Positions 1 to 64,000 of a DNA stretch of 64,000 nt are shown here, in pieces. The notes under the pieces are model-generated. The model did no database searches. It had not been told where the DNA came from and saw only the letters and a list, made by a program, of their open reading frames with translations. Origin of the DNA: an uncultured delta proteobacterium (lineage in GTDB: Bacteria; Desulfobacterota; BSN033; UBA1163); NCBI GenBank assembly GCA_963711845.1, contig CAVQFR010000041.1, positions 21,182 through 85,181 on the forward strand. The letters are read 5' to 3'. Position 1 is the stretch's first letter; the number at the start of each line of letters is the position of its first letter. The position numbers and the translations under genes are program-made.

Positions 1-1995
1 CGTTGCCCCGCCATAAACCTGACCTTCCAGAAGCATGGGATTGATCGCTCTCCCGACGTCGTGGGCAGCAATATATTTCAGGATCTTCACCTGACCGGTT
101 TCCTTATCGACTTCAACTTCCACGCCGTGTGTTCCAAAGGCATAGGTGACCGAGAGATTTCCTTTAAATTCTCTGTCCAAATTCTCGTTGGCAGGATCGT
201 AAAAGTAGTCTGCCATGATCATGCTTCCGCCGGCGGTATAGTGGGCAGCTCTTAGGACCTTTCCCAGAGGAGACTTCTTCTCGGGATCTTTCTTTGAGAA
301 GATCGTTCTATCCCGGATATCTAAATCCTCAGGGCTTTCGCCCAATGACTTAGCGGCGACCTCGAGGAGTTGGTTCTTTACTTTTCTCGCTGCACCTATT
401 GCAGAATTTCCAGCCACAAAGGTGGTTCGACTGGCATGGGCTCCAACATCCCAGGGACAGATATCCGTATCCGTATGGGTGACGACCACATCTTCAACCC
501 TGACCCCAAGTTCTTCAGCAGTGATTTGAGCGATCACCGTATCCGAGCCCTGTCCCATATCGGTCGCGCCGGTGATCACATTGACCGTTCCGAAGTCGTC
601 GATTTTTATGATGGTACCGCAACCATCTGATTTATAGACCCGGGCGCCTCCACCGACATGGATCATCGAAGCCATCCCGAGTCCTCTCCCATCTCTTCTT
701 CCTCGATTCTGGCGCCAATCCAACTTTTCTGCCACAACATCAATGCACTCCCTCAGGCCGCAGGTGTTGATCTTGAAATTCTGGGGCGTCACTTCACCGG
801 GGGTGTTGGCATTTCTCATTCTGAAATCAAGAGGGTCGATCCCGGCCATTTCGGCTAAGATATCAATCTGGGAATCGATCGCAAAGGTCGCTTGGGGATT
901 TCCATATCCTCTCATGGCTTGAGAATAGGTATTATTGGTATAAACACATTTGGCGACATACCGGATATTGGGGACTTTATACAGAGAGGAGATGGGCATC
1001 ATCATCACCGAAGGTGTGGTGGCGCCCCAAGAAGTGTAAGCCCCATTGTCGAGGATCATTCGAATATCGCGAAAGGTGAGTCTCCCATCCCTCGTGCATC
1101 CCTGAGCAATATCGATGATCGCAGGCTGTCTGGGAGAAGTGGCAAAAAACTCCTCTTCACGACCAAAAATGATTTTGACAGGTTTTCGGGTCTTGTGAGC
1201 TAATAGGATGGCGATGTACTCGAAGGCATAGGTATCGAGTTTGCTTCCAAATCCGCCACCGATCATCGTTTTGATCACCCGAACCTTCTTGTCCTTCAAT
1301 CCCATCGTAGCGAGGGCGTCCGTGTAATCCCGCTGAGCGAGAGATGGAATCTGAGTGATGCTGTACATGGTGAGATTATTCTTCTGGTCGAACTGAGCCA
1401 GGCATCCACTCGTTCCCAGGCAGCAATGAGCAACCCACGTCACCTTAAAACGATCTTCAGCAACATAGGAGGAATTCTTTCTTGCCTCGTCCACGTCTCC
1501 TGCAACAAGCCTCCAGGGGAGATTGAGGACATTGGTCGGCTTTTTCTCTTTGCCGCCCACATGTTCCTCATGGATGAGGATGGCCCCTTCTTTCATGGCC
1601 TCTTCGGGGTCGAAGATGGCAGGAAGAATTTCATATTCGACCTTGATGAGACAGAGAGCCTCCTCGGCGATATCAGGATCTGTGGCAGCGACCGCAGCGA
1701 TCTCATCTCGCAAAGAGCAAACTTTATTTGCCTTGAGAGGGACATTGTCTTTATAGACACCGAACTTGATGGGAGGAATGTTGTAGCCCGTTAAAACGGC
1801 CTTCACCCCGGGAAGCTTTTCTGCTTTAGAGGTATCGATACTTTTTATCTTCGCATGGGCATGGGAACTGTAGAGGATTTTCCCGTAAAGCATCCCCGGG
1901 ATCTTCAGGTCGTGAATATAGACCGCCTTGCCCGTGACCTTTTCCTCTGCGTCCATCTTGGGGATTCGCTTTCCAACGTTGATAAACTCTTCCAT
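1..1995 (-). CDS. Xanthine dehydrogenase family molybdopterin-binding large subunit (CoxL/HcrA-like), C-terminally truncated by the window edge
   Basis: Minus-strand translation from ATG at 1995 (RBS GGAGGT upstream) gives MEEFINVGKRIPKMDAEEKVTGKAVYIHDLKIPGMLYGKILYSS... with later Mo-hydroxylase motifs such as GGGFGSKLD. The ORF runs off the window, so it is not in the supplied ORF track. It is co-oriented with the FAD and 2Fe-2S subunit genes. Confidence 0.85.
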   Translation of the reverse strand, partial: MEEFINVGKRIPKMDAEEKVTGKAVYIHDLKIPGMLYGKILYSSHAHAKIKSIDTSKAEKLPGVKAVLTGYNIPPIKFGVYKDNVPLKANKVCSLRDEIAAVAATDPDIAEEALCLIKVEYEILPAIFDPEEAMKEGAILIHEEHVGGKEKKPTNVLNLPWRLVAGDVDEARKNSSYVAEDRFKVTWVAHCCLGTSGCLAQFDQKNNLTMYSITQIPSLAQRDYTDALATMGLKDKKVRVIKTMIGGGFGSKLDTYAFEYIAILLAHKTRKPVKIIFGREEEFFATSPRQPAIIDIAQGCTRDGRLTFRDIRMILDNGAYTSWGATTPSVMMMPISSLYKVPNIRYVAKCVYTNNTYSQAMRGYGNPQATFAIDSQIDILAEMAGIDPLDFRMRNANTPGEVTPQNFKINTCGLRECIDVVAEKLDWRQNRGRRDGRGLGMASMIHVGGGARVYKSDGCGTIIKIDDFGTVNVITGATDMGQGSDTVIAQITAEELGVRVEDVVVTHTDTDICPWDVGAHASRTTFVAGNSAIGAARKVKNQLLEVAAKSLGESPEDLDIRDRTIFSKKDPEKKSPLGKVLRAAHYTAGGSMIMADYFYDPANENLDREFKGNLSVTYAFGTHGVEVEVDKETGQVKILKYIAAHDVGRAINPMLLEGQVYGGAT

Positions 1996-2008
1996 GGCGA
2001 CCTCCGTT

Positions 2009-2431
2009 TCAAATACCAATCTCCAATATCGAAACATCAAATAAGCTCCAATGATCAATTCCCCAATTAATAAATTTGTCAGCAATTGATGAAAAAATCT
2101 TCTTCAATTCAAAAGCCTCTATTAATAATATGTCGATCTTTTCCTTAAATTCTGGATTTGCATCTATCAAAAGTTCCAGCCAGTAATGGGTTTCTTTAGC
2201 TTCTTTTCGTGCAATTTTGATTCGGTACTTGAAATCCTTTTTGCTTAAAGCATCATTTGCTTCGCGATAGTTTGCGCCAATCGAGCCGCTTGAATCTATC
2301 AGCTGGCCGATGACTTCATTATTGATCACATTTTGGGACAACTGTTTGCAAAGCCTTATTACCTTTTTAGCAAATTCAAGAGTTCGCTCTTCGAGATCAA
2401 AGCTATGTCTGGTTGTTTGTGAATTGGTCAT
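2009..2431 (-). CDS. Four-helix-bundle protein (23S rRNA intervening-sequence protein family)
   Basis: 140 aa. The pattern ...GANYREANDALSKKDFKYRIKIARKEAKETHYWLELL... is typical of TIGR02436-like four-helix-bundle proteins. The gene sits between the small and large Mo-hydroxylase subunit genes. Confidence 0.65.
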   Translation of the reverse strand: MTNSQTTRHSFDLEERTLEFAKKVIRLCKQLSQNVINNEVIGQLIDSSGSIGANYREANDALSKKDFKYRIKIARKEAKETHYWLELLIDANPEFKEKIDILLIEAFELKKIFSSIADKFINWGIDHWSLFDVSILEIGI

Positions 2432-2474
2432 TGATTATTATTTGGTTATTGAAATTTGGTTATCGGGTATTAGT

Positions 2475-2942
2475 TTATTTCTGTCCACTGGCTGCTTTAA
2501 TGGCCTGAACGATCTGGAGATAACCCGTGCAACGGCATAGGTTTCCGGCAATCCCTGTCCGAATCTCCTCCTCGGTCGGTTTTGGATTCTCATCCAGGAG
2601 GGCTTTGGCAGAGAGGACCATGCCCGGGGTACAGAAACCACACTGGATGGCTCCATATTCGATGAAAGCCTTCTGAACGGGATGGAGTTTTCCCTGGGAA
2701 TCGGTCAGGCCCTCGATGGTGATCACGCTCTTCCCATCCACCTCCATGGCAGGAAAGATGCAGGAATTGACGGACTTTCCATCTAAAAGGACGGTGCAGG
2801 CGCCGCATTCCCCCATGCCACACCCTTCTTTCGTTCCTGTCAGTTCCAATTTATCCCTCAATAATTGCAGAAGGGTGAGATGAGGTTCGATCTCCACCTC
2901 CGCAGACTCTCCATTTAGCGTGAAACGCAACGTCTTCTTCAT
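2475..2942 (-). CDS. (2Fe-2S)-binding small subunit of a molybdenum hydroxylase (CoxS/HcrC-like)
   Basis: 155 aa with both Cys clusters ([11 protein letters not shown] and [14 protein letters not shown]). Confidence 0.9.
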
Positions 2943-3203
2943 TGTTTAAGCTCCTTCCCAAGGAGAATAACTGGCACCGCTATCGCTAAAAATCCGAAAT
3001 CCGAATATCGAAATCCGAATATCAAATCCACAAACTCTAATCGACCAAATTTTCAAAGAGCTTATCGGATTACTTAATAGTTTAAATTTCGAGTTTCGAG
3101 TAATTTGAATATTGTTTCGAATTGATCCCTTCGGGATGCTTCGCCCGGATTTCGTGCTTCGAATTTCAAAATTAACCCGCGGTTCATTCATAAAAGATGG
3201 TAA
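2943..3203. repeat. Intergenic heptad-periodic repeat element (AAATCCG/AATATCG tandem plus GGATTTCGTGCTTCGAATTT arm)
   Basis: aaatccgaaatccgaatatcgaaatccgaatatcaaatcc at about 2985-3030 and ggatttcgtgcttcgaatttcaaa at about 3140-3165. The same motifs recur in the intergenic region 15648-15860. Confidence 0.6.
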
Positions 3204-4175
3204 TTACCACAGCCTTTCAGGGAAGATGGTCTCTTCAGGCTGGACCACTCTCTCTATGGATTTCATCGCCATTCGTTTTACCAGGACCCTGACCATGTCT
3301 TTACGGTACCAGGCCTCACCTCGGAGCGTGTCCCTTGGCTGCGCTTCCTGGGAGGCGATATTTGCGACCTCCTCCAAGAGCTCGTCACTCAGTTTTTTAC
3401 CCCTGAGAAGGGCTTCGGCTTTCAATGCCCTCATCGGCGTCGGCGCCGCTACTCCCAAAGCAATCCTCACATCCTTACAGATGATTTCATCTTCTTCCAT
3501 CTTATGAAGGATGGTTGAAATAGGGGAGGCCGTGCAAAGCAGGTCGGAACAGGTGACTTTGTCCTTATCGAGTGAAAGAAGGACAGATACTCCTAAGATG
3601 GGGAGGTCCAGGGCGAGACGCCTCTGAAGTTTATAGTAAGCAGATCCGGTATTGGGCAAAGGCTTAGGAATCGATAGCTCTTTAACCAATTCCCCTGTTT
3701 TTAATACGCTTTCCCCTGGTCCTTTAAAGAATTCCTCAACGGGAAGGGTTCTCTCTTCTTTGAGGTTCTTGATCTTGACCTGAGTCCCGAGAACCAGAAG
3801 GGGAGTGGCTGTATCTGCTGAGGGGGCAGCCGTACAGACGTTGCCGCCAATGGTCGCTACATTACGGATCTGGACCGAGCCGAGATAATCCACCGCATCG
3901 GCTAAGGCGGAGAAATTTTTTCTGATGACCTCAGACTTCTCAATCGCCCGGTGAGTGACCATCGGTCCGATGCTCAAAGATCCATTGTATTTCATCTGGT
4001 CCAGACCCGGGATCCCCTGCAAGGAGATGAGGACGTCAGGAGCCATCGCTTTCTGCTTGATCATAACGATGACATCCGTCCCCCCCGCAATCAATTTTGC
4101 TTTCTCACCATATTTCGCAAGAAGGGTGAGAGCTTCCTCGAAGGTCTTTGGTCTAAAATAATCAAACTTTTTCAT
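3204..4175 (-). CDS. FAD-binding subunit of a molybdenum hydroxylase (CoxM/HcrB-like)
   Basis: 323 aa. FAD-binding fold (GGTDV..., AIGGNV). The order M-S-L matches CoxMSL organisation. Confidence 0.85.
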   Translation of the reverse strand: MKKFDYFRPKTFEEALTLLAKYGEKAKLIAGGTDVIVMIKQKAMAPDVLISLQGIPGLDQMKYNGSLSIGPMVTHRAIEKSEVIRKNFSALADAVDYLGSVQIRNVATIGGNVCTAAPSADTATPLLVLGTQVKIKNLKEERTLPVEEFFKGPGESVLKTGELVKELSIPKPLPNTGSAYYKLQRRLALDLPILGVSVLLSLDKDKVTCSDLLCTASPISTILHKMEEDEIICKDVRIALGVAAPTPMRALKAEALLRGKKLSDELLEEVANIASQEAQPRDTLRGEAWYRKDMVRVLVKRMAMKSIERVVQPEETIFPERLW

Positions 4176-4238
4176 AGAAGCCTCCGATATCCCCTTTCCA
4201 TGAATTCCCCATAGGGGAGGATGAATGTCGGCCGATTC

Positions 4239-5546
4239 TTATCTCACAAGATCGGATAAAACCAAAACGGTCCAGTAAGGGGAGAGACATAGGAGAATAT
4301 TAGCAATAAAGTAAGTAGGGATATAGTATACGGCACCTCTAAAGACAGTTCCGATGGGAATATCCTTAGCCATTCCGGCTACGACATAACAACAGATCCC
4401 GATGGGTGGCATGAGGGCTCCCATGGTGGTGGTGATCGTAATGATCTGTCCATACCAGATCGGGTCATAACCCATTCCCTGGACGATCGGGTAAAAGATG
4501 GGGAGGGATATTAAGAGAAAAGCCAATGCATCCATGACGCAACCGCCGATCATATAGCAGAAGAGGATGATCCAGAGCAACATCCAATTCGGCAACGCAA
4601 GCGTACTGATCCACGATGCCGCTTCGAAGGGTAATCGGGTCACGGCAAGAAAACGGCCAAAAATCGTGGCGCCCGCGACAATCATAAAAACCAGGCATGA
4701 AATACGAAGCGTGTCAACACAGGAAGCAACAAATCCCTTCCAGGTCAGTTTTTTTCTCACGATACAGATAATCAGACCCACGGCGCTGCTCGCTGCCGCA
4801 GCCTCTGTGGCAGTCACCATCCCTGTAAAAAGAGCGACCATGATGATAAGAAATAGGATGACGATATCGATCGCATCGGGAAGGGCCCTCCATCTTTCTT
4901 TCCAAGTGCTTTTAGGCCCTTTGGGACCCCAGTCCGGATGTCGATGACAGATGTAGACGACGGTGGCTGCAATTAAAAGGGTAAGGATGGCACTGGGAAT
5001 CACATTTCCGAAAAAGAGTTTGCCGATGGATTGACCCGTGTAGATGGCATAAACGACGAGCACAATACTCGGGGGGATCATGACCCCGAGGGTGGAACCG
5101 GCCACGACCGACCCTGCACTGAGCATCGGGTGGTAGTGATATTTTTTCATTTCCGGGATGGCGACGGAGCTCATGGTCGCAGCCGTTGCCGTATTCGAAC
5201 CGCTGATGGCTGAGAAGGCTGCACAGGCCATGATCGTGGTGATCGCTAAACCTCCTTTATAATGGCCAAACCATTTGTAGGTGGTAAAATAAAGCGTATT
5301 ATTATATCCTCCGTAATGAGCAAATTCTCCGACCAGGATGAACATGGGGATGACCGTCAGGCCATAATTCGAGAAGATATTCCACATATCAGTGCCGATC
5401 ATTCCAAGGGCTGCTTTGAAACCGGCCACATAACTGAATCCTAAAAATCCAACCAATGCCATCGTAAAGCCGACAGGTATCCTGAGGAGGAAGAGGACGA
5501 CGAACATGAGGAGAATTCCATAGACTCCAACGATCGGACCTTCCAT
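4239..5546 (-). CDS. dctM: TRAP transporter large permease (DctM family)
   Basis: 435 aa polytopic membrane protein with a typical DctM profile, immediately downstream of DctQ and DctP genes. Confidence 0.9.
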   Translation of the reverse strand: MEGPIVGVYGILLMFVVLFLLRIPVGFTMALVGFLGFSYVAGFKAALGMIGTDMWNIFSNYGLTVIPMFILVGEFAHYGGYNNTLYFTTYKWFGHYKGGLAITTIMACAAFSAISGSNTATAATMSSVAIPEMKKYHYHPMLSAGSVVAGSTLGVMIPPSIVLVVYAIYTGQSIGKLFFGNVIPSAILTLLIAATVVYICHRHPDWGPKGPKSTWKERWRALPDAIDIVILFLIIMVALFTGMVTATEAAAASSAVGLIICIVRKKLTWKGFVASCVDTLRISCLVFMIVAGATIFGRFLAVTRLPFEAASWISTLALPNWMLLWIILFCYMIGGCVMDALAFLLISLPIFYPIVQGMGYDPIWYGQIITITTTMGALMPPIGICCYVVAGMAKDIPIGTVFRGAVYYIPTYFIANILLCLSPYWTVLVLSDLVR

Positions 5547-5553
5547 CTGTTGT

Positions 5554-6042
5554 CTAGTCCTCCTTGCTTTTTAAGTTCTTGAGAAAATCTATAATGAGTG
5601 TGAGGGAGAAGACTGCGAATCCGAATGCGACACTATAGATAAAGGGATGGAAGACAATTTTTAAGGTTTCCGAGACCTCTCCTGATTTCGATATCTTCAT
5701 GCCCCAGACGAATACCTGCCAGGAGACGATCGCAAAGAAAATCGTCGTAATAAAATAATTGATCCCATCGAGAACCCGGTTGATCCGTTTAGGAAACTTT
5801 TCTGTTAAGATGTCGACAACGATATGATCTTTTCTTTTCTGGGTGTAGCCGAGCGCAAAAGCGATGACGATGGCTCCTAAAAACCCGACGGTTTCATAGG
5901 CCCCTCGCCAGGTCGATTTAATCAAGGGGATTCTCAAAAAGGCATTCGTTGTTGCAATGGCCATGAGGAGGAGTACGGCGACGCTGCCTAAAACCATCAG
6001 GATCTTGTTGAAGAAAACATTTATCTTTTCGAGATAATTCAT
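5554..6042 (-). CDS. dctQ: TRAP transporter small permease (DctQ family)
   Basis: 162 aa with four predicted TM helices, positioned between the DctP and DctM genes. Confidence 0.8.
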   Translation of the reverse strand: MNYLEKINVFFNKILMVLGSVAVLLLMAIATTNAFLRIPLIKSTWRGAYETVGFLGAIVIAFALGYTQKRKDHIVVDILTEKFPKRINRVLDGINYFITTIFFAIVSWQVFVWGMKISKSGEVSETLKIVFHPFIYSVAFGFAVFSLTLIIDFLKNLKSKED

Positions 6043-6106
6043 TCTCTTCCCCCGTCCCTCTCAATAAATGGGGTGCCCGGGAATTTCCCGGGCAATCCAT
6101 CGTTCA

Positions 6107-7129
6107 TTACTTGTACTGCTTTTCGTACTTCTCCTTCAACGCGTTGACATCCTTCATGATCTGCTTGCCGTTTAACCCCGCTTTCGTCACTCTCTCAACA
6201 TAGCCGTCGATCAGGGGTTTAATCAGTTTGGGTACCTCGGCTTTTTCACTGGCAGGAAGTTCAAAGATCTGAAGGTTATATTTTTCCTTTGACCACTTGA
6301 GCGACTCCAGGACATGATTATCAACATAGTTTCCCGTCCAGAGCGCCCATTCCTTTCTCATGCCGTCGATCACTTTCTTCACGTCGGCAGGCAGTGAGTC
6401 CCACTTATCTTTATTCATCACGACGCTAAAGGTGACCACCCATAGGTTTGCAATGGTCGCATTCGCCGTGTATGCAGCATAGTTAAAGTCTTTGAGGACT
6501 TCCATGGAAGACACATGGCCTTTTACCGTCCCCTTCTGGAGCGCCTCGGGTGTATCGGACTGCGGCATGGCGACCGGGATCCCGCCCAGATTTTTTATGA
6601 TGTCGGCTTGAGTTCCCCCCACCCTTAATTCCAGTCCTTTTAGATCGTTAAGAGATTTCACCGGTTTAATGGTCATGATGTTCGCCGGCGGGCATGTAAA
6701 CAAGGTAATAATCTTTACCTTTTCAAATTCTTTGGGTTTATATTTTTCGATGAGATCATAGAGAGTAAGGCTTGCGGCTTTTGCGCTTGCAAATCCGACA
6801 GGTTGGTCAACCGCCTCTGAGATAGGGAAACGACCCGGTTGGTAGCTCATCGCTAAGCAACCAATATCCGCCGTCCCGGAGATGACCCCTTCGAACATGT
6901 TTTTCGGATTGAGCAGAGTGCTGCCGGGAAAGGTTTGGATGGCCACCTTTCCTGCGGTCCTTTTTTCCACCTCTTTTTTCCATTCCTCCATCTGGACACA
7001 CGGGAAAGTTGGAGCGGGGGGAAAGTTTGCATAAGTCAATTTAATCTGAGCCTGGGCGGGGAGGGATAATAAACTGATCCCCAATAAGAAGGCTACTAGT
7101 ACCATCATGGATATACTCTTTTGTTTCAT
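6107..7129 (-). CDS. dctP: TRAP transporter substrate-binding protein (DctP family)
   Basis: Signal peptide MKQKSISMMVLVAFLLGISLLSLPAQA. The likely true start is ATG at 7129 with AAGGAGG 10 nt upstream. DctP-like periplasmic binding fold. Confidence 0.85.
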   Translation of the reverse strand: MKQKSISMMVLVAFLLGISLLSLPAQAQIKLTYANFPPAPTFPCVQMEEWKKEVEKRTAGKVAIQTFPGSTLLNPKNMFEGVISGTADIGCLAMSYQPGRFPISEAVDQPVGFASAKAASLTLYDLIEKYKPKEFEKVKIITLFTCPPANIMTIKPVKSLNDLKGLELRVGGTQADIIKNLGGIPVAMPQSDTPEALQKGTVKGHVSSMEVLKDFNYAAYTANATIANLWVVTFSVVMNKDKWDSLPADVKKVIDGMRKEWALWTGNYVDNHVLESLKWSKEKYNLQIFELPASEKAEVPKLIKPLIDGYVERVTKAGLNGKQIMKDVNALKEKYEKQYK

Positions 7130-7167
7130 TTTCCCTTGACCTCCTTTCGAAGTTTCATAACTCATTT

Positions 7168-7186
7168 ACGGTATACTGTATACAAA
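7168..7186. promoter_or_regulatory. Putative GntR-type operator (GGTATACTGTATACAAAG) upstream of the TRAP operon
   Basis: A GTATAC-containing pseudo-palindrome. Two near-identical copies sit in the GntR/CoA-transferase divergent region (16985-17003 and 17122-17140). Confidence 0.45.
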
Positions 7187-7248
7187 GTGTCAACCTCCTG
7201 TCAAGCTTTATTGAGCGAAATCACCTCCTTTTTCTGATTTAAAAAGCA

Positions 7249-7770
7249 TCATATTTCTCCAATCGTTAGCCCGGTTTCCCCGTAAGGAAGAGGAACGATA
7301 AAAACCGGTTTTTTGGCTCGATCCAATACCGAGCGGGCCACACTCCCCAGAAAGGTTTGTTTTAAGAATCCTTTTCCATGGGTTCCAAGGACGATGATGC
7401 TGCAATCCTCTTCGTCCGCTGCTTTCAATATTTCCTCAACAGGATATCCCGGACGGACAAGGATGCTCGAAACCTGGGCAAGGCATTGGGGAGCCTCTTG
7501 GGTTTCTTGCTTACAAAATTCCTGTAATCGTTTTTTGATCCGTTCAATCGCTAAATCCTGCTCATATTTAATCTTTTCTTCCCATTTAGACTCATCGACA
7601 TAAACTTTCATATAATGTTTTGCTATGGAGGGAATAGGTTCAATGACATGTAAAATGATCATCCCTGCATCATACTTTTCTGCCATCTTTGTGGCATATC
7701 GAAATGCGTAGACAGAGTTTTTACTCAAGTCTGTGGCATAGAGAATTTTCTTTATTTGTGGGATCATCAT
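7249..7770 (-). CDS. Universal stress protein (UspA family)
   Basis: 173 aa with Usp-domain motifs (ILHVIEP..., VLGTHGKGFLKQTFLGSVA...). Confidence 0.85.
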   Translation of the reverse strand: MMIPQIKKILYATDLSKNSVYAFRYATKMAEKYDAGMIILHVIEPIPSIAKHYMKVYVDESKWEEKIKYEQDLAIERIKKRLQEFCKQETQEAPQCLAQVSSILVRPGYPVEEILKAADEEDCSIIVLGTHGKGFLKQTFLGSVARSVLDRAKKPVFIVPLPYGETGLTIGEI

Positions 7771-7786
7771 GTTCCTCCAAAAAAAA

Positions 7787-7868
7787 TTAGTGAGGGTTCA
7801 AGGGTTCGAGGGTTCCAGGGGCAAAGCTTTTCGATTCCGCATTCCACAATCTGCATTCCGCATTCGAA
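7787..7868. repeat. Intergenic periodic repeat (GAGGGTTC octads followed by GCATTCC heptads)
   Basis: gagggttcaagggttcgagggttccagggg...cgattccgcattccacaatctgcattccgcattcgaatc. A related copy is at 52150-52244. Confidence 0.55.
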
Positions 7869-9161
7869 TCAAATGTCCCGATTATCAAAAACCCGTTTGC
7901 TCTTTCGCTCCGATCTCGGAAGGGTTCCGTAGTTAACGATCTCCACTTTGCCGCTGACCAGAATCTGTTTTTTAATCTCTTCCTCAATAGACCTGGCCAG
8001 GGTTAGGTCTTCTGTTGGATGACCCCCTTCCGTCCTTTCGACCTTAATCGTCATATAATCCTTGCCGTCTTCTTTTTGGTCAAGGTGAATCTGGTATTCA
8101 CTGCCCACCCCCTTTGTGTTGGACAGGATATGATCAATCTGACCGGGGTAGATGTTGACCGCCCTGATGATAAACATATCGTCCGAACGACCCAACAATC
8201 GGTCATGCATCGGAAGGATAGAGCCGCAAGAGCACCGCTTTGGAATGAGTTTGGTGAGGTCCCGGGTCCGGTAGCGGACAAGAGGAGCAGCTTCTTTCCG
8301 GAGGGTTGTGATCACCATCTCGCCCGTCTCTCCGGGGGGTACAGGTTGAAGAGTTTCGGGATCCAGAAGTTCAAGAATGTAGTAGTCTGCCCAGTAATGG
8401 ATGCCTTCGTGATAGAGACAATCGAGCCCTGTGCCGGGACCATAAAGTTCGGTCAACCCGGGGATATCGAAGACATGGTCCACACCCAGGAGCTCCTTCA
8501 TCTTCTTTCTCTGGGCATCGCTTGAACGCTCAGAGCCCATAATCAATTTTTTGAGAGCAATTTTGTTTCTCAGGACCCTCTTTTCGATTTCCTCTGCCAT
8601 GAGGATGCCCATCGAGGCGGTGCAGCATAAGACGGTTGATTGAAAGTCTTCTAAGAACTGACATTGCATATCGATATTGCCCGGACCGATGGGGATGGCC
8701 ATCGCCCCCAAACGTTCGACCCCTAACTGAAAACCAACTCCAGCCGTCCAGACGCCATATCCCACGGCAATTTGGACCCGGTCCTTCGTGGTCAATCCAG
8801 CCATCTCATAACAGCGGGCAAACATATTGGCCCAATCATTAATATCCTTCTGTGTGTAGCAAAGGACCTTTCGCTTTCCGGTCGTTCCGGAGGAAGCGTG
8901 TATTCGAACAATCTTTTCAAAAGGGGTTGATCTTAGCGGAAAAGGATATCCTTCCTGAAGATCTTTAGAGGTGGTGAAGGGAAGCTTAGAGATATCCTTG
9001 AGAGATTTGATATGCTGGGGCTTCACTCCCGCCTCATCAAATCGTTTTCGATAAAATTCAGAATTCTTATAGACATGGTTTACGGTCCATTGAAGCCCTT
9101 CCGTCTGAATCCGCTTCAGCTCCCTCTCCGTCCTGATTTTCGGCATGAAGGTTCGTCCCAT
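7869..9161 (-). CDS. Phenylacetate-CoA ligase family (PaaK / coenzyme F390 synthetase-like) aryl-acid-CoA ligase
   Basis: 430 aa with the PaaK-type AMP-forming ligase architecture (N-terminal ...KSLKDISKLPFTTSKDL...). RBS GGGGGA sits 7 nt upstream of the start. Confidence 0.85.
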   Translation of the reverse strand: MGRTFMPKIRTERELKRIQTEGLQWTVNHVYKNSEFYRKRFDEAGVKPQHIKSLKDISKLPFTTSKDLQEGYPFPLRSTPFEKIVRIHASSGTTGKRKVLCYTQKDINDWANMFARCYEMAGLTTKDRVQIAVGYGVWTAGVGFQLGVERLGAMAIPIGPGNIDMQCQFLEDFQSTVLCCTASMGILMAEEIEKRVLRNKIALKKLIMGSERSSDAQRKKMKELLGVDHVFDIPGLTELYGPGTGLDCLYHEGIHYWADYYILELLDPETLQPVPPGETGEMVITTLRKEAAPLVRYRTRDLTKLIPKRCSCGSILPMHDRLLGRSDDMFIIRAVNIYPGQIDHILSNTKGVGSEYQIHLDQKEDGKDYMTIKVERTEGGHPTEDLTLARSIEEEIKKQILVSGKVEIVNYGTLPRSERKSKRVFDNRDI

Positions 9162-9298
9162 AGGTTATCCCCCGCTATGATACTTTAAATTTCTATTAAT
9201 TCATATATTTTTTAGGATGGCGAACCTTCCCACTGAAAGTTCAGAGTTTCTAACTTGGAATCCGTAATGGTTGCTTTTGTATCTTCGAACTCAGCCGG

Positions 9299-11089
9299 TC
9301 AGATAGCCTTCCTTAAAGTATCCCTGAGCTTCCTGGTTGCCTCCTCGTTAAACGTCAGGGTCTTGGGATCTATGATGACCCCATAATCTTCTCTGGCTTT
9401 TTCAAGGCTCACATATCCTTCAATCACATCACGCTCCACCCTTTCAGGTTCACGGTCCAGCGGATTTCCACAACCTCCTCCGCCGGCGGCATCGATGGTC
9501 ACGACATCACCTGGTTTTAACTGCGTTAACCCAAAAGGATTTCCAGAGACTCCGTTTACCAGAAACTGTGCTTTCGCTCCGGGTTTACCGCCGAAGAGTC
9601 CTTCCGGAGGATGGATATGTCTTCCTGCCTGTATTCCTAAATTCACGGGTGGAAGAGGGGCAGTCTGATCATCGGGCACTCTAAAGACTTCTCTTTGCCC
9701 ACTCCCTCCCTTCATCCTGCCAGGACCGCCCGAATCGGCAAGGAGCTCCCTGTTTTCTATCAGGAGAGGGGTGTCGCTTTCGAAAATCTCAACAGGGGTA
9801 TTCGCCCCATTCGCAGGGAAGATGTAGACGTAATTCCCATCGCTGACGGAACTGGCGCCCATTCCACCCCCTCTGATGATCACGGAATGCCATGGCCTTC
9901 CATCATTCCTTTTCCCATAGAACACATTCATCTGAGCAGGCGTGCCTCCACTTGCCGCAATCACCTTGCCCGGTGCGACTTCAGAGAGGGCTCTGTAGAT
10001 GATCTCCGTGATGTAATGGCCGATCACGAGCCGCGCTGCCACGGCTGCAGGGAATTTACAGTGCACGACAGTCCCCTCAGGTGCTTTCAGTTTGACGGGT
10101 TTTGCGCAGCCATCATTGTTCGGTATATCCGGTCCAAACATGCTCTTGATCGCCATAAACACATAGGCATAAGTGAAGTTGTAGACCACATTGCCGCCCC
10201 AATTGACCTGGGGGGAAGACCCATCGAGGTCCACCGTGATATCGCTTCCCTTTACTTCAACGGCTGCTTTAATCACCACATCCTGTTGCCCCTTCATCTG
10301 TTCTATGATACCTTCCGCGCGGTAGATGCCGTCCGGGATCTTCTCGATCTCCTCCCTCATGCTTTTCTCTGTGCGGCTGATCACTTGATCTGCGAGATCA
10401 TCCAGATTCTCTAAATCATTTTCCCTGAGCATCTGACCTATCTTCTCCGAGCAGACATGATTGGCTGCAATCTGGGACCGGATATCTCCGATCACCTCAT
10501 CGGGTGTCCGGACATTCCAGCGGATCATCTCCATCACAGACGGATTGAGCACCCCTCCGTCATAGAGCTTAACGAGGGGGATGAAGAGTCCTTCCTCAAA
10601 GACATCATGGTTGTCCGAGGAGACGCGACCCCCGATATCCGAATGATGAAAAACACAGGCAGTGAAGGCCACCACCTTATTCTTATAGAAGATAGGGCTC
10701 ATCACACAGACATCGTTCAGATGACCTGCCAGAGCCCAGGGGTCATTGGTGATGAAACTATCGCCAGGTTTGTAAGTTTCCAAAGGAAGTTTGGTGACAA
10801 GATTCTTGATTCCCAATGCCATCGCTCCGGATTGGCCGGGGGTTGCAAACGACCCTTGTGCAAGTTCCCGGCCTTTCTGGTCTGTGAACATGCAGGTGTA
10901 ATCATGCGCATCTCTCAGCAGGCTCGAAAAGGCTGTCCGGGCCACGGAGCCATCGGATTCATCCACAATGGAAATCAATCTCCGCCAGAGTATTTCTAAT
11001 GTGATTGGATCAAATGTGCGCCTTTTCCGTCCCATCTCATGCCTCCTATCAGGCTTCTGAAAAACGCCTCTCTGCGGCGTTTCTCTCAT
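9299..11089 (-). CDS. Hydantoinase B / oxoprolinase family protein (HyuB / acetone-carboxylase alpha-like)
   Basis: 596 aa in the hydantoinase_B family. It is paired with the downstream HyuA-family gene. The start may be the internal Met at about 11035. Confidence 0.85.
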   Translation of the reverse strand: MRETPQRGVFQKPDRRHEMGRKRRTFDPITLEILWRRLISIVDESDGSVARTAFSSLLRDAHDYTCMFTDQKGRELAQGSFATPGQSGAMALGIKNLVTKLPLETYKPGDSFITNDPWALAGHLNDVCVMSPIFYKNKVVAFTACVFHHSDIGGRVSSDNHDVFEEGLFIPLVKLYDGGVLNPSVMEMIRWNVRTPDEVIGDIRSQIAANHVCSEKIGQMLRENDLENLDDLADQVISRTEKSMREEIEKIPDGIYRAEGIIEQMKGQQDVVIKAAVEVKGSDITVDLDGSSPQVNWGGNVVYNFTYAYVFMAIKSMFGPDIPNNDGCAKPVKLKAPEGTVVHCKFPAAVAARLVIGHYITEIIYRALSEVAPGKVIAASGGTPAQMNVFYGKRNDGRPWHSVIIRGGGMGASSVSDGNYVYIFPANGANTPVEIFESDTPLLIENRELLADSGGPGRMKGGSGQREVFRVPDDQTAPLPPVNLGIQAGRHIHPPEGLFGGKPGAKAQFLVNGVSGNPFGLTQLKPGDVVTIDAAGGGGCGNPLDREPERVERDVIEGYVSLEKAREDYGVIIDPKTLTFNEEATRKLRDTLRKAI

Positions 11090-11299
11090 CCTCGCCCTGT
11101 TAGATAAGCAGCTATTTTTTAGAGAGAACCAGTTAAAATTTCAGCTCTCGAATGGCTGCAAAACAAATCAGGATTCTATCTAACAGGGCAAGTCGTCGCA
11201 GAATCCCTGTAGGGGCAATTCATAAATTGCCCCTACAATTTCCATATGGGCATTTTTGAGCAGCCTGAAAAGATTGTTCTCTCAATACCCTATTTTAAA

Positions 11300-13486
11300 T
11301 TAACGCTTCGATTTTCCTAGGGCTGAGGTCTTGGGTTTGGTCTTTGTCGATACGGAGCGACGTTCTTGACCTCGCCGCGAAGGAGCAAACGCGGGTGTCT
11401 TCGAAATATCAATCCATAGAAATCCAAAGTCGTCTACGGAAACCGAAGCGTCCTCGCCGACAATGACGGTCGACTCCTTCTCCTCAATGATCGCAGGGCC
11501 TCTAAACTTTGCCTTCGGAAAAAGTTTGTATCGATCGTAGACCGTGTAGGGGATAAAATTCCTGGCCATAGGGGAGTAAGCCTTGCGCTTCCCTTTGATC
11601 GCACGATCAAGAGATTTCCCCCTTTTTTCAAGTTTTGGAAATTGAATCAGTCGTTCAGGGAGACTCGCCTTGACTTTAAAATTAATAAACTCCACTTCCG
11701 AGTCAGGATAGGTCCTTCCGTATAACTTCACGTAGACTTCATCAAAGCGTCGACGGACCTCTTCCTTCTTCATCTTTGTAAAATCTCTCTCAGAGAGTGG
11801 AACGTTCGTTTCTGCTCCTTGTCCAACAAAACGCATATCCAGGGATCTTTGTATTTTGATATCTTTTTCTGTGGCCTCTTTCTTTAAGATTCTTGTTGCG
11901 TCCGCTTCCAGTTCCGTAAAGATCTTTTCAATTTCATTAAAATTGGCGGCCCCCAGGGAAACCTTATGGCTCCTGAGAAGATCAAAGGCCCGAGGAGCAG
12001 TGAAGAAGCCGAGTGCCGAACCTACTCCCGCATTCGGCGGGACGAGCAACCGGGGCGCTCCCAATTTCTTGCACAGACCATAAGCATGGACTGGCCCCGC
12101 TCCTCCGAACGCAACCATCGTTACGATTTTGGGATTTCCTCCTTTTTCAGCAATATGTGTCTTGGCGGCTGCGGCCATGGTCTCATTAATGAGATCATGG
12201 ATTCCCCATACGGCCTGTATGAATGAAACTCCCAAAGGCTTGGCAACCTTTTCCTCAACGCCTCGTCTTGCCCCCTCCTTATCGAGCTTCATTTCACCTC
12301 CAAGGAAGTAGTTCTCATCGAGATAGCCCAATAAGAGATCGGCATCGGTGACACAGGGGTCCGACCCTCCTATTGCGTAACAGATGGGTCCGGGATCCGC
12401 CCCTGAGCTCTCCGGCCCCACCTGAAGCGTTCCCATCCTGCTTACCTTTGCAATACTGCCACCTCCTGCTCCGATTTCCATCAAGTCAACAACAGGCACC
12501 TGAATGGTGAGACCGCTGCCTTTCATGAACCTCTGAACACGGCCGACCTCAAAAGTCGGTACAACACCGGCAACCCCTTTTTGAATCAGGCAGGACTTGG
12601 CGGTTGTCCCCCCCATGTCAAAGCAGAACATTTCCGAAATCTTGAAGAGTTTGCCGTAGTATTGACCCGCGATGACCGCTGCGGTCGGACCAGATTCGAT
12701 GATCCTTACCGGAAATTCAGCCGCTGTTTCGACGGAGGTAACGCCCCCGCTTGAAAGCATGATGAAAAGCTTTCCCTTAGAGCCAATGGACTCCAGCCTT
12801 CCTGCGAGCCTGGAAAGATATCTTCCCGTCAGAGGCTTCACATAGGCGTTGGTCGCTGTGGTGCTGGTTCTCTCATACTCCTTAATCTGCGGTAAAACCC
12901 GGAATGAAATGGAGACCGACATCCCGGGAGCTTCCTTTTCGATGATCTCCTTGAGCATCAGCTCGTGGGTTGGATTCTCAAAAGAATTGATGAGACAGAC
13001 AGCAATCGATTCTACGCCCATTTTGAGGAGAGACCGGACCCTTTGCCTCGCCTCCTCGGGGTCGAGCGACTTTAAGACGGTCCCGTCGCTCCGAATCCTT
13101 TCATCCACTTCGAGACGGAACTGTCTCGGAATCAAGGGCTTGGGGAATTCAGCAAACACATCGTAAGGCGCATACCGGATCCCCCTTCCGATTTCCAAAA
13201 CATCCCTGAAGCCCTTTGTCGTGATCAGGCCTGTTTTGGCTCCCTTTCTTTCTATAATAGAATTGATGACCAGGGTTGTTCCATGGATCACTTCGTCCAT
13301 TTTCACCACAAAGCCCGGTGAATTCTTCTCCATTTCTCTGATGCCGTGTTCCACGGCATCAGAGGGGTCTTTGGGAGTGGTCAGACACTTATAGATTTTT
13401 ATCCCCCCTGTTCGATCGTTCAGCAGGACAAAGTCGGTGAAGGTGCCGCCAATGTCACAGCCTAATCGATAAGACTTTTCAGCCAT
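11300..13486 (-). CDS. Hydantoinase A / oxoprolinase family protein (HyuA / acetone-carboxylase beta-like), with an unusual Lys/Arg-rich C-terminal tail
   Basis: 728 aa. N-terminus MAEKSYRLGCDIGGTFTDFVLL... is the typical HyuA ATPase fold. C-terminus ...SRRGQERRSVSTKTKPKTSALGKSKR. Confidence 0.85.
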   Translation of the reverse strand: MAEKSYRLGCDIGGTFTDFVLLNDRTGGIKIYKCLTTPKDPSDAVEHGIREMEKNSPGFVVKMDEVIHGTTLVINSIIERKGAKTGLITTKGFRDVLEIGRGIRYAPYDVFAEFPKPLIPRQFRLEVDERIRSDGTVLKSLDPEEARQRVRSLLKMGVESIAVCLINSFENPTHELMLKEIIEKEAPGMSVSISFRVLPQIKEYERTSTTATNAYVKPLTGRYLSRLAGRLESIGSKGKLFIMLSSGGVTSVETAAEFPVRIIESGPTAAVIAGQYYGKLFKISEMFCFDMGGTTAKSCLIQKGVAGVVPTFEVGRVQRFMKGSGLTIQVPVVDLMEIGAGGGSIAKVSRMGTLQVGPESSGADPGPICYAIGGSDPCVTDADLLLGYLDENYFLGGEMKLDKEGARRGVEEKVAKPLGVSFIQAVWGIHDLINETMAAAAKTHIAEKGGNPKIVTMVAFGGAGPVHAYGLCKKLGAPRLLVPPNAGVGSALGFFTAPRAFDLLRSHKVSLGAANFNEIEKIFTELEADATRILKKEATEKDIKIQRSLDMRFVGQGAETNVPLSERDFTKMKKEEVRRRFDEVYVKLYGRTYPDSEVEFINFKVKASLPERLIQFPKLEKRGKSLDRAIKGKRKAYSPMARNFIPYTVYDRYKLFPKAKFRGPAIIEEKESTVIVGEDASVSVDDFGFLWIDISKTPAFAPSRRGQERRSVSTKTKPKTSALGKSKR

Positions 13487-13982
13487 GTTTACCCCCTCGT
13501 CTGAAATTCCAAATCCCTAAATCCCTGCTTACCGGCCCCGGTCCCGACCGAGGACGGGGCAGGCGGGTCAAACAAACTCCAAATTCCAATGTCAAATGAT
13601 CTGGAAGCTTTTGTTTGTGGTTTCGAAATGGATCCATCGGAGTTTATTTTTTATTTGATGCCTGGAATTGAGCGCCTTCCATGCTTCTCTTTCAAGATGA
13701 ACCTTCGAATCTTGCCGCTTGCCGTTTTGGGGGGTTCTTCAAAGATCAAAGCTTTCTTATGAGGTTGAAGAAAACTCGATTGCCGTATCCAATCACTGAT
13801 GTTAATCATCTTCAAACGTTCGAGTGAATTATAAGGCGATGAAGAAAGGATTCAATCACCTTCCCCTTTGATGCCTACCGGCAGGTGAGCAGGGGGGAAG
13901 GTCCTGACATATTGGAATAGTGGAATACTGGATTGTCGGAAACCCGTTATGCCAGTACTCCAACATTCCGTTACTCCATGTC

Positions 13983-15611
13983 TTAGAAGATGGAGGGTTC
14001 TTTAAACTCTCCGTAGACACCCTTAAAGACCTTTGTCATCTCACCCACAGTGGCATAAGCCTTACAGCATTCGAGAAGATAGGGCATGACGTTCTTCTCA
14101 GCCCTCGCAGCACTTTCGAGATCTTTCAGCAACTGTGAAACCTTTCGATTGTCCCTTTCGCGCTTCACCTCTCGAAGCCGCTGGACCTGTTCTTCTGCGG
14201 ATCCCAACCGGTATTCGTGGAGCTCAACCTCCATCTCTTCCCCTTCCGTATATTTATTTACTCCCACCTTGATCAACTCTCCCTTTTGGACCCCTTTCTC
14301 AAACTCGTAGGCCTGCCTCGCGACTTCTTTCTGAACGTAGCCCGTCTCAACGGCCTTGATCATCCCTCCCATTTCATCGACCCGCTTCATCTCCTCAATA
14401 ATTTTTTCCTCCATCTGTTTGGTCAAGGTTTCGATAAAGTAGGAACCCGCCAAGGGATCGACCGTATCCCTCAACCCAATCTCTTCCATCAGAATCTGGA
14501 ATGTCCTGAGAGAGAGGAGGGCTGCTCTGGGCGTTGGGATGGTGTAAGCTTCGTCAAAGGAACAGAGAGCAGTCGTCTGAGCGCCGCCTAAAGCCGCCGC
14601 CAGGGCATAGTACGCACCTCGAATGATATTGTTTTCGGGCTGGGCTTTGGTCATTCCATATCCGCCGCCGCCAAAGATTCCCCGCAAGAGGAGGGATCGA
14701 TTATCCTTGGCTCCGTAGCGCTCCTTCAGGTTTTTTGCCCAGAGTTTTCTTGCCGCACGGAACTTGGCTACTTGTTCCCAGAGGTTTCCAAAGACATTGA
14801 GGTTGAAGGTGAAGCCCCTGACAAAATCGTCGATGTGATGGCCACGGCGCAAGACTTCCTCGATATAGGTATTGGCAATCTGGAAGGCGTAAGCGATTTC
14901 CTGAACAGGAGAACAACCCGATTCGCGAATGTGATAACCACAAACACTGACAGGGTTGGTTCGGGGAAGTTCCTTCATCGAATATTCGATCGTATCACCG
15001 ATGAGACGTACGGCGGGTTTCACTGGAAAGATCCATGCTCCCCGTCCGATCATCTCTTTGAGAATATCGTTTTGAGGGGTAGCGCTCACTCGATCTTTTT
15101 TAAATCCATATTTTTCGGCAGTTGCCTGGAACATGGCCAGCATGATGCTTGCTACAGCATTGATGGTGAGGCCGGCGCCAATTCGGTCGAGTGGGATGCC
15201 CTGGAAGGCAACTTCGAAGTCTCTGAGAGAATCAACCGCCATACCTACCCTTCCCACCTCACCCTCCGCCAACGGGTCATCGGAATCGAGACCCATTTGG
15301 GTGGGAAGATCGAAGGCGACATTGAGACCGGTCTGGCCATGGGAGATCATCAGTTTGAAACGCTCATTGGTCTCTTTGGGCCTTCCGAAACCCGTATACT
15401 GCCGGGTGGTCCACTCCCGACTCCGGTAGCCAAGGGAATGGATTCCCCGGGTGTAAGGATATTCGCCTGGAAGACCTAAGTCCTTGTCCGGGTCAAAACC
15501 GATCGCTTCTAAATCCTTCTTCGTATAGAGAGGTTTGACGTGGATGCCAGATTGGAGGATCACATCCTGAACTTCGTCTTTCTCATTCTTGATATATTTT
15601 GCAACACCCAT
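13983..15611 (-). CDS. Acyl-CoA mutase large (substrate-binding TIM-barrel) subunit, methylmalonyl-CoA mutase family
   Basis: MCM catalytic-domain homology throughout. The likely start is ATG at 15611 with RBS GGGAG. The B12-binding domain is encoded separately, upstream. Confidence 0.85.
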   Translation of the reverse strand: MGVAKYIKNEKDEVQDVILQSGIHVKPLYTKKDLEAIGFDPDKDLGLPGEYPYTRGIHSLGYRSREWTTRQYTGFGRPKETNERFKLMISHGQTGLNVAFDLPTQMGLDSDDPLAEGEVGRVGMAVDSLRDFEVAFQGIPLDRIGAGLTINAVASIMLAMFQATAEKYGFKKDRVSATPQNDILKEMIGRGAWIFPVKPAVRLIGDTIEYSMKELPRTNPVSVCGYHIRESGCSPVQEIAYAFQIANTYIEEVLRRGHHIDDFVRGFTFNLNVFGNLWEQVAKFRAARKLWAKNLKERYGAKDNRSLLLRGIFGGGGYGMTKAQPENNIIRGAYYALAAALGGAQTTALCSFDEAYTIPTPRAALLSLRTFQILMEEIGLRDTVDPLAGSYFIETLTKQMEEKIIEEMKRVDEMGGMIKAVETGYVQKEVARQAYEFEKGVQKGELIKVGVNKYTEGEEMEVELHEYRLGSAEEQVQRLREVKRERDNRKVSQLLKDLESAARAEKNVMPYLLECCKAYATVGEMTKVFKGVYGEFKEPSIF

Positions 15612-15647
15612 AGTAAACTCCCAAAATCCGAATATCGAAATCTTCAC

Positions 15648-15860
15648 CCTGTTAAGTCATTCCGCCTGAAGTTGACGACTTTACTTTTCCTGGACGGATC
15701 GTGATACATCAAACCAAAAGCTACCCAAAACCTACTTAACAGGGCAGGCAAATCCGAAATTTAAATATCAAAATTCAAGAGGTTTCCGTTTGGGAAATTG
15801 GGTTTCTGGACATTTGTATTTGTTTCGGATTTCGTGCTTCGAATTTAAAGTTTTCCCCGA
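15648..15860. repeat. Intergenic heptad-periodic repeat element (same family as 2943-3203)
   Basis: aaaatccgaatatcgaaatc at about 15622-15642, caaatccgaaatttaaatatcaaaattc at about 15752-15780, and ggatttcgtgcttcgaatttaaag at 15820-15845. Confidence 0.6.
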
Positions 15861-16262
15861 TCAAGATCGGGGTTTAATATGTTCTTTGATCCATCGGATC
15901 GATTCGTCGAAAGAGGTTCCTCCGGGAAAGATGCCCTGGATCCCAATCTTTTGGAGAGGAGGGATATCCCGTTTGGGGATGACACCGCCAATGACTACCA
16001 GGATATCATCGATCTTCTTCTTTTCCATTTCCTTCATCAGTTTTTCACAGATCGGCAGGTGGGCTCCGGACATGATGGATAGGCCGATGACATCCACACC
16101 CTCCTGGATGGCGGTATGGGTGATCTGATCGATGGTCTGATGAAGGCCGGTGTAAATGACCTCCATCCCCGCATCACGGAGGGCTTGCGCCACCACTTTC
16201 GCCCCTCGATCATGACCGTCCAAACCAGGTTTTGCGACTAAGATACGAATTTTTTTCTCCAC
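15861..16262 (-). CDS. Cobalamin (B12)-binding small subunit of an acyl-CoA mutase
   Basis: 133 aa. B12-binding Rossmann domain with a DxHxxG-type motif (GLDGHDRGAKVVAQAL). Confidence 0.85.
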   Translation of the reverse strand: MEKKIRILVAKPGLDGHDRGAKVVAQALRDAGMEVIYTGLHQTIDQITHTAIQEGVDVIGLSIMSGAHLPICEKLMKEMEKKKIDDILVVIGGVIPKRDIPPLQKIGIQGIFPGGTSFDESIRWIKEHIKPRS

Positions 16263-16274
16263 CTCATCACTCCC

Positions 16275-16961
16275 TTAAGGAATCATTCTCCCCTCATCAA
16301 TTTCCCTTAAAACAAGTTCCTTGCCTCTCGCCAGATGCTTCCGGACAAGCCTTTCTGCCAATCTTGGGTTCTTCTTCTTCATCGCTTCCAACATCTGACG
16401 ATGGTCTTTATGGGAGGAGCTTACGCCATCTTGTATATGGAGCAAGGCAGACCGATACCGATAAAAATAGTCGCGGAAGGTATTGATCATCTCGACCAGT
16501 TTTTTGCTTTTACAGGATTTGTAGAGGAGATCATGGAATTCAGTGTTTAGCTGAACGACCTTATCATGGTCTCCTTTCTCCAAGGCATCCTCCGATTCCT
16601 TCAATTTATTCTCCAAAATGGAGATTTTGTCCGGGGCCATATGAAGGGTGGCTAAATAAGCAGCATAACTCTCGAGGGCACTCCGAATTCCAAAGATTTC
16701 CTCCACGTCCTCTTTTGTGAATTCCCTGACCGCAAAACCCCCTTTGGGAAGTCGGGTGACTAATTCATCCTTTTCCAGTTTGTGGAAAGCCTCTCTGACA
16801 GGGGTACGGCTGATTCCCGCGTGATCGGCCAATTGCTCCTCAATGAGATGCTGGCCGGGTTTCAATTTTCCGTGAAGAATAGATTTTCTTAATGACTCAT
16901 AGACTTCTTCCCGTAGGGATTTCTTTTTGCGGATCCGAAGGCCTCCTAATGTCGTTTCCAT
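16275..16961 (-). CDS. GntR family transcriptional regulator (FadR/FCD subfamily)
   Basis: 228 aa. N-terminal wHTH (ISRTPVREAFHKLEKDELV) followed by an FCD ligand domain. Divergent to the CoA-transferase gene. Confidence 0.9.
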   Translation of the reverse strand: METTLGGLRIRKKKSLREEVYESLRKSILHGKLKPGQHLIEEQLADHAGISRTPVREAFHKLEKDELVTRLPKGGFAVREFTKEDVEEIFGIRSALESYAAYLATLHMAPDKISILENKLKESEDALEKGDHDKVVQLNTEFHDLLYKSCKSKKLVEMINTFRDYFYRYRSALLHIQDGVSSSHKDHRQMLEAMKKKNPRLAERLVRKHLARGKELVLREIDEGRMIP

Positions 16962-16984
16962 GGAACCCTCCTTTTTTTAGTTAG

Positions 16985-17003
16985 AATTTTGTATACTGTA
17001 TCC
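16985..17003. promoter_or_regulatory. Putative GntR operator copy (TTGTATACTGTATCCAG)
   Basis: Shares the GTATAC-N-GTATMC motif with 7168-7186 and 17122-17140. Confidence 0.4.
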
Positions 17004-17121
17004 AGAGTAACCTCTTTTTTATATGCCAAGGGTCTTGGCTTGTCAAGGGTTTTTTGGTGAGGAAACGGGATAGGGAAGGGGAAAAGGCTTGACACCATCA
17101 GGGTTTTGGGTATATATAATT

Positions 17122-17140
17122 TTTTGTATACAGTATCCAA
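17122..17140. promoter_or_regulatory. Putative GntR operator copy (TTGTATACAGTATCCAA)
   Basis: Same motif, about 25 bp upstream of the CoA-transferase RBS. Confidence 0.4.
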
Positions 17141-17163
17141 ATCGAGACCAGGAGGCGATTTTC

Positions 17164-18282
17164 ATGGACGAAGTCCAACTTTTTGAACATATTACTGTTT
17201 TGAGTCTCGAACAGGCAACTGTTCTCCCCTATTTAACCCTCCGTTTGGCTGAGGAAGGAGCCCATGTCATTCGCCTTGAACATCCCATCTACGGTGACCC
17301 GAACCGGAGGATCGGGGACGATGTCCTGAAAGAGGACAGAATGTTTTCCTACTACCTCTCCATCAATGCGGGAAAAAAGGCTTTGACGCTGGACTTGGCA
17401 ACCCCGGAGGGAGCAAAAATCTTGAAGGAACTCGTCCTCAAACTGAAGGTGGATATCTTTGCCACCAACCAACTCCCCAGAAATTATGCTAAGCTCGGGA
17501 TTGAATATCAGATGCTTAAGAAGATTAAAGAGGATATTATCTGGTTGGGGATGACCGGTTTCGGTCCGCAGAGTAATGAGGCCGCCTATGATCCTGTGCT
17601 GCAAGCAAGAGGAGGATTGATGGACCTCACCGGTGAAAAAGGAGGAAGCCCTCAGGTGATGGGGATACCTCTCCCTGATATGGGAGCGAGTGAACACGGT
17701 TATGGCCTCTTAATGAAGGCCCTTTATAAAAGAGCCGTTACAGGACAAGGAAGCCGCATCGATCTCTCGATGTTCGAAAGCACGGTCTCCTGGCTCACTC
17801 AGGCCATCACCCATACGGTTTCGTTCAGGAAAAAGGTGACGCGAAGGGGAAATACTCACGAATTCTTTGCTCCGGTTTCCGTTTACGAGACAAAGAATGG
17901 CTATGCTTACATTGCCTTGGGAAATGACCGGCAATGGGAGACAATGACCAAGATTCCAGGGTTTGAATCTCTCTCCAAGAGAGAGTATGAGCGAAACGCA
18001 GGCCGGATTGCCGATGTCGATAATCTCAACCGGGCACTCAATACGATTACAGGAAACTTTACCACGGAGGAATTGATGGATACCTTTAATAAGGCCACTC
18101 TTCCCATCTCCAAGGTAAATTCAATTGAAGAAGTCGTGGAGGATCCCTTTGTCAAACCCAACTTGATTCGAAGCAAAGATCCAAAGACAGGGATTGGAAA
18201 TCACCATTGCCCCCCCGTCCGTCGAATACCTCGTTCTGAAATCGATCAATCGAATGACTCGCTTTCCTCCCCGATTCGGTGA
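17164..18282 (+). CDS. CoA-transferase family III (CaiB/BaiF/benzylsuccinate-CoA-transferase-like)
   Basis: Family III CoA-transferase signature (LSLEQATVLPYLTLRLAEEGAHVIRLE...). The likely start is ATG at 17164 after AGGAGG. The longer ORF from 17089 reads through the promoter/operator. Confidence 0.85.
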   Translation: MDEVQLFEHITVLSLEQATVLPYLTLRLAEEGAHVIRLEHPIYGDPNRRIGDDVLKEDRMFSYYLSINAGKKALTLDLATPEGAKILKELVLKLKVDIFATNQLPRNYAKLGIEYQMLKKIKEDIIWLGMTGFGPQSNEAAYDPVLQARGGLMDLTGEKGGSPQVMGIPLPDMGASEHGYGLLMKALYKRAVTGQGSRIDLSMFESTVSWLTQAITHTVSFRKKVTRRGNTHEFFAPVSVYETKNGYAYIALGNDRQWETMTKIPGFESLSKREYERNAGRIADVDNLNRALNTITGNFTTEELMDTFNKATLPISKVNSIEEVVEDPFVKPNLIRSKDPKTGIGNHHCPPVRRIPRSEIDQSNDSLSSPIR

Positions 18283-18502
18283 ACACAACGAGGAGATTTA
18301 CGGTGGGCTCTTGGGATATAGTAGCGGCCGGCTGAAGGAGTACAAGGAGAAAAATATTATTTAGTTATGAGTTTTGAATTTAGAATTTGGAGGTTGAGAC
18401 TTGTTTGGGATTTGTGATTTTGGATTTAAGTGTGTCCAAATCAGAAGAATGGTCCAAAAACTGCTGGCGATCATTTGCATCATACGCCCAAAGGAGTGAG
18501 CC

Positions 18503-19663
18503 ATGGCACTTGACTTCAGTTTTACAGAAGACCACGAGTTCTTCAGGCAGACAGTCCGGGTTGCTGTGAAGCGTTTAATCATACCCCGGGTCAAGGAACT
18601 GGACGAAAAAGAGGAATTCCCCTGGGACCTCTGGAAGGAATTTGCTGCCCTGGGGTATCTCGGTCTAAGACACGAAGAAAAATACGGGGGCATGGCAACC
18701 GATATCATTAGTCAGATGATCTTCTATGAAGAACTCGCAAGGGGATCTTGCGGATTTGCTATGTCGGTAATCATGCAGATTCTCATGGGAACCTATTTCA
18801 TCGCCCGTTTTGGAAGCGAGGCCATCAAACAAAGAATCCTTGTGCCAGCGATCAAAGGCGAGAAAATCGGAGCAATCTGCTTTACGGAAGACCAGTCCGG
18901 TTCTGACCTTGCTGGAACAAGAACTGTCGCAACGAAGGTGGATGGAGGTTGGAGGATCGACGGCCGAAAACAGTGGATCACCAACGGTCCAATTGCTGAA
19001 TTCGCTACAGTGATGGCAACGGTGGATCGGAAAATGGGCCTTAAGGGTCTTAATTTTTACCTCGTAGAAAGGAAGACGGAGAATCGTGATGGGTTCGTCC
19101 CCGGCCAGAAGATCCATAAATTGGGCTCTCGCTGCTCGGTGACAGGGGAATTGGTGTTCGACAATGTCTTTGTTCCTGATGAGAATTTCCTGGGAGAAGA
19201 GATTGGTAAAGGGGTTCAGTACGCAGGGGAGATATTAAATGAAGTCCGGGTGATGACTGGTATGAATGCTTTGGGGATTGCAAAAGAAGCCATGGAAGAT
19301 GCGAGGCAATATGCCAATAACCGAATTGCTTTTGGAAACCCTATCAGCAAGTATCAACTCATTCGCGAAAAATTTGCCAAATTCTGGGCCTGGTATGAGG
19401 CTTCGCGAACCTTCCTCTACAAATGCGCATGGATGATTCAAAACAACATTCCTTGTACTAACGAATGCATGTTGGCCAAATATCATTCTGCAGAGATGTG
19501 TATGTACGCGGTGGAAGAGGCCATGAGGATCTACGGTGGAAACGCCTTCTGCAGTGAAATCTCTGTTCAACGATTCTGGAGAGATGCCAAATTCCTGCTC
19601 TATGGTGGTGGCACCCATGAAGTTCTGTGTGACTATCTGGGAAGGATTTACTGTAAAGATTAA
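18503..19663 (+). CDS. Acyl-CoA dehydrogenase
   Basis: 386 aa with the ACAD fold (N-terminal helical, beta and C-terminal helical domains; ...YGGNAFCSEISVQRFWRDAKF...). Confidence 0.9.
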   Translation: MALDFSFTEDHEFFRQTVRVAVKRLIIPRVKELDEKEEFPWDLWKEFAALGYLGLRHEEKYGGMATDIISQMIFYEELARGSCGFAMSVIMQILMGTYFIARFGSEAIKQRILVPAIKGEKIGAICFTEDQSGSDLAGTRTVATKVDGGWRIDGRKQWITNGPIAEFATVMATVDRKMGLKGLNFYLVERKTENRDGFVPGQKIHKLGSRCSVTGELVFDNVFVPDENFLGEEIGKGVQYAGEILNEVRVMTGMNALGIAKEAMEDARQYANNRIAFGNPISKYQLIREKFAKFWAWYEASRTFLYKCAWMIQNNIPCTNECMLAKYHSAEMCMYAVEEAMRIYGGNAFCSEISVQRFWRDAKFLLYGGGTHEVLCDYLGRIYCKD

Positions 19664-19812
19664 CATAACCCCCCTGCGCCCCCTGCCCGCCGGGAGGCAG
19701 GCTCTTGAAAAATCGATTGAGATTTAGAAAAATGTAACGCTTTCTCAACACAGAGTCACGGGGAGCCTAGGACCTCTGAGGTGAAACTGATTATGAACGA
19801 GGGTCGCCTTCG

Positions 19813-20085
19813 ATGAAGATCACCGAAAAGCTGGCCCTCGATGCCTTTAAAAACGACAAAGAAAGCCACATCACCCTTGATCAAAAAATCTGTCACCCCT
19901 GTAAAGAACGATTCTGTATTTATGCCTGTCCGGCAAACCTTTACGCCCTCAGCGAAAAAGGAGAGATGACCGTCGAATTTGCCGGGTGTCTGGAATACGG
20001 CACCTGCATGATTGCCTGCGTCTATGGTTCCGTGAAATGGAAACATCCCAAAAGCGGATTTGGTGTCCAGTATCGGTTTGGATGA
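19813..20085 (+). CDS. fixX: FixX-like ferredoxin
   Basis: 90 aa. The pattern CHPCKERFCIYACPANLY...CLEYGTCMIACVYG is the FixX-type ferredoxin-like protein normally found with EtfAB/FixC. Confidence 0.75.
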   Translation: MKITEKLALDAFKNDKESHITLDQKICHPCKERFCIYACPANLYALSEKGEMTVEFAGCLEYGTCMIACVYGSVKWKHPKSGFGVQYRFG

Positions 20086-20642
20086 TGGAAACCAAATCAA
20101 TCCTCGGCAACGCTCTGGCGCTGATTTGCTATCAACCTGAAGCGAACTCCTTAGCCCGATTGTTTCCATGTTTCCAGACTTTCCTGGGATGTTAAAATCT
20201 GATGGTCACCCCCTTCTTCTTTCAGGACTACCCAATCACCGCCCATAACCACTCTTGCTACTTCATAGATTTTCCCAGTATCGGGCTTAATAAACCTGTC
20301 ACCCTCCTTAGCCCTTTCCACAGTTCCCCACCCCTGCTTTAAAGCCTAAGTCAATAACCATATCTACGATGAAGAGTGTATTAAATTAGGGACGGAGTGT
20401 CAATTAAAGAATGGGAAGGATGGTTTGGGGGTTCGGTAATCGAATAGACCTCTGTTGAAGACCCCAAGCGTTGACACTCTTAATCAAACGGTGTAAATTT
20501 CTTGTTAATACAAACGATTCCCTCATAAAGGAAAACGTTTTTTGAAGAGAGCTCTGTCTTTTGAGGATTCTTAAGTATTGGTAGATAGCCACGGAGGACA
20601 GGACTCCGAAGCGTTATACAGGGAAATAGCATAGAGTAAAAA

Positions 20643-21233
20643 ATGAATATACGAAAGGGTTTTCTTAAATTCACATTGGTATTATCTATTCTTGTTGGAG
20701 TAATCACCCCCATTTGTCATGAGCGTTTTTTTGATAAGAATGAAATCGATGTAAACCTTCCCGAGAATTGGAATCGAATGTCTACACAAGAAAAATTAGA
20801 TAGCCTTGGCGGACTTTTGTCAAAAGACACTCCTTTCTTCCTGCTATCTGAAATCAAACAGTTAAATATCAGAAGGCATTTAAAGAAAATGATTGTTGAC
20901 AAAGAAGACGAAGCATTGAGGGGAGGGTTTAACTATAGTTTTGGTTTTCGTTTTTTTCTTGGATGGGAAGAATTAAGTCTCTTGGGCTTGGCAGGATTTG
21001 CATCCGTCTGGATGCTCTATGTGGCTGTAAGAATGATCATTCTCTTGATTCCATCCGCGCTAATGAACCATTTCCCCTCACCTCCTTTGGGTGGGCGAAT
21101 AGAATCTCTCAATTTCCATATGGGGTATAAACCTGCCTCTCTTCCCAGTGTTAAGATAACTCTCTTCAGTTTCCTTGTTCTTGAAGAAGGGCCCAAAAGG
21201 CCGGGGAAGCCAGGAGCGGTATGGATAGATTGA
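20643..21233 (+). CDS. Hypothetical membrane protein (N-terminal signal/anchor plus an internal TM segment)
   Basis: 196 aa, AT-rich codon usage, no recognisable domain. Confidence 0.4.
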   Translation: MNIRKGFLKFTLVLSILVGVITPICHERFFDKNEIDVNLPENWNRMSTQEKLDSLGGLLSKDTPFFLLSEIKQLNIRRHLKKMIVDKEDEALRGGFNYSFGFRFFLGWEELSLLGLAGFASVWMLYVAVRMIILLIPSALMNHFPSPPLGGRIESLNFHMGYKPASLPSVKITLFSFLVLEEGPKRPGKPGAVWID

Positions 21234-21650
21234 ACGGAGGAGAGATTTGTAACTTATCGCCTGGAGCGACATGAAAGCCGGGTGGGAGATAGAAATGAGT
21301 GATTTTTCGGAGCATGCTTTATGGAACAATGAAATTGCGTTGAGGTCAGTAGAGAATTTTCCAAGTGAAGATTCCTCGTCTTGAAAATTTCATTTTCTTT
21401 CAGAACCAAGTTTCGATTACCCATCCTTGTTCCAAGTAATTCTTAAGTGATTCCCACTCATCCATTGACCGGCTGGGTCGAATTTTTCTCACTGAGGGGA
21501 GTGCACTGGCGGATATGATCCAAGGGAAAGTTTTTCACATTTTTATATAAGGAATTCAGGACTTTTGTGAAAATTCTTTCCACTTTTGGTTTTCGTTAGA
21601 AAAGTTGGAATTTCAGAAAAGATGTGAGTTATCGTGGTTTTACAGCAATT

Positions 21651-21683
21651 GACAAAAATTGGCACTAAAGTTGCTATATTTAC
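21651..21683 (+). promoter_or_regulatory. Putative sigma70-type promoter (TTGACA ... TGCTATATT)
   Basis: ttgacaaaaattggcactaaagttgctatattt lies about 45 bp upstream of the small ORF at 21725. The spacer length is not ideal. Confidence 0.3.
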
Positions 21684-21724
21684 CTTATTGCTTTTATTCT
21701 ATCCTATAAGGACGGACTCCAAAT

Positions 21725-21907
21725 ATGGTAGCCTATGAATTTTACTGGTGCGATGAGATAGGGAAAGAGCATCTTGTTGGGATACTCCCAGAGAGAAGGA
21801 AAAATTCACTGAGAATAACCAAGGAGTCTATCTTGAATTGGGTATGGATGGTGATTGGTGATAACTTAGAAAGCAACAATATCTATTTCGTTCAAGTAGA
21901 ATTGTAG
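21725..21907 (+). CDS. Small hypothetical protein (60 aa) in its own promoter/terminator unit
   Basis: ORF MVAYEFYWCDEIGKEHLVGILPERRKN.... A rho-independent terminator-like hairpin plus T7 run follows at 21984-22013. Confidence 0.35.
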   Translation: MVAYEFYWCDEIGKEHLVGILPERRKNSLRITKESILNWVWMVIGDNLESNNIYFVQVEL

Positions 21908-21983
21908 GCAGAAATTATTTGAATCACGGAGCACCTCAAAAGTGAAGTAATATTCGAAGTAATATTCAATAATCAAATGCGGA

Positions 21984-22013
21984 AGCAGGGTCGGAGATGA
22001 CTCTGCTTTTTTT
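21984..22013 (+). terminator. Rho-independent terminator-like hairpin followed by a T-run
   Basis: agcagggtcggagatgactctgct then ttttttt. Confidence 0.4.
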
Positions 22014-22282
22014 ATCCCTTTGGGACTAGCAACATTCTTTCTCAAGTTCAATATATCCTCAACTCTCACTTTTCATGGACACATTCTTGCGCTGGTTTTT
22101 CCTTGCTTCACCCGATATTTCTTGTTAAAATCCCACTACAAATCCGAAGATCGGGTGTTTGAATCACCCCTACCGTGTCATGGACTCCATACGGCGCATC
22201 ACCCCGCTGAAGCTATCAAGGTCCATGACGCCGATCAACATGCCATTCGTTTAGCGATAGTGAGTATCGTAAATCAAAGAGG

Positions 22283-22741
22283 ATGGATAAGGAACTTGAT
22301 GAAAGGTATATGAAGATGGCTCTGGAAGAAGCAGAGAAGGGCCGAGGGAAAGGGGAAGTTCCAGTAGGAGCCATTTTATTGAAAGGACATCAGGTGCTGG
22401 CAAAAGATCACAATCGTTGTATCGAGCTCAGCGACCCCACTGCCCATGCAGAAATCCTTGTCCTTCGAAAGGGAGGGGAGATTTTAAGAAATTATCGATT
22501 GAATGGAACAGTGATGTATGTGACAGCAGAACCTTGCCCCATGTGTGTTTCCGCAATGGTTAACGGCAGGATATCGAGATTGGTCTTTGGATCATGTGAG
22601 CCGAAATTTGGGGCAGTGGAATCAAAATTTAGATTACTGAACGATAAGGGCTTGAATCACAAAGTGAAGGTTGATCGAGGTATTCTCGAAAAAGAATGTG
22701 GTGAAATCTTGAAGGCTTTTTTCAGAGAAAGAAGAGAGTAA
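22283..22741 (+). CDS. tadA: tRNA adenosine(34) deaminase
   Basis: CMP/dCMP deaminase zinc motifs HAEILVL and PCPMCVSAM. The size fits TadA. Confidence 0.9.
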   Translation: MDKELDERYMKMALEEAEKGRGKGEVPVGAILLKGHQVLAKDHNRCIELSDPTAHAEILVLRKGGEILRNYRLNGTVMYVTAEPCPMCVSAMVNGRISRLVFGSCEPKFGAVESKFRLLNDKGLNHKVKVDRGILEKECGEILKAFFRERRE

Positions 22742-22872
22742 AACTAAGGTTCTAGGTTAAGGTTGAGGCTGAGGATAAAGAAAAAATTGGGTTAAGGATA
22801 AGGTTAAGGAGAAAAGGAAAAAGGTTTGAGCTAAGGGTGAAAGTCTAAAGTATTTTGCTGAAAGGAAAATCC

Positions 22873-22962
22873 AGGAGAGGTTGCCGAGTTGGCTTAAGGC
22901 GCCGCTCTCGAAAAGCGGTTCTCCCGAAAGGAGACGTGGGTTCGAATCCCACCCTCTCCGCC
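22873..22962 (+). tRNA. tRNA-Ser (anticodon CGA)
   Basis: 7 bp acceptor stem GGAGAGG/CCTCTCC, anticodon loop cuCGAaa, long variable arm, T-loop GGTTCGAATCC, encoded CCA. Confidence 0.85.
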
Positions 22963-23095
22963 ATCCTACGCCGAGGCTCTGTCTGGCAGGCCAGTTAAAG
23001 AAATATTCAATGGGATGAGAACCTTCCCCGACGTGAGGAGGGGAATTGGTTCGGCGACCCGAAGGGGAGGCGGAAGGAGCGAAGCGGATGAGCAC

Positions 23096-23113
23096 ATCCC
23101 ACCCTCTCCGCCA
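23096..23113 (+). repeat. Duplicated 3' end of tRNA-Ser(CGA) (ATCCCACCCTCTCCGCCA)
   Basis: Exact 18 nt copy of 22945-22962, located about 135 bp downstream of the intact tRNA and directly preceding the conserved 3' flank. Confidence 0.7.
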
Positions 23114-23304
23114 GAAAATTTGCAGAGCAAATTTTACTTAAAACTCATAACTCTTAACGTTAGACCACCAAGCCAAGAGTCAAAGGTTTATCGTTAAAAG
23201 TATCTCGCCTAGGGCGAGATCTACGAGGGCCCACACCTTGTAAATTAAAGTGTAAAAAGTTAAAAGTAGATCTCGTCAAAAGTATTTCGCCTAAGCGAAA
23301 TCGT

Positions 23305-23397
23305 GGAGAGATGCCCGAGAGGCCGAAGGGGCACGATTGGAAATCGTGTATTCCGCTAATAACGGGATCGAGGGTTCGACTCCCTCTCTCTCCGCCA
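23305..23397 (+). tRNA. tRNA-Ser (anticodon GGA)
   Basis: Acceptor stem GGAGAGA/TCTCTCC, anticodon loop TTGGAAA, long variable arm, T-arm GAGGGTTCGACTCCCTC, encoded CCA. Confidence 0.85.
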
Positions 23398-23536
23398 TCC
23401 TGCGCTAAAGCTTCGGATGGCAAGCCAGAAAATTTGCAGAGCAAATTTTACTCACAACGAGTAACTCTTGACAATTAACCCAGAGCGCAAAATGTTAAAG
23501 GTTAAATGTTAAGAGTATTTGACCTTTGGTCAAATC

Positions 23537-23649
23537 TTGTTGATAGTCGGGTCCTGCGCAACAAAAGATTACAAACCCCGTCAGGTCCGGAAGGAAGCAG
23601 CGGTAGTGATCCCCTTTGTGTGCCGCAGGGGAGCCTGGCTATCAACAAG
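23537..23649 (+). ncRNA. ffs: Signal recognition particle RNA (small 4.5S-type)
   Basis: Contains the conserved domain IV motif GTCAGGTCCGGAAGGAAGCAGC. The terminal helix pairs TTGTTGATAG with CTATCAACAA. Its position upstream of dnaX is conserved in many bacteria. Confidence 0.8.
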
Positions 23650-23717
23650 TTATATACGGAACGAGAGCTGACGGGCGTCGGCTGACAGTTGACCGCTGAT
23701 AGCCTATATTTCATAAC

Positions 23718-25475
23718 TTGTATCCCATGGCAAAAGAAGACACATCCTATTTAGTGCTGGCAAGAAAGTGGAGACCCCAGCTTTTTGAAGAGGTCATTGG
23801 GCAGCGGCATATCACCCAAACGTTACAGAATGCCATTTCACAAAAAAGGGTGGCTCACGCCTTTTTATTTACCGGAGCAAGAGGAGTGGGCAAGACCTCT
23901 TCGGCTCGCATTTTAGCAAAAGCTCTAAACTGCGAAAAAGGTCTTCGAACGAATCCCTGTAATGAATGTAAAAACTGTCAAGAGGTTACCCGCGGAACTT
24001 CGATGGATGTGATTGAGATCGATGGAGCCTCCAACCGCGGGATCGATGAGATTCGGGAGTTGAGGGAGAATGTCCGTTATACTCCTGCCAAGAGTCGGTA
24101 TAAGGTTTACATTATCGATGAAGTTCACATGCTGACCAAAGAGGCTTTCAATGCCTTGTTGAAGACCCTGGAAGAACCTCCTCCCCACATCATCTTTATC
24201 TTTGCCACCACCGAACCCCATAAAATTCCGGCTACAATCCTTTCGCGATGCCAGCGGTACGATTTTAAGAGAATTCCGTTTAAGGAGGTCATCGGGAGCC
24301 TGAAACGGATCGTGGAAGAAGAAGAAATCCAAATCAGTCAGAGAGGACTTCTTTCGATTGCTCAAGAATCAGAGGGGAGCCTGAGGGATGCTCAAAGTCT
24401 CCTCGATCAGGTGATCGCTTATGCCGGGAAAAATATTCATGATGAAGATATTGCCGAAGTCCTTGGACTCATCGATCGTAAAATGCTGAGCGATACCATC
24501 GAAGCGATAGCCGACAGGGATGTTGAACGTTGTATGGAGGTCATCGAGCACGTCTATCACTTTGGATACGATCTCCAGCACTTCTGCCGAGAGCTTCTTC
24601 AATATCTTCGCAATTTGATCCTCATCAAAGTCAGCCAACATCCAGAAGGGTTAGTGGAATTGCCGGAAGAGGAATTAATGCTACTTAAGAAACAGGCAGA
24701 GAAATTCAAATTCGATCAATTGAATCACCTCTTCACGCTTCTTTTGAAAGGAGAACAAGAAACAGCGCAGTCCACTTTTCCTCGGACCATGCTGGAGGTG
24801 ACATTGATTCGAATGGCTACTCTACGCCCCATCCTTCCCATCGATGAGATGATGAAGAAGTTGGAGGCTATGGAAAGCAGGGGACTGACCGAAGGAGAGA
24901 AGGAGAGAAAAATATCTTCTGTTTCAGGAAGAGGGATCCATTCAGAGGATCCGGGGAGAGATAAAGAAAAGGGAGAAGAACCACCCAAGAAACGGGAGCA
25001 AACCAGCGAGGAAAAGGTTTTTGAAAAAAGTGAGAATTTAGAGGATTTAAGAAAAGAGGAGGAGTCTCGTGACGTTCTTCCGCATCATTGGGAAGAGGCA
25101 TGGAAAGGCCTGGTCGAGTTTACGCGGGCAAGGAATCCTATTTTGGGAGCGTTCTTAGCCTTGGGGAATCTTGTTCATCTCAGTGACGAAAAGATTGAGA
25201 TTGGGTTTGAAAAAGATTCGTTTCACTATGATAGAATGCTGGAGAAGGAGAATCGGAGCCAATTGGAATCCATCTGCCTTGAATATTTCCAAAAGAAGGC
25301 AAGGGTGGTGATCTCACCGTTGAACCAGGGGATAGGAACGAAAGGACGGGGGATGTTCAGCGAAGGAAAGGCAACCCCCAAGGAGGGGGATAGACGGTTG
25401 GGTAATCGAGGAGAAGAGAACCCTCTTATTCAAGAGGCACTCCGTCTTTTTGACGGAAAGATTGTAGAAAGGTAA
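23718..25475 (+). CDS. dnaX: DNA polymerase III subunit gamma/tau
   Basis: Walker A GARGVGKTS, clamp-loader motifs including DEVHML and SRCQ, plus a tau C-terminal extension. Confidence 0.95.
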   Translation: MYPMAKEDTSYLVLARKWRPQLFEEVIGQRHITQTLQNAISQKRVAHAFLFTGARGVGKTSSARILAKALNCEKGLRTNPCNECKNCQEVTRGTSMDVIEIDGASNRGIDEIRELRENVRYTPAKSRYKVYIIDEVHMLTKEAFNALLKTLEEPPPHIIFIFATTEPHKIPATILSRCQRYDFKRIPFKEVIGSLKRIVEEEEIQISQRGLLSIAQESEGSLRDAQSLLDQVIAYAGKNIHDEDIAEVLGLIDRKMLSDTIEAIADRDVERCMEVIEHVYHFGYDLQHFCRELLQYLRNLILIKVSQHPEGLVELPEEELMLLKKQAEKFKFDQLNHLFTLLLKGEQETAQSTFPRTMLEVTLIRMATLRPILPIDEMMKKLEAMESRGLTEGEKERKISSVSGRGIHSEDPGRDKEKGEEPPKKREQTSEEKVFEKSENLEDLRKEEESRDVLPHHWEEAWKGLVEFTRARNPILGAFLALGNLVHLSDEKIEIGFEKDSFHYDRMLEKENRSQLESICLEYFQKKARVVISPLNQGIGTKGRGMFSEGKATPKEGDRRLGNRGEENPLIQEALRLFDGKIVER

Positions 25476-25551
25476 CCCCCCTTAGAAATTCCAGTCGTTG
25501 CGACTCGAAACCGAGCGGGGCATTATTTCTAACGGGGTAAAGGAGAAGCGT

Positions 25552-25866
25552 ATGACAAAAGGCTTTGGAAACATATTGAAACAGGCTCAGCAGATGCACG
25601 CTAAGATCGCCCAGCTCCAGGAGGAGATGGCAGGGAAAACGGTGGAGGCGAGTTCCGGCGGGGGCATGGTGAACATCGTGATGAATGGAAAGCAGGAGGT
25701 TCTGAACATCCGGATCGACCCGGAAGTGGTCAATCGAGAGGACGTTGATATGTTGCAAGATCTGATTGTAGCCGCTGTGAATGAGGCCATCCGGAAATCC
25801 CAGGAGATGATGACCGAAGAGATGAAAAAGGTCACCGGGGGGCTCAATATCCCGGGGTTGTTCTAA
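25552..25866 (+). CDS. ybaB: Nucleoid-associated protein YbaB/EbfC
   Basis: MTKGFGNILKQAQQMHAKIAQLQEEMA... is the YbaB family sequence. Start at 25552 after AAGGAGAAG. Canonical dnaX-ybaB-recR synteny. Confidence 0.9.
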   Translation: MTKGFGNILKQAQQMHAKIAQLQEEMAGKTVEASSGGGMVNIVMNGKQEVLNIRIDPEVVNREDVDMLQDLIVAAVNEAIRKSQEMMTEEMKKVTGGLNIPGLF

Positions 25867-26016
25867 AGAGATCATTGTAAATTGCAAAATTACCAGTGCA
25901 AAATGCAAAATGCAGAACCCAATTGCACACGATAGAATGGAACGAAGAACGAGGATCTTTTCAACTATTTTGCATTGCTAACTTTGCAATTTCCATTTTG
26001 CATTGAGGTCTTGCCA
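25867..26016. repeat. Array of TGCAAAAT / ATTTTGCA octamers forming a long imperfect inverted repeat between ybaB and recR
   Basis: Left arm has about three TGCAAAAT copies (25880-25915). Right arm has about three ATTTTGCA copies (25960-26010). Confidence 0.5.
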
Positions 26017-26616
26017 ATGGCTGCTTATGCCAAGCCCATTGATCACCTGATAGAAGCCCTGACAAGACTCCCAGGGATAGGGAAAAAGACGGCGTCCAGA
26101 CTGGCCTTCCATATCTTGCGGAGCAGTCCATCCGAGGTTCAGGAGCTGGCGAGAGCGATTTTGGACGTAAAAGAAAAGATCCGGCTTTGCTCTATCTGCT
26201 TCAACCTGACGGATGAAAATCCGTGTCGAATATGTCAAGATGAACGCCGAGCGGGCGAGACCCTTTGTGTGGTCGAAGGGCCGAATGACCTGATCGCCAT
26301 CGAGAACACGGGCGTTTTTAACGGAAGATACCATGTGTTGCACGGGACGATTTCTCCCTTGGAAGGTGTTGGACCAGACCACCTGAAAATGAAGGAACTG
26401 CTGGAAAGACTCCAAAAGGAAAAGATCTCTGAAGTGATTCTGGCCAACAATCCCACGGTCGAAGGGGGAGCGACTGCCCTTTATCTTATTGATCTGATAA
26501 AACCTCTGGGCATAAAAGTAACAAGAATCGCCTACGGAATTCCTATGGGAAGTGAAATTGAATACTCAGACGGGATGACTTTATCGAAAGCCCTTGAGGG
26601 TCGCCGAGAGACTTAG
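26017..26616 (+). CDS. recR: Recombination protein RecR
   Basis: HhH motif (LPGIGKKTASRLAFHIL), C4 zinc finger (CSICFNLTDENPCRIC), Toprim domain. Confidence 0.9.
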   Translation: MAAYAKPIDHLIEALTRLPGIGKKTASRLAFHILRSSPSEVQELARAILDVKEKIRLCSICFNLTDENPCRICQDERRAGETLCVVEGPNDLIAIENTGVFNGRYHVLHGTISPLEGVGPDHLKMKELLERLQKEKISEVILANNPTVEGGATALYLIDLIKPLGIKVTRIAYGIPMGSEIEYSDGMTLSKALEGRRET

Positions 26617-26723
26617 GAAAAATTCCTTGACAATTTAGGATAGAAGTTTTAACGTTAACGCACGAATTTTGATTCTAGATAAAATGTAGTAGTTTCATGG
26701 TGATATGTTGGAGACAGAATCTC

Positions 26724-26754
26724 TTGATATAATTTATCAAATGTATTATATAAT
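26724..26754 (+). promoter_or_regulatory. Putative sigma70 promoter of the por operon (TTGATA-N17-TATATAAT) overlapped by a TTGATA..TATCAA inverted repeat
   Basis: cttgatataatttatcaaatgtattatataat lies 30-55 bp upstream of the porG start. Confidence 0.45.
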
Positions 26755-26780
26755 CTGCGATTATTACCCGGGAGAAACAG

Positions 26781-27329
26781 ATGATTGAGATTCGATTTCA
26801 CGGAAGAGGTGGCCAAGGGGCTGTCAGTTCGGCGGAACTTTTGGCCTTGGCAGCGATTGAAGAAGGTAAGTTTGCTCAAGCCTTTCCAAGCTTTGGTCCG
26901 GAGCGAAGGGGAGCACCGGTGCTGGCTTTCTGTCGAATTAGCAATGAACCGATTAGGATCAGAGCCAATATCTACGAACCGGATCTCGTGGTCGTCCTTG
27001 ACGCTTCGCTTTTGAAGATCGTTAACGTGGCCGCCGGGTTGAAACCGGATGGTATTCTGGTCACCACAAGCAATGATCTTCCTGAGAAGGTAAAAGAGAG
27101 CCTGAAGATAAGAAACCGAATCGGAGTGGTGGATGCGGTCAAGATTGCCAGGGAGGTTCTCGGACTTCCCATTACGAATACCACCATGCTTGGGTCTTTG
27201 GTAAAGGTTTCGGGATTGGTCAAGAGGGAGTCCTTTATCTCTCCTTTGAAGGAGCGGTTTGGTCGAATTGCCGAAAAGAACATTTCTGCTTTCGAAAGAG
27301 CCTATCAGGAAACCATCCTCATCCAATAA
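26781..27329 (+). CDS. porG: 2-oxoacid:ferredoxin oxidoreductase gamma subunit
   Basis: 182 aa in the POR/VOR/KOR gamma family ([22 protein letters not shown]...). Confidence 0.85.
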
Positions 27330-27378
27330 TTTTTATTCCCCTTTCTTTGGGGGAAAGATCAAAAAGAGGTAGAAAGGT

Positions 27379-27678
27379 ATGACAAAACCTGAGTCAGAAT
27401 GGACATGGAAGGAATTGCCAGTCGGAAATGTTGTCTTAGAGCCCGGGAATGCCAGCCAGTATCGGACAGGAGATTGGAAGACCCTCAAACCTGTTCTGAA
27501 AAAGGAGCTCTGCATCCATTGTGGATTGTGCTATATCTTCTGTCCGGACATGGCCTATAGCCTGAATGAAGAGGGTTATTTCATTGCGGACCTTTTCTAT
27601 TGCAAGGGGTGTGGCATCTGTGCAAAAGAATGTCCCACCGGAGCCATCACCATGGTGCTGGAAGAGGAGGAGAAATAA
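27379..27678 (+). CDS. porD: 2-oxoacid:ferredoxin oxidoreductase delta subunit (2x[4Fe-4S] ferredoxin)
   Basis: 99 aa with two CxxCxxCxxxCP motifs. Confidence 0.85.
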   Translation: MTKPESEWTWKELPVGNVVLEPGNASQYRTGDWKTLKPVLKKELCIHCGLCYIFCPDMAYSLNEEGYFIADLFYCKGCGICAKECPTGAITMVLEEEEK

Positions 27679-28851
27679 ATGGGGAAAAGGGTTGGAATGG
27701 AAGTTTCAATTGCTGCGGCCGAGGCGGTGAAGCAGGCCAATGTTGATGTGATCTCTGCTTATCCCATTACGCCTCAAACGCATATCGTTGAACACCTCTC
27801 GGAACTGGTGGCGAATGGAGAGATGGATGCAGAATTCTTTTGTGTGGAGTCCGAGCACTCCGCATTGAGCGTCTGCTTGGGGGCGGCGGCGACCGGGGCG
27901 AGGGCATTCACGTGCACGAGTTCTCAGGGGTTAGCCCTGATGAGTGAGATCACCTATATCGCCTCGGGCTTGAGGCTGCCGATGCTCATGATCCTTTCGA
28001 ATCGAACGCTCTCGGCTCCCTTGAGTATCTGGAACGATCATAGTGACGCGATGTCCATCCGGGACTGTGGGTGGGTTCAATTCTTCGTGGAGAACGGTCA
28101 AGAGGTCTATGACCATGTGTTTGTGTCCTATCGTTTAGCAGAGGATAAGAAGGTCCTCTTTCCGGTCATCATTAACATGGACGGATTCGTCCTCAGCCAT
28201 GTGATCGAACCGATCGAACTGATTCAGCAGGAGAAGATCGATCAGTTCCTTCCTCCTTATCAACCTGTTTACCAACTGCACCCTGATCATCCGGTGACCA
28301 TGGGTGCTTTTGCCCTTCCCAGCATCTTTGCGGAGGCAAAGAAAGCTCAAGAGGAGGCTCTCCGGTCATCGATCCCTAAGATCCTGGAAACCTGGAAGGC
28401 CTTCGGAGACATGACGGGGAGATATTATCATCCCGTCGAGAGCTATAAGACCGAGGATGCGGATACGTTGCTGGTCACTATGGGAAGTTGCAGCGAGACG
28501 GCCTCAGTGGCGGTGGATAAGATGCGAGAGGAGGGAAGATCTGTTGGGCTCGTCAAGATTCGACTCTGGCGACCTTTCCCCTTCGATGATTTCAAGAAGG
28601 CGACCCTCCGCGCCAAGCAGTTGGTGGTGATCGACCGTGCCATGTCCGTCGGGGCGTGTGGACCTGTTGCCTCGGAGGTGAAAGCAGCCCTCTATGGGAA
28701 GGACGACAGGCCATCCATCTATAATTTCGTTGCAGGGATTTCAGGAAGGGATGTGACTCCTTCAGACTTCGTCAAGATGGTGGACAAGGCAGAAATTGAG
28801 ATTGGAGAAGGAAATAAAGAAGGCTATGAAATGTATGGGGTGAGAGGATGA
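27679..28851 (+). CDS. porA: 2-oxoacid:ferredoxin oxidoreductase alpha subunit
   Basis: 390 aa in the POR alpha family. Overlaps the beta subunit gene by 4 nt. Confidence 0.9.
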   Translation: MGKRVGMEVSIAAAEAVKQANVDVISAYPITPQTHIVEHLSELVANGEMDAEFFCVESEHSALSVCLGAAATGARAFTCTSSQGLALMSEITYIASGLRLPMLMILSNRTLSAPLSIWNDHSDAMSIRDCGWVQFFVENGQEVYDHVFVSYRLAEDKKVLFPVIINMDGFVLSHVIEPIELIQQEKIDQFLPPYQPVYQLHPDHPVTMGAFALPSIFAEAKKAQEEALRSSIPKILETWKAFGDMTGRYYHPVESYKTEDADTLLVTMGSCSETASVAVDKMREEGRSVGLVKIRLWRPFPFDDFKKATLRAKQLVVIDRAMSVGACGPVASEVKAALYGKDDRPSIYNFVAGISGRDVTPSDFVKMVDKAEIEIGEGNKEGYEMYGVRG

Positions 28852-29780
28852 CTGAAAATTTAAATGTTTTTGCAGTTCGGACACTGACTCAAAAAGAATA
28901 TTTTACACCCGGCCATCGGTCCTGCCAGGGATGCGCCGAGGCATTGGCAGTGAGATTGGTTGCCAAAGCGGTGGGAAGGAACGTGATCATTGCGAATGCC
29001 ACAGGCTGTATGGAGATCGTTTCTTCTCCGTTGCCCTACACGGCTTGGAGGGTGCCCTGGTTCCATGTGGCTTTTGAGAATACGGCGGCTGTTGCCTCTG
29101 GCATTGAATCCGCCTTGAAGGTCTTAATGAGAAAGGGAAGAATCCCCAACAAAAAGATCGTCACCCTTGCCATGGGCGGGGATGGGGGAACAGCGGACAT
29201 CGGTTTCCAGGCGCTCTCCGGTGCCCTGGAGCGGGGGCACAACTTTCTCTACGTTTGCACCGACAATGAGGCCTATATGAACACCGGGATCCAGCGGTCC
29301 TCCTCGACGCCTTTTGGGGCATCCACGACCACCTCTCCCGTCGGGAAGGTTCAAATGGGGCAGATGACGTGGAAGAAAAATATGCCTGCCATCGCAGCGG
29401 CTCATAATATTCCTTATGTGGCCACCGCCTGCCCCAGTTATCCGATCGACTTGGTGCAGAAAGTGAAGAAGGCGGCTGATATCGAGGGTCCTGCCTACGT
29501 TCATATTCTTTCTGTTTGCCCCACCGGGTGGAGATCGGCGCCGGAACTCTCGATCAAGCTGGGCCGGTTGGCCGTAGAGACGGGGGTTTTTCCCCTTTAT
29601 GAGGTGGAGCGGGGGCAATATCGTCTGAATATTGATTTCCCGAAATTGAAGCCTATCAAGGAATATATCAAGCTTCAAGGAAGGTTCCGTCACCTCACGG
29701 ATGAAATGATCGGGGAGATTGAAAAACGAGTTCACAGGGAATATGAGCAATTAAGAGCGAAAGCAGGAAAGGGAGCTTGA
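28848..29780 (+). CDS. porB: 2-oxoacid:ferredoxin oxidoreductase beta subunit (TPP-binding)
   Basis: TPP motif GDGG..DIG and Cys ligands for the proximal [4Fe-4S] cluster. Confidence 0.9.
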   Translation: MTENLNVFAVRTLTQKEYFTPGHRSCQGCAEALAVRLVAKAVGRNVIIANATGCMEIVSSPLPYTAWRVPWFHVAFENTAAVASGIESALKVLMRKGRIPNKKIVTLAMGGDGGTADIGFQALSGALERGHNFLYVCTDNEAYMNTGIQRSSSTPFGASTTTSPVGKVQMGQMTWKKNMPAIAAAHNIPYVATACPSYPIDLVQKVKKAADIEGPAYVHILSVCPTGWRSAPELSIKLGRLAVETGVFPLYEVERGQYRLNIDFPKLKPIKEYIKLQGRFRHLTDEMIGEIEKRVHREYEQLRAKAGKGA

Positions 29781-29781
29781 G

Positions 29782-30234
29782 ATGGAAGTTTCAAAGATTG
29801 ACGGTATCATTCGACAATACGGGGCAAGGGAATCAGCGATCCTGGCCATCCTGCAAGATATACAGGCTGAGGAAAAGTACCTTCCCAAGGAAACGTTGGA
29901 GTACGTTTCTCAGAGGATGGAGATTCCCCTGGGGCAGGTCTTTCGCATTGCCACGTTCTATAACGCATTAAGCCTGAAGCCCCGGGGTCGGCACAAGATT
30001 GATGTGTGCCTTGGGACGGCCTGCCATGTCCGAGGGGGGGAAAGAATTTTAAGTAAACTGGAGAGAGATCTGGGCGTCTCTGTGGGGGAGACCACCAAGG
30101 ATAAACGGTTCACCTTGGAATCGGTTCATTGCGTTGGCTGCTGCAGTTTGGGGCCAGTGGCTGTCATTGACGGAGACGTCTTCGGCCGTCTTTCACAGGA
30201 TAAGGTGCCTGGCCTGTTAAAAGATTTCAAATAA
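29782..30234 (+). CDS. NuoE/HydC/HoxE-like thioredoxin-fold [2Fe-2S] subunit
   Basis: 150 aa with Cys motifs C..CxxxC...C (CLGTACHVRG...CVGCC). Starts 2 nt after the porB stop. Confidence 0.85.
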   Translation: MEVSKIDGIIRQYGARESAILAILQDIQAEEKYLPKETLEYVSQRMEIPLGQVFRIATFYNALSLKPRGRHKIDVCLGTACHVRGGERILSKLERDLGVSVGETTKDKRFTLESVHCVGCCSLGPVAVIDGDVFGRLSQDKVPGLLKDFK

Positions 30235-30435
30235 TTGGTTGTGATCAAATCGTAACCCTGGCAGGCAGGATGCCGATGCTTGACGGACACGAAAAACGGA
30301 AACGCCTGCGTGCTGAAACGTCTTGTCCAAAGCGTTCTCATCCGCCACAGAACCTTTTCTGGAGCGAGGCAGGTGAAGATGGATACTACGGCGTGCAAGC
30401 ACGGTCACGTTATCTAAGTTAAGATTGAGGGAAAA

Positions 30436-32364
30436 ATGAATATTCAGACGAAGAACGATTTGGAGAAGATAAGAGAAGAAGGCTTGAAATCTCTTTATCC
30501 CGGTGCGGCGAAGATTTCTGTAGGGATGGCGACCTGCGGTCTCGCCACGGGTGCCGGTAAGGTTTACGAGGCCATTCAAAAAGCGATAGAAAAAGCCAAG
30601 GTTCCGATCCTTCTGGGACGGACAGGCTGCATCGGTTTCTGCCAGAGAGAGCCCGTCGTGGATATTTTGGAGCCGGGAAAACCCAGAGTCTTCTATCAGG
30701 AGGTGACCCCTGAGCGCTGCGGCGAGTTGGTTGAGAAATGGCTGGAGAACAGAGTGGTGGAGGATCTGTTGTTCTGCAAGATGGAAAAAGAGGACCGAAT
30801 CCTTGAGGGTTCGGCAAAAGATTACTCCATCCGGAGCGTCCCCGCAGGAATGGATGGGACTCCCAGTTATCATCAGGTCCCCTTTTACAGCAAACAGTTA
30901 AAGATTGCGCTGAGGAACTGCGGGTTCATCGATCCCGATCATATCGAGGAGTACGTTGCCAGGGGAGGATATTTCTCTCTCTATCGAGCCCTCTTCGAAA
31001 TGAAGCCGGAAGAAATCATTGAAGAGGTAAAGCGATCAGGTCTCCGCGGGAGAGGAGGGGCTGGGTTTCCGACAGGCAGTAAATGGGATTCATGCCGGAA
31101 GGCAAAGGGGGATCGGAAATTCATCCTCTGCAACGCCGACGAAGGGGACCCGGGAGCCTATATGGACCGAAGCATCCTGGAAGGCGATCCTCACAGCGTG
31201 ATCGAGGGGATGATTATCGGGGCCTATGCCATCGGGGCCCACGAAGGATATATCTATGTCAGGGATGAATATCCGCTGGCTATCGAAAAGCTCAAGATCG
31301 CCATCCGTCAGGCCGAAGAGAGAGGGCTGTTGGGTGATCATATTATGGGGTCTGGCTTTTCGCTCAAAATCAACCTTTTCCGGGGAGGCGGGGCGTTTGT
31401 CTGCGGAGAATCCACAGCCCTGATGGCCTCCATCGAGGGGAAGGTTGGAGAGCCGAGGGCCAAACATATTCACACCACGGAAAGCGGTCTCTGGGATAAA
31501 CCCAGTAACCTGAACAACGTGGAAACCTGGAATAACGTCCCCATGATCATTTCAAGGGGTGCAGACTGGTATTCGAAGATCGGAACCGAGGGGAGCAAAG
31601 GGACAAAGGTCTTCTCCATTGTGGGAAAGGTGAACAATACCGGTCTGATTGAAGTTCCCATGGGAGCCAAACTGCGAGAGATCGTTTATGATATCGGAGG
31701 AGGAATTCCAGATGGAAAGAAGTTCAAAGCGGTTCAGACCGGAGGCCCTTCGGGTGGATGTATTCCTGAATCGCTGATTGATATGCCCGTGGATTACGAT
31801 CAGTTGACCGAGGTGGGCTCGATGATGGGCTCCGGCGGAATGATCGTCATGGATGAGTCCACATGCATGGTAGACGTCGCAAAATATTTCATGAACTTTC
31901 TCAAGAGCGAATCCTGTGGAAAGTGTACCTCCTGCCGGGAAGGGACGAAGCGGATGCATGAGATCCTGACGGAGATTGCCGAGGGACGAGGAACCGCGGA
32001 TCACATCGACCTTTTGAAGGAATTGGGATGGGTGACCGCAGAAGCCTCTCTCTGCCAGCTGGGAGCCACGGCTCCGAATCCCGTCCTCTCCACCCTCCGG
32101 TACTTCCAGAGCGAATATGAAGAACATATTATCAATAAGCGATGTCCGGCAAAGGTCTGTCAGGCACTGCTCCGATACCGGGTTCTCTCTGATGTCTGCA
32201 AGAGGTGTGGCCAATGCATCAAGGCCTGTCCGGCCGAGGCCATCACCGGCAAGAAGAAGACGAAGAAGGAGGCCGGAGAGCCCTTTAAAATCGATACCAA
32301 AAAGTGTACCCGGTGCGGGATGTGTTTTGAGGCCTGCAAATTCGAAGCGATAGAAGTCGAATAA
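30436..32364 (+). CDS. NuoF/HydB/HndC-like NAD(H)- and FMN-binding subunit with an extra N-terminal [2Fe-2S] Trx-like domain and a C-terminal 2x[4Fe-4S] domain
   Basis: 642 aa. NuoF core (GRGGAGFPTGSKW, FMN/NADH sites, CxxCxxC...C), an N-terminal HndC-type domain and C-terminal ferredoxin motifs (CKRCGQCIKACP, CTRCGMCFEAC). Confidence 0.9.
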   Translation: MNIQTKNDLEKIREEGLKSLYPGAAKISVGMATCGLATGAGKVYEAIQKAIEKAKVPILLGRTGCIGFCQREPVVDILEPGKPRVFYQEVTPERCGELVEKWLENRVVEDLLFCKMEKEDRILEGSAKDYSIRSVPAGMDGTPSYHQVPFYSKQLKIALRNCGFIDPDHIEEYVARGGYFSLYRALFEMKPEEIIEEVKRSGLRGRGGAGFPTGSKWDSCRKAKGDRKFILCNADEGDPGAYMDRSILEGDPHSVIEGMIIGAYAIGAHEGYIYVRDEYPLAIEKLKIAIRQAEERGLLGDHIMGSGFSLKINLFRGGGAFVCGESTALMASIEGKVGEPRAKHIHTTESGLWDKPSNLNNVETWNNVPMIISRGADWYSKIGTEGSKGTKVFSIVGKVNNTGLIEVPMGAKLREIVYDIGGGIPDGKKFKAVQTGGPSGGCIPESLIDMPVDYDQLTEVGSMMGSGGMIVMDESTCMVDVAKYFMNFLKSESCGKCTSCREGTKRMHEILTEIAEGRGTADHIDLLKELGWVTAEASLCQLGATAPNPVLSTLRYFQSEYEEHIINKRCPAKVCQALLRYRVLSDVCKRCGQCIKACPAEAITGKKKTKKEAGEPFKIDTKKCTRCGMCFEACKFEAIEVE

Positions 32365-32512
32365 AATATAGAGTAAATAGGTTAATGAGTGATTACGTTA
32401 ATAAGTTATCAGGGGACATAACCAGTCGACAATTCGATACTCATTCACTCATTAACTTATTACCTCATTGACTGAATACTTCAACAACCTGTGCTCACCC
32501 GGAGGAAAATCC

Positions 32513-33226
32513 ATGATTCCTTTTGTGATTGACGGTCAACCCGTAGAAGGAAAAGAAGGCGGGAATGTTTTAGAAGTAGCGATGGATGCAGGCATCGATA
32601 TTCCACACCTCTGTTTTAGCGAGGCGGTGAAGCCCTACGGCGCCTGCCGTCTCTGTCTTGTGGAAGTGGGGAGGAGAGGAAGATCGAAGATGACCACTTC
32701 TTGCACCTATCCTGTTTTGGAAGGAATTGAGGTGTTCACACAAACAGAGAAGGTGTTGCGTGCCCGCCGAATGATCATCGAACTCATCTTGGCGATGTGC
32801 CCTGGCGACAAGCTCATACAGGAGTTGGCCAGAAAGATGGGGGTGAATGGGGTCCGATTCAAGCAAGAGGACAAGGACTGCATCCTTTGTGGTCTTTGCG
32901 GCAGGGTCTGCGAAGAAGTCGTGGGGGCCAATGCCATCCAGTTCGCCTTTCGTGGAGATCGGCGGGAGATGATCCCGCCCTTTCAAGGAGAAGCGATGAG
33001 CTGTATCGCTTGCGGTGCCTGTGTGATCGCCTGTCCTGTAGATGTCATTCGGATGAAGGAAGAAAAGGATGAGCGGACGATCATCCGGTGGAAACGAACA
33101 TTGAAAATGAAACAATGTAAAATCTGTGGAAATTATTTCGCCCCCTGGTTTCAGTTGGAAAAGTTCAAAGAGCAGGCCAAACTCCAAAAAGATTTTTTTG
33201 ATGTCTGTTATACGTGTCGGACTTGA
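32513..33226 (+). CDS. NuoG-N-terminal / HoxU / HydA-N-terminal-like FeS subunit lacking any catalytic domain
   Basis: [2Fe-2S] ferredoxin fold (C..GACRLC..C), a His/Cys cluster motif and two [4Fe-4S] motifs. Start ATG at 32513 after GGAGG. About 237 aa. Confidence 0.8.
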   Translation: MIPFVIDGQPVEGKEGGNVLEVAMDAGIDIPHLCFSEAVKPYGACRLCLVEVGRRGRSKMTTSCTYPVLEGIEVFTQTEKVLRARRMIIELILAMCPGDKLIQELARKMGVNGVRFKQEDKDCILCGLCGRVCEEVVGANAIQFAFRGDRREMIPPFQGEAMSCIACGACVIACPVDVIRMKEEKDERTIIRWKRTLKMKQCKICGNYFAPWFQLEKFKEQAKLQKDFFDVCYTCRT

Positions 33227-33287
33227 AATCTCTGCTCAATTCAAGTATATTTAAGAGAAGAGGCATGTTCAATAGGAGGTGACGGGT

Positions 33288-33731
33288 ATGACCCTGGTAA
33301 AATGGGAACCCTTCCGAGATCTGATGACCATGCAAGACCGAATGACCCGACTGATTGACGAAACTCTTTCTCGTATTTGGAAAGAGGAAGTTCGTCAGGG
33401 AGTTTGGTCCCCGTCTGTGGATATTCTGGAGAAAGGAAACGAAGTGATCTTGAAAGTTGATCTTCCCGAAGTGAATCAGAATGAGATCGATATCAGAGCA
33501 GAAGAAAACACCCTGATCATTCAAGGGGAGAGAAGGTTTATCAAAGAGTCTTCCGAAGAAAACTATGTTCAGATTGAAAGACCCTACGGAACCTTTCGCC
33601 GGACGTTTAGCATCCCGAGAACGATCGATCAGGAGGGAATTAGGGCTTCTTATAAGGATGGAGTGCTTCGAGTCGTCCTTCCGAGAAAACAGGAAATTCA
33701 ACCCAAGCAGATTGCGGTTGAACCTAAATAG
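33288..33731 (+). CDS. Hsp20/alpha-crystallin family small heat-shock protein
   Basis: ACD domain (...VDILEKGNEVILKVDLPEV...GVLRVVLPRK). Start ATG at 33288 after AGGAGG. Confidence 0.85.
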   Translation: MTLVKWEPFRDLMTMQDRMTRLIDETLSRIWKEEVRQGVWSPSVDILEKGNEVILKVDLPEVNQNEIDIRAEENTLIIQGERRFIKESSEENYVQIERPYGTFRRTFSIPRTIDQEGIRASYKDGVLRVVLPRKQEIQPKQIAVEPK

Positions 33732-33747
33732 ATGAGAGGGGAAGGGG

Positions 33748-33780
33748 GCCCTTTGAAAGAGGGTCCCCTTTTTTTATTTC
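33748..33780 (+). terminator. Rho-independent terminator
   Basis: gggggccctttgaaagagggtcccc followed by ttttttt. Confidence 0.7.
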
Positions 33781-34112
33781 TTAGGAACCTTCTCCCAGTC
33801 TGCCGAAGACTTTTCGATACCGATATCTGTCTCACCCCAGTCCGTTCCCATCGGTGAAATATCGTCCAATCTTCCGATGAATCCTCTTCTCCCGAAAATC
33901 CCTTGATCGGCTTTAGGCCCTCTGTCGCCGCAAGCACGGGGTATAAAATCTATCTTCCCCTGACAGATCAACACGGGATGGGAGAAGACGCTATCCATGA
34001 CTCCCATCTCGTACGCCTTCCGAATCCCGCAAGGACTGGTTTTACCGACAAAGAGTTTGACCCGACCGTGCTCCTGAAACAAATATAGGTGGCAGAAAAA
34101 AGTTCCTGCCAC
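33774..34112 (-). CDS. Hypothetical protein (the 5' end overlaps a terminator hairpin, so the real start is uncertain)
   Basis: 112 aa ORF with no confident family assignment. A ...GKTSPCGIR... segment weakly resembles an L,D-transpeptidase active site but the Cys/Gly order differs. Confidence 0.25.
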   Translation of the reverse strand: MAGTFFCHLYLFQEHGRVKLFVGKTSPCGIRKAYEMGVMDSVFSHPVLICQGKIDFIPRACGDRGPKADQGIFGRRGFIGRLDDISPMGTDWGETDIGIEKSSADWEKVPKK

Positions 34113-34147
34113 CTATACGTCCATACTTCATGGATTAATGGACCTGG

Positions 34148-34906
34148 TTATGGGATCACTCTAAATTCCACTCTCCGGTTTTTGGCGCGACCCTCTTTGG
34201 TCTTATTATCAGCAACAGGTTTTTGGCTTCCATAGCCCTTGGTAGTCATTCGGTCGCCCGGAATGGTGAATTTATCCATCAGATACTTCTTAGCGCTTTC
34301 CGCTCTCTTCTCTGAAATCTTCTGCCTCGCTATCTCCGATCCCACTGCATCCGTGTGGCCTCCGATTTCAACTTTGATGTTCGGATTGTCCTTCAGGATC
34401 ATCGCGTCTTGGTCCAACGCCTTGGCAGCTACAGGATCGATATTCGTTTTGTTCTCGTTAAAGTAGACGTTTTCGAATATCGGCACTGGCTTCGGTGCTG
34501 GAGGCGGCGGTGCCGGTGCTGGTTTGGGTGGTTCCGGTGGTGGTGGTGCAGGTGTTGGTGGCGGCGGCGGCGGTGGAGGTGCAGGTGCCGGTGGCGCCGG
34601 TTTTTCTTCACAAGGTGTGAGCTTGAGAGCTTCTAATGACTTCTCTTTGGCAATTTTTGCATGTAAGTCCAGATCCTCCAACTCTCTCCAATAGTATTGC
34701 ATTTCATGATCGGCCAACGCAAGATTGGCCTCTGCTGTCCCATATTGACAAGGTGCACATTTCTTTGCTCCAGCAATGGTGGCCTTCTGGAAGGCTTCTT
34801 TTGCCTCGTTATAGACCATTACCGTCGCTTTGGGTGCACATCCTGAGGCAATCACTGCTCCCAGGATGAGTAGTAATAAGATCATCCATTTCCTGTTCAT
34901 CTTCAT
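34148..34906 (-). CDS. OmpA-family lipoprotein: N-terminal DUF4398-like domain, Pro-rich linker, C-terminal OmpA peptidoglycan-binding domain
   Basis: Lipobox LILGAVIASGC. Linker PAPPAPAPPPPPPPPTPAPPPPEPPKPAPAPPPPAPKP. OmpA-C motif (...NRRVEF). Confidence 0.8.
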   Translation of the reverse strand: MKMNRKWMILLLLILGAVIASGCAPKATVMVYNEAKEAFQKATIAGAKKCAPCQYGTAEANLALADHEMQYYWRELEDLDLHAKIAKEKSLEALKLTPCEEKPAPPAPAPPPPPPPPTPAPPPPEPPKPAPAPPPPAPKPVPIFENVYFNENKTNIDPVAAKALDQDAMILKDNPNIKVEIGGHTDAVGSEIARQKISEKRAESAKKYLMDKFTIPGDRMTTKGYGSQKPVADNKTKEGRAKNRRVEFRVIP

Positions 34907-34933
34907 AATTCACCCCCTCTCTTCTTTTCTAAA

Positions 34934-35227
34934 CTATTTTTTCTTGATTTCGGCTAATCCGGCTTGGGCGGCAGATTTGGAGCGTTCTGCAAGTCCTTTG
35001 GCTGGCCCAAAATCACCCTGGCTAAATTCAACTTTGGAAACTTCTAAAAACCCCTCGGCACTACAGTATTCATAGGGAACTTGCTTCTCCCCTCCTGCCC
35101 CCTTCAGTTCGGAAAGCAACTTCTCAGCATTCCCGATCTCCTTCTTGGCGCTGAAATAATAACACCCGGAAAGAGAGAGGGTAAAGAAAACAAAAATAAA
35201 GAAAAATATGAAATATCCTTTCTTCAT
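34934..35227 (-). CDS. DUF4398-like lipoprotein
   Basis: Lipobox FTLSLSGC. Start ATG at 35227 after GGGGGTGA. Paired with the downstream OmpA-like gene, a common arrangement. Confidence 0.6.
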   Translation of the reverse strand: MKKGYFIFFFIFVFFTLSLSGCYYFSAKKEIGNAEKLLSELKGAGGEKQVPYEYCSAEGFLEVSKVEFSQGDFGPAKGLAERSKSAAQAGLAEIKKK

Positions 35228-35446
35228 ACAGTCACCCCCTTTCAAGTTTTAATAAAAAACCTATCATTGTTTAGGCTATCGAACATATCCCAGTTTGTCA
35301 AAATTTTTTGAGTTTTTTTGAGTTTTGTTCCAAACAAGCAAAACTCATCCGAACCGGTCGAAGGAATAAACAAAGTCAATTCTGTATTCTGGGAGAAAAA
35401 AGACTATATTCTTATCTCAATCTCCGTGCTTGAGCTTTAGGTTTTT

Positions 35447-35704
35447 CTAAGATTTCTTTTCTTCAAGGAATTTTCTCAGACATTCCTTACTGCAGAAATA
35501 ATAATCTCTTCCTTCTACCCTTTTTCTAACGGCAGTTCGCTTTGGGATATAGGTTTGGCAATAGGGATCTTGGACAAGTTCTTCTGGTTCAAACTCTCTG
35601 TTCAATTTTTTCCTCTGCACGAATATGTCTTTAATAAGGTAGTGAAGGATCGCATAAAGGAGGAGAAGAAGAAGGATGAATAAAATGAAACGAGCCATGA
35701 TCAA
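35447..35704 (-). CDS. Small membrane-anchored protein with a C-terminal Cys-pair (YHS/TRASH-like) motif
   Basis: 85 aa with an N-terminal TM helix and PYCQTY...YFCSKEC. Confidence 0.4.
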   Translation of the reverse strand: MIMARFILFILLLLLLYAILHYLIKDIFVQRKKLNREFEPEELVQDPYCQTYIPKRTAVRKRVEGRDYYFCSKECLRKFLEEKKS

Positions 35705-36251
35705 TTTCCTCTGATTGAAGATCGAAAATTGAAAAATCTGAAATCTTAAATCTAAAATTTGAAATTAGAGTTTTTCTACCCCCTGATCCTCCTTGAGATT
35801 GTTTAAGAGCTCTTGGATGGTTTTCTTCAAAACAGGATGGAATGAGATTTCGATCGATTTCAACCAATGGGATGAGGACAAATTGGCGATTTTGGATGAG
35901 AGGGTGGGGGATTTGGAGTTCCTCGGTGTGAATTTCAATATCATCGAAGAAGAGAATATCCAGATCAATCGTTCGGGGTCCCCATCGAAAGGTTTCTGTG
36001 CGACCCCGCTGGGATTCGATGGTCTTCAACGTGTGGAGGAGTTCAGGGGCTTCCAGATCCGTCTCGATTTTTATTACCCCGTTGACAAACCAATCCTGGC
36101 AGGTATAGCCCATGGGTTGCGTTTTAAAGAGCGAAGATTTTGCTAAGAGTCTGTGACGGTCGAGTTTTAAGATCTGTGAAATGGCTTTTTCGCAGTGGTG
36201 TAACTTATCGCCAAGGTTAGAACCAATCCCGATGTAGGCAATGTGTCCCAT
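35631..36251 (-). CDS. folK: 2-amino-4-hydroxy-6-hydroxymethyldihydropteridine diphosphokinase (HPPK) with a C-terminal extension
   Basis: MGHIAYIGIGSNLGD...RWGPRTIDLDILFF... is the HPPK family sequence. Start chosen at the internal Met (36251). The upstream part of the long ORF overlaps tatA. Confidence 0.8.
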   Translation of the reverse strand: MGHIAYIGIGSNLGDKLHHCEKAISQILKLDRHRLLAKSSLFKTQPMGYTCQDWFVNGVIKIETDLEAPELLHTLKTIESQRGRTETFRWGPRTIDLDILFFDDIEIHTEELQIPHPLIQNRQFVLIPLVEIDRNLIPSCFEENHPRALKQSQGGSGGRKTLISNFRFKISDFSIFDLQSEEIDHGSFHFIHPSSSPPLCDPSLPY

Positions 36252-36345
36252 TCTGATCGGAGGAAAGAAGCTTGACTTTTCACCCCGCACCTTTGGGTGA
36301 GGATATCGTGCATAGAAGTCCTGCAACTCGGGAGACGGTGCGGGT

Positions 36346-36534
36346 TCACTTTTTTTCTGAAATCTCTTCTGGTTTCTTGGGAGTGACGTCGATCTCTTCG
36401 TCTTTGGTCGACTTCTTAAAGTTTCGGATCCCTTTTCCAAGTCCTTCACCGATCTGAGGGAGTTTCCCAGCACCGAAAATGATCAAAATGATGACCAAGA
36501 TGACGATCAACTCCGGCATTCCTATTCCAAACAT
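36346..36534 (-). CDS. tatA: Sec-independent protein translocase TatA/E
   Basis: [42 protein letters not shown].... Start at about 36534. Confidence 0.85.
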
Positions 36535-36606
36535 TTTTTTCTCCTTTTCAATGTTATTAAACAAGCTCACCTGCCCATCACAGGCAGGCCGCAATCCGTT
36601 ACAATT

Positions 36607-36700
36607 TGGCGGAAGTGCATGGGAATCGAACCCACCACGGACATCTCTGCCCGTCACTGGATTTGAAGTCCAGGAGGCCCACCAGAACCTGTCCACTTCC
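36607..36700 (-). tRNA. selC: tRNA-Sec (selenocysteine, anticodon UCA)
   Basis: Reverse complement reads GGAAGTGGACAGGTTCTGGTGGGCCTCCTGGACTTCAAATCCAGTGACGGGCAGAGATGTCCGTGGTGGGTTCGATTCCCATGCACTTCCGCCA. The anticodon arm CTGGACTTCAAATCCAG is identical to E. coli selC as recalled from memory. Long variable arm, long acceptor stem, encoded CCA. Confidence 0.85.
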
Positions 36701-37051
36701 AAAGTATAACCTAATGGATTCTCTTTTTAAAGTCAATCCTTTCGACAGACAAAACATGACAGACAAAACTGCTGTCTTCCTCAGGGTTGATTTCACAAAT
36801 ACCGTCATTTCTCAAAGAAAATACATATTTTATCCCATTATCTACTGAAGGTTTTGAAATATTCTAATAATGTTGATTTTCTCTTAATACCAATTATATC
36901 ATGGAGGTGCATCCACGAAGTCATCCATTCCCACGAGAGGGAGAAAATCGCAGCGCAGAGGGTAAGAAATGAAGAGAAAATTAAAAGAGGATGCAAGCAA
37001 GACTAACGTGTCGTCCATTTTATTGACTGCCAAAGGGAGGATATTCTAGAT

Positions 37052-38482
37052 ATGAAAGAGTCAAACTACGAAACAGAGGTTCTCGTCCTTGGTGCAGGGC
37101 CCGGAGGCTATTCGGCTGCGTTCCGGGCAGCGGATCTGGGGATGGAAGTTACCCTGGTAGATATGGAGAAACGGCCGGGGGGTGAGTGCCTGTTTCGGGG
37201 ATGCATTCCCTCCAAAACGCTCCTTTATCTGGCCGAGCTTTTGTTCGATGCCCAACGCTCGGGAGAGATGGGCGTAAAATTCGATAAACCCCAGATCGAT
37301 CTCGATCGAATACGGGCGTGGAAAGACCAGGTGGTCGACAAACTGACCGGTGGACTACTTACCTTGAGTAAACGACGCAAGGTTCAATTGGTGCAGGGAA
37401 GAGCTATCTTCGACGGGTCGGATCGGGTACGATTGGAGAACTCGGAGGTAAGCCAGATCCGGTTTCGTCATGCCATCATCGCGACTGGATCTTACACAAC
37501 TCCTTTTCCCGACATTCCCTTCGTGAAAGGAAGTCGTATCATGGATTCGGCGGGTGCACTGGAATTACCCGAGATCCCCCGGTCACTGCTCGTCCTGGGC
37601 GGCGGTTATATTGGTCTGGAGATGGGTACGGTTTACGCGGCCTTGGGAAGTCGGGTCACCGTGGCGGTCCATGGCGATAGACTGCTAAGAGGTGCAGATG
37701 AGGATCTGACGAATGTATTGCTTTTCAGACTCAAGGAGGTTTTTGAAGCCATTCATTACAATACCAGGGTCATATCCCTTAAAGAACGGAGCGAAGGAGT
37801 AGATGTCAAATTTGAGGGGGAGGTGAATAAGGCTGAACAAACCTTCGATCGAGTCCTCGTGGCGATCGGCCGAAAGCCTAATTCGGGGAAGATCGGCCTG
37901 GAGAAAACCGGAGTGAAAGTGGACGAGCAGGGTTTTGTGGTCGTGGATGAACAGCGCCGCACCACCGATGGCAACATCTTTGCCATTGGTGACGTAGCGG
38001 GAGAGCCTCTGCTCGCTCACAAAGCCTTTCGGGAAGGGAAGGTAGCAGCAGAAGTGATCAAGGGGAAGCCGTCGGCCTTTGACGTTCAGGCCATTCCGGC
38101 AGTCGTTTATACAGACCCTCAAGTTGCCTGGGCGGGTTTAAGGGAGGAGCAGGCTCGGAAAGAGAACCGGAACATAAAGGTGGAACGATATCTATGGAAA
38201 TTTTCCAGTCGTGCGACAACCATGGGTGTCTCGGATGGGGTCACCAAAATGATCCTCAACCCTGAAACAGGTCGAATACTGGGAGTAGGAATTTGTGGTC
38301 GAAATGTAGAGGGGTTGATCTCAGAAGGCACCCTCGCAATCGAAATGGGAGCTGTTGCTCAAGACCTTGGGCTCACCATTCACCCTCACCCGACCCTTTC
38401 AGAAATGATGATGGAGACAGCGGAACTCTTCACAGGCACGGTCACGCATGTTTTGCCGGAAAAGCATTTGACATCGGATTGA
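37052..38482 (+). CDS. lpdA: Dihydrolipoyl dehydrogenase
   Basis: FAD motif GAGPGGY, redox-active GGECLFRGCIPSK, NAD site GGGYIGLE, and the C-terminal HPHPTLSE interface motif. Confidence 0.9.
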   Translation: MKESNYETEVLVLGAGPGGYSAAFRAADLGMEVTLVDMEKRPGGECLFRGCIPSKTLLYLAELLFDAQRSGEMGVKFDKPQIDLDRIRAWKDQVVDKLTGGLLTLSKRRKVQLVQGRAIFDGSDRVRLENSEVSQIRFRHAIIATGSYTTPFPDIPFVKGSRIMDSAGALELPEIPRSLLVLGGGYIGLEMGTVYAALGSRVTVAVHGDRLLRGADEDLTNVLLFRLKEVFEAIHYNTRVISLKERSEGVDVKFEGEVNKAEQTFDRVLVAIGRKPNSGKIGLEKTGVKVDEQGFVVVDEQRRTTDGNIFAIGDVAGEPLLAHKAFREGKVAAEVIKGKPSAFDVQAIPAVVYTDPQVAWAGLREEQARKENRNIKVERYLWKFSSRATTMGVSDGVTKMILNPETGRILGVGICGRNVEGLISEGTLAIEMGAVAQDLGLTIHPHPTLSEMMMETAELFTGTVTHVLPEKHLTSD

Positions 38483-38779
38483 AAGAGCGGGATGGATCTC
38501 TCCGTTTGATCAGCGGTGGAACCAGACCCTATCCGCACCCCGCTGAAGGAAAGTCCAATTTGGCCTGGGAAGGAAGACCCAATTCCAAATCCAAAGCTGC
38601 CCTCTCCATCCCTGTCTGTCCTCCGGAACCAGTCTTCTCAATGCGAGAAAATATTTTATTTTTTCTCCCTTTCGCATGGTTCGACCTCCGAATATCGAGG
38701 GTCTATCCGACATCTCTTTGAGCAGCGATCCAAGATGGTGAGAAGCGTCCGAGGGAGAAACCCCTTAGATCCTTTGGTT

Positions 38780-39052
38780 TCAAGAGATTTTCCTGTTGAA
38801 GTGAAGCCGTTTATCGAGAAGGGTACCCGAAATTCTTAATGTTTTTTCTCGTGAATGAAGGCCCTTGATGATTTCAATACAAGATGGGGAAGTTCCAAAT
38901 TCCTTAGCCAGGAAACGAATAAGAGTCTCATTTGCTTTTCCCTCAACAGGTGGAGCAGTCACCTTCACCTTTATCCCATCCCGATAGGGACCCACCACCT
39001 CATTTTTGGACGACTTGGGTTGAAGATAGACTTTCAAGATAACGTCTTCCAT
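38780..39052 (-). CDS. DUF167/YggU family protein
   Basis: 90 aa ...LKVYLQPKSSKNEVVG...VKVTAPPVEGKANETLIRFLAKEF.... Confidence 0.7.
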   Translation of the reverse strand: MEDVILKVYLQPKSSKNEVVGPYRDGIKVKVTAPPVEGKANETLIRFLAKEFGTSPSCIEIIKGLHSREKTLRISGTLLDKRLHFNRKIS

Positions 39053-39124
39053 TTCCTATCACCTATTCGATTTATTTCAGCACCCGGGGGAATAATGATA
39101 TAGTAGAAAATTGAGAACCTGAGA

Positions 39125-39235
39125 AAGAATGTTGGAATTATGGAATATTGGAATAGTGGGTTCTTGGTAAAGAATGGTCTTTCATTATTCCATTACCCCG
39201 GGTTTTTCCATCATTCCATTATTCCAATAAACGAG
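39125..39235. repeat. GGAATA-type heptad repeats (ggaattatggaatattggaatagtgg ... attccattattccaat)
   Basis: Related copies at 13910-13945 and 40010-40060. Confidence 0.55.
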
Positions 39236-40002
39236 AGTTGTCTGCCCGTCCGGCCTTCTTTTCGATACGAAAAGAAGAGATCGCCATGGCAGTGGGTACA
39301 AAGATTGATGCAGCAAATTTGCTCTTCCTCAATCCCTTCTCTCTTCATCTGACCGATATTGATCTGGGCGAGGTCCACCATCCACTTTCCAACTCCTCTT
39401 GAGGCTGAAAAAGGTTTCCATTCCTGCTGAAATACCTTTTCATCGATTTCATAACAGAAAGGCCCTATGGAGGGGCCTATGGCGATGAAGAGGTCTTTCG
39501 ATAGGCAGCCGAACTCTTCCTCCATCTTTCTCAAAGCCTTTGCTGTGATGCCGAGGGCGGTCCCTTGCCTTCCGGCATGGATCGCCGCAATCACTTTCTT
39601 CTTTTGGTCGGCAACGAAGATCGGAAGGCAATCTGCGGTGAGAATGCCCAGGAAGGTATTAGGAGAATTTGTGATTAGCGCATCAAATTCTAAGGGGGAG
39701 GGGAGGGGAGTGATTGGTTTTTTCAGAAGAAGGATCCGGTCCTGGTGTATTTGATCGAGGAGAATCAAGCGGGACGAATCAAAGCCAAAGGTTTCGGCGA
39801 TGTTCTTTTTATTCTTTGAGACAAATTCCTCCGGGTCGCCATTCTTGTCGCTCAGGTTGAGCGAATCATAGGGGGAAAGGCTCACGCCTCCCTGGCGGGT
39901 TAGAAAAGCATGGCGTATCCATGTGATTCTTGCGAACTCAGGATTTTCGAAATGGGGAAGGTTGTTCCTTATTTTCAGAGCAGATCGGTCAAGGGTGTTC
40001 AA
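39211..40002 (-). CDS. pgeF: Peptidoglycan editing factor PgeF (YfiH/DUF152 laccase-domain protein)
   Basis: DUF152 motifs (...LTADCLPIF..., ...HAGRQG..., CTHC). Lies downstream of rluD as in E. coli. Confidence 0.85.
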   Translation of the reverse strand: MNTLDRSALKIRNNLPHFENPEFARITWIRHAFLTRQGGVSLSPYDSLNLSDKNGDPEEFVSKNKKNIAETFGFDSSRLILLDQIHQDRILLLKKPITPLPSPLEFDALITNSPNTFLGILTADCLPIFVADQKKKVIAAIHAGRQGTALGITAKALRKMEEEFGCLSKDLFIAIGPSIGPFCYEIDEKVFQQEWKPFSASRGVGKWMVDLAQINIGQMKREGIEEEQICCINLCTHCHGDLFFSYRKEGRTGRQLSFIGIME

Positions 40003-40077
40003 TTTATTCTCCGGATGGAATAATGGAATCGTGGAATGCTGGGAAATTGGATAAGGGATACTGAAGGCTCATTTTTC

Positions 40078-41111
40078 TTATCCATGTTTGGCCTTTGACC
40101 GCAACCACCCCAGCACTTCGTTCATATCTTCAGGGATGGGGGAAACAAATTTCACCCTTTCTCCACTTCGAGGGTGGGTGAATTCCAATCGTCGGGCGTG
40201 AAGGGCCTGGCGATTCATTCTCTTCACACACTCTTTCAAAACAGGGTCATGGATCGCCCCGGGTCTCCCTTTTCTTCCGTAGAGAGGATCTCCCAAAACG
40301 GGATGACCAATGGAGGAGAGGTGCACCCGGATCTGATGGGTTCGGCCGGTCTGAGGAAAGATCTCAAGGAGAGTGCAGCACTCAAATTCCTCCACTTTCT
40401 TCCAGCGAGTGACGGCCGCCCTTCCTTTTCTCGTCCGGGTCGACATCCGCTTTCTCTCACTTGGGTGTCTTCCGATGGCCGAATCGATTAAGCCTTCGTT
40501 AGGGCCGAATCTTCCGTAGGCAACGGCAAATAGACCTTTTCCACGGTCCGGTTTCTAAACTGTTTGGTCAAATGATGAAAAGCTTCATCCTCTTTAGCGA
40601 CGACCATCACACCCGATGTGTCTTTGTCCAATCGGTGCACGATCCCTGGTCTTAAGACACCATTAATGCCGGCGAGATCTTTGCAATGGTAAAGAAGGGC
40701 ATTGACCAATGTGCCGGAGGGATTTCCATAAGCAGGATGGACAACCATTCCGGGAGGCTTGTCAATGACGATGAGGAACGGGTCCTCATACAGGACGGTC
40801 AGGGGAAGGGGTTCTGGTTGGAGAGAAAACGATTCAGGCTGGGGGAGGCTTCCTGAGATCCTATCACCCGCTTTTAGATGTGTACTGGGTTTGGTCGGTT
40901 TTTGATTTAAAAGGATGTGATGTTTCTGAATCAAAGTTTTTGCATGAGAACGGGAGAGATTGAGATCGGCTTCCGAGAGAAATTGGTCGAGGCGCCTTCC
41001 GTGATCCTTTTCCATGACTTGAATGGAGAAAGATAAGTTCCCCTCCCCCCTCTTTAGCAAAGGGGGGGTGGGGGGATTTTGGAATTTATTCTTTATGGAA
41101 TCTTGCATCAT
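40078..41111 (-). pseudogene. rluD: RluA-family 23S rRNA pseudouridine synthase (RluD-like) split by a frameshift between 40446 and 40490
   Basis: ORF 40488..41111 has the S4 and catalytic N-terminal part (...HRLDKDTSGVMVVAK...). ORF 40078..40446 has the C-terminal part (...CTLLEIFPQTGRTHQIRVH...). The two are in different frames. Confidence 0.7.
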
Positions 41112-42542
41112 TGCGGCTGGAGATATTTCAATGCCTTCTCAATTCCGGCAGCCAAAAGAGGGATTTCTTCATCGAAGACGGTTCTCATATCCAGAATCAA
41201 TTCCTCTTTGCTGATTCGAGAAATAATCGGGGGATCACTCTTCCGTAGATTTTCTTCAAGGCTGTTCACGGAAAAGTCGAGAGGTTTAATGGCAACGACC
41301 ATGGTTGGAAGTTCTTGAAGGGGAAGGGCTCCACCGCCCACCTGAGAGACATCTTCTTTCAAAGAGAACGTCATCCTTTCATTCGTCATCCTCGACAACC
41401 TTTTCAGCAACTGTTTTCCTCTCCTTTTTAGCTTCCTCGTATCCAAACTCAACATGCTAAGAACGGGAATCTCTTCCATGGCTCTCTTCTCGTCGAGGTA
41501 GAGAAGCAAGGTTGATTCAAGAGCGGCCAGGGTGAGTTTGTCGATGCGAAGGGCTCGGGTCAAGGGATTGATCTTGAAGAGGTCCAGAATTTTTTTCTTC
41601 CCCAGAATGATTCCCGCCTGTGGCCCTCCAAGGAGCTTATCGCCGCTAATGGTGACCGCATCCACACCGGTTTTGATGGTTTCTTGAACAGTAGGTTCTT
41701 TTTCTAATCCATATTGAGAGAGGTCCACGAGGCAGCCGCTTCCTAAATCATCCACGACAGGGAGCTGATGCTCCCTCCCCAGTTGGACCAGATCCTGCAG
41801 AGAGACTTCGGAAGTGAATCCCATCACTCTGAAATTACTGGTGTGAACCTTCAGAAGCAGAGCCGTGTGAGGGCCAATCGGCCTTTTGGTAATCGTTGAA
41901 GTGAGTACGATTGGTCGTCCCGACCTCCCTGAGCAAAGCCCCGCTTCGTTTCATGACATCGGGGATTCGAAAAGCTCCCCCGATTTCGACCAGTTCTCCT
42001 CTCGAAACGATCACCTCCTTGCCCTCTGCAAGCGTATTCAAGGCAAGTAAGACAGCCCCGGCATTATTGTTCACCACCAAGGCTGATTCTGCTCCTGACA
42101 GGCGGCAGAGAATCTCTTCCACATGGGTATAACGGTCTCCGCGTTCACCCCGATCCAGGTCATATTCTAAATTGGAATAGGTTTTGGAGACCTCCATCAG
42201 ATGTTTAATCGCAGAGGAATGGAGGGGAGCTCTTCCCAGATTGGTGTGGATGACCACCCCGGTCGCATTGATCACCCTGCGGAGGCGGGGCTGAATCTGA
42301 AGGTCGATCTCTTTCTGAAAAAGAGGATAGAGGTTCTCGAAAGAGAAGATGGCCTCTCCTCGTTGAGAGAGGTCTTGTTTGTGGAGGATGTCATCGCGCA
42401 GCCGTCCCAATCCCTTTCGGATGGCTTCGACCACGACATGGCGGGGATGGACCTTTAAGAGGTCAACGATCTCTGGCCTTGAGAGGAGTTCATCGACGCT
42501 GGGGATCTCACGGAGCACCTGTTGACGAAGGGATGGAGACAT
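41108..42542 (-). pseudogene. selA: L-seryl-tRNA(Sec) selenium transferase, split by a 1-nt frameshift near 41876
   Basis: N-part RVINATGVVIHTNLGRAPL...VVNNNAGAVLL...VSRGELVEIGGAFRIPDVM...VGTTNRTHFNDYQKA. The C-part continues ALLLKVHTSNFRVMGFTSEV...DDLGSGCLVDLSQYGL...GDKLLGGPQAGII only in another frame. Confidence 0.8.
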
Positions 42543-44284
42543 TGGGCTTCCTCCTCATCAGGAGTGTTTTAAAGATCTTAAAGAAGTTCATCCGAATGAA
42601 TCGAGTGGGCCACTCCAGTTCTTTTTTCTCACAGATCGTGGACATGCTGTAATGACGGAGGGAGTGACGTCCACTGGCGATGGACTCCAAGATGCCTTCT
42701 CTCTCACTGGCATCCGGAAGAGCCATGATCCGGTCGATCTCCTTCATCATCCGGACGGACCCTTCAAGCCTTCCCTCGACCGATTCTGCGGTCTTCGGGT
42801 CGATCAGACCGAATTGGGCCTTCAGCCGGTTGAGTCTTTTCCCGGCCTCATAGGTGCTGTAAACGATCTCATCCCGATTCATCCATTCCGTTTCATAGTT
42901 GAGGATATATTTCCAGCTGGGAGCCAATGAGGCCTGACGGTGTTCTTCCACTGTCCGACAAAGCAGGCGGTATCCGTATTTTTCCGGCGCTTCAAAGACA
43001 GCACTCCCGGGATCCAAGAAGGGGGCCAGGGGAGAGATAAAGGGAAAAAGTTTGTTGTAAGAGCGAAATCGCTCCAAGAGGGAGTGACAATAATCGACCG
43101 TTTCCAGGACGGAGGAATAGGTTTGTTTTGGAAGGCCGGTCATGAAGAACAGATCGATCCGTTTCGAGCCAAGATCGACGGCATCCTCGATCATCCTTTC
43201 CAGCGATTCATTGTTGTAAGGTCTTCCGAAAGCCCTCCGGACTTCTTCATCGTGAGACTCAGGAGAGATTTCGATATTGAAGTTGAGAATGGAGTCAGCA
43301 ATCCTTTTCAGTTGAGCCCTCGTGGGAGGAACAAAAAATTCAAAAGCGATATGGTTGCTGATCGGCCTTCTCTTCATCTCCTGAAGAAAGGTAAAGCCAT
43401 ATTCTTCCCCGGGTTGAAAGATATCGCCGATGATCATCACCGGGGCATGAAGGTGATCCGAGACATTGAAGATATCCTGCGCCAGTAATTTGGGGTTCCG
43501 ATAGGCGGGTTTCCTCCGGTTGGCCATCGTTCGAAAGGTCTGTGCCGAGCCTCCGCAGGTTTTGCAGGAATAGGTGCATCCCCGGCAGGTGAAGACGGCT
43601 GTCACAGGATAGGTGTACCAATCCACAAAAGGCTGGTACCCTGTGGGATCAACATACCTCACCACCTTCTTCATGATGTGACTGTAATCGATCGTAATCT
43701 CGTCAAGGTTCTCCGGTACATGGGTGAGGGGATTGACCTGAATTTCATTTTCCGCCCCTCGATAGGTGAGGTTAGGAATATTTTTGAGGTCTCCGCCCTT
43801 TTTGATGGTTTGAAGGAGTTGGACCAACGGTTTCTCTGTAGAATCTCCTCTCATCACAAAATCAATAAATGGATATTGACGGAGTATCTCTTCATGATAA
43901 TAAGTGGCAGAGAGCCCACCCAAGATGACAGGGATGCTGGGATGAAACCGTTTAATGATCTCTGCAAGGGCCAAAGTTCCCTGGACATGGGCCATCCAAT
44001 GGAGATCGATCCCGAAGGCTACGGGCTCTATTTTTCTGGATGAGCCGCTCCACGTCAAATTTCTCATCCTTCAGCATCTTCATGGCCACATTGATGATCC
44101 TGACATTGAGACCATGGCGCTCCAAGTATTCCGAGAGGCTGGCAAACCCAATGGGATACATTTCAAAGATGGGGGTGGAGGGAACGACGTCGCTGATCGG
44201 ACCATGAATCCCGGGCCGCTTTCTAAAGTCGTAAAGGGTAGGCGGATGCAAAAGGATGAGATCAATACTTGCCATCTTCATCAC
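42508..44284 (-). pseudogene. B12-binding radical SAM protein, split by a frameshift in an A-run near 44030
   Basis: N-terminal B12-binding domain ORF (43952..44284, DLILLHPP...). Radical SAM core ORF (42508..44067, CRGCTYSCKTCGG). The junction agaaaaatag implies a homopolymer indel. Confidence 0.7.
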
Positions 44285-45432
44285 TTTGGAGTGGTAGGGG
44301 TTTCTGTTGTCTGGGTTTTTGCCTTATAGGCTTCGACCGACTTTTTAATCTCGGGATCGTCCTTCATCTGTTCATGTAGTGAAATGACGCGATTCATAAA
44401 TTGGTTTTTACCCCGGAGCTGGTTCAGGGTTCGTTCAGCCTCTTCCTTGGCCTTTCGCAATTGTGTTCTTTCAGCCTCTGGCATCGCCTTAGAACTTAAT
44501 CGTTCGTTGTAACTTTTGAGGTTGTTCTCCAAAGAGAGTCTTGTTGCCGAATTGTAAAAGACCGGCTCATTGTTATAAAAGAGGAGGTCAAGTCTTCCTC
44601 CAAACATTCCTCGAGAAGCGGTCTGCAGAATAATGATGTTTTTGATGACTGGAGGATAGGGGAGATTGATCCCGGTATGGCCCCCCGAGATGACATTGAT
44701 TCCCTGGACCCTCTGAGCGATTTCGATATCCTTCGCATAGCCAAGATGGCTCAGGAGAATGATCAGATCGGTTTTGGGCTTAAGTTCTCTGACCATGGCC
44801 TGTGCGGTTTCGATGGGTGAACGAAAATTCAGTCCCTTCTTCCGGGGATCAGAAGGACTTGAAAAGAAATCGGGTGAGAGAAGGCTAAAGAGACCAACTC
44901 GAAGACCGTTGATTTCCTTAACGAGAGAAGTTTGAAAAAGAGTTTTGCCGGATGCCTCATCGAGAAGGTTGGAACAGAGGAATGGAAAGTTCGCCTTCTT
45001 CGAAATTTCCAATAGAAATTCCTTCCCTAAGGTTAAATCATCATCCCCAATTCCCATGGCATCGTAACCCATTAAATTGAAACTCTCGATGATGAGGTGG
45101 GCCTTTCCGGCCATGGCTGCGAACTCATTTTCCGGAATGGGATTAAGATATTTTTTGAAAAGGAGATCGCCCGCATCTAAAACGAGTATTTCCTTTTCAC
45201 TCTCCCGTAAGTCCTTCACCCATGCTCCTCTTCTGGCCAGACCGCCAGCTCGACTCTTCTCCCCTCAGGTCGGGCAGGGGTCAATCTCACCATTGATATT
45301 ATTGCTATAGACGAGGGTAAGTGTTTTAGGGGATTTTTGGGCAAGGGATGGGGATGCATTGAAGGACAAGAAAAATCCCAGAACCAAAACACCTACCCTA
45401 AACCATTTTCCATTCATCGCCGGTTTTTCCAT
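44281..45432 (-). CDS. Secreted metallophosphoesterase (5'-nucleotidase/UshA N-terminal family) with an in-frame TGA at 45265-45267: candidate selenoprotein (C-P-T-U)
   Basis: Signal peptide MEKPAMNGKWFRVGVLVLGFFLSFNASPSLA. Sequence ...LTLVYSNNINGEIDPCPT[TGA]GEKSRAGGLARRGAWVKDLRESEKEILVLDAGDLL.... Both sides are in the same frame and both match the nucleotidase N-terminus (GGLARR, LLDAGD). A hairpin ctggc-GGTCTG-gccag begins 16 nt 3' of the TGA. Confidence 0.55.
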
Positions 45433-45668
45433 AAAAATATTTATATCCCATCCATCCTTCGAAAACAAGTATCGGTCATTCGTCAGCGATAACCTCTGCC
45501 TCGATTCCCGCCGGACCCGGTCCTGGCCGAGGGCGGGAGGGCAGGCATGCCGGCGCCACGGATCATTTAAGATTGCTTCTCGTCCGCTGGGAGCATCGCA
45601 AGGATACCTCCGCCTGCTGAAAGGGAGGGGTGACGAATTGCGAGACCCGGGCTCGGTCACGGCATTTT

Positions 45669-46547
45669 CTACGTAATCCAGGGGTTGGGGACTGGTCTCT
45701 TGTAACCTTTTTGGGAGGCTAAAATATCCAGGTGGGGAGTGGCAAGATCCTCTAAAACCGGATCTGACTCCTGGAGGTTTCTGGTGTCGATGGTTTTAAT
45801 ATATTGCTGACACTTGTCACAGAGATCGATACGTTGGGTTTCCTCTCCCTCCCCATAAAAATAATGGAGAGATTCCTGATCTTTGCTTTCGCAGAAAGGA
45901 CAGAATATTCGGTCCGTTCTCCACTGGTAACCGCAATAGGAACAGAGGAGATACCGCTTTCCCACATCCTCCTTCAACAGACTTAAAGAGGGGAGAGACC
46001 CACATATCGGGCAATAGCCTTTCAGCCAGGTTTCAGGATCCAGTTCGCTGCGAATCTGTTCCACTCCTGCTTCAATCGAAGGCCTGATGCTGCTCTGAAT
46101 TAAAAATAAAAAGACATTTTTGTCCAGTCCAAGTTCTTCGGCAATCTCCTCCATCCGTTGCCCCTTTAATCCGTCCTTTAGTAATTTCTTCAACTCTATC
46201 CTTTTATCGTCGATAGCTTCTTTGATCCTTTTCAGCTGCCCAGCCAGATGGGGGTTTGCATCTTTCCCGACCTGACAAAGTGTTTCGAAGAGCTTGACGG
46301 ATGATTCAAGATCCAATGGGAAATCATCTTTCTGAATCAATGAGAACCCCTCTTTGGAGAGGAGTTTCTTCCATTCCTCCGCGAGTTGCACGGAATTAAT
46401 CTTCAAAGAGGCTTTTACCTTTTCTTGCGCTTCTTTGACGCTTTGGTAGAAATCAAGAATCTTTCCATAGCCGGGTCTTTTCTTTTTAATCTGCTGAATC
46501 CTCTCTCTTAACCTGCCCAATTCTTTCTCCCTTGTCCTTGTCAACAC
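45669..46547 (-). CDS. fdhE: Formate dehydrogenase accessory protein FdhE
   Basis: Four CxxC pairs (CPICGS...CSYCGYQW...CPFCES...CDKCQQY). Confidence 0.85.
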   Translation of the reverse strand: MLTRTREKELGRLRERIQQIKKKRPGYGKILDFYQSVKEAQEKVKASLKINSVQLAEEWKKLLSKEGFSLIQKDDFPLDLESSVKLFETLCQVGKDANPHLAGQLKRIKEAIDDKRIELKKLLKDGLKGQRMEEIAEELGLDKNVFLFLIQSSIRPSIEAGVEQIRSELDPETWLKGYCPICGSLPSLSLLKEDVGKRYLLCSYCGYQWRTDRIFCPFCESKDQESLHYFYGEGEETQRIDLCDKCQQYIKTIDTRNLQESDPVLEDLATPHLDILASQKGYKRPVPNPWIT

Positions 46548-46727
46548 ATTTTGAGATTGCTTCGTCGTGCCGCCAAAGCGGGACTCCTCGCAACGACCTG
46601 ATGGTTATCCGGATACATAGCAGTCATTGCGAGCGAAGCGAAGCAATCTGATCCCCATGTCAAAAAAACGGGCCTGTTCCGTGACTCCCGCTCGAAACAA
46701 GCCCTGGTTTCCCCCCTTTGATAGGGT

Positions 46728-47462
46728 TTACCCGATCATGTGTCGAAGGTCGCTCAAAGGTTGAAAGAGACGCTTGAGCGCCATCTTCCTCGTCATCCCG
46801 ATCGTGTTCTCCGCCACAGCGAATTTGTGATACTTTTTGGGATCGTCAACAAGCAGGTAGATCGCCCGGACATCATCGGGATTGGCAAGCGTCGCGTCTT
46901 TATAGACCTTCTTAACCTCTTCCAATCTTTTATTTGCCTTCTCGAGCATATCTTTCCGATCACCAAAATTCATCGTCCCCGTCGGGCAAGCCTTGACACA
47001 GGCAGGAAGCATCCCTTCTTTGACTCGGTCAAAACACATCGTGCATTTGGCCATGACCCCCATTCTCTCATCCCATCGAGGAATATCATAGGGACAAGAT
47101 TCTCGGATGGATTTAAGATCGGCCGGCTTCACTTTTATCTTTGGATTGAAGACCACTGCACCCGTGGCCTCATTCCTGGCAATGGCCTTGGATCCCAAGG
47201 ATTCGGCCGTGGACATGCAGGGCGGCTCCATACAGTGTCTGCACTGATCAGGGAAGAAGTACCATTTCGGGTCTCCCCCGGTCTCGATTTCACTGAATCT
47301 GACGAGCTTAAATGTGAAAAAGCTCAGGTCCGCAGGGTTCTGATGACTTCCGGTCTGGACGGTTTTTGTCCCTGGATTCTTATTCCACTGCTTGCAGGCG
47401 ATCTGGCATCCCCGGCAGGCTGTGCATTTGGTCGTATCGATGAAAAAAGATTTATCCGCCAT
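46728..47462 (-). CDS. fdhB: Formate dehydrogenase iron-sulfur (beta) subunit, 4x[4Fe-4S]
   Basis: 244 aa with four ferredoxin-type Cys clusters and no C-terminal membrane anchor. Immediately downstream of the catalytic subunit. Confidence 0.85.
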   Translation of the reverse strand: MADKSFFIDTTKCTACRGCQIACKQWNKNPGTKTVQTGSHQNPADLSFFTFKLVRFSEIETGGDPKWYFFPDQCRHCMEPPCMSTAESLGSKAIARNEATGAVVFNPKIKVKPADLKSIRESCPYDIPRWDERMGVMAKCTMCFDRVKEGMLPACVKACPTGTMNFGDRKDMLEKANKRLEEVKKVYKDATLANPDDVRAIYLLVDDPKKYHKFAVAENTIGMTRKMALKRLFQPLSDLRHMIG

Positions 47463-47476
47463 TTAAGTCACCTCCT

Positions 47477-50400
47477 TTAGCTTTTTACCGGCTTCTTCGC
47501 CGGTTGTTTGGCCAATTTGCTTACATTGACCATGAATGCCTTCGATTCGGGGATCATCGTATTGGGATCCCCGATCGTCGGGGTGAGCAGATTGGCGCTC
47601 TCCCCACCATCCTTCGGATGGAGCCAGCCGAAATGCCAGGGAATTCCTACCTGGTGGACGGTCTGGCCGGCGATGTTGAAAGGCTTAAAACGGGAAGTGA
47701 CGATGGCCACTGCCTCAACTTTTCCCCGGGGCGACGCTACCATCACCCTGTCACCGTTCTTGATCTCTCTCAGTTTTGCCAGTTCCAGACTCATCTCGCA
47801 AAACATCTGAGGTTCAGCCTCGATGAGCCAAGGAAGCCAGCGGGTGAGAACTCCGGTCTGCCAGTGTTCAGTTACTCGATAGGTTGAGCAAACAAAAGGA
47901 TATTTGGGATCGCAAGTAAGGAACGTATCCAGGCCCCCTTCAAAAATTCTGACGACCGGATTGATCCTCTGGTTGGACATCAAGTTCTTTTCAATGGGAC
48001 ACTCCAGGGGTTCATAATGTTCGGGGAATGGCCCATCTTTCAGTCCAGGTCCGAAAATCGAGGCTACACCATCCGGTTTCATGATGAACGGATAGACTCC
48101 GGTGGTTCCCATCGGAGGCACGGCATTGTCGGGAACATCCCCTATCCATTTCTTTCCGGCCGCATCCCATTTGAGCAAGGGCCGTTTGGGATCCCTTGGA
48201 TTTCCATCCAGATCCACGGAAGCCCGGTTGTAGATGATCCTTCTGTTGAGTGGCCAACACCATGACCACTCAGGATAGAGGCCTAAACCCGTTGGATCGG
48301 TCTTCTTCCTCCGGGCGGCCATATTGCCAGCTTCGGTATAGCTGCCTGAATAGAGCCAGTCACCGCAGGAAGTGGTTCCATCATCGTTTAGAGGAACAAA
48401 ATTGGGAAGCAATTTACCAGTCGTGAGGTCGTAGCCATTGATCTCCTTGGCTACTTTGTGAATATCAAAATGACCGTTCGTCTCATAATCCCACTTTAAG
48501 TTCAAAATCGGCTCTGGAAAATCGCCCTTATCCTTCTCGTAGAGAGCTCGAACCTTCTTAAACAACTCATACATGATATCGCCATCAGGTTTGGCCACTC
48601 CTGGAGGATTGGCCGCTTTATAGCGCCACTGCATCCAACGGCCGCTATTGCTTATACTTCCTTCCTTTTCCAAAAAGGCTGCGCAAGGGAGCTGGAACAC
48701 TTCGGTTTTAATCTTCTTTGGATCCATTCCGGGGCCTTTCCAGAAAGACCCGGTCTCATTATCGAAGACATTCACATTGACCATCCAGTCAAGCTTCGTT
48801 AATGCTTGACGGGCCTTCCCCGCGTTGGCGCTTGAACAAGCCGGGTTCATACCCCACGCAAAGAAACCTGTGAAAGATCCTTTGTACATTTCGTCAAAGA
48901 GATTCAACCAGGAAGCGTCTTGACCTGTATCGAGTTTCGGCATCCAGGCATAACCGAATTCATTCTCTTTCGTGGCTTTATCCCCGAACATCGTTTTTAA
49001 GAAACTGGCCACATACTTAGGTCGGTTCTTCCACCAGTTGATACTCCGGGGATCCTTCGAGGCCGGCGTGGTTTTATTGTAATCGGCCAAGGTTGCTAAA
49101 TGAGCTTGGGGATTAGGTAAATATCCTGGCCAGATATGAAAGAGAAGGCCTGCATCGGTCGAGCCCTGAACATTCGATTCGCCTCGAAGGGCATTGACGC
49201 CTCCGCCTGCAATGCCCATATTTCCAAGAATCGATTGGATGATGGACATAGCCCGGATATTCTGAACGCCCACGGTATGTTGCGTCCACCCCATGGCGTA
49301 TAATACGGTTCCGGCTTTATCCGGAGCGCCGGTAGCCCCATAGGCCTTATAAACTTTTTCCAAATCTGCCATTGGAGTTCCTGTGATTTCCGAAACCTTC
49401 TGGAGCGTATAGCGGGAATAATGTTTTTTGAGAAGTTGTAAGGCACAACGAGGATCCTGCAGGCTCATATCCCTTTTGGGAATCCCCTGTTCATCCTTTT
49501 CTAATGCCCAGGTGGATGCATCATAGGCACGTTTCGTGGGATCATATCCCGAGAAGAGGCCATCATCGAATCCATATTTGGGATTCACGATGAAAGAGGC
49601 ATTGGTGTAGTTCTTGACGTAGAACTCATCGTAGAGATTGTTGTCCAGAATGTACTTGATCATGCCGCCCAGGAAAGCGATATCAGTCCCTGAACGAAGT
49701 CTGACAAAAATATCAGCTTTGGTGGATGTTCGAGTGAATCTTGGGTCCACATGGATAAAGGTTGCCCCTTTGTCTTTTGCCGCCTGAATCCATTTAAATG
49801 AAACGGGGTGGTTTTCTGCAACATTGCTACCCATGTTCAAAATCACATCAGCATTTCGAAAATCGTTGTAGTGATTGGTCATTGCACCGCGTCCGAACGA
49901 CTCTCCCAGAGCCGCTACAGTTGCGCTGTGTCAGATACGGGCCTGGTGTTCAATATAAACAAGGCCCAGGGACCTAAGAAACTTTTGATAGAGCCAACAT
50001 TCCTCGTTATCCAGGGCCGCGCTTCCCACAGAGGCGATGCCATTGGTTCGATTCACAACCTGGCCTTTTGCATTTTTCTCCATGAAACTCTTGTCGCGGC
50101 TCTTCTTGATGTTCGCTGCAATCTTGTTCAGAGCCCATTCCCAACCTACTTCTTTCCATGCAGCGCTCGAAGGAGCGCGGTAAAGGACTTTCTGCAAACG
50201 ATTGGGATTGACTGCGATTTGAAAGCTTGAACCCCCTTTCGGGCATAGGGCGCCTTCGTTGATGGGATGGTCGGGATCTCCCTCGGCATTGATCACCTTA
50301 CCTTTGGCTATCGGTATGGACGATAATTCCGCAGCCGACCGAACAGTAGCAGCAGACCGTGGTGGTTGCCTTGGCCCCTTTAATGCGCAATTCCTGGGCA

Positions 50401-50552
50401 TAGACCTCGGCCGGAGAAAGATCAAATCCCAGACCACCCATCACCGTCCCGGCGGCTGTTGCCCCCGAGATCTTCAAAAAGGTTCTTCGGTTAATCTTCA
50501 TAGATATTCCTTGGCCTCCTTTCTCAAATTTGGAGATGAGAGTTGAACTCAC
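47477..50552 (-). CDS. fdhA: Formate dehydrogenase catalytic subunit, Tat-exported, selenocysteine-containing (TGA at 49931-49933), with an apparent 1-nt frameshift near 50300
   Basis: Tat signal MKINRRTFLKISGATAAG. [4Fe-4S] motif CCYCSVGCG. Reading continues in frame through TGA as ...YIEHQARI-U-HSATVAALGESFGRGAMTNHYNDF..., matching the E. coli FdnG Sec motif QARV-U-HGPTV. The N-terminal 84 aa ORF (50298..50552) is in a different frame from the rest. Confidence 0.85.
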
Positions 50553-50858
50553 CCCGTTGCATTGAACAAATGTGAGAGGTCGCTTAATTTTTTGATTTTT
50601 CTAAGGTTCCCCCCCCCAAACTAAACCCCCAGAACTATATGAATCAGATTGGAAAGATGGTACGGAAGATCGAGGTATTGTGAAAGATACCACAAAGGAT
50701 TTTTTTGTCAAGAAAAAAATATTTGAAAAAAATATTTGAAAAAAATTTGGGTTTTCGGCTGATTTTAAAATGTTTTAAAATCCACAGTTGCGATAGAAGG
50801 TAGAAAAAGATATGATTTCCCAACGAAAACATTCTGGATTTTTTGGGGTGGAGGCATA

Positions 50859-51436
50859 ATGAGGGCGATTTATTTGCCTATTGCAGCTGTCGGGCTGATA
50901 TCCTTAATCGTCTGCGATCTAAACCGGGCCGCCAACCTCCCTCCTGTAAAGGGAGGTGTACTGCCACTGATTACGCTTCCGGTCCCAGAAGATCCAGATG
51001 AGAAAGAATACCTAGGGCTATCTGGCGAGCAGTTTTTTCCGAATACCACAGATCAAAGCCAAAGTTGTCATCATTGAAATCTTCAGTACATACTGCCCGA
51101 AATGCCAAAAAATAGCACCCGGAATGGACAAGCTTTATTACCTTATTGAATCGGATCCAGGTCTTAGGAACAAAATTAAAATGATCGGTATCGGTGCCGG
51201 AGATTCGCGTTACGAGGTTGATGTGTTTAAGAAAACTTTCAATACTCCTTTTCCCCTCTTCCCAGACAACGATTTCACCATCCATAAAGCCCTGGGAGAC
51301 GTCAGGAGCCCTTACTTCATCGCAATCAAAATCAACAAAGATGGCACGTCATGAGGTCGTTCATTCGGAATTGGACAGCTTCGAAGAAGCCCGTGCATTT
51401 TTGGAGTTGATTATTACTGCCTCAGGCCTGAAGTAA
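50859..51436 (+). pseudogene. TlpA/ResA-like thiol:disulfide oxidoreductase (CPKC active site) disrupted by two frameshifts
   Basis: Three frames carry consecutive parts: ...LPLITLPVPEDPDEKEYLGLSGEQFF | RIPQIKAKVVIIEIFSTYCPKCQKIAPGMDKL...FPLFPDNDFTIHKALG...IKINKDGT | RHEVVHSELDSFEEARAFLEL. Shifts at the T6 run 51033-51038 and at about 51345. Confidence 0.65.
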
Positions 51437-51637
51437 AAGGGTGACGCTTATCCTTTGGGCAATTGATACAAGGACACTCCTAATAACTACGAATTTGTCA
51501 CTCCCACCCCGTATCCATCCTACGGGTCAAGCTCCGGCGGGAGTCCAGTATTGCTCGGTACTGATCTGGATGTCCTGCTTTCGAGGCATAGACATTTTTA
51601 GGGGTAGCCATAAATTACTGATTTAAATTGAGGTGAT

Positions 51638-52124
51638 TCAATAATACGTACTGACGACGATTTCTGGAGTTGCGGAGATGTCCACCGTCAAACCGTCTTT
51701 CGGTTCTTCGAGAGTATCTAACTGGCTTCTTAACAAATTCTTATCCATATAAGGATGTTGACGGTCTTCAACCCGTTTGCGCAGCAATTCATAGGAGCCT
51801 TTTAAATAGACTGTCCTCACGGTGTTCTGGTCAACGCCGAGGATATCCCGGTAAGCCTGTTTCAGGGCAGAACAAGCCAATATCGTGTTCTCTTTATTCT
51901 TTCAACCAGCGTTGTATATTCCCATACAAAATTTCCAACCAGAGTTTGCGGTCTTCATCGGTCAGGGCAATTCCAGCCCGCATCTTTTCAACATTCTTTT
52001 TTGGGTGAAAGTCATCCCCATCATAAAAAGACCAGCCGAGCCTCTCAGCGAGCATTTTCCCGATGGTTGTCTTACCACAGCCCATCGGCCCCATCAGTAT
52101 GAGTACCATAACTTCCTTTTCCAC
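51638..52124 (-). pseudogene. gntK: Gluconokinase (GntK/thermoresistant gluconokinase family), split by a frameshift near 51885
   Basis: N-part MGPMGCGKTTIGKMLAERLGWSFYDGDDFHPKKNVEKMRAGIALTDEDRKLWL. C-part ACSALKQAYRDIL...VYLKGSYELLRKRVEDRQHPYM...LDTLEEP. Both align to E. coli GntK as recalled from memory. Confidence 0.75.
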
Positions 52125-52149
52125 AACTTATTCAGTACCGAGACCCACT

Positions 52150-52244
52150 GCCATCCTGACAAGTCGGGATGACTTGAGGGTTCGAGGATTCAAGGGGTCA
52201 AGGGTTCGAGTGAATCTTTTCTATTCCTTTCGGAATTTGGATTC
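52150..52244. repeat. Intergenic periodic repeat (GAGGGTTCGAGGATTCAAGGGGTCAAGGGTTCGAG ...), same family as 7787-7868
   Basis: Direct sequence similarity of the GGGTTC octads. Confidence 0.55.
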
Positions 52245-53489
52245 TTATTCCAGGCGGTAAAGAATCTCACCGGCGTGGTCCACATAGAGGATGCCCTCAT
52301 CCTCCTTCCCCGTGTAATCCGCGATCCTGATCTCAGCCGGGTTCATATAACCCAAGTTGATCTGCTCGCATTTCTCTTTTGGAATGGCAGTCGCCAGTAC
52401 GACTTCAATCCGGGGTTTCTCAATGCCGTTTTGATAGATGCCGGTCCCGCACACATGGGTGGAATGGGCGAGAACACCTCTCGGAACATCTTTGAAATTC
52501 TCCATCTGAAACAGGAAGTAGTCCCGCACGTGGTATCCTATTTTTTCAATATAATCTCCCCAGGTACTCGAAACCCTGTCAATATGCGGAGCATAGATGA
52601 TCAGTCTACCATTGTCGGCGACCACCTGTTCCAGCTTGTACATCACTTTTCCGCCTGTCCAGATCTCGTCATACATTTCGGGCGCTCGGCCCAATACGGT
52701 CCGATAGGGTTTCTCTTTGACCACAATGTGAATTTTCGAGGACAAATCCGCAGCCGCAGACCATGCCTCTCTTACATCGCCGGCAAATAAGCCGTACAGC
52801 CCGGCATCCGGCTTGACCACCATGGCCAAACAATGAATGGGTAGGTTGATTTTTTCCATGGCCTTATGGATCACCTGTCGGACCGGAGTCTCTTTTTTCC
52901 CGATGATCTCTTTGCAGGTCATCACCGCTGACAGCCAGTGAAAAAAATGTAATAACTCGCCGCCCGAAATGCCCGGGAACAAGTATTTCGCGCCTCCGGA
53001 GAATCCGACGACTTCATGCGGGAAAACGGGTCCCAGAATGAGGATCAGGTCATAATCATAGATCTTTCTGTTAATCTCGATCGGCACCTTTTCCTTCAAA
53101 AGTCCACCGGAAATTCTTTCAACCTCTTCCTCGGACAGATATCCAATTTGGAGAAAGGTTTCCGGCAAATCCCAGCGATGGCAAAAAAATTCGGATCGAC
53201 CAAACTTCTCCTTCCTGTCTTGAGGGGTGATCCCATAAAGTTCCAAAATCTTCTCTTCAGACAAGGAGGGATGGGTTCCCACGGCTACCATGAAATCCAA
53301 TTTGGCAGCGCGTTCTCCAATCACCTCACGGACAGCACGAGTCATCATCGGCAGAGGGCAGGTCCTTGTCGCATCCGGCGTTAGGACCAGGACACGTTTT
53401 TTTTCATACAGGGTCGCGGGTGTTCCGGCTTCGATAATCTCTTTAGCCTTTTCTTCTGAAATGGACACGGCGGAGCTCCCCTTTCCCAT
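52245..53489 (-). CDS. LarA-family protein (nickel-pincer-dependent hydroxyacid racemase/epimerase superfamily, DUF2088)
   Basis: 414 aa. The N-terminal ...VLVLTPDATRTCP... matches the LarA DxTR motif. Size and architecture fit LarA. Flanked by gntK and a sugar ABC transporter. Confidence 0.65.
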   Translation of the reverse strand: MGKGSSAVSISEEKAKEIIEAGTPATLYEKKRVLVLTPDATRTCPLPMMTRAVREVIGERAAKLDFMVAVGTHPSLSEEKILELYGITPQDRKEKFGRSEFFCHRWDLPETFLQIGYLSEEEVERISGGLLKEKVPIEINRKIYDYDLILILGPVFPHEVVGFSGGAKYLFPGISGGELLHFFHWLSAVMTCKEIIGKKETPVRQVIHKAMEKINLPIHCLAMVVKPDAGLYGLFAGDVREAWSAAADLSSKIHIVVKEKPYRTVLGRAPEMYDEIWTGGKVMYKLEQVVADNGRLIIYAPHIDRVSSTWGDYIEKIGYHVRDYFLFQMENFKDVPRGVLAHSTHVCGTGIYQNGIEKPRIEVVLATAIPKEKCEQINLGYMNPAEIRIADYTGKEDEGILYVDHAGEILYRLE

Positions 53490-53491
53490 GG

Positions 53492-54322
53492 TCAGTCTTT
53501 CAAAGCACCCATGGTCAGTCCCTGAACAATTGTTCTCCGTACGAAGAATGCAAACACGGAAACCGGCAGCACGATCAGGGTCGCCGCGGCGCCGATCCCG
53601 GCCCAGTCGATCTTTCCGTAGGAGATGAAGTTATATACTGCCACCGGCACGGTTTTCGTCTTCGGGCCGGAGAGGATCAGCGAGAAGAGAAACTGGTTCC
53701 ACGAGAAGATGAAGGACAGTATCGCCGAAGTGGCGATGCCGTTTCGCACCAGGGGGAGCACGATTATGAGAAAACTCTGCAGGCGGGAACACCCGTCGAT
53801 CATGGCCGCGTCTTCCAGTTCCTCCGGCATCCCCTCGAAGAAGGAGACCATCACCCAGATCACCATGGGCAGGGTGATGATCAAATGGGTGATCGTAAGG
53901 GCCGTGTAGGTGTCGATGAGCTTCAGGTGACGGAAGATGATGTACCAGGGCAACAGGTAGCTCACAAACGGCGTCATCCGGGCGACGAGGATGAGGATGC
54001 CGATCTTTCCTTGCCGGTATTTGGCGATGGAATAGGCTGCCGGCAGCCCCAACACCAGTGAAACACCCGTGGCCAGGCCGGCGACGATGAGACTGTTCAT
54101 CAGGTATCTGAAAAAATTGTATTGTTGAAATACCGCCCTGAAGTTCTCCAGCGTAGGCCTAAAAATGAACTCCGGAGGATAGGAGATGTTTTGCACTCCG
54201 GTCTTGAGCCCCGTCAGGATCATCCAGACGAACACGAATACCGGCGGCACACACAGGGCGACAGCCCCCGCGTAAAAAAAGGTCGATTTAATCGTTTTCG
54301 TCATTCCGGTTCCGGTTATCAT
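53492..54322 (-). CDS. Carbohydrate ABC transporter permease (MalG/UgpE-like)
   Basis: 276 aa, six TM helices, EAA-loop-containing permease. Confidence 0.85.
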   Translation of the reverse strand: MITGTGMTKTIKSTFFYAGAVALCVPPVFVFVWMILTGLKTGVQNISYPPEFIFRPTLENFRAVFQQYNFFRYLMNSLIVAGLATGVSLVLGLPAAYSIAKYRQGKIGILILVARMTPFVSYLLPWYIIFRHLKLIDTYTALTITHLIITLPMVIWVMVSFFEGMPEELEDAAMIDGCSRLQSFLIIVLPLVRNGIATSAILSFIFSWNQFLFSLILSGPKTKTVPVAVYNFISYGKIDWAGIGAAATLIVLPVSVFAFFVRRTIVQGLTMGALKD

Positions 54323-54363
54323 CTCTTACATATTCGCGCTTCTGATTGCAGGGCCACCTCCGG

Positions 54364-55305
54364 TTAGATATCTTGTGCCCTGAGCCGCATTCGGTTCATG
54401 ACCACATTGAACGCCAGGACGATCAAAAAGACGACCACCATGAGGGCCGAGCCGTACCCGGCCTTGAAGAAACTGAACCCGACATTGTAGGAATACAGAT
54501 AGAGCGTCTCGGACGAGATGCCCGGCCCCCCCTGGGTGATGGTGTAGATCATATCAAACTCCTTGAGGTTGTCCAGAGACCGCAGCATCAATGCTGCAAT
54601 CAGCACCGGCCGGATCAGGGGAAGGGTGATGTGCCAGAAGATCTGAAGCGCGTTGGCCCCGTCGATTCGCGCGGCCTCGTAGGGATCATGGGGCAGGGAT
54701 TTGAGGCCCGCCAGCACGATGAGGGTGATCATGGGGGTCCACTTCCACACGTCGACCATCACCAGGGCCGGAATCACTGTCATCGGGCTGCTGACCCACA
54801 GGCTTCCCGGAAGGCCGAGGCTTTGAAGCAAATAGTTCATGACCCCGATTTCGGGGTTGAGCATGATCCGCCAGATCAACGCGACGGCCACCGGCGTGGC
54901 TGCGAACGGAAAAATATAAATCGCCTGGACGATCTCGCTGCCCTTGAATTCGCGGTTGAAATAAACTGCGATGAGAAGTCCCAGCACCAGCTCGAGGGAA
55001 AGGCTCAGGCCACTGAAATAGACCATCACCTTCATGCCGTTTAAGACGCGCTCATCCGAGAAAAGTTCGATGAAGTTGCCGAAGCCGATAAATTTCGGCT
55101 GCCCCAGTCCGATGGTCCACTTGGTAAAGGTCAGATACAGGTTATACGCGATGGGAATGATGACGATGAAGAACAGGGCGGTCACCGCAGGCGCTGGGTA
55201 GACAAGAGCCTGGTGGCGATCCATGAATCGGCTGAGTGCGCTGGGAGCGGTCTTCATGACGGTGGTTTTTGTCCCGACCATGGGGTGCCGGGATCTGTCC
55301 GCCAA
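54364..55305 (-). CDS. Carbohydrate ABC transporter permease (MalF/UgpA-like)
   Basis: 313 aa ABC type-1 permease. Confidence 0.85.
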   Translation of the reverse strand: MADRSRHPMVGTKTTVMKTAPSALSRFMDRHQALVYPAPAVTALFFIVIIPIAYNLYLTFTKWTIGLGQPKFIGFGNFIELFSDERVLNGMKVMVYFSGLSLSLELVLGLLIAVYFNREFKGSEIVQAIYIFPFAATPVAVALIWRIMLNPEIGVMNYLLQSLGLPGSLWVSSPMTVIPALVMVDVWKWTPMITLIVLAGLKSLPHDPYEAARIDGANALQIFWHITLPLIRPVLIAALMLRSLDNLKEFDMIYTITQGGPGISSETLYLYSYNVGFSFFKAGYGSALMVVVFLIVLAFNVVMNRMRLRAQDI

Positions 55306-55337
55306 GCAGAGGCAAACAGATCCCGGCCGTTTGAAAG

Positions 55338-56642
55338 CTATCGTTCCATCTTCCTATCCATCAATTCGGCTGCTTTCTTAGCCGAGGCGGCCACATCCTT
55401 GCCTTCGATGGCGTCCACGATCACCTGGCCGGTGATATCTCGGATCTCGGGGACGTTGATAACGGGCGGGTTCCACTGGGGCTGGCCGATCTCAAAAGAC
55501 TTCATCGTGCTTGACGTCCAGTCCGGATGGTCGTCTTTGGATTTATATTCCTTGGAAGTCCACGCCGACGCCCTTCCAGCCGGCACCCCGGCCAGGAGCG
55601 CGCCCAGAGAATTATTTTTGTTGGTGGCCCACTGGATGAATAGCCAGGCTGCCTTTTGCCGCTCAGGGGTGCTGGTTTTGCTGATCGAGAGACTCCAGTT
55701 GGAAACATGGGGCAGCCTGCCTGCCGGACCGGCCGGGATAACAGCATACCCCACTTTCCCGGCAACCTTGGACTCCTTGGGGTTTTCATACAATGCCTTG
55801 AACACGTTGGCGTCGTAGATCATGGCCGCTTTGCCTTCCATGAACATGGACGTGCTTTCGGCCCAGTGGAGCATTGTGCCGCCCTGGGGACCATAGTTTC
55901 TCAGCAGGTCTCCGTAAAACTTAAAAGCTGCGATGTTCTGGGGCGAGGCGAAGTTCGACTTACCCTGGGGAGTGGTCCATGAACCACCGAAGCTGTACAG
56001 GAAGTCAACCCACTGGGACGTAGCCGCAGCTCCCTTTCCTCTCAAGGTAATGCCGACCATCTTCTTGCCATCGACCTCCTTGCCGTAGAAAAACTTGGCC
56101 GTCTGTTCAAGTTCTTTCATCGTTTGAGGGACCTTAACCTTGAACTTTGTAAACAGATCCTTGCGATAGGCCAAAAGGGATGTCTCGGCATTGATCACGA
56201 TGCCAATCAGCTTGCCATCCATCGACGAGGCCTTTGCAAAACTGGGGAAGAAGTCCTTAAAATTCCAGTCTGCCTCGGTCAGGGCGGGGTCTGAGTTGTA
56301 TCCATCCATGGGCTGCAGCCATCCCGCTTTCCAATAGTGGAGATCATCCTGACCCGGCATAATCATGTACCCATCCACCTTGCCTCCGGCATTAAGTTCG
56401 ATCGTCCGTTTGTTCCGGTATTGATCCTCCGGAAAAGCTTCGATCGTCACTTTGATGCCGGTCAACTTTTCGAACTCGGGCACCTTTGGTTCTATAAACG
56501 TGGTAAAGGGATGCTTGTTCATCAGAAAACGGATCTCGGTGCCCTGGAGCTGCTTCCAGTTTACTGCTCCGAGGGCGATCGAAGAAAATGCCCCCACACA
56601 AATCAGAGCGACCAGCGATAAACATACCATTCTTCTTTTCAT
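55338..56642 (-). CDS. ABC transporter extracellular solute-binding protein (family 1, sugar-type)
   Basis: Signal peptide MKRRMVCLSLVALICVGAFSSIALGA. Start ATG at 56642 after GAGGAGG. Confidence 0.85.
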   Translation of the reverse strand: MKRRMVCLSLVALICVGAFSSIALGAVNWKQLQGTEIRFLMNKHPFTTFIEPKVPEFEKLTGIKVTIEAFPEDQYRNKRTIELNAGGKVDGYMIMPGQDDLHYWKAGWLQPMDGYNSDPALTEADWNFKDFFPSFAKASSMDGKLIGIVINAETSLLAYRKDLFTKFKVKVPQTMKELEQTAKFFYGKEVDGKKMVGITLRGKGAAATSQWVDFLYSFGGSWTTPQGKSNFASPQNIAAFKFYGDLLRNYGPQGGTMLHWAESTSMFMEGKAAMIYDANVFKALYENPKESKVAGKVGYAVIPAGPAGRLPHVSNWSLSISKTSTPERQKAAWLFIQWATNKNNSLGALLAGVPAGRASAWTSKEYKSKDDHPDWTSSTMKSFEIGQPQWNPPVINVPEIRDITGQVIVDAIEGKDVAASAKKAAELMDRKMER

Positions 56643-56715
56643 GTTCTGCCTCCTCTTTAATAAGTTTTGAGATTCCGTCGTCAGACCGATCGTCTGCCGA
56701 GATGAATCTTTCGAT

Positions 56716-57819
56716 TTACACAATGGTTTGCGACGTCTTCTTATCGAAGATATGGGTTTTGGACATCTTGAGGTCCACCTCTAATGTTTGGCCCACGGTC
56801 CATGGCCGTTCCGGGGACTCCATTCGAGCGACGATGGCATGAGGTCCGCAGGTCAGATAAACAAAGGTTTCAGATCCAAGGGGTTCCACCACATCCGCTC
56901 GTGCCGTGAGGGTGTTTCCGTGGACGCCGGCTGCTGCAGGGGTGCGTTCCGCCACATCCTCGGGCCGAACACCGAATATGACCTGTCGGCCGGCATAGGG
57001 TTCGATTCTGGGATAGAACGCCTCAGGCAGCCTTACCTTAAAACCGACAGCGTCTATGAAATAGGCGTTCTCTTCGTGGATCAGCGTGGCTTCGATAAAG
57101 TTCATGGCGGGTGAGCCGATAAACCCTGCGACGAACCGATTGGTCGGCTGCTTATAGACCTCCAGGGGCGCCCCGGATTGCTGCAGGGTGCCATTATGCA
57201 TGATGAAGATCCGATTGGCCATGGTCATGGCCTCCACCTGATCGTGGGTGACGTAGATAATCGTGGCCCCCAGTCGCCGGTGTAGTTTGCTGATCTCGGC
57301 CCGCATGGCCACCCGCAGCTTGGCGTCCAAGTTGGAGAGCGGCTCGTCAAACAGAAATACCTTTGGCTTACGCACGATCGCCCTTCCCACTGCCACGCGC
57401 TGCCGCTGCCCTCCCGAGAGCTGTTTCGGTTTTCGGTCCAGAAGTTCATGGATGCCGAGGATGTCGGCCGCCTCCTGCACACGCTCGTCGATTTCTTCCT
57501 TTGGAAACTTGCGCATTTTCAGCCCGAATCCCAGATTTTCCCCGACATTCATGTGAGGGTAGAGAGCGTAATTCTGAAAGACCATCGCGATGTCCCGATC
57601 CTTGGGCGCGACGTCGTTCACCAGGCGGTCGCCGATATAGATCTCGCCGGATGTTATAGGCTCGAGGCCGGCGATCATTCGGAGGGCTGTGGTCTTACCG
57701 CATCCGGAGGGCCCCACCAGCACTGCAAATTCGCGGTCCTGGACTTCAATGCTCAGGCTGTCAACCGCCGTCACCGACTTGAATCGTTTCGTTACGTTTC
57801 TCAGGATGACATTCGCCAC
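56716..57819 (-). CDS. ABC transporter ATP-binding protein (MalK/UgpC-type, with a C-terminal TOBE domain)
   Basis: Walker A GPSGCGKTT, signature LSGGQRQR, Walker B FLFDEPLSNLD. Confidence 0.9.
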   Translation of the reverse strand: MANVILRNVTKRFKSVTAVDSLSIEVQDREFAVLVGPSGCGKTTALRMIAGLEPITSGEIYIGDRLVNDVAPKDRDIAMVFQNYALYPHMNVGENLGFGLKMRKFPKEEIDERVQEAADILGIHELLDRKPKQLSGGQRQRVAVGRAIVRKPKVFLFDEPLSNLDAKLRVAMRAEISKLHRRLGATIIYVTHDQVEAMTMANRIFIMHNGTLQQSGAPLEVYKQPTNRFVAGFIGSPAMNFIEATLIHEENAYFIDAVGFKVRLPEAFYPRIEPYAGRQVIFGVRPEDVAERTPAAAGVHGNTLTARADVVEPLGSETFVYLTCGPHAIVARMESPERPWTVGQTLEVDLKMSKTHIFDKKTSQTIV

Positions 57820-58009
57820 GTCCTCTGCCTCTTTTCAGTTTGTCTGAAAATCGAGAATGCAGGATTTAGAATTCAGTCGCCAGAAGTAAGGGTTAGGGAA
57901 GTATCCTTTTCTCTTCCAGGATTCTGACTCGTGACTTCTGGATTCCATTTTCATCATGCCCGGCTATCGAGGATGACTATTTTCCCAATATTCCTTTACA
58001 ACGAATTGC

Positions 58010-58864
58010 CTAAATAGAATAAGATGAAAACCCACCATCGACGGGCACGACCACGCCGGTGACGAAACTGGAAGCATCTGAAAGCAGCCAGACGAGGGTG
58101 CCAATCAGATCCTCCGGCTGGCCAAACCGTCCCATGGGCGTGTGCGCGATTGCCTTATCGCCGCGGGGCAAGAGGTCGCCCGTCTTCTGATTCACAAGCA
58201 AGAACTTATTCTGCTCGGTCATAAAAAAACCCGGCGCCAGAGCGTTGACACGGACGCCCGTGCGCGAAAAATGGACTGCCAGCCACTGCGTGAAGTTGCT
58301 CACCGCCCCCTTGGCTGCCGAATAGGCAGCCACTTTTGTGAGCGGTGTGAAGGCGCTCATGGAAGAAATGTTGACGATTGATCCCTGGCCCTTCTTGACC
58401 ATCCCCTGTGAAAAGACCTGGCTCACGAGAAACGTCCCCATGAAATTGAGATCAAACACCTGGCGGAATCCGGCCGGATCCAGATCAAAAAACGATTGGG
58501 CTGCCGGATCGGGCGATCCTGCGTGACGGTGGAATTCTTCGGAAGTGGTGGCACGAGGGTGGTTGCCGCCAGCGCCGTTGATCAGAAAATCAGGCGGGCC
58601 CCATAAGCTGCAAACCGCCTCGTGGCACTCCCGGACCTGATCCTTATCGAGCACGTCGCACCGAAACGCCTTGGCGGTTCCTCCGGACTGTGTGACGGCG
58701 AACGACCGGGCTTCGGCCTTTTTCAGGTCGATATCCAGCACAGCCACCTTCACGCCCATCGCACCCAGGGCTTCAGCCATGGCGCCGCACAAATCACCCC
58801 CGCCGGCGGTGATCGCGGCAACTTTTCCGTCGAGATCAAAACTTTTCAAGATATCGCTTTTCAT
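58010..58864 (-). CDS. SDR-family oxidoreductase (sugar-acid dehydrogenase-like)
   Basis: Rossmann motif GKVAAITAGGGDLCGAMA and catalytic YSAAK. Start ATG at 58864 after AAAGGAG. Confidence 0.8.
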   Translation of the reverse strand: MKSDILKSFDLDGKVAAITAGGGDLCGAMAEALGAMGVKVAVLDIDLKKAEARSFAVTQSGGTAKAFRCDVLDKDQVRECHEAVCSLWGPPDFLINGAGGNHPRATTSEEFHRHAGSPDPAAQSFFDLDPAGFRQVFDLNFMGTFLVSQVFSQGMVKKGQGSIVNISSMSAFTPLTKVAAYSAAKGAVSNFTQWLAVHFSRTGVRVNALAPGFFMTEQNKFLLVNQKTGDLLPRGDKAIAHTPMGRFGQPEDLIGTLVWLLSDASSFVTGVVVPVDGGFSSYSI

Positions 58865-58884
58865 TCCACCTGTACTCCTTTCAA

Positions 58885-59919
58885 TCACAATCCGCCCTGG
58901 TTTTGGACAAAGGTCATCACTTCTTCCCAGAAGGGCATGGAGATAGAGCAGCCGTGCCGGCTGGCAACCATTGCGCCGCAGGCGTTACCCAGTCGGCAGG
59001 CCTTCCGGAGGTCCCATTCCTTCACATACCCGTACAGGAACCCTGCGCCGAATGCGTCTCCGGCACCCAGGATGTTCTGAACCGTTACCGCAAATCCGGG
59101 TACGTCCTCTGCCGCCCTATCGCGCTGATGGACCCGGCAACCATGTCTGCCGCGCTTCTCCACCACCACCCGGGGTCCCCTTTCCAAAAGGGCGCGAACA
59201 TGCTCGGCCGTGTTTCCGATCACCCGGGCATCGGTCACCTGGGAATGGGTCAGCCGGACAGCCTGCGGGTCGGTCAGCATGGCGGCATTAATTTCATCCT
59301 CGGTACCCATAATGATATCCACGCAAGGAAGGGCGGAACGAACTGCGGCGCCGTAAGCACGGGGGTCGTTCCACTGGTCTGGCCGGAAGTCCAGGTCGAG
59401 GACAACGGTTGTGCCAGCTTTTTTGGCAATTTCCGCTCCGTACAGAGTGGCGCCCCGGCTCGGGTCTTTGCTCAGATTCGTGCCGGCAAACTGAAACACA
59501 CTGCTGTCGGTAACGGGAGCCGCCAGCACATCATCGATGTCCAGGGCGATATCGGCACAGTTATCCCGGTAAAAGACCAACGGAAACTTGTCAGGAGGCT
59601 CGATGCCCAGGACGACGAGGCTGGTGTGCCGGCCCGGTTTTCGGGGGCTGAATTGGACGTTCACTCCTTCCTTCTTCAGAAAATGGACAACGAAGTCGCC
59701 GACGGGATCTTCGCCAAAGGCGGTCAGTAAGGCCGATTTCAGTCCCAGCCTGCGGCACCCGACGCTCATGTTGGTGGGGGACCCACCCACATAGGCGGCA
59801 AAGCTTTTGATATCAACAAAGTCGGCCCCCACATCGTTGCTGTAAAGGTCCATGCAGGATCGGCCCATGTGAAACGTGTCATAAGTGCGCTGATCCTGGC
59901 GGGGGTCTTGGTGTTTCAT
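58885..59919 (-). CDS. PfkB-family carbohydrate kinase (2-dehydro-3-deoxygluconokinase / KdgK-like)
   Basis: Ribokinase-fold motifs (...GGSPTN... and GAGDAFGAGFLYG). Overlaps the SDR gene by 4 nt. Confidence 0.8.
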   Translation of the reverse strand: MKHQDPRQDQRTYDTFHMGRSCMDLYSNDVGADFVDIKSFAAYVGGSPTNMSVGCRRLGLKSALLTAFGEDPVGDFVVHFLKKEGVNVQFSPRKPGRHTSLVVLGIEPPDKFPLVFYRDNCADIALDIDDVLAAPVTDSSVFQFAGTNLSKDPSRGATLYGAEIAKKAGTTVVLDLDFRPDQWNDPRAYGAAVRSALPCVDIIMGTEDEINAAMLTDPQAVRLTHSQVTDARVIGNTAEHVRALLERGPRVVVEKRGRHGCRVHQRDRAAEDVPGFAVTVQNILGAGDAFGAGFLYGYVKEWDLRKACRLGNACGAMVASRHGCSISMPFWEEVMTFVQNQGGL

Positions 59920-60095
59920 TCTATGATTTTCAGCTTTTCTGGCTGGTTAAGTTCTCAAAACTGGATAAAAACCCGCTCATGATAACAATAAGAACTTGCT
60001 CTTAGGTGAGTTGAATATAACGAAAAATGGAGTTGTATGTCAACCTGAGAGACCACGGGGAAAATGCTTCTTGAAAACAGATTTCTCGAGAATGA

Positions 60096-60140
60096 TGGAT
60101 GTGTCTAAGAAAACATTTAATACGCCTTTCCCTTTGAGTA
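60096..60140 (+). pseudogene. Diverged 45-bp fragment copy of the redoxin gene (KKTFNTPFPL segment)
   Basis: gatgtgtctaagaaaacatttaatacgcctttccctt is about 85% identical to 51224-51262. Confidence 0.5.
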
Positions 60141-60193
60141 CCGAGGCTGTGGTTTTCCCCGCTATCTTGTTTGAATCACTGGGAAAAAAAGAT

Positions 60194-60222
60194 TGACATT
60201 CAAATGGGTCTGTGGTATTCAA
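60194..60222 (+). promoter_or_regulatory. Putative sigma70 promoter TTGACA-N17-TATTCA
   Basis: ttgacattcaaatgggtctgtggtattca lies about 30 bp upstream of the RBS and ATG at 60254. Confidence 0.4.
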
Positions 60223-60253
60223 GTCTCCATCAGTATGAGTGCGGGGGATGAGA

Positions 60254-60829
60254 ATGGACCTAGAGACAAAGGAGTATTTGGAAAGAATATTACTGGGCCT
60301 GACCACCAAAGAAGATCTGGAGAAGCTGAGGCAAGAAACGAAGTCGAACTTCCGTCAATTGAAAGAGGAGAATAAAAATCAGGTTCTTGAATGGAGACAG
60401 GAAGTCAAGGCCGATTTTGAGCAGTTGAGAAAAGGTGGGACGGGGGAAACCGATCCGATCCGGAAAGAATTCAGAGATGGAATTCAGGAGCTCAAGGTCG
60501 GGACTCAGTCTGCCCTTGATCAATCCTTCCAGAAATTAGAGACTTTTCTTCAAGACATCAGAGAGGAAAGAGAAACCCCTTCGGCTGATGCCAGGGAAAG
60601 GGTCAGCATCGATGTGAGTGGATTGAAGGATGGAATGGAGAGCCTGAGAGAAGGGATCAAGGAGGTGACAGAGGAGATCCACTACATCAAAGAGAAGATG
60701 AAAGACGGTTTTGTTGAAGTCCAAACGGAATTGGGTTCGATGATCAGATTTTCTTATGCAGATCTGGAGAGGAAATTTAACGCCTTGGAATCCAGAATCA
60801 AGGCCCTGGAAAAAATGGTTTTTCCTTGA
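60254..60829 (+). CDS. Coiled-coil protein of unknown function
   Basis: About 190 aa, highly charged with heptad-like periodicity (MDLETKEYLERILLGLTTKEDLEKLRQETKSNFRQLKEE...). Confidence 0.5.
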   Translation: MDLETKEYLERILLGLTTKEDLEKLRQETKSNFRQLKEENKNQVLEWRQEVKADFEQLRKGGTGETDPIRKEFRDGIQELKVGTQSALDQSFQKLETFLQDIREERETPSADARERVSIDVSGLKDGMESLREGIKEVTEEIHYIKEKMKDGFVEVQTELGSMIRFSYADLERKFNALESRIKALEKMVFP

Positions 60830-61068
60830 TACTTCGACGGCACCCAGCCCCGACTTTTAGCACGGGGTTTAAAGCGCCGCTCAGTATCAACCCTGAGCAA
60901 CCCCTGGGCTTAGACCGGGGAAAGTCGAAGGGTTGATTCTTTATAAAAGACACCTGTTGAATACCGCCCAGCTCTGCTGGGCGGATGAAAACAGGTTCGC
61001 CGAAGACGAAATGTTTTAGAGTTTTAAATTGATAATTCCATGTAGCTTGGTACAGGGTTACCTCATCT

Positions 61069-61156
61069 GTCATTCCCACGAAAGTGGGAATCCAGGCTTG
61101 TTCCTTGGAAAACAGGGGACCAACATAAACTGGATTCCTGCTTGCGCAGGAATGAC
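61069..61156. repeat. Nested palindromic element (GTCATTCC-cacgaaagtg-GGAATCCAG ... CTGGATTCC-tgcttgcgca-GGAATGAC)
   Basis: Two internal hairpins whose outer arms are also mutually reverse-complementary. MITE/REP-like. Confidence 0.6.
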
Positions 61157-61210
61157 GACATGGAAATAGGTTTTGAATCTTAATGCTCCGCAGCTCTGCT
61201 GCGGGGTAAT

Positions 61211-61933
61211 TTACTTGCCGCTTTTCTCTTTATATCCTCCTGCAAAAGTAATGACGCAGACAGTCCTGTAAGTGGCATGATGACCGCAGGCCACTCCGAT
61301 CACACGAAAATCCGGGTTGAAGATGTTTTTTCTGTGCCCCCGACTCGAGACCCCATCGTCTATCATTAGAAACATCACAATACTCCGAGCTTTGTCGCTG
61401 CCATAGGCTATATTTTCACCTATGCTTTTTTCCCAAGTCCCGTAGCGATTGACTCTATCCCGGGGCTGGCTGCCATCGCTCCCCTTGTGTTGGGTGGAAC
61501 CTGATGGTCCTTGATCCGTCACATGATCCCTTGCTCCCGAGGACATACCTTTCGAAGGGTTCAGGGGAGGGAGTGGTTTGGCAGAGCGCAGAAAACGTAT
61601 GGCCTCGACCACCGCTCCCACTCCTTCGTTTGTCAGTATGGGAGTCTGTCCAGGGAGTCTAAGGAGTTTCTTATCATAATACTTCTTATATTGTTCAAGG
61701 AAAGAAGAGTAGTCTTTGGGAGCCGTTCGGGCCATGTTTAACTCATGAACCACTGCATTTTCCAAAGACGAAAGAAATTTGGCTTCTCCGATGCTGCTGG
61801 ATCGGGGGGATCCAACAGAGGGGCTGAACAAGAGAATCAGGAGGATAACCGATGAGATCTTGGAGGACAATCCGATCTTCCTGAATTCTCTTCGTTTCCC
61901 ATTCAGGATAGAGTGAAGAGAGCGAAGGACCAT
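61211..61933 (-). CDS. CAP-domain (SCP/PR-1-like) secreted protein
   Basis: N-terminal signal/anchor. C-terminal CAP motifs (...GENIAYGSD...GHRKNIFNPDFRVIGVACG...). Confidence 0.7.
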   Translation of the reverse strand: MVLRSLHSILNGKRREFRKIGLSSKISSVILLILLFSPSVGSPRSSSIGEAKFLSSLENAVVHELNMARTAPKDYSSFLEQYKKYYDKKLLRLPGQTPILTNEGVGAVVEAIRFLRSAKPLPPLNPSKGMSSGARDHVTDQGPSGSTQHKGSDGSQPRDRVNRYGTWEKSIGENIAYGSDKARSIVMFLMIDDGVSSRGHRKNIFNPDFRVIGVACGHHATYRTVCVITFAGGYKEKSGK

Positions 61934-62658
61934 AGAAAAGCCTTTACCCCGTTAGAAATAATGCCCCGCTGCTCTGCAGCGGGGTCAGGTTTTATAATAA
62001 CTCCGTCAGGGTTTAATGCCCCGTTGGAATTTCTAACGGGGTTTACCTCTTGAAAAAGCTGACTTCTTTTTCTGGTTCCATGCCTTTTGAGACCAAACTT
62101 TTTTATGAAATTCTGAATCTCTTCCCACTCCCGATCTATATATTTTAATCTCTCGAAAGGAGAAAATTTAGAAAACCAGAGGAGATCCTGGTCAAGTTGG
62201 CGTTGTCGCCACAAAGGGATATCGTTAAGAGATTTGGGGTAAACAATCTTTCTTCTTGTCACTTTCTTTCCCCCAGCGCAAAATATTCTATCATGTTTTG
62301 TAGCAAGATTTTGAACCAAAAGGGAAAATAAAGGAAGCGTACCTCTACCCTCTGAGGAGCGGGAATGGTCACCTAGAGAATTTGAGACGAATGAGAATCG
62401 CCCGAAGTGATCCCAGGAGGGAAATAGGCGGTCTGTCTACCACGACGGAAGGCCAGCACGCGCTTGGGTGACTGAGTATAGAGGACCCGGGCCAGATGTT
62501 CCGGGAAGAAGAAAGACTTGGGAACGGTCAGGGTCTTACCGGCAAAACGGTGCAAGAAATCGCTCACCGCCACCGTGCAGAACAATCCGATCGTCGTCGT
62601 CGTGAACCGGCCCGCGGGGTGATTTTTATCAGTTCCGTTGAGGAGGACATCGTATAGG

Positions 62659-63117
62659 TCACGGGCTACCTTCAGGTTTCAGATCCCATTCAAAAACCTC
62701 CACCTCCAGGCTGCTGAAACGCCAGATATGCCGTACGTACGTTTCGAGGTCCGGCGGGTTGATGCGTATCAGGTCCTTGCTTCTCACATCCTCCGGAAGA
62801 TCAACGCCATACCCACCCCCCGGGTCCCAAAACAGAACCGGCCGACCGGGACAGACCAATCGTAAAGCGGAGTGGTGATCCCATGCCGGCCCATAAACGA
62901 TGATGACCTGGAGCAGGGGTTGGTCTGGGGGATCCGCAACGGATTTCATATCAATCGGAGCATTCTCCCAAAGGCTTGGGCGATAAGGAGCAGGGGCGTG
63001 GACACAACCCACCAGCAGACAAATAATTAAAAGCAAAGCCGGAATGAAATAAGCTTTGATGTGTTTCGTTTTTCTGGAGAATTCTGATCGGGTCTCCATA
63101 GGATCACCCGTCCCCAT
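62659..63117 (-). CDS. Hypothetical lipoprotein
   Basis: Lipobox LLVGC. No domain recognised. It may continue into ORF 62373..62585 through another frameshift. Confidence 0.4.
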   Translation of the reverse strand: MGTGDPMETRSEFSRKTKHIKAYFIPALLLIICLLVGCVHAPAPYRPSLWENAPIDMKSVADPPDQPLLQVIIVYGPAWDHHSALRLVCPGRPVLFWDPGGGYGVDLPEDVRSKDLIRINPPDLETYVRHIWRFSSLEVEVFEWDLKPEGSP

Positions 63118-63316
63118 GGCTCTATGCGATCAAGGCGAAAATGAACTTTCTGCCGCAGCATAGGCCCTTCAATGCAAACTTATGACAGATGTTTGGCAGA
63201 ATAAATGGGCTGGAAACGGTATTTTTTGGTAAAAAGAGATGTATTTTTAAATGGGCGAGCTCGAGTGCCTTTATCTTTGCCTATCGATTTTGTCGAGAAC
63301 TCGAAAGACGAATTTC

Positions 63317-64000
63317 TCAAAATAAGGCCTGAACAAATTCCGAGGCGTTAAATTCCTTCAGGTCTTCGATTCCTTCTCCCACGCCGATATATCGAATTGG
63401 AATTTTCAGCTCTTCTGTGATTCCGATAATGATTCCTCCCTTGGCTGTCCCGTCGAGCTTGGTAAGGGCGATCCCCGTCACCCCGATGGCCTCATTGAAG
63501 AGTTTCGCCTGAGAGATCGCGTTCTGACCGGTTGTGGCGTCAAGGACGAGGAGGATCTCATGAGGCGCCCCGGGGCATTCTCGCCCGATAATCCGTTTCA
63601 CCTTTTTTAACTCTTCCATCAGATTCACTTTGGTGTGGAGCCTTCCCGCTGTATCGATGAAGACGAGATCGATCTCTCTGGCCTTGGCGGCATGGATGGA
63701 GTCGAAGGCCACAGCGGAAGGATCCGATCCTTTTGATTGTTTGATCAGATCGGCTCCGACCCGATTGGCCCAGATCTCAAGCTGTTCAACCGCAGCCGCC
63801 CTGAAGGTATCCGCGGCGCCGACCAGGACCTTTTTCCCCTGCGACGAATATTGATGGGCAATCTTTCCGATGGTGGTCGTTTTGCCGCCGCCATTGACTC
63901 CAATCACCATCATGACAAATGGCTTCGTCTGAGAGAAGTCGATGGAGAGAGGTTTTTCCCCTAATTTTAGGATCCGAAGGATCTCTTGTTTAATAAACTC
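63317..64000 (-). CDS. ftsY: Signal recognition particle receptor FtsY (C-terminal NG/GTPase domain; 5' part lies beyond the window)
   Basis: GTPase motifs [18 protein letters not shown] and TKLDG. The ORF is open to the window end. Confidence 0.9.

Follow-up and report, generated by a model that had tools for sequence, protein, structure and literature searches.

Background

The anaerobic pathway for indole-3-acetate (IAA) has already been described in denitrifiers and predicted in sulfate reducers, so that the locus presented here is no new kind of system. The reference is the iaa operon (iaaABCDEFGHIJKLMPQR) of Aromatoleum aromaticum EbN1 and Aromatoleum (Azoarcus) evansii KB740, which is said, in the 2012 account of Ebenau-Jehle, to have a hydantoinase-like pair (IaaC/E), an XDH-family Mo enzyme and a GntR-type regulator, and to which enoyl-CoA hydratase/3-hydroxyacyl-CoA dehydrogenase and thiolase genes presumably belong as well. 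Gene roles were taken from PMC8360864 and the locus name from PMC9613470. In PMC8360864, Schuhle 2016 is credited with the prediction of iaa operons in Desulfatiglans anilini, other sulfate reducers and Ferroglobus placidus, which makes the earlier suggestion outdated that this cluster, if its host is a strict anaerobe, would bring the pathway into a new lineage.

Judged by gene role, the 64-kb stretch of DNA analyzed here (the window) has in common with the Aromatoleum operon the ligase IaaB, the CoA-transferase IaaL, the B12 mutase IaaGH, the decarboxylating dehydrogenase IaaF with its GGG motif, a periplasmic binding protein (IaaM) and regulators. It differs in its host, which belongs to a strictly anaerobic lineage and not to the denitrifying betaproteobacteria, in uptake by a TRAP transporter, in an orphan FixX, in a Mo subunit most similar to that of 4-hydroxybenzoyl-CoA reductase, in its layout (a divergent pair of units with a further promoter inside), and in the lack of a hydratase/dehydrogenase fusion and a thiolase in the cluster. 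The operons predicted in strict anaerobes share the lifestyle of the host and combine an iaaF orthologue with electron-transfer genes, as do most relatives of the window, whereas the window and one relative (L001) keep only fixX.

Judging from sequence, we consider it very likely that the locus is an iaa-type cluster for anaerobic indole-3-acetate or indoleacetyl-CoA catabolism in an uncultured member of the Thermodesulfobacteriota. This interpretation, first proposed in a sequence-only reading, is supported and survived all tests run, with five lines counted as independent support: the clade of the dehydrogenase with its GGG motif, the Tyr/Arg residues of the mutase, the lactamase type, the similarity of the binding protein DctP to a solved protein, and the operator. 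The last two had not been available to that reading.

Gene content and boundaries of the cluster

All gene families listed in that reading were recovered with Pfam at the places it had given (Table 1), and the cluster occupies window positions 1–20085. The GntR regulator and the FixX ferredoxin that it had paired are both present, but FixX lies 3' of the dehydrogenase and not beside the regulator. On the left, the cluster extends ~310 nt beyond the window start, and its boundary is the Mo gene, as seen in L081, a contig 99.7% identical to the window over the overlapping part. To the right of ~20.2 kb, housekeeping genes begin (tadA, tRNA-Ser, SRP RNA, dnaX, recR). Five features had gone unmentioned: the universal stress protein, the IVP gene, the CoA-transferase frameshift, the synthetase remnant (its motif PPKTASGKIRRF was assigned from what we take to be typical of AMP-forming ligases), and a spurious 81-aa ORF at 2946–3191. 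The latter has no Pfam or NCBIfam match and was rejected as a gene in favor of a REP-like repeat; its units recur at 15614–15859, and an indel within 2946–3191 separates the window from L081.

Table 1. Features of the iaa-type cluster, in window coordinates
Feature	Position	Strand	Evidence or remark
XDH-family Mo-binding subunit	1-1995	minus	Ald_Xan_dh_C, MoCoBD_1, MoCoBD_2 (Pfam); cut by window edge
Four-helix-bundle protein (23S rRNA IVP family)	2009-2431	minus	PF05635, TIGR02436
2Fe-2S subunit of Mo-hydroxylase	2475-2942	minus	Fer2_2, Fer2
REP-like intergenic repeat	2946-3191	none	repeat units AAATCCGAAATCCGAATATCGAAATC / CGGATTTCGTGCTTCGAATTT
FAD subunit of Mo-hydroxylase	3204-4175	minus	FAD_binding_5, CO_deh_flav_C
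TRAP transporter, DctM	4239-5546	minus	Pfam DctM
TRAP transporter, DctQ	5554-6042	minus	Pfam DctQ
TRAP transporter, DctP	6107-7165	minus	Pfam DctP
Operator copy 3 (GGTATACTGTATACA)	7170-7184		in front of dctP
Universal stress protein	7249-7770	minus	PF00582
PaaK-family aryl-acetate CoA ligase, IaaB-like candidate	7869-9161	minus	AMP-binding, AMP-binding_C_2
Hydantoinase B-type subunit (HydB)	9299-11089	minus	PF02538
Hydantoinase A-type subunit (HydA)	11300-13486	minus	Hydant_A_N, Hydantoinase_A, Hydant_A_C
Acyl-CoA synthetase C-terminus remnant (..PPKTASGKIRRF..)	13651-13815	minus	translation
B12-dependent acyl-CoA mutase large subunit	13983-15647	minus	PF01642
B12-binding mutase small subunit	15861-16262	minus	PF02310, TIGR00640
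GntR/FCD-family transcription regulator	16275-16961	minus	GntR + FCD domains
Operator copy 1 (TGTATACTGTATCCA)	16990-17004		upstream of gntR
Operator copy 2 (TGTATACAGTATCCA)	17125-17139		25 nt upstream of CoA-transferase start
Family III CoA-transferase, IaaL-like candidate	17164-18363	plus	PF02515; frameshifted
IaaF-type acyl-CoA dehydrogenase	18503-19663	plus	four ACAD domains
FixX-type ferredoxin-like protein, 90 aa	19813-20085	plus	NF011993 FixX, 54 bits, under cutoff

Regulation and recurrence in relatives

The palindrome TGTATAC-W-GTATMCA has three sites in 64 kb, against 0.09 matches expected per shuffle, and all three are promoters of this cluster; copy 3 overlaps the -10 element of a promoter-like TTGACA-18-TACAGT (7204..7175, minus strand). 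One operator at exactly three promoters indicates that all modules form one GntR regulon, in which the GntR/FCD protein would probably repress three transcription units: gntR-mutase-lactamase-ligase, transferase-dehydrogenase-fixX, and dctPQM-Mo-hydroxylase. Among the 41 relatives' loci that belong to the window's clade, 32 have the operator directly before the transferase, and a variant form occurs in four groups of loci from other clades.

The window organism has its nearest relatives among metagenome bins that carry the labels Syntrophaceae, Syntrophorhabdus or 'delta proteobacterium'. One locus, L086, carries the whole gene set (identities: HydA 83%, HydB 78%, ligase 74%, mutase large subunit 74%, DctP 68%, transferase 68%), which recurs also in L022, L027, L029, L031, L061, L076, L079, and L085. 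The three-site palindrome and this recurrence in other lineages show that the genes are grouped more than chance would have it.

A chance neighborhood of unrelated modules (4-hydroxybenzoyl-CoA reductase, phenylacetate-CoA ligase, the methylmalonyl-CoA mutase (MCM) of central metabolism, and an oxoprolinase/acetone carboxylase) is accordingly extremely improbable. The Mo subunit, ligase and mutase do score best against one of those enzymes as a named model or structure, and the hydantoinase pair leads to caprolactamase; however, the equivalog cutoffs were all missed (4hydrxCoA_A, 647 vs. 995; PaaK, 410 vs. 646; MCM, 455 vs. 876 bits), the best match of the FAD subunit to the reductase beta subunit stops after the first 115 residues, the three transcription units share one operator, and the same combination recurs across lineages. 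The worry of the sequence-only reading, that best hits could fall in functionally different clades without synteny, was not borne out: the hydantoinase is nearer to caprolactamase than to acetophenone carboxylase, the mutase misses the equivalog cutoff for MCM, and synteny of the lactamase and mutase with the Mo-hydroxylase, the transferase and the IaaF-type dehydrogenase holds across lineages.

Uptake, activation and the physiological substrate

In the PDB, DctP matches best to 4N6D (366 bits), followed by 4PGN/4PGP (337 bits, with an ungapped alignment of 307 aa at 46% identity) and 4NAP (335 bits), while the next TRAP binding protein reaches only 117 bits; DctP falls in the same small subfamily as the 4PGN/4PGP protein, well apart from other TRAP binding proteins. 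We take 4PGN/4PGP to be Dde_0634 with bound indole ligands, and the solved relatives were presumably also crystallized with indolepyruvate and tryptophan. The similarity to this presumed Dde_0634 supports the indoleacetate reading, with IAA as the putative ligand. According to PMC9973260 and PMC9543091, the TRAP binding protein Dde_0634 binds IAA.

The ligase, under the PaaK cutoff, has the phenylacetate-CoA ligase 4R1L as its best PDB match; homologues with 62–64% identity adjoin IorAB and DctP in other loci, and close homologues are named by JGI only as phenylacetate-CoA ligase, which counts against the iaa reading. IorAB adjoins the cluster in L081, just outside the window; its IorA is a fusion that includes a GltD-like module. 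Among the 18 metagenome loci with the closest IorA relatives, iaa-type genes are adjacent in 10, four of which have the order IorA-IorB-FAD-FeS-Mo. This conserved neighbor hints at another way into the pathway, starting from tryptophan, in which IorAB (indolepyruvate:ferredoxin oxidoreductase) would probably supply indoleacetyl-CoA from tryptophan-derived indolepyruvate.

It could even be that the chemistry is the same and the physiological substrate is not free auxin but this indolepyruvate, or a related aryl- or heteroaryl-acetate, with TRAP transporter and ligase as a side entry. IorAB as conserved neighbor of an HcrA-like Mo-hydroxylase and other iaa-type genes would fit, as would the ligands that we believe to be in the crystals of the DctP relatives, and substrate range is not something that sequence can reveal. 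We regard this as unlikely, though not negligibly so: the cluster has its own uptake system and ligase, both behind the shared operator, as one would expect if a free acid came from outside, IorAB forms a separate, convergent operon in the window's lineage, and such a substrate would complement free indoleacetate more than exclude it.

Mo-hydroxylase

The full-length Mo subunit has 767 aa in L081, with the C-terminal ~102 aa outside the window. Its closest solved relative is the alpha subunit of 4-hydroxybenzoyl-CoA reductase (HcrCAB; 1RM6_A, 454 bits; runner-up 300 bits), likewise an XDH-family enzyme with an aromatic CoA thioester as substrate, yet the window subunit stays under the NCBIfam 4hydrxCoA_A cutoff (646.6 vs. 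994.55), and when the FAD subunit is compared with the beta subunit HcrB (1RM6_B), the best-scoring stretch covers residues 4–115 only (77 bits). The iron-sulfur insertion of HcrB would thus appear to be absent, and gene context points to a hydroxylase rather than a dehydroxylating reductase. The IVP gene interrupts the FeS–Mo gene pair as an insertion and probably stands outside the pathway; in L086 it is missing, and the two genes abut.

Lactamase and B12 mutase

HydA scores 537 bits with the CapA model against 324 (ApcC, the best) and 218 bits with acetophenone carboxylase subunit models, and HydB 231 bits with CapB against 117 with ApcD, which supports a pair of the ATP-dependent lactamase type, not of the carboxylase type. 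Caprolactamase CapAB, one of the ATP-dependent lactam hydrolases in the hydantoinase/oxoprolinase family, shares the two-subunit HydA/HydB architecture and gives the best family models, but the window scores (537, 231) are far under the cutoffs of 1000; the predicted substrate here is 2-oxoindoleacetyl-CoA. HydB probably starts at 10978; its L085 homologue (96% identical) has 556 aa. At ~556–578 aa, HydB has the length of a Hyd-type beta subunit as given in PMC5214803.

The mutase has the same fold and split large and small subunits as methylmalonyl-CoA and 2-hydroxyisobutyryl-CoA mutases. Its best-scoring PDB match is the latter (4R3U), which has Ile and Gln at the Tyr89/Arg207 positions, yet the window mutase, aligned to 1REQ, keeps the MCM-type residues there (RQYTGF and MIGRGAW) while failing the MCM equivalog. 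In MCM this Tyr/Arg pair binds the substrate carboxylate, and its retention would therefore suggest a carboxylated, succinyl-type substrate. The true start of the large subunit is probably at 15611. No MeaB gene is adjacent to the mutase in the window; one is present in L086.

Dehydrogenase, CoA-transferase and electron transfer

Residues 368–370 of the dehydrogenase are GGG, invariant across its clade; in characterized IaaF, GGG replaces the catalytic YEG (PMC8360864). Some acyl-CoA dehydrogenases further away, though few, have GGG too, so that it cannot identify IaaF by itself. The clade is discrete: its members, drawn from bins that carry the labels of many different phyla, show 61% identity or more, and clustering at 50% leaves a single representative. 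Beyond the clade, identity does not exceed 47%, and of the 887 plasmid records that matched, the best has 40%. A 66%-identical member was named benzylmalonyl-CoA dehydrogenase by JGI, and the window protein is a candidate (2-aminobenzyl)malonyl-CoA dehydrogenase (decarboxylating). Most of the longer IaaF-anchored loci have the dehydrogenase with ETF/FixCX and no mutase or lactamase within 10 kb, the transferase standing in front in the window's clade; these loci contradict the published claim that all clade members lie in iaa operons, unless the clusters are split.

The relatives are mostly ordered ACAD-ETFb-ETFa-FixC-FixX, and the window FixX is 86% identical to that of L083, which follows ETFb-ETFa-FixC. 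The window cluster lacks the dedicated ETF with which iaa operons of strict anaerobes have been described, a point against the iaa reading; here and in L001, etfB, etfA and fixC were lost. The CoA-transferase is split by one extra T near 18194, a single-base insertion relative to L085 and L001, and gives two tblastn pieces in different frames; this, too, weighs against that reading.

This frameshift, the loss of ETF and FixC that relatives retain, the ligase remnant, the repeat insertions and the inserted four-helix-bundle gene could mean that the cluster is decaying and nonfunctional in this strain, which we find quite improbable. Unrelated window genes are split too (SelA at 41108–42542, RluD at 40078–41111), there are 9 gap openings in 11 kb against the near-identical L081, and HydB is split in L081 but intact in the window, a pattern of assembly indel errors. 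Moreover, the remaining cluster genes are intact and 88–96% identical to many environmental copies, and L086 and L085 likewise lack an ETF beside the dehydrogenase.

Proposed pathway

We infer that indoleacetate would be imported by DctPQM and converted to indoleacetyl-CoA by the PaaK-type ligase, after which the three-subunit Mo-hydroxylase would hydroxylate C2 to give the 2-oxo (lactam) form, and the ATP-dependent hydantoinase A/B-type lactamase would open the ring to (2-aminophenyl)succinyl-CoA. The family III CoA-transferase may then shift CoA to the right carboxyl group, the B12 mutase would form (2-aminobenzyl)malonyl-CoA, and the IaaF-type dehydrogenase would oxidize and decarboxylate it to 2-aminocinnamoyl-CoA. 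Enoyl-CoA hydratase/3-hydroxyacyl-CoA dehydrogenase and thiolase genes were found neither in the cluster nor in the whole 64 kb, which speaks against the iaa reading, and beta-oxidation to 2-aminobenzoyl-CoA would have to be encoded elsewhere in the genome. The host, an uncultured, strictly anaerobic, deltaproteobacterium-like organism, is most likely able to break down indoleacetate.

Gene content and boundaries of the cluster

The cluster at the left of the window is real and, judging by family models and by the described features of the reference system for anaerobic indoleacetate breakdown (the iaa operon of Aromatoleum aromaticum EbN1 and A. (Azoarcus) evansii KB740), probably of the iaa type. 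The sequence-only reading had proposed such an indoleacetate pathway, and the proposal is supported by the GGG motif of the dehydrogenase, the MCM-type residues of the mutase, the lactamase scores, the relatives of DctP, the operator and synteny. All gene families named in that reading were recovered in the cluster by Pfam and NCBIfam scans, with the CoA-transferase, the dehydrogenase and FixX forming a plus-strand unit divergent from gntR.

Genes of the iaa-type cluster (window positions)
Feature	Position	Strand	Remarks
Mo subunit, XDH-family enzyme	1995-1	-	interrupted by the window edge
2Fe-2S subunit, XDH-family enzyme	2475-2942	-
FAD subunit, XDH-family enzyme	3204-4175	-
DctP, DctQ, DctM	7165-4239	-
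Universal stress protein	7249-7770	-
PaaK-family ligase	7869-9161	-
Hydantoinase B	9299-11089	-
Hydantoinase A	11300-13486	-
Mutase large subunit	13983-15647	-
Mutase small subunit, B12-binding	15861-16262	-
GntR/FCD regulator	16275-16961	-	GntR and FCD domains (Pfam)
Family III CoA-transferase	from 17164	+	PF02515, 253 bits
Acyl-CoA dehydrogenase	18503-19663	+
FixX-type ferredoxin	19813-20085	+	90 aa

On L081, a contig that is 99.7% identical to the window over their overlap, the Mo gene encodes 767 aa and is the final gene of the cluster. The right flank, from ~20.2 kb, holds tadA, two tRNA-Ser genes, SRP RNA, dnaX and recR. The stretch between the cluster and tadA (20100-22250) has a low GC content (0.41) and no recognisable gene, and a 196-aa ORF within it (20643-21233) had no Pfam match. 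An Rfam search found no riboswitch or other Rfam family within the cluster. The genes had also been described as an island: their co-localisation stands, while a foreign origin by horizontal transfer is unsupported, because base composition does not set 1-20 kb apart.

Dehydrogenase and its electron-transfer module

Residues 368-370 of the dehydrogenase read GGG and were invariant across 14 aligned members of its clade. IaaF is a decarboxylating benzylmalonyl-CoA dehydrogenase of an ACAD subclass in which GGG replaces the catalytic YEG (PMC8360864); a few distant ACADs also carry GGG, so the motif alone is not unique. The clade is discrete: its members, 61-98% identical, come from bins that bear the labels Thermodesulfobacteriota, Aminicenantes, Myxococcota and Fischerbacteria, among others. 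Clustering at 50% reduces it to a single unnamed representative, and no relative beyond it exceeds 47% identity. One member, 66% identical, was named benzylmalonyl-CoA dehydrogenase by JGI, and cluster look-ups yielded no names of cultured organisms. In the species-representative genome set, 252 stretches were matched, the best 80 loci of which were examined (all from metagenome bins, identity at least 61%), and dozens of environmental copies were 88-98% identical. The plasmid collection yielded no IaaF-type gene (40% identity for the best of 887 matching records), and a homologue search from the divergent dehydrogenase of locus L079 returned Syntrophorhabdus-type bins, not Desulfatiglans or Aromatoleum. 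Neither a close solved structure of the dehydrogenase nor any Iaa protein was found in the PDB; a structure model made in the search for Iaa relatives had a pLDDT of 79.7.

In most relatives the dehydrogenase gene is followed by genes for ETF-beta, ETF-alpha, a FixC-type oxidoreductase and FixX. This resembles the iaa operons of strict anaerobes, which carry an ETF paralogue according to PMC8360864. The window differs: here and in one related locus (L001) only FixX remains immediately behind the dehydrogenase, and the 64 kb contain neither an ETF nor a FixC gene. PMC8360864 calls the re-oxidant of IaaF unknown; the ETF-FixCX module of the relatives, lost here, is a candidate for this role.

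In the related locus L083, the spacers on either side of etfB-etfA-fixC (L083:11162-11342 and L083:14500-14681) contain a similar palindromic element with TGGAATG / CATTCCA units. Loss of etfBA-fixC by recombination between such GGAATG-type repeats was considered and is unsupported, since the dehydrogenase-fixX spacer of the window is unrelated to the element in L083.

Mutase, hydantoinase pair, transferase and ligase

The best solved relative of the mutase overall is 2-hydroxyisobutyryl-CoA mutase. The window mutase, however, keeps the Tyr89 and Arg207 of MCM (in its RQYTGF and MIGRGAW motifs), residues which hold the substrate carboxylate and which are Ile and Gln in the hydroxyisobutyryl enzyme. 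The large and small subunit genes represent the IaaGH-type feature, and the Tyr/Arg pair would be compatible with a substituted succinyl-CoA as substrate. The pair of hydantoinase-like proteins matched caprolactamase models best (537 bits for A and 231 bits for B). Acetophenone carboxylase subunit models gave only 324 and 218 bits for A and 117 bits for B, and the B subunit is short, of Hyd-type length. It is accordingly classed, from these models and lengths, as a putative IaaC/IaaE-like two-subunit lactamase and not a ketone carboxylase.

The sequence-only reading had itself named a refuting case, in which these genes would encode an acetone carboxylase and the methylmalonyl-CoA mutase of central metabolism. 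The latter is rejected by its equivalog model (NF006944, 455 against a cutoff of 876), and the lactamase scores together with the Hyd-type length of the B subunit remove the carboxylase half. The family III CoA-transferase represents the IaaL-type feature, frameshifted by 1 nt in the present assembly. The ligase clearly belongs to the PaaK family and may be an indoleacetate-CoA ligase (IaaB); specificity is not readable at the sequence level, and its homologues are named only phenylacetate-CoA ligase.

Molybdenum hydroxylase and the indolepyruvate oxidoreductase neighbour

The nearest solved relative of the Mo subunit is HcrA, the alpha subunit of 4-hydroxybenzoyl-CoA reductase (454 bits, the next at 300), an XDH-family enzyme that acts on an aromatic CoA thioester. 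Identity with this reductase was rejected: all three subunits fall under the equivalog cutoffs (alpha 647/995, beta 123/405, gamma 179/258), and the best-scoring part of the FAD subunit's alignment to the reductase beta subunit ends at residue ~115, so that the Fe-S insertion of beta is presumably lacking. Three subunit genes of this hydroxylase type are present under the cluster operator, and enzymes of the same type lie beside iaa-type genes elsewhere. Indoleacetate is first activated by IaaB (PMC8360864) and the lactamase acts on a CoA ester (PMC5214803), a scheme with which the HcrA-like Mo subunit agrees. The three-subunit enzyme is a candidate hydroxylase of indoleacetyl-CoA, a specificity that we only infer.

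The closest relatives with a full cluster (L029, L022, L027 and L031) carry a different Mo-hydroxylase downstream of dehydrogenase-ETFb-ETFa (L029:13471-17400), composed of a FAD subunit and a 929-aa FeS-Mo fusion that is 37% identical to the window Mo subunit. The hydroxylase module has therefore been exchanged between close lineages.

On L081, to the left of window position 1, the Mo gene is convergent with an operon containing an IorB-like gene and the gene of a 1195-aa protein, whose residues 1-583 match the alpha subunit of indolepyruvate:ferredoxin oxidoreductase (IOR; 646.3 bits, cutoff 650.9) and whose remainder is a GltD-like NAD(P)-binding module. Also encoded in this operon (L081:14579-20972) are a NuoF-like protein and a 427-aa fusion of a HoxU/NuoG-like Fe-S protein with GcvH. 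In the Myxococcota locus L061, the mutase is immediately preceded by the same IorA-GltD fusion (L061:29-3005); this fused form appears to be rare among IorA relatives. In an IorA-anchored metagenome scan (18 loci counted, at least 45% identity, flanks of ~3 kb or more), iaa-type genes stood beside IorAB in 10 of the 18 close loci, four of these with the order IorA-IorB-FAD-FeS-Mo and a Mo subunit 48-59% identical to that of the window; among more distant IorA loci they adjoined in only 1/49. IOR converts arylpyruvates to arylacetyl-CoA, which makes indolepyruvate from tryptophan a likely second entry to the pathway. Tryptophan degradation by an iaa-like route was reportedly proposed for Ferroglobus placidus by Aklujkar in 2014. 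PMC7201606 cites this work.

Uptake and regulation

Among PDB entries, DctP scored highest against 4N6D (366 bits), 4PGN and 4PGP (337 bits) and 4NAP (335 bits), the next reaching only 117, and it aligned to 4PGN with 46% identity over 307 residues without gaps. We take 4PGN, 4PGP and 4NAP to be Dde_0634 of Desulfovibrio alaskensis G20 with indolepyruvate, indole-3-acetate and D-tryptophan bound. Dde_0634 is reported to bind IAA (PMC9973260, PMC9543091), and a full-text index places "4PGP" and "Dde_0634" together in one of these two papers. As evidence, the binding protein does not depend on the enzymes. Because the reference binding protein IaaM is presumably part of an ABC-type system, DctP would be a candidate functional analogue of it, not an orthologue.

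The regulator, with its GntR and FCD domains, is accompanied by three putative operator sites: the palindrome TGTATAC-W-GTATMCA occurs three times in the 64 kb (0.09 expected per shuffle), ~30 nt before gntR, 25 nt before the CoA-transferase gene and in front of dctP, where it overlaps the -10 element of a TTGACA-18-TACAGT site. A GT...AC palindrome is the usual target of GntR/FadR-type regulators. The operator precedes the transferase in 32/41 relatives' loci of the window's clade, some of which have the transferase-dehydrogenase module away from the mutase operon, and another four groups of loci have variant forms of it. This distribution suggests that the module belongs to the same regulon even where unlinked, which would account for the lack of mutase and lactamase genes within 10 kb in most long IaaF-anchored loci. 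In every case where the transferase-dehydrogenase-ETF module is separate from the mutase operon, a conserved 239-aa protein that matched nothing in Pfam or NCBIfam precedes the transferase (L006:7898-8617, L083:7914-8633, L008, L016, L018); in the window the divergent gntR takes its place.

Recurrence in other lineages

The synteny check showed that the iaa-type gene set recurs across other lineages. In L086, from a Syntrophorhabdaceae-like clade, it comprises DctMQP, Mo-FeS-FAD, transferase, MeaB, two dehydrogenases, GntR, mutase, HydA, HydB, ligase and a second FAD-FeS-Mo set. Its proteins are 56-83% identical to those of the window, with two exceptions: the regulator reaches 44%, and among the Mo-enzyme subunits those for FAD and FeS in the set downstream of the ligase reach 47% and 61%. 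Five further loci (L085, L022, L027, L029 and L031) have the ligase-to-dehydrogenase part in common with the window at 84-96% identity, and in L061 all genes lie in one operon.

Repeats, a gene remnant and the transferase frameshift

Several spacers of the cluster are occupied by REP-like repeats (2946-3191, 13574-13597, 15614-15859 between the mutase genes, and 18373-18396), with units of AAATCCGAAATCCGAATATCGAAATC and its complement. They are the source of an indel between the window and L081 and of a spurious 81-aa ORF between the FAD and FeS genes, which was rejected as a gene. The FeS and Mo genes are separated by an inserted four-helix-bundle gene, which L086 lacks at this position. In the spacer that parts hydantoinase A from the mutase, much longer here than in L086 and L085, a short minus-strand ORF (13651-13815) bears the PKTASGKIRR C-terminal signature of AMP-forming acyl-CoA synthetases and looks like the remnant of such a C-terminus.

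The CoA-transferase gene is broken by one extra T near 18194. The genes of SelA (41108-42542, minus strand; two ORFs) and a RluD-type pseudouridine synthase (40078-41111, minus strand) are likewise split, probably by assembly indel errors, and the window differs from L081 mainly by small indels; the transferase frameshift is therefore read as a probable assembly error rather than decay.

Other loci in the window

A minus-strand gene at 47477-50437 encodes the formate dehydrogenase alpha subunit with an in-frame TGA (HQARI*HSATV) as selenocysteine codon, followed by a Fer4_11 subunit (46728-47462) and FdhE (45669-46547); a tRNA-Sec gene lies at 36607-36700 on the minus strand. The plus-strand locus at 26781-33226, with 2-oxoacid:ferredoxin oxidoreductase gamma, alpha and beta, then NuoE-like, NuoF-like and 2Fe-2S/4Fe-4S proteins, could be an electron-confurcating or NADH-linked module. 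A carbohydrate locus unrelated to the iaa cluster and of higher GC content (0.53-0.58) occupies 52245-59919 on the minus strand, with a sugar-type ABC transporter (binding protein, two permeases, MalK-like ATPase), a LarA-like protein, a short-chain dehydrogenase and a PfkB kinase.

Implications for anaerobic indole metabolism

According to Ebenau-Jehle 2012, the reference operon reportedly has a hydratase/3-hydroxyacyl-CoA dehydrogenase fusion and a thiolase. The cluster differs in having none of these beta-oxidation genes: no enoyl-CoA hydratase, 3-hydroxyacyl-CoA dehydrogenase or thiolase was found in 1-20 kb, the left extension or the rest of the 64 kb. The suggestion that a strictly anaerobic host would bring the pathway to a new lineage is unsupported, since such operons had already been reported from sulfate reducers and from an archaeon (PMC8360864).

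Useful leads are the operator, the coupling to IOR, the loss of ETF and the HcrA-like hydroxylase. In one tentative reading, which we consider somewhat doubtful, the iaa route of strict anaerobes would serve mainly the catabolism of tryptophan/indolepyruvate and be entered at indoleacetyl-CoA via a dedicated IorAB subfamily (with a GltD-like NAD(P)H fusion in this lineage), the IOR being genetically coupled to an HcrA-like Mo enzyme that would hydroxylate the CoA thioester. In the same reading, the unit of dehydrogenase and ETF-FixCX, which in the window's clade includes the transferase, would be a movable module kept in the regulon by the conserved operator and run here without a dedicated ETF/FixC.

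Soils, sediments and digesters commonly contain auxin and indoles derived from tryptophan, and to our knowledge the anaerobic fate of these compounds is known biochemically from two denitrifiers only. The putative operator gives a testable target for the GntR regulator, and the cluster and its many relatives suggest, on the basis of genes, that the pathway is widespread among uncultured syntroph-like Thermodesulfobacteriota.

Follow-up and report, generated by a model that had tools for sequence, protein, structure and literature searches.

The closest described counterpart of the locus analysed here is Por-Bfu (A–G), a class named by Schut et al. 2022 (PMC9304861; Front Microbiol 13:946711) and predicted in Chloroflexi and syntrophic Proteobacteria. 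In its example, Dehalococcoides mccartyi 195, seven components are found: four POR subunits, BfuC, BfuB and an FeS-only BfuA that lacks clusters A3 and A5. The enzyme is proposed either to oxidise pyruvate with bifurcation or to make pyruvate from NADH and ferredoxin. The Dehalococcoides genes are co-expressed (PMC9304861), and a Zn-finger motif in the BfuA of Por-Bfu was noted in 2025 (PMC12318220). Literature searches found no biochemical characterisation of any Por-Bfu (complex, activity or stoichiometry), in agreement with an earlier reading of this DNA (the original prediction), which held that POR-linked Bfu modules lacking a catalytic domain were uncharacterised. Related systems differ in the module that feeds the Bfu core: (i) the characterised, bifurcating WorABCSL of Acetomicrobium mobile (9MQX), in which a tungsten aldehyde oxidoreductase is plugged into BfuABC; (ii) the bifurcating [FeFe]- and [NiFe]-hydrogenases HydABC and HydABCSL (7t2r, 8a6t, 7p5h), which have a homologous BfuB/BfuC core; and (iii) the Codh-Bfu and Fdh-Bfu clusters (predicted or characterised Type 2/1).

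The window, a stretch of 64,000 nt from the metagenome-assembled genome of an uncultured, Syntrophales-like member of the Thermodesulfobacteriota, contains the same seven components as adjacent intact genes on the forward strand (26781–33226), in the order porG-porD-porA-porB-bfuC-bfuB-bfuA. All seven open reading frames of the original prediction were recovered. The arrangement is that of the Por-Bfu class published in 2022, of which this is one more copy, in the Thermodesulfobacteriota, and the host agrees with the groups named earlier (syntrophic 'Proteobacteria' and Chloroflexi). The AT-rich region between recR and porG (26617..26780, + strand) is a likely promoter region for the cluster; TTGACA and TTGATA-N17-TATATA were spotted in it by eye, and a consensus promoter scan did not flag it. 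Downstream of bfuA, hsp20 follows at 52–62 nt, and neither hox or nuo genes nor NiFe hydrogenase subunits were found near the locus. Genes of acyl-CoA metabolism also occur in the window.

Domains were assigned by Pfam and NCBIfam profile searches. The first four genes encode the subunits of a 2-oxoacid:ferredoxin oxidoreductase: gamma (porG, 26781..27329, 182 aa; PF01558 POR domain, 1.9e-42), delta (porD, 27379..27678, 99 aa; 2x[4Fe-4S], two Fer4 domains and two CxxCxxCxxxCP motifs), alpha (porA, 27679..28851, 390 aa; POR_N, 2e-71, and PFOR_II) and beta (porB, 28848..29780, 310 aa; TPP_enzyme_C, binding TPP and the proximal [4Fe-4S] cluster). PorG and PorD score far above the family cutoffs (223.7 versus 81 bits on TIGR02175, PorC_KorC; 99.6 versus 60 bits on TIGR02179, PorD_KorD). 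The substrate is probably pyruvate. PorB exceeds the cutoff of the PorB equivalog (NF008819, 434.3 versus 405 bits), and its top solved match is the beta subunit of a pyruvate:ferredoxin oxidoreductase (9bt4_C, 8e-94), with which the Cys and GDG...N motifs align. An enzyme of the same architecture and coupling that acts on another 2-oxoacid, such as 2-oxoisovalerate or another branched-chain or aromatic one, would fit the slight shortfall of the other three subunits on the pyruvate-specific NCBI equivalogs (PorA 490.8 versus 550 bits, with PorA_Arch as its top model; PorG 223.2 versus 225; PorD 113.3 versus 120) and the high scores on ketoisovalerate (VOR) models, for instance 363 bits for PorB on NF008818. 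However, for each of the four subunits the pyruvate models score above those for VOR, oxalate, phenylglyoxylate and others, and we regard a different substrate as very improbable.

The remaining three genes encode a Bfu module. BfuC (29782..30234, 150 aa) is a NuoE/HydC-like protein (PF01257, 5e-49) with the Cx4C...Cx3C motif for the C1 [2Fe-2S] cluster, and among solved structures it is closest to C subunits of bifurcating enzymes, led by the A. mobile HydC (7t2r_C, 2.7e-41; then 8a6t_C and 9mqx_C, the latter at 2e-37). BfuB (30436..32364, 642 aa) is NuoF/HydB-like, with Complex1_51K, SLBB and NADH_4Fe-4S domains and, as anticipated for this subunit, a C-terminal pair of Fer4 domains (Pfam). 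Its layout comprises an N-terminal thioredoxin-like domain, the FMN/NADH site, SLBB, the B1 [4Fe-4S] cluster (N3-type), a His/Cys3 site B2, and the [4Fe-4S] clusters B3 and B4. The best solved match is the HydB of the A. mobile NiFe-hydrogenase (7t2r_B, 4.7e-226), followed by NfnB (9bov_B, 9n5u_B); against 9mqx_B the E-value is 1e-203. Bifurcating BfuB proteins are distinguished by the His that ligates B2 together with three Cys and by two C-terminal [4Fe-4S] motifs (PMC9304861). Residues C477, H564, C570 and C575 line up with the B2 ligands, and both features are invariant across homologues of 64–92% identity. The additional N-terminal [2Fe-2S] cluster of the original prediction is possible rather than established: the domain has no significant Pfam match, and the corresponding site in solved homologues holds either [2Fe-2S] or Zn (PMC11829005, PMC12018979).

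The fold order E-F-G(U) of the trio is shared with the HoxEFU diaphorase and the NuoEFG N-module of complex I, and homologues carry the JGI annotation 'bidirectional [NiFe] hydrogenase diaphorase subunit'. The window proteins nevertheless score below the HoxE, HoxU, NuoF and NuoG cutoffs (NCBIfam; 473 versus 559 bits for BfuB on NuoF), and BfuB has the B2 site and B3/B4 domain in addition. Every InterPro/Pfam domain by which Schut et al. define these subunits is present in BfuB, BfuC and BfuA. The assignment of the trio, made in the original prediction, as a HydABC-type NuoE-F-G' module without a catalytic domain is supported.

The third subunit, BfuA (32513..33226, 237 aa), is a Type 2, FeS-only protein of the NuoG-N/HoxU type (Fer2_4 and Fer4, Pfam). 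A mechanical reading frame begins at TTG 32468 (252 aa), but homologues that begin with MIPF and a GGAGG upstream back the ATG at 32513. The protein carries A1 [2Fe-2S], A2 and A4 [4Fe-4S] and a C-terminal, Zn-finger-like CxxC...CxxC motif; in an alignment with HydA the Hx3Cx2Cx5C motif of the His-ligated cluster A3 is absent at the HydA position. Its top solved match is WorA of bifurcating WorABCSL (9mqx_A, E 1.6e-43), which likewise has A1/A2/A4 but no A3 and aligns with the first CxxC of the Zn finger. In WorABCSL, too, a low-potential donor is fed through an FeS-only BfuA; the donor module there is WorSL (tungstopterin and a polyferredoxin nanowire) and not a TPP enzyme. WorA recruits WorS through a C-terminal alpha-helix adaptor, whereas the window BfuA stops three residues past the second CxxC and has the Zn-finger motif without that helix, as stated for Por-Bfu in PMC12318220. 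The hydrogenases differ further, as their third substrate is H2 and not an organic acid. BfuA thus has neither A3 nor a catalytic domain, resembles WorA and carries a Zn-finger motif, and it must therefore receive its electrons from a separate donor module.

A decayed remnant of a HydA hydrogenase or formate dehydrogenase large subunit, leaving the module non-functional, could explain why the N-terminal 180 residues of BfuA align with the N-termini of HydA, NuoG and FdhA. Yet neither BfuA nor the DNA downstream, where hsp20 lies directly next, yielded Fe_hyd_lg_C, a molybdopterin domain or any other catalytic domain, nor any H-cluster or pterin sequence. Both the length of 237–238 aa and the Cys pattern are kept in more than 120 protein clusters (79–89% identity) and at distant POR-linked loci, matches at E ≤ 1e-30 extend to 263 clusters at 50% identity (mostly 235–290 aa long), and WorA (247 aa), solved and active, has the same architecture. 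The pseudogene reading, posed as a test in the original prediction, is refuted as far as sequence analysis reaches and deserves practically no credence; the FeS-only third subunit without an H-cluster or Mo-pterin domain stands as predicted.

The gene arrangement porGDAB-bfuCBA is real and conserved. It is contiguous in each relative examined at a BfuB identity of at least 66%, with 1–4 nt from porB to bfuC and other spacers mostly of 0–30 nt, and it recurs at 53–58% identity in Syntrophales, Thermodesulfobacteriota, SAR324, a 'Pseudomonadota' genome bin and a Dehalococcoidia bin. The linkage claimed originally is genuine on this evidence. In the Dehalococcoidia bin the modules are inverted (bfuCBA-porGDAB, against por first in the window) and BfuA lacks the Cys4 tail. 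A rough neighbour-joining tree places POR-linked BfuBs in at least three groups and the window BfuB with CODH-linked BfuBs, not with that of the Dehalococcoidia. The nearest BfuB homologues without POR (64–65% identity) adjoin CODH/ACS (two loci) or formate dehydrogenase (one locus) within the same three-gene set, with an FeS-only BfuA of 219–280 aa. Such modular 'plug' behaviour is known from descriptions of Bfu enzymes; the comparisons show the Bfu core to be exchangeable and POR to be the module specific to the window's clade.

Within the window the por genes run into the Bfu module: only 1 nt, rather than the 2 nt first stated, lies between the TGA of porB (29778–29780) and the ATG of bfuC (29782). 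The gap between bfuC and bfuB (30235..30435, 201 nt) exists as described, and a second one, absent from the original prediction, precedes bfuA (32365..32512, 148 nt). A scan of both spacers showed no terminator-like or promoter-like site. The first has no Rfam match and a fold z-score of +0.46; its sequence is unique, not a repeat, and its length is lineage-specific (260, 101, 71, 32 and 23 nt in relatives), with an insertion of ~100 nt in the window. The second contains an imperfect hairpin (arms 32371-32392 and 32445-32466; 22 nt, 86% complementary; MFE of −32.9 kcal/mol, z = −2.4) without a following T-run, and the terminator scan did not flag it; this spacer measures 111, 78, 12 and 0 nt in relatives, two of which have different hairpins. 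The enlarged spacers are peculiar to a shallow subclade, the window and its closest relatives, and elsewhere measure 0–30 nt. Spacers of this length would allow the genes to be regulated separately or their mRNA to differ in stability; co-transcription across both gaps is plausible from the sequence.

The two spacers, which separate bfuB and bfuA from the por-bfuC block, also bear on whether two enzymes share one locus: an ordinary POR that uses ferredoxin, and a BfuCBA module whose partner is encoded elsewhere. The latter might feed NADH electrons into an 11-subunit Nuo, an idea once put forward for genomes of the Dehalococcoides type, or be a soluble NADH:ferredoxin oxidoreductase that recycles the ferredoxin of POR. 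No POR-Bfu fusion occurs among long BfuA homologues, and 11-subunit Nuo without NuoEFG is common among anaerobes (PMC11238625, PMC5736913). A split at the spacers, however, would fall within the Bfu module rather than between enzymes, given the 1 nt between porB and bfuC, and the linkage persists across phyla and through inversion of the gene order. The large domain at the C-terminus of NuoG is missing from BfuA, BfuB falls below the NuoF equivalog cutoff, and where BfuA is FeS-only, BfuABC by itself lacks a third substrate. Two independent enzymes are an unlikely reading of the locus. The standalone NADH:ferredoxin oxidoreductase dedicated to POR, also put forward in the original prediction, found no specific support: a BfuA with FeS clusters only depends on a partner, and in close homologues the module is joined to CODH/ACS or FDH.

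The seven genes thus probably encode a Por-Bfu, a flavin-based electron-bifurcating enzyme with a Type 2 BfuABC (HydABC-type). The gene set, its cofactor motifs, the families of its products and its conserved linkage are shown here; the physical complex, its obligatory coupling, its substrate and its direction are inferred. BfuB, BfuC and BfuA all match best to subunits of experimentally bifurcating enzymes (7t2r_B/C, 9bov, 9n5u, 9mqx_A/C). In the proposed mechanism PorGDAB would catalyse the TPP-dependent interconversion of pyruvate and CoA with acetyl-CoA and CO2. Electrons would leave POR through the [4Fe-4S] clusters of PorB and PorD, enter BfuA (A4 to A2 to A1) and pass to the BfuB/BfuC core, where the flavobicluster (B1 [4Fe-4S], FMN and C1 [2Fe-2S]) would link them, obligatorily and simultaneously, to two partners: NAD+/NADH at FMN and ferredoxin at the C-terminal clusters B3/B4. 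The net, reversible reaction would be 2 pyruvate + 2 CoA + NAD+ + 2 Fd(ox) <-> 2 acetyl-CoA + 2 CO2 + NADH + 2 Fd(red). The coupling of pyruvate/acetyl-CoA to NAD(H) and ferredoxin by a POR-Bfu complex, as originally predicted, is the most reasonable prediction.

The same complex could also operate without bifurcation, as an NAD+-dependent pyruvate oxidoreductase analogous to pyruvate dehydrogenase, with electrons passing from PorD through BfuA and B1 to FMN and NAD+, and with the B3/B4 ferredoxin-like domain dispensable or an alternative outlet. Catalytic units of 2-oxoacid:ferredoxin oxidoreductases extended by a module that passes electrons to pyridine nucleotide exist: PadEFGHI of Azoarcus/Aromatoleum (phenylglyoxylate:NAD+) and the pyruvate:NADP+ oxidoreductase of Euglena/Cryptosporidium. 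These use an added flavoprotein, a FAD/ferredoxin-NAD reductase-type subunit or a P450-reductase-type domain, and not NuoEF-type proteins, and we know of no bifurcation in them. The NCBIfam models of the NADH-dependent phenylglyoxylate dehydrogenase (PadEFGI) match all four Por subunits, though well below the equivalog cutoffs. The pyruvate/acetyl-CoA couple (about −500 mV) is as low as ferredoxin and bifurcation is therefore not thermodynamically required; pyruvate can reduce NAD+ and ferredoxin directly, and the need for bifurcation has been called unclear (PMC9304861). Against this, BfuB keeps the full feature set that non-bifurcating homologues lack (PMC9304861), invariant as noted above, and Wor-Bfu, with a donor lower in potential still, reduces NAD+ and ferredoxin only together (PMC9304861). 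We consider uncoupled NAD+ reduction doubtful.

For the bifurcating Por-Bfu, the physiological direction is most likely the synthesis of pyruvate from acetyl-CoA. An energetic estimate weighs against it: with NADH at about −280 mV and ferredoxin at about −500 mV (Table 1, PMC9304861), the mean donor potential would be ~ −390 mV and reductive carboxylation would require ~ +21 kJ per pyruvate under standard conditions. At an assumed acetyl-CoA/CoA ratio of ~10 and ~10 mM CO2, it would be feasible only at low pyruvate, for example ~20 µM or less. If NADH supplied every second electron, pyruvate synthesis would consume half as much reduced ferredoxin.

The Por-Bfu cluster was found to consist of seven open reading frames on the forward strand (26781–33226), all of which are intact as judged from the reading of the frames and from Pfam and NCBIfam searches. 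The four por genes are porG (26781–27329, 182 residues, POR domain), porD (27379–27678, 99 residues, two CxxCxxCxxxCP motifs), porA (27679–28851, 390 residues, POR_N and PFOR_II) and porB (28848–29780, 310 residues). They are followed by genes for a NuoE-like subunit (bfuC, 29782–30234, 150 residues, PF01257), a NuoF-like subunit (bfuB, 30436–32364, 642 residues, with Complex1_51K, SLBB, NADH_4Fe-4S and two C-terminal Fer4 domains) and an FeS protein (bfuA, 32513–33226, 237 residues, Fer2_4 and Fer4). In the window, dnaX, ybaB and recR lie upstream of the cluster, and the next gene after bfuA is hsp20, for which a separate promoter-like site and a strong terminator (33737–33775) were found. 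The original prediction had described the frames and domains as we see them, apart from three small corrections. The spacing between the porB stop and the ATG of bfuC is 1 nt rather than 2 nt; the gap of 201 nt before bfuB is present as described, but a second spacer, of 148 nt and preceding bfuA, had been overlooked. The third correction concerns BfuB: binding of an extra N-terminal [2Fe-2S] cluster by the 642-residue protein cannot be claimed from its sequence.

The assignment of the Por subunits was assessed with NCBIfam models and solved structures. PorG and PorD satisfied the subfamily models. Only PorB exceeded its equivalog cutoff (434 bits vs 405), and the scores of PorA, PorG and PorD were slightly below theirs. 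The best solved match of PorB was 9bt4_C (8e-94), the beta subunit of a pyruvate:ferredoxin oxidoreductase with separate subunit chains, with which its cysteine and TPP motifs line up.

The BfuABC family has been defined by the InterPro domains of its three subunits (Schut et al. 2022, PMC9304861). In that definition, BfuB contains IPR011538 (51-kDa FMN-binding), IPR019554 (SLBB), IPR019575 (NuoF 4Fe-4S) and IPR017896 (4Fe-4S ferredoxin-type); BfuC contains IPR002023 (NuoE-type thioredoxin-like [2Fe-2S]), its gene accompanying that of BfuB; and BfuA contains, as a minimum, two ferredoxin-type domains, one 2Fe-2S and one 4Fe-4S. All family domains of BfuB were detected with Pfam (PF01512, 8.8e-45; PF10531; PF10589, 7.9e-32; PF00037/PF12838). 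BfuC matched PF01257 (5.2e-49), has the C1 cysteines in a Cx4C...Cx3C arrangement and is encoded directly upstream of bfuB. BfuA matched PF13510/PF00111 and the Fer4 families, with four A1 cysteines and two CxxCxxCxxxC motifs (A2 and A4). By their predicted domain content, the three proteins belong to the BfuABC family.

Bifurcating members possess additional clusters or sites, B2–B5, by which they are told apart from NuoF homologues that do not bifurcate (PMC9304861). The best solved matches of BfuB were the BfuB subunits of experimentally bifurcating enzymes, i.e. A. mobile NiFe-HydB (7t2r_B, 4.7e-226), and further NfnB of C. saccharolyticus and T. sibiricus (9bov_B and 9n5u_B) and WorB (9mqx_B); BfuC matched HydC, NfnC and WorC. 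At the B2 site, C477, H564, C570 and C575 of BfuB align with C438, H525, C531 and C536 of 7t2r_B, a feature that is missing from non-bifurcating NuoF homologues (PMC9304861). BfuB has alanine in place of A. mobile C476. The C-terminus of BfuB carries two [4Fe-4S] motifs, CKRCGQCIKACP and CTRCGMCFEACK, which align with the solved BfuBs as B3 and B4; this domain is the ferredoxin-reducing end of BfuB in the family definition. At the level of motifs, the glycine-rich FMN/NADH segment and CGKCTSC...C540 (B1) of the flavobicluster are conserved and aligned, and the C1 cysteines are present. The B1 motif, the B2 ligands and both C-terminal [4Fe-4S] motifs were invariant in 12 homologues of 64–92% identity. 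In cryo-EM papers from 2025, only FMN, B1 and C1 are retained as the site essential for bifurcation, and Zn is shown at B2 and, in some enzymes, at B5. The N-terminal domain of BfuB aligns with residues 2–77 of 9bov_B and 9n5u_B and appears to resemble the NfnB type; three cysteines are invariant and a fourth ligand is not evident.

By far the best solved match of BfuA was 9mqx_A (1.6e-43), the WorA subunit of WorABCSL, a tungsten aldehyde oxidoreductase that bifurcates. A3 is missing, with a gap in BfuA where HydA carries the His-ligated SHNADCFECDKNLHC. The C-terminus reads CKICG...VCYTCRT-stop (CxxC...CxxC), and the first CxxC of this Zn-finger-like motif aligns with that of WorA. The motif is kept in POR- and CODH-linked BfuAs and is absent from a Dehalococcoidia locus (L023). 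The WorA homologue of Por-Bfu has been described as having the Zn-finger motif and not the C-terminal α-helix (PMC12318220), which fits the end of the window's BfuA at residue 237, three residues past the second CxxC. An AlphaFold2 model, built from a 27-sequence alignment in which all members were at least 79% identical, was confident for the N-terminal 110 residues and had a pLDDT below 50 for residues 117–237, too low to support a fold there. The FeS-only (Type 2) architecture of BfuA belongs to Wor-, Por- and Codh-Bfu according to Schut et al. (PMC9304861), and the sequence places the window's BfuA in Type 2, having neither A3 nor A5 and no catalytic domain.

A short FeS protein of this kind could also be what is left of a hydrogenase, and the original prediction had named a truncated hydrogenase pseudogene as the outcome that would count against it. 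On the sequence evidence this was rejected, given the conserved length of BfuA and the cluster counts. At 90% identity, more than 120 clusters of BfuA homologues with 79–89% identity have a length of 237–238 residues. A total of 263 clusters among 1.84 billion cluster representatives matched BfuA at E ≤ 1e-30, most of them 235–290 residues long and aligned end-to-end. In addition, nothing H-cluster-like was found in BfuA or after it, and Pfam detected no H-cluster, molybdopterin or other catalytic domain in BfuA or after bfuA. An identity as HydA of [FeFe]-hydrogenase was likewise rejected on the absence of the H-cluster domain: Fe_hyd_lg_C was not found in BfuA with Pfam, and the NCBIfam model FeFe_hydrog_A6 scored 127 bits vs a cutoff of 765. 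The 90%-identity cluster of the window's own BfuA contains 1,084 sequences, and sequences identical to its BfuB, BfuA and PorA occur in public collections, on an 85-kb contig; members of the same 90% clusters carry the name 'Thermodesulfobacteriota bacterium'. A profile search with distant BfuAs again returned matches mainly from the window's own clade.

The likeness of the three subunits to NuoE, NuoF and NuoG raises the alternative of a complex I N-module (NuoEFG) or a HoxEFU diaphorase. The equivalog scores were below cutoff for NuoF (473 vs 559 bits), NuoG (91 vs 470), HoxU (123 vs 333) and HoxE (147 vs 224), and the neighbours are dnaX-ybaB-recR and hsp20, on which grounds this assignment was rejected. 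A standalone NADH:ferredoxin oxidoreductase, offered earlier as a second possibility, was judged unsupported.

The original prediction had asked how often por and bfu genes occur together; the gene context of BfuB homologues was followed here at decreasing identity to the window. The order (dnaX-ybaB-recR)-porGDAB-bfuCBA-(hsp20) was found in L087/88 (BfuB identity >90%, same 90% cluster), L085 (92%), L001 (82%), L089 (79%), L004 (67%) and L090 (66%); the contig of the last begins within the por cluster and the dnaX side is not visible. At 64–65% identity, bfuC, bfuB and a short bfuA lie beside CODH/ACS (L002 and L091) or beside a formate dehydrogenase with Hdr-like genes (L092), and distant loci at 53–58% identity are POR-linked once more. 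The linkage is thus kept in relatives down to 66% BfuB identity and recurs in distant phyla; the four por genes are contiguous with the bfu genes in the window, in eight closer loci and in six distant ones. The distant loci come from a GTDB-wide scan with a BfuB alignment, in which 6 of 80 more distant loci were POR-linked among the matches listed, these being a cross-phylum sample of homologues of ≤62% identity. Two of the six are from Syntrophales and one each from Thermodesulfobacteriota, SAR324, a 'Pseudomonadota' genome bin and Dehalococcoidia, the last with the inverted order bfuCBA-porGDAB. Homologues are also carried by Syntrophus, Smithella and Dehalococcoides. The POR-linked BfuBs form at least three groups when a rough neighbour-joining tree is drawn, which agrees with the assignment of Por to clades 35, 44 and 45 by Schut et al. 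(PMC9304861). That the linkage persists across phyla, through an inversion of the order and through the exchange of modules in sister lineages is, at the level of gene context, good evidence for POR as the third-substrate module of the window's Bfu core.

A Rosetta-stone search for proof of physical contact revealed no POR-Bfu fusion among ten long BfuA homologues checked, which were either plain FeS proteins or fusions of the FrhB, Nfn-like, FDH, BfuC, GCV_H or response-regulator kind. Odd fusions in this set include a glycine-cleavage H-protein domain (P0354), an N-terminal response-regulator receiver (P0446) and an Nfn-like BfuA with a C-terminal BfuC (P0399). Two features of the fetched loci are also worth recording. 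In L001, porB (6544–7475) was called as two frames of 132 and 178 residues, with an apparent frameshift that is not present in the window. In L002/L003, directly downstream of a bfuCBA set whose BfuB is 65% identical to that of the window, a 1,713-residue CODH/ACS alpha subunit (10841–15982) matches Intein_splicing and LAGLIDADG_3 twice each.

The 201-nt gap had been singled out in the original prediction as a risk to the operon structure. The bfuC-bfuB and bfuB-bfuA spacers differ in length between lineages: 201 and 148 nt in the window, 260 and 111 nt in L085, 101 and 78 nt in L087, 71 and 12 nt in L001, 32 and 0 nt in L004, and 23 and 11 nt in L089. The alignment points to lineage-specific insertions in a short conserved spacer in which the ribosome-binding site is retained. 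A consensus scan gave no terminator-like or sigma-70-like site in either spacer, which is indirect evidence for one putative transcript; neither contains an Rfam family, and no second copies were found in the window or the fetched loci. For the 201-nt spacer, the computed fold was no more stable than those of shuffled sequences, and a 50-codon frame within it was rejected, as it sits in the lineage-specific insertion. The bfuB-bfuA spacer contains a modestly significant hairpin with 22-nt arms (32371–32466, z = −2.4); when the arm motif was checked, the second arm was the sole match. Hairpins of different sequence lie right after the bfuB stop in L085 (9930–10040, z = −1.4) and L087 (9930–10007, z = −1.5), and none of the three is followed by a T-run. 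They could be a position-conserved mRNA structure that sets the BfuA:BfuB ratio, or chance, and the evidence is too weak to call them functional. In a distant homologue, that of Dehalococcoides, expression of all genes was uniform, as cited by Schut et al. (PMC9304861). From their sequences, the spacers are probably derived and neutral, or else mRNA-stability features inside one operon.

Several other loci in the window deserve mention. A selenocysteine formate dehydrogenase alpha subunit (47477–50437, reverse strand) was called as two frames: 49931–50437 stops at a TGA (49933–49931) and continues in frame into 47477–49882, with the motif ...RI-U-HSATVAALGESFGRGAMTNH. It is followed by an FdhB-like 4Fe-4S subunit and FdhE, with genes at 46728–47462 and 45669–46547. 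selA (41108–42542, reverse strand) is split over two frames, 41835–42542 covering Pfam SelA positions 1–132 and 41108–41827 positions 150–366. Such a split is odd beside a Sec-dependent formate dehydrogenase and is probably an assembly indel, not a real pseudogene. The neighbouring RluD-like pseudouridine synthase (40488–41111, reverse strand) has 207 residues compared with 328 in L085, the remainder seemingly being in the frame 40078–40446; two apparent frameshifts in a 2-kb stretch point to indel errors in the contig. The regions 9299–13486 and 13983–15647 (both reverse) and 17089–19663 (forward) encode hydantoinase/oxoprolinase A and B proteins of the acetone- or acetophenone-carboxylase-like kind, methylmalonyl-CoA mutase, a family III CoA-transferase and an acyl-CoA dehydrogenase. 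Upstream of these genes are a GntR regulator, a TRAP transporter and a xanthine-dehydrogenase-type FAD/2Fe-2S pair, and the set as a whole resembles an island for the catabolism of an organic acid.

The cofactor-binding motifs are present and the electron paths of the homologues are known from cryo-EM. We lean towards the window genes working as a coupled Por-Bfu complex. Electrons from TPP-dependent decarboxylation of pyruvate would pass via the PorB and PorD clusters to A4, A2 and A1 of BfuA and from there via B1 and FMN to C1, to be split between NAD+ and ferredoxin. In the NAD+ branch, a hydride would be transferred at FMN; in the ferredoxin branch, movement of the C1 domain would deliver electrons to B3/B4. 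The reaction would be reversible, and in Wor-Bfu a low-potential donor is already known to be coupled obligatorily (PMC9304861).

Methylmalonyl-CoA mutase, the CoA-transferase, acyl-CoA dehydrogenase and the selenocysteine formate dehydrogenase are encoded in the same window, and its synteny agrees with Syntrophales genome bins. Since an acetyl-CoA-centred anaerobe requires a pyruvate synthase, the direction of pyruvate synthesis is proposed; synthesis with NADH and ferredoxin is also the suggestion of Schut et al. (PMC9304861). With the potentials of Table 1 of PMC9304861, the combined donor NADH plus reduced ferredoxin is estimated at about −390 mV vs a couple of −500 mV, which corresponds to about +21 kJ per pyruvate for reductive carboxylation under standard conditions; the reaction would then need pyruvate at micromolar levels to be feasible. 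This direction, which would halve the ferredoxin cost, is plausible though undemonstrated. A more detailed proposal, which we put forward tentatively and consider less likely than not, is that the seven subunits form a confurcating pyruvate synthase, with POR docked to BfuA via the WorA-like Zn-finger region and without a polyferredoxin nanowire. In such an enzyme, acetyl-CoA and CO2 would be reduced jointly by NADH and reduced ferredoxin.

The original prediction had regarded POR-linked Bfu modules as biochemically uncharacterised. This holds, as full-text literature searches turned up no Por-Bfu that had been studied biochemically, structurally or genetically. The architecture and the function it predicted are upheld as predictions, and its novelty was overstated: the class has been published (PMC9304861). 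Its host range, the Type 2 BfuA, the Zn-finger motif and the proposed functions are also in the literature (PMC9304861, PMC12318220), so that the finding is a correct, independent rediscovery of a predicted enzyme class. What is new is the lineage, which is abundant in the environment; the por-first order and the lineage-specific spacers are minor, and the window adds no concept beyond the 2022 and 2025 publications. Por-Bfu is one of several Bfu classes known as predictions only, and the puzzle it poses is why an enzyme should bifurcate from a donor already as reducing as ferredoxin. With seven genes intact and compact, the window is a reasonable sequence source for heterologous expression and cryo-EM, from a clade that is very common in environmental metagenomes. 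The confurcating pyruvate synthase has already been suggested in the literature and only its demonstration would be new; if true, it would give flavin-based bifurcation its first demonstrated enzyme on a TPP/2-oxoacid oxidoreductase base and would explain a halved ferredoxin cost of acetyl-CoA assimilation in energy-limited syntrophs. A positive result would bring the interconversion of pyruvate and acetyl-CoA, and with it central carbon metabolism, among the reactions driven by flavin-based bifurcation, and would alter how energy is budgeted when syntrophic and organohalide-respiring bacteria are modelled.

Follow-up and report, generated by a model that had tools for sequence, protein, structure and literature searches.

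The UshA-like gene and its neighbourhood

The window, i.e., the whole stretch of 64,000 nucleotides that was analysed, contains on its minus strand an open reading frame (45432..44281) that continues through a single internal TGA at 45267..45265. Its translation reads MEKPAMNGKWFRVGVLVLGFFLSFNASPSLAQKSPKTLTLVYSNNINGEIDPCPT before the TGA and GEKSRAGGLARRGAWVKDL...ILVLDAGDLL after it. The full coding sequence of this UshA-like selenoprotein, including the in-frame UGA, spans 44281..45432 (minus strand), as delimited by the ORF itself and by the full-length ORFs of its orthologues, which come from 11 GTDB species representatives and 80 metagenome loci. It counts 383 codons from the ATG at 45432 and 378 from the conserved ATG at 45417 (MNGKWF...); judging from the orthologues, the latter may be the real start. 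In the databases, the protein encoded in the window is named as a truncated 312-aa hypothetical protein. The ORF, the TGA and a hairpin downstream of it had been noticed in a preliminary description of this DNA, and all were recovered at the same coordinates. The protein is predicted to start with a Sec-type signal peptide (residues 1-31; 45340..45432, minus strand), which was read from the sequence and consists of a positive n-region, a hydrophobic stretch VGVLVLGFFLSF and then SLA/QK, a pattern that is kept among the orthologues.

Directly downstream of the UshA-like gene lies a gene for a B12-binding radical SAM protein of the TIGR04190 family (42508..44284, minus strand), the ATG of which overlaps the stop codon of the UshA-like gene (TGATG). 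A TIGR04190 radical SAM gene is found at this position in every locus of the Sec clade that is long enough to tell. The next member of this conserved ushA-like/rSAM/selA string is selA, encoding selenocysteine synthase (41108..42542, minus strand). Further along, a tRNA-Sec with anticodon UCA (36607..36700, minus strand) was detected by ARAGORN and by Rfam model RF01852 (81.4 bits). Moreover, the gene of a formate dehydrogenase (FDH) alpha subunit, FdhA, is present nearby and has an in-frame TGA of its own. The tRNA-Sec, selA and Sec-containing FDH that had been mentioned as neighbours are all located within the window; a search of its large ORFs yielded neither selB nor selD. A functional link of the UshA-like gene to FDH was considered but not upheld: FDH genes lie upstream of it in most loci but not in all, as L005 and L007 carry unrelated genes there. 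Indels of 1 nt (at about 44028, 41879 and 40527) split the radical SAM gene, selA and rluD, all three within 4 kb of the UshA-like gene, and the frameshift in selA is most likely an assembly error.

Conservation of the in-frame UGA and the hairpin behind it

Related loci were collected by the presence of the motif C-x-x-?-x6-GGLARR. Among the 93 loci found (61-100% amino acid identity), 90 have a TGA at the homologous codon, with coding conserved on both sides, which is far beyond chance. The remaining three are L015, with TGC, and L001/L002, which represent one population (the TTA variant of ERR6564811) and have TTA (Leu) instead of the UGA in a gene that is otherwise intact; in this population, Sec is thus either dispensable or the gene copy is inactive. 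The GTDB species representatives give the same picture, with TGA in 11 of 12 and Cys in the twelfth. The UGA-bearing clade is made up of Thermodesulfobacteriota/Syntrophaceae-like MAGs. All 81 unique sequences have the C-P-T-U (CxxU) motif, the first residue of which, Cys53 (codon TGC; 45274..45276, minus strand), is invariant (81/81). A sister clade of about 43 protein clusters, with approximately 45-51% identity, has Cys at the Sec position (EPCP[SG]C). Some entries of this sister clade are 267 aa long and were considered as Sec forms, which was rejected for the sole entry checked, P0319: this has a TGC codon and owes its truncation to an upstream stop or an indel in a long-read contig.

The preliminary description had argued that both sides of the UGA belong to one protein, that the UGA has to be decoded unless it is an error, and that orthologues with Cys at this position should be looked for. 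Coding conservation on each side of the UGA bears out the first point. A search for Cys-bearing orthologues returned L015 (TGC) and the sister clade, and this pairing, together with the conservation among orthologues, upholds decoding. The in-frame UGA (45265..45267, minus strand), which is assigned to selenocysteine 56 based on the homologous loci and the Cys-bearing sister clade, thus has every mark of a genuine codon for selenocysteine that is under strong conservation, and the protein around it is predicted to be exported.

Downstream of the UGA, a SECIS-like hairpin, CUGGC-GGUCUG-GCCAG (45233..45248, minus strand), was delineated by folding, by synonymous-site constraint and by its breakage in the DNAs of Cys forms. 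It consists of a 5-bp stem and a 6-nt GGUCUG loop, starts 16 nt after the UGA, with the loop 21 nt after it, and coincides with the codons for A-G-G-L-A-R. The first base is C or U across the Sec forms ([C/U]UGGC-GGUCUG-GCCAG), as pair 19-34 is C-G in 41 and U-G in 40 of the 81 sequences. Pair 20-33 is U-A in 72 of the 81, a C-A mismatch in eight and A-A in one. The three G-C pairs of the stem are near-invariant in this set and are the sole pairs kept by RNAalifold. Double compensatory changes, and hence covariation proper, were not found among the 81 sequences. In addition, the hairpin is small and of low stability (-5 to -8 kcal/mol), and the surrounding 76-nt region folds no better than shuffled sequence (z = +1.2). 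Energy alone was therefore dropped as evidence and synonymous sites were analyzed instead.

When the 70 four-fold-degenerate codons are ordered by how well the third position is conserved, the four that belong to the hairpin take places 1, 2, 4 and 6. No other stretch of six codons in the gene is as constrained as codons +7..+12 (187 conserved degenerate codons), and the observed value was not reached in any of 200,000 permutations (p < 5e-6). The bases of the hairpin are constant at synonymous sites in the Sec forms only. In all six unique Cys-form DNAs, codon +7 is GGA or GGG and not GGC, by which the stem is broken; the region was folded for three of these six. No Rfam SECIS family was detected, neither in the whole window at gathering thresholds nor in 45150-45320 at E <= 10, where the search returned noise only. 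The gene's strongest synonymous constraint, combined with a broken stem in six Cys-form DNAs, indicates that the GGUCUG hairpin behaves as a SECIS, in line with the original suggestion based on its GGUC loop. The complex of SelB, GTP and Sec-tRNA(Sec) would bind this minimal SECIS and bring Sec to the ribosome.

Fold, degenerate active site and possible function

The N-terminal domain has a 5'-nucleotidase-type fold. Foldseek matches it to 3ivd, 1ush and CD73 (E = 1e-19; TM 0.64), and a PDB profile search retrieves 5'-nucleotidases as well (hmmsearch E = 1e-27). The AlphaFold model (pTM 0.80) is that of P0021, which, like P0060, served as a stand-in for the window protein. The Cys/Sec loop, at residues 36-49 in the numbering of P0021, has a pLDDT of < 50, and its place at the metal site is a proposal based on topology. 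In the model, the chain continues after the catalytic domain with two helices, a strand and a final helix, and then ends; the C-terminal substrate-binding domain of 5'-nucleotidases is absent. Pfam Metallophos and 5_nucleotid_C gave no match at E <= 0.1, and there was only a marginal helical match.

Conserved metallophosphatase motifs had been reported downstream of the UGA, and this holds in part. Motif II, D86-A-G-D89 (45166..45177, minus strand), retains the bridging Asp and the GD pair, as seen from the alignment to solved 5'-nucleotidases, and D86, G88 and D89 are invariant in the separate protein alignment A1. Alignments and a motif table of 42 relatives show that two metal-ligand positions are kept too, namely His229 in motif IV, LSHLG (44746..44748, minus strand), and His252 in motif V, GGH (44677..44679, minus strand). 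By contrast, motif III reads G129-D-D-D132 (45037..45048, minus strand) instead of the canonical G-N-H-[ED] and has lost the catalytic His. Upstream of the UGA, motif I is equally degenerate, with N45-I46-N47 (45292..45300, minus strand) for the canonical D-x-H, as derived from the profile alignment to 3ivd and 2z1a and the same motif table. Across the 42 relatives, the absence of DxH and GNH goes together with the presence of the Cys motif: every relative that has a Cys/Sec motif carries other residues at the D and H metal ligands of motif I as well as at the Asn and the catalytic His of GNH[ED]. Given the changes from DxH to NxN and from GNHE to GDDD, it is unlikely that the window protein is a nucleotidase.

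Gene callers treat the UGA as an ordinary stop, which would yield an exported peptide of 55 residues and a cytoplasmic protein of 312 residues starting at GTG 45219. More than 100 database entries have been called as such 312-aa proteins, and UGA does serve as a normal stop codon, also at the end of this same gene. However, the 16 codons between the UGA and the GTG (GEKSRAGGLARRGAW) are conserved as protein and align with the continuous ORFs of the Cys-form homologues, and synonymous constraint acts on the hairpin just past the UGA. Moreover, strand 1 of the fold, with motif I, is encoded upstream of the UGA and the remainder downstream, so that neither piece would be a complete domain. Termination at this codon is very improbable. 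The chance that the TGA arose by faulty sequencing or assembly, or that the gene is a pseudogene, is close to nil, although the three 1-nt indels within 4 kb might raise that suspicion: 90 independent loci, which derive from many samples and assemblers, share the identical TGA, no frameshift occurs in the ORF, and purifying selection acts on either side of the TGA. The comparative data refute this reading.

A further question is whether the nucleotide conservation behind the UGA reflects the GGLARR peptide or codon preference only, with recoding directed by another signal. The hairpin overlaps the most conserved peptide of the superfamily and its stability is low, but the Cys-form clade encodes GGLARR with stem-breaking GGA/GGG, GGN and YTG codons, and other invariant Gly, Pro and Thr codons of the gene vary freely at the third position, which leaves little room for this explanation. 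It is likewise rather unlikely, if somewhat less so, that the protein, while being a genuine selenoprotein, acts in the periplasm as an ordinary 5'-nucleotidase or phosphodiesterase, with the CxxU as a regulatory or structural redox switch only. Its fold and best PDB matches are those of 5'-nucleotidases, motif II and the two His ligands are kept, and homologues are named 2',3'-cyclic-nucleotide phosphodiesterase by JGI. Against this stand the replaced motif I and GNH[ED] residues in every Cys/Sec-motif relative, the missing Pfam matches and substrate-binding domain, and the fusion of relatives to haem and DsbA-like domains. The best explanation, which is held with high confidence, is a single exported protein of ~380 residues that belongs to the catalogued UshA-like group and in which the UGA at 45267..45265 is decoded as selenocysteine.

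As to its function, this selenoprotein would be a periplasmic redox or metal-dependent enzyme rather than a nucleotidase. A tetrahaem Cytochrome_C554 domain and a DsbA-like domain occur as fusion partners in relatives, which suggests periplasmic redox chemistry. The redox role earlier ascribed to the CxxU motif is plausible. Cys53 and Sec56 would adjoin that half of the metal site which is still present (D86, D89, D130-132, H229 and H252), where they could either take over metal binding from the lost Asp/His or make up a redox-active selenenylsulfide. As the haem domain of the relatives is absent here, electrons would come from a separate partner. More specifically, the protein could represent an uncharacterised periplasmic redox centre on a phosphoesterase scaffold, in which the Asp/His of one site are swapped for thiolate/selenolate and which, in this clade, is cytochrome-free and coupled to the radical SAM gene and selA; this proposal is a tentative one, with the odds against it. 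If it is true, the translational coupling to the TIGR04190 B12-radical SAM gene and selA could mean more than mere co-location, namely a dedicated pathway that may deal with selenium or sulfur.

Relation to catalogued families and other known systems

Selenoproteins of the UshA-like kind have been catalogued before. 'COG0737 UshA-like' selenoproteins with a CxU motif are listed in the 2008 GOS selenoproteome (Zhang & Gladyshev; PMC2398784) and UshA-like selenoproteins are also included in reviews of 2022 and 2026, while a CxxU motif type is listed for UshA-like selenoprotein family 2 (PMC13188914). NCBIfam has two dedicated models, NF041198 'UshA_like_PCGU' (CxU) and NF049981 'UshA_like_Sel_2' (CxxU). 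The preliminary remark that no described Sec-containing 5'-nucleotidase/metallophosphoesterase family was known consequently fails. As these selenoproteins have been known since 2008, the window protein represents a subfamily that had not been listed rather than a new class: Sec in a 5'-nucleotidase-type fold is already known, and the new part is the uncatalogued CPTU short form. The group is characterized by the 5'-nucleotidase-type fold, the loss of DxH and GNH[ED], and a loop behind strand 1 that carries a Cys-x(0-2)-Cys/Sec pair. Within it, the window protein is a short subfamily outside both curated models.

This has consequences for annotation. Hundreds of public entries for the clade are truncated 312-aa proteins named 'hypothetical' or '5'-nucleotidase'. 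Because neither NCBIfam selenoprotein model reaches the clade, counts of selenoproteins in wetland and peat Thermodesulfobacteriota come out too low, which could be remedied by a third HMM or by lower cut-offs. The label '5'-nucleotidase' is moreover probably misleading, as the catalytic residues are lost, this loss tracks the Cys/Sec pair, and relatives are fused to tetrahaem cytochromes. Taken together, the lost residues, the Cys/Sec pair and the cytochrome fusions provide a concrete functional hypothesis for UshA-like selenoproteins.

NF041198 is the best-scoring family for the window protein (244.4 bits, below the cut-off of 275, over profile positions 5-382 of 519); the orthologue encoded by L013 scores 235.8 bits and the Cys form 206.9 bits. 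Shared with this family are the 5'-nucleotidase-type domain at the N-terminus, in which motif I is degenerate, the Cys/Sec pair in the loop that precedes GGLARR, where Sec is the second residue, export, and a helical region after the catalytic domain. The motif differs, being C-P-T-U (CxxU) here and P-C-G-U (CxU) there; among the proteins that pass the cut-off, P0134, P0171 and P0165 have CGC or CSC, and the called sequence of P0131 starts past the motif. The C-terminal ~140 residues (profile ~380-519) are absent from the window protein. At their C-terminus, P0134, P0165, P0171 and P0131 have a tetrahaem Cytochrome_C554 domain with four CxxCH motifs, whereas the window clade has none. The other model, NF049981, corresponds to the GenBank-annotated UshA-like selenoprotein family 2 (PMC13188914) and is matched with 71.3 bits, below its cut-off of 140, over profile positions 1-90 of 262 only. 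The resemblance lies in the CxxU spacing, the short single-domain architecture and the N-terminal ~90 residues including the motif, whereas the remainder of the window protein is closer to NF041198.

The Cys-form sister clade (P0123 and P0271-P0310; loci L015 and L096-L102), annotated as '5'-nucleotidase family', is alike in identity (45-51%), length class (333 aa), the CP[SG]C-x6-GGLARR layout and the GDDD, LSHLG and GGH motifs. It differs by having Cys for Sec, by the absence of the hairpin and by another C-terminus. Its genes are flanked by those of a 3-hydroxyacyl-CoA dehydrogenase, a multihaem/NarI-like protein and an ABC transporter, and not by a radical SAM gene or selA. The canonical 5'-nucleotidases (E. 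coli UshA, 1ush; c4898, 3ivd; T. thermophilus 2z1a; CD73) and the thiosulfohydrolase SoxB, which was compared alongside them, share with the window protein the N-terminal fold, the motif II Asp and the two His ligands. At ~20-25% identity, they differ in having DxH and GNH[ED] where the window protein has NxN and GDDD. They have no counterpart of the Cys/Sec pair, and the window protein is without their C-terminal nucleotide-binding domain.

The SECIS of E. coli fdhF, which is bound by SelB, presents GGUC in its apical loop. In the hairpin of the UshA-like gene, G-G-U-C opens the apical loop as well, and the distance of 21 nt between loop and UGA is within the usual range of bacterial SECIS elements. 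The stem, however, is 5 bp long here compared to ~10 bp with a bulged U in fdhF, and there is no lower stem that takes in the UGA. Within the same window, the SECIS of the FDH gene reaches approximately -19 to -22 kcal/mol, compared to about -8 for the UshA-like hairpin.

An in-frame UGA codon in an UshA-like gene

The UshA-like gene of the window (45432..44281, minus strand) is a single open frame, with a TGA at 45267..45265 as its sole interruption. A signal-peptide-like N-terminus, followed by ...TLTLVYSNNINGEIDPCPT, is encoded 5′ of this codon, and the frame runs on 3′ of it as GEKSRAGGLARRGAWVKDL...ILVLDAGDLLFKK. The features underlying the selenoprotein proposal of the preliminary description, i.e., the reading frame, the TGA, a hairpin and nearby selenocysteine (Sec) genes, are all present at the locus.

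A protein search yielded more than 100 clusters with 74-100% identity to the window protein, almost all called as 312 aa from a GTG just past the UGA. In NCBI, the members of this Sec clade are entered as 'hypothetical protein', truncated at the UGA. The DNA was read across the site in 12 GTDB species representatives (Thermodesulfobacteriota / Syntrophaceae MAGs) and 80 metagenome contigs. Among the loci with C-x-x-?-x6-GGLARR, the site codon is TGA in 90/93, TGC in 1/93 (L015, from a sister clade) and TTA in 2/93 (L001 and L002). Two database proteins are 'full-length': P0060 has W at the site, which is TGA translated under another genetic code, and P0021 has a genuine TTA, as checked in the DNA. 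An erroneous TGA or a pseudogene is excluded by the presence of TGA in 90 of these 93 loci and by the conservation of the protein sequence both upstream and downstream of it.

In the two loci with TTA (Leu; L001 6133-6135, L002 724-726), the gene is otherwise intact and the hairpin unchanged. The TTA variant (ERZ4756917 / ERR6564811, ~4x coverage) apparently comes from a single population, and one set of reads probably underlies both assemblies. The variant may be tolerated in this population or, alternatively, may have inactivated the gene recently.

Orthologues with Cys at the UGA position, which the preliminary description had proposed to look for, were found in the sister clade (~45-51% identity, 333 aa). 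Here, the Cys of EPCP[SG]C[DE]GGSxLGGLARR aligns with the UGA, and this motif occurs in ~43 protein clusters and in every DNA examined. No Cys form was found inside the Sec clade among the loci read.

Constraint on the hairpin downstream of the UGA

The hairpin CUGGC-GGUCUG-GCCAG (45248..45233, minus strand) begins 16 nt past the UGA. By energy alone it is unimpressive: it folds at -5 to -8 kcal/mol, and the region has a z of +1.2 against shuffles. Its pairs change on one side only (outer pair C-G in 41 sequences, U-G in 40), eight sequences have a C-A mismatch, and an Rfam search of the region gave no match. Because the hairpin overlaps the codons of a conserved peptide, A-G-G-L-A-R, nucleotide conservation had to be controlled for. 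When 70 4-fold-degenerate codons from 78 unique codon-aligned Sec-form genes were ranked by third-position entropy, lowest first, the hairpin codons GGC, GGT, CTG and GCC took ranks 1, 2, 4 and 6, and codons flanking the UGA ranks 3 and 7. Across the whole gene (187 conserved degenerate codons, 6-codon windows), the most constrained stretch is codons +7..+12 counted from the UGA, with a mean normalised entropy of 0.147 vs 0.595 gene-wide, a value reached in 0/200,000 permutations. The next seven most constrained windows all lie within -1 to +20. In the Cys clade, all six unique DNAs encode the same GGLARR peptide via GGA/GGG, GGN and YTG codons, the closing base pair is gone, and the region folds at -1.3 to -2.8 kcal/mol (three of six folded). 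The constraint in Sec forms and the broken stem in Cys forms thus indicate an element specific to UGA-containing genes, as expected of a SECIS.

Altogether, it is strongly supported that this is a genuine selenoprotein gene with a minimal SECIS. The SECIS loop of E. coli fdhF starts with GGU, as does the loop of the window hairpin. The UshA-like element is much weaker than the hairpin of the window's own formate dehydrogenase gene (9-bp stem, GGG loop, -19 to -22 kcal/mol).

Gene neighbourhood

That gene, encoding the alpha subunit FdhA (47477-50437, minus strand), has its own in-frame TGA at 49928-49930. Next come fdhB and an fdhE-like gene, and the set lies just upstream of the UshA-like gene. 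Downstream, the ATG of a TIGR04190 (B12_SAM_Ta0216) B12-binding radical SAM gene (42508-44284, minus strand) overlaps the UshA-like stop (TGATG), so that both are translationally coupled. They are followed by selA (41108-42542, minus strand), while tRNA-Sec lies at 36607-36700 (minus strand). In every Sec-clade locus that is long enough, the UshA-like gene precedes the TIGR04190 radical SAM gene (equivalents in L001 and L004-L014), selA, rluD and pgeF. Most loci have FdhA(Sec)-FdhB-FdhE-like upstream, exceptions being L005 and L007. The neighbours of Cys-form genes are entirely different and lack the TIGR04190 gene. The coupling with this gene and selA may be functional or may be a mere clustering of Sec-related genes.

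Compared with the orthologous locus L004 (94% identical), single-nt indels at ~44028, ~41879 and ~40527 split three consecutive minus-strand genes, i.e., the radical SAM gene, selA and rluD (40078-41111), into two ORFs each. Each is one frame in all other loci. Errors in the assembly are the probable cause of the indels; true indels would leave selA inactive, at odds with two conserved selenoprotein genes alongside. At its end, L004 itself carries a second, partial UshA-like copy (16696-16935; 91% identical across 80 aa). This copy lies ~8 kb downstream from the first and is explained either by a duplication or by an artefact in the assembly of that MAG. Elsewhere in the window, an SRP RNA (23545-23643) and two tRNA-Ser genes (22874-22963 and 23305-23397), all on the plus strand upstream of dnaX, are ordinary housekeeping features.

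Fold, putative function and relation to described families

An AlphaFold model of P0021, the closest full-length proxy (pTM 0.80), matches the 5′-nucleotidases 3ivd, 1ush and CD73 (Foldseek E = 1e-19), in agreement with a profile search of PDB sequences. The motifs were mapped against these structures and across 42 relatives. In the window protein, motif II (GD; D86, D89) and the His residues of motifs IV (H229) and V (H252) are kept, motif I (D-x-H) reads N45-I-N47, and motif III (G-N-H-[ED]) reads G129-D-D-D132, with the catalytic His lost. Throughout the superfamily, DxH and GNH are both missing from all proteins in which GGLARR is preceded by a Cys-x(0-2)-Cys/Sec pair, and proteins with DxH and GNH always lack the Cys pair. 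The protein has no match to Pfam Metallophos or 5_nucleotid_C either, and from these losses canonical nucleotidase activity appears unlikely; the label 'nucleotidase' is probably wrong. A match to Pfam PEP-utilisers_N (44329-44503, minus strand; residues 310-368, in the C-terminal helical region), at 25.3 bits vs a gathering cut-off of 24.4, most likely reflects coiled-coil similarity rather than homology.

Exactly four CxxCH motifs occur in 29/150 representatives, 28/29 of them without canonical DxH, and P0130, a 1207-aa relative, combines two UshA-like modules with a DsbA-like and a haem domain. By analogy with these fusions, periplasmic redox chemistry may be inferred for the window protein. 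Cys53 and Sec56, in a loop modelled at low confidence (pLDDT < 50 in P0021), might take over the ligation of a metal from the lost Asp/His, or else form a selenenylsulfide. In two Cys-clade loci (L098 1591-3420, L102 302-2101), the neighbourhood of the Cys-form genes includes a protein of ~600 aa that weakly matches multihaem cytochromes and NarI-like proteins, as well as FAD-oxidase/CCG (HdrD-like) genes, possibly an electron-transfer partner set. For the UshA-like group as a whole, the architecture of P0130 and the Cytochrome_C554 domain in proteins passing the NF041198 cut-off suggest a redox role; the 2008 GOS paper did not class the group as redox (PMC2398784).

The same study listed 'COG0737, UshA-like, CxU' as one of the major selenoprotein families (PMC2398784), and a 2022 review listed it again. 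The preliminary description, which knew of no Sec-containing 5′-nucleotidase family, was therefore mistaken about novelty, as two NCBIfam models also illustrate. The best match is NF041198 ('UshA_like_PCGU, UshA-like (seleno)protein'; 244 bits, cut-off 275; profile positions 5-382 of 519), followed by NF049981 ('UshA-like (seleno)protein family 2'; 71 bits, cut-off 140), and the Sec clade falls below both curated cut-offs. The window protein is an unlisted short CxxU subfamily, belonging to a kind of selenoprotein that has been in catalogues since 2008. It differs from NF041198 in its motif, CPTU instead of PCGU, and lacks the C-terminal tetrahaem Cytochrome_C554 domain (four CxxCH) of the proteins passing that model (P0134, P0165, P0171 and P0131).
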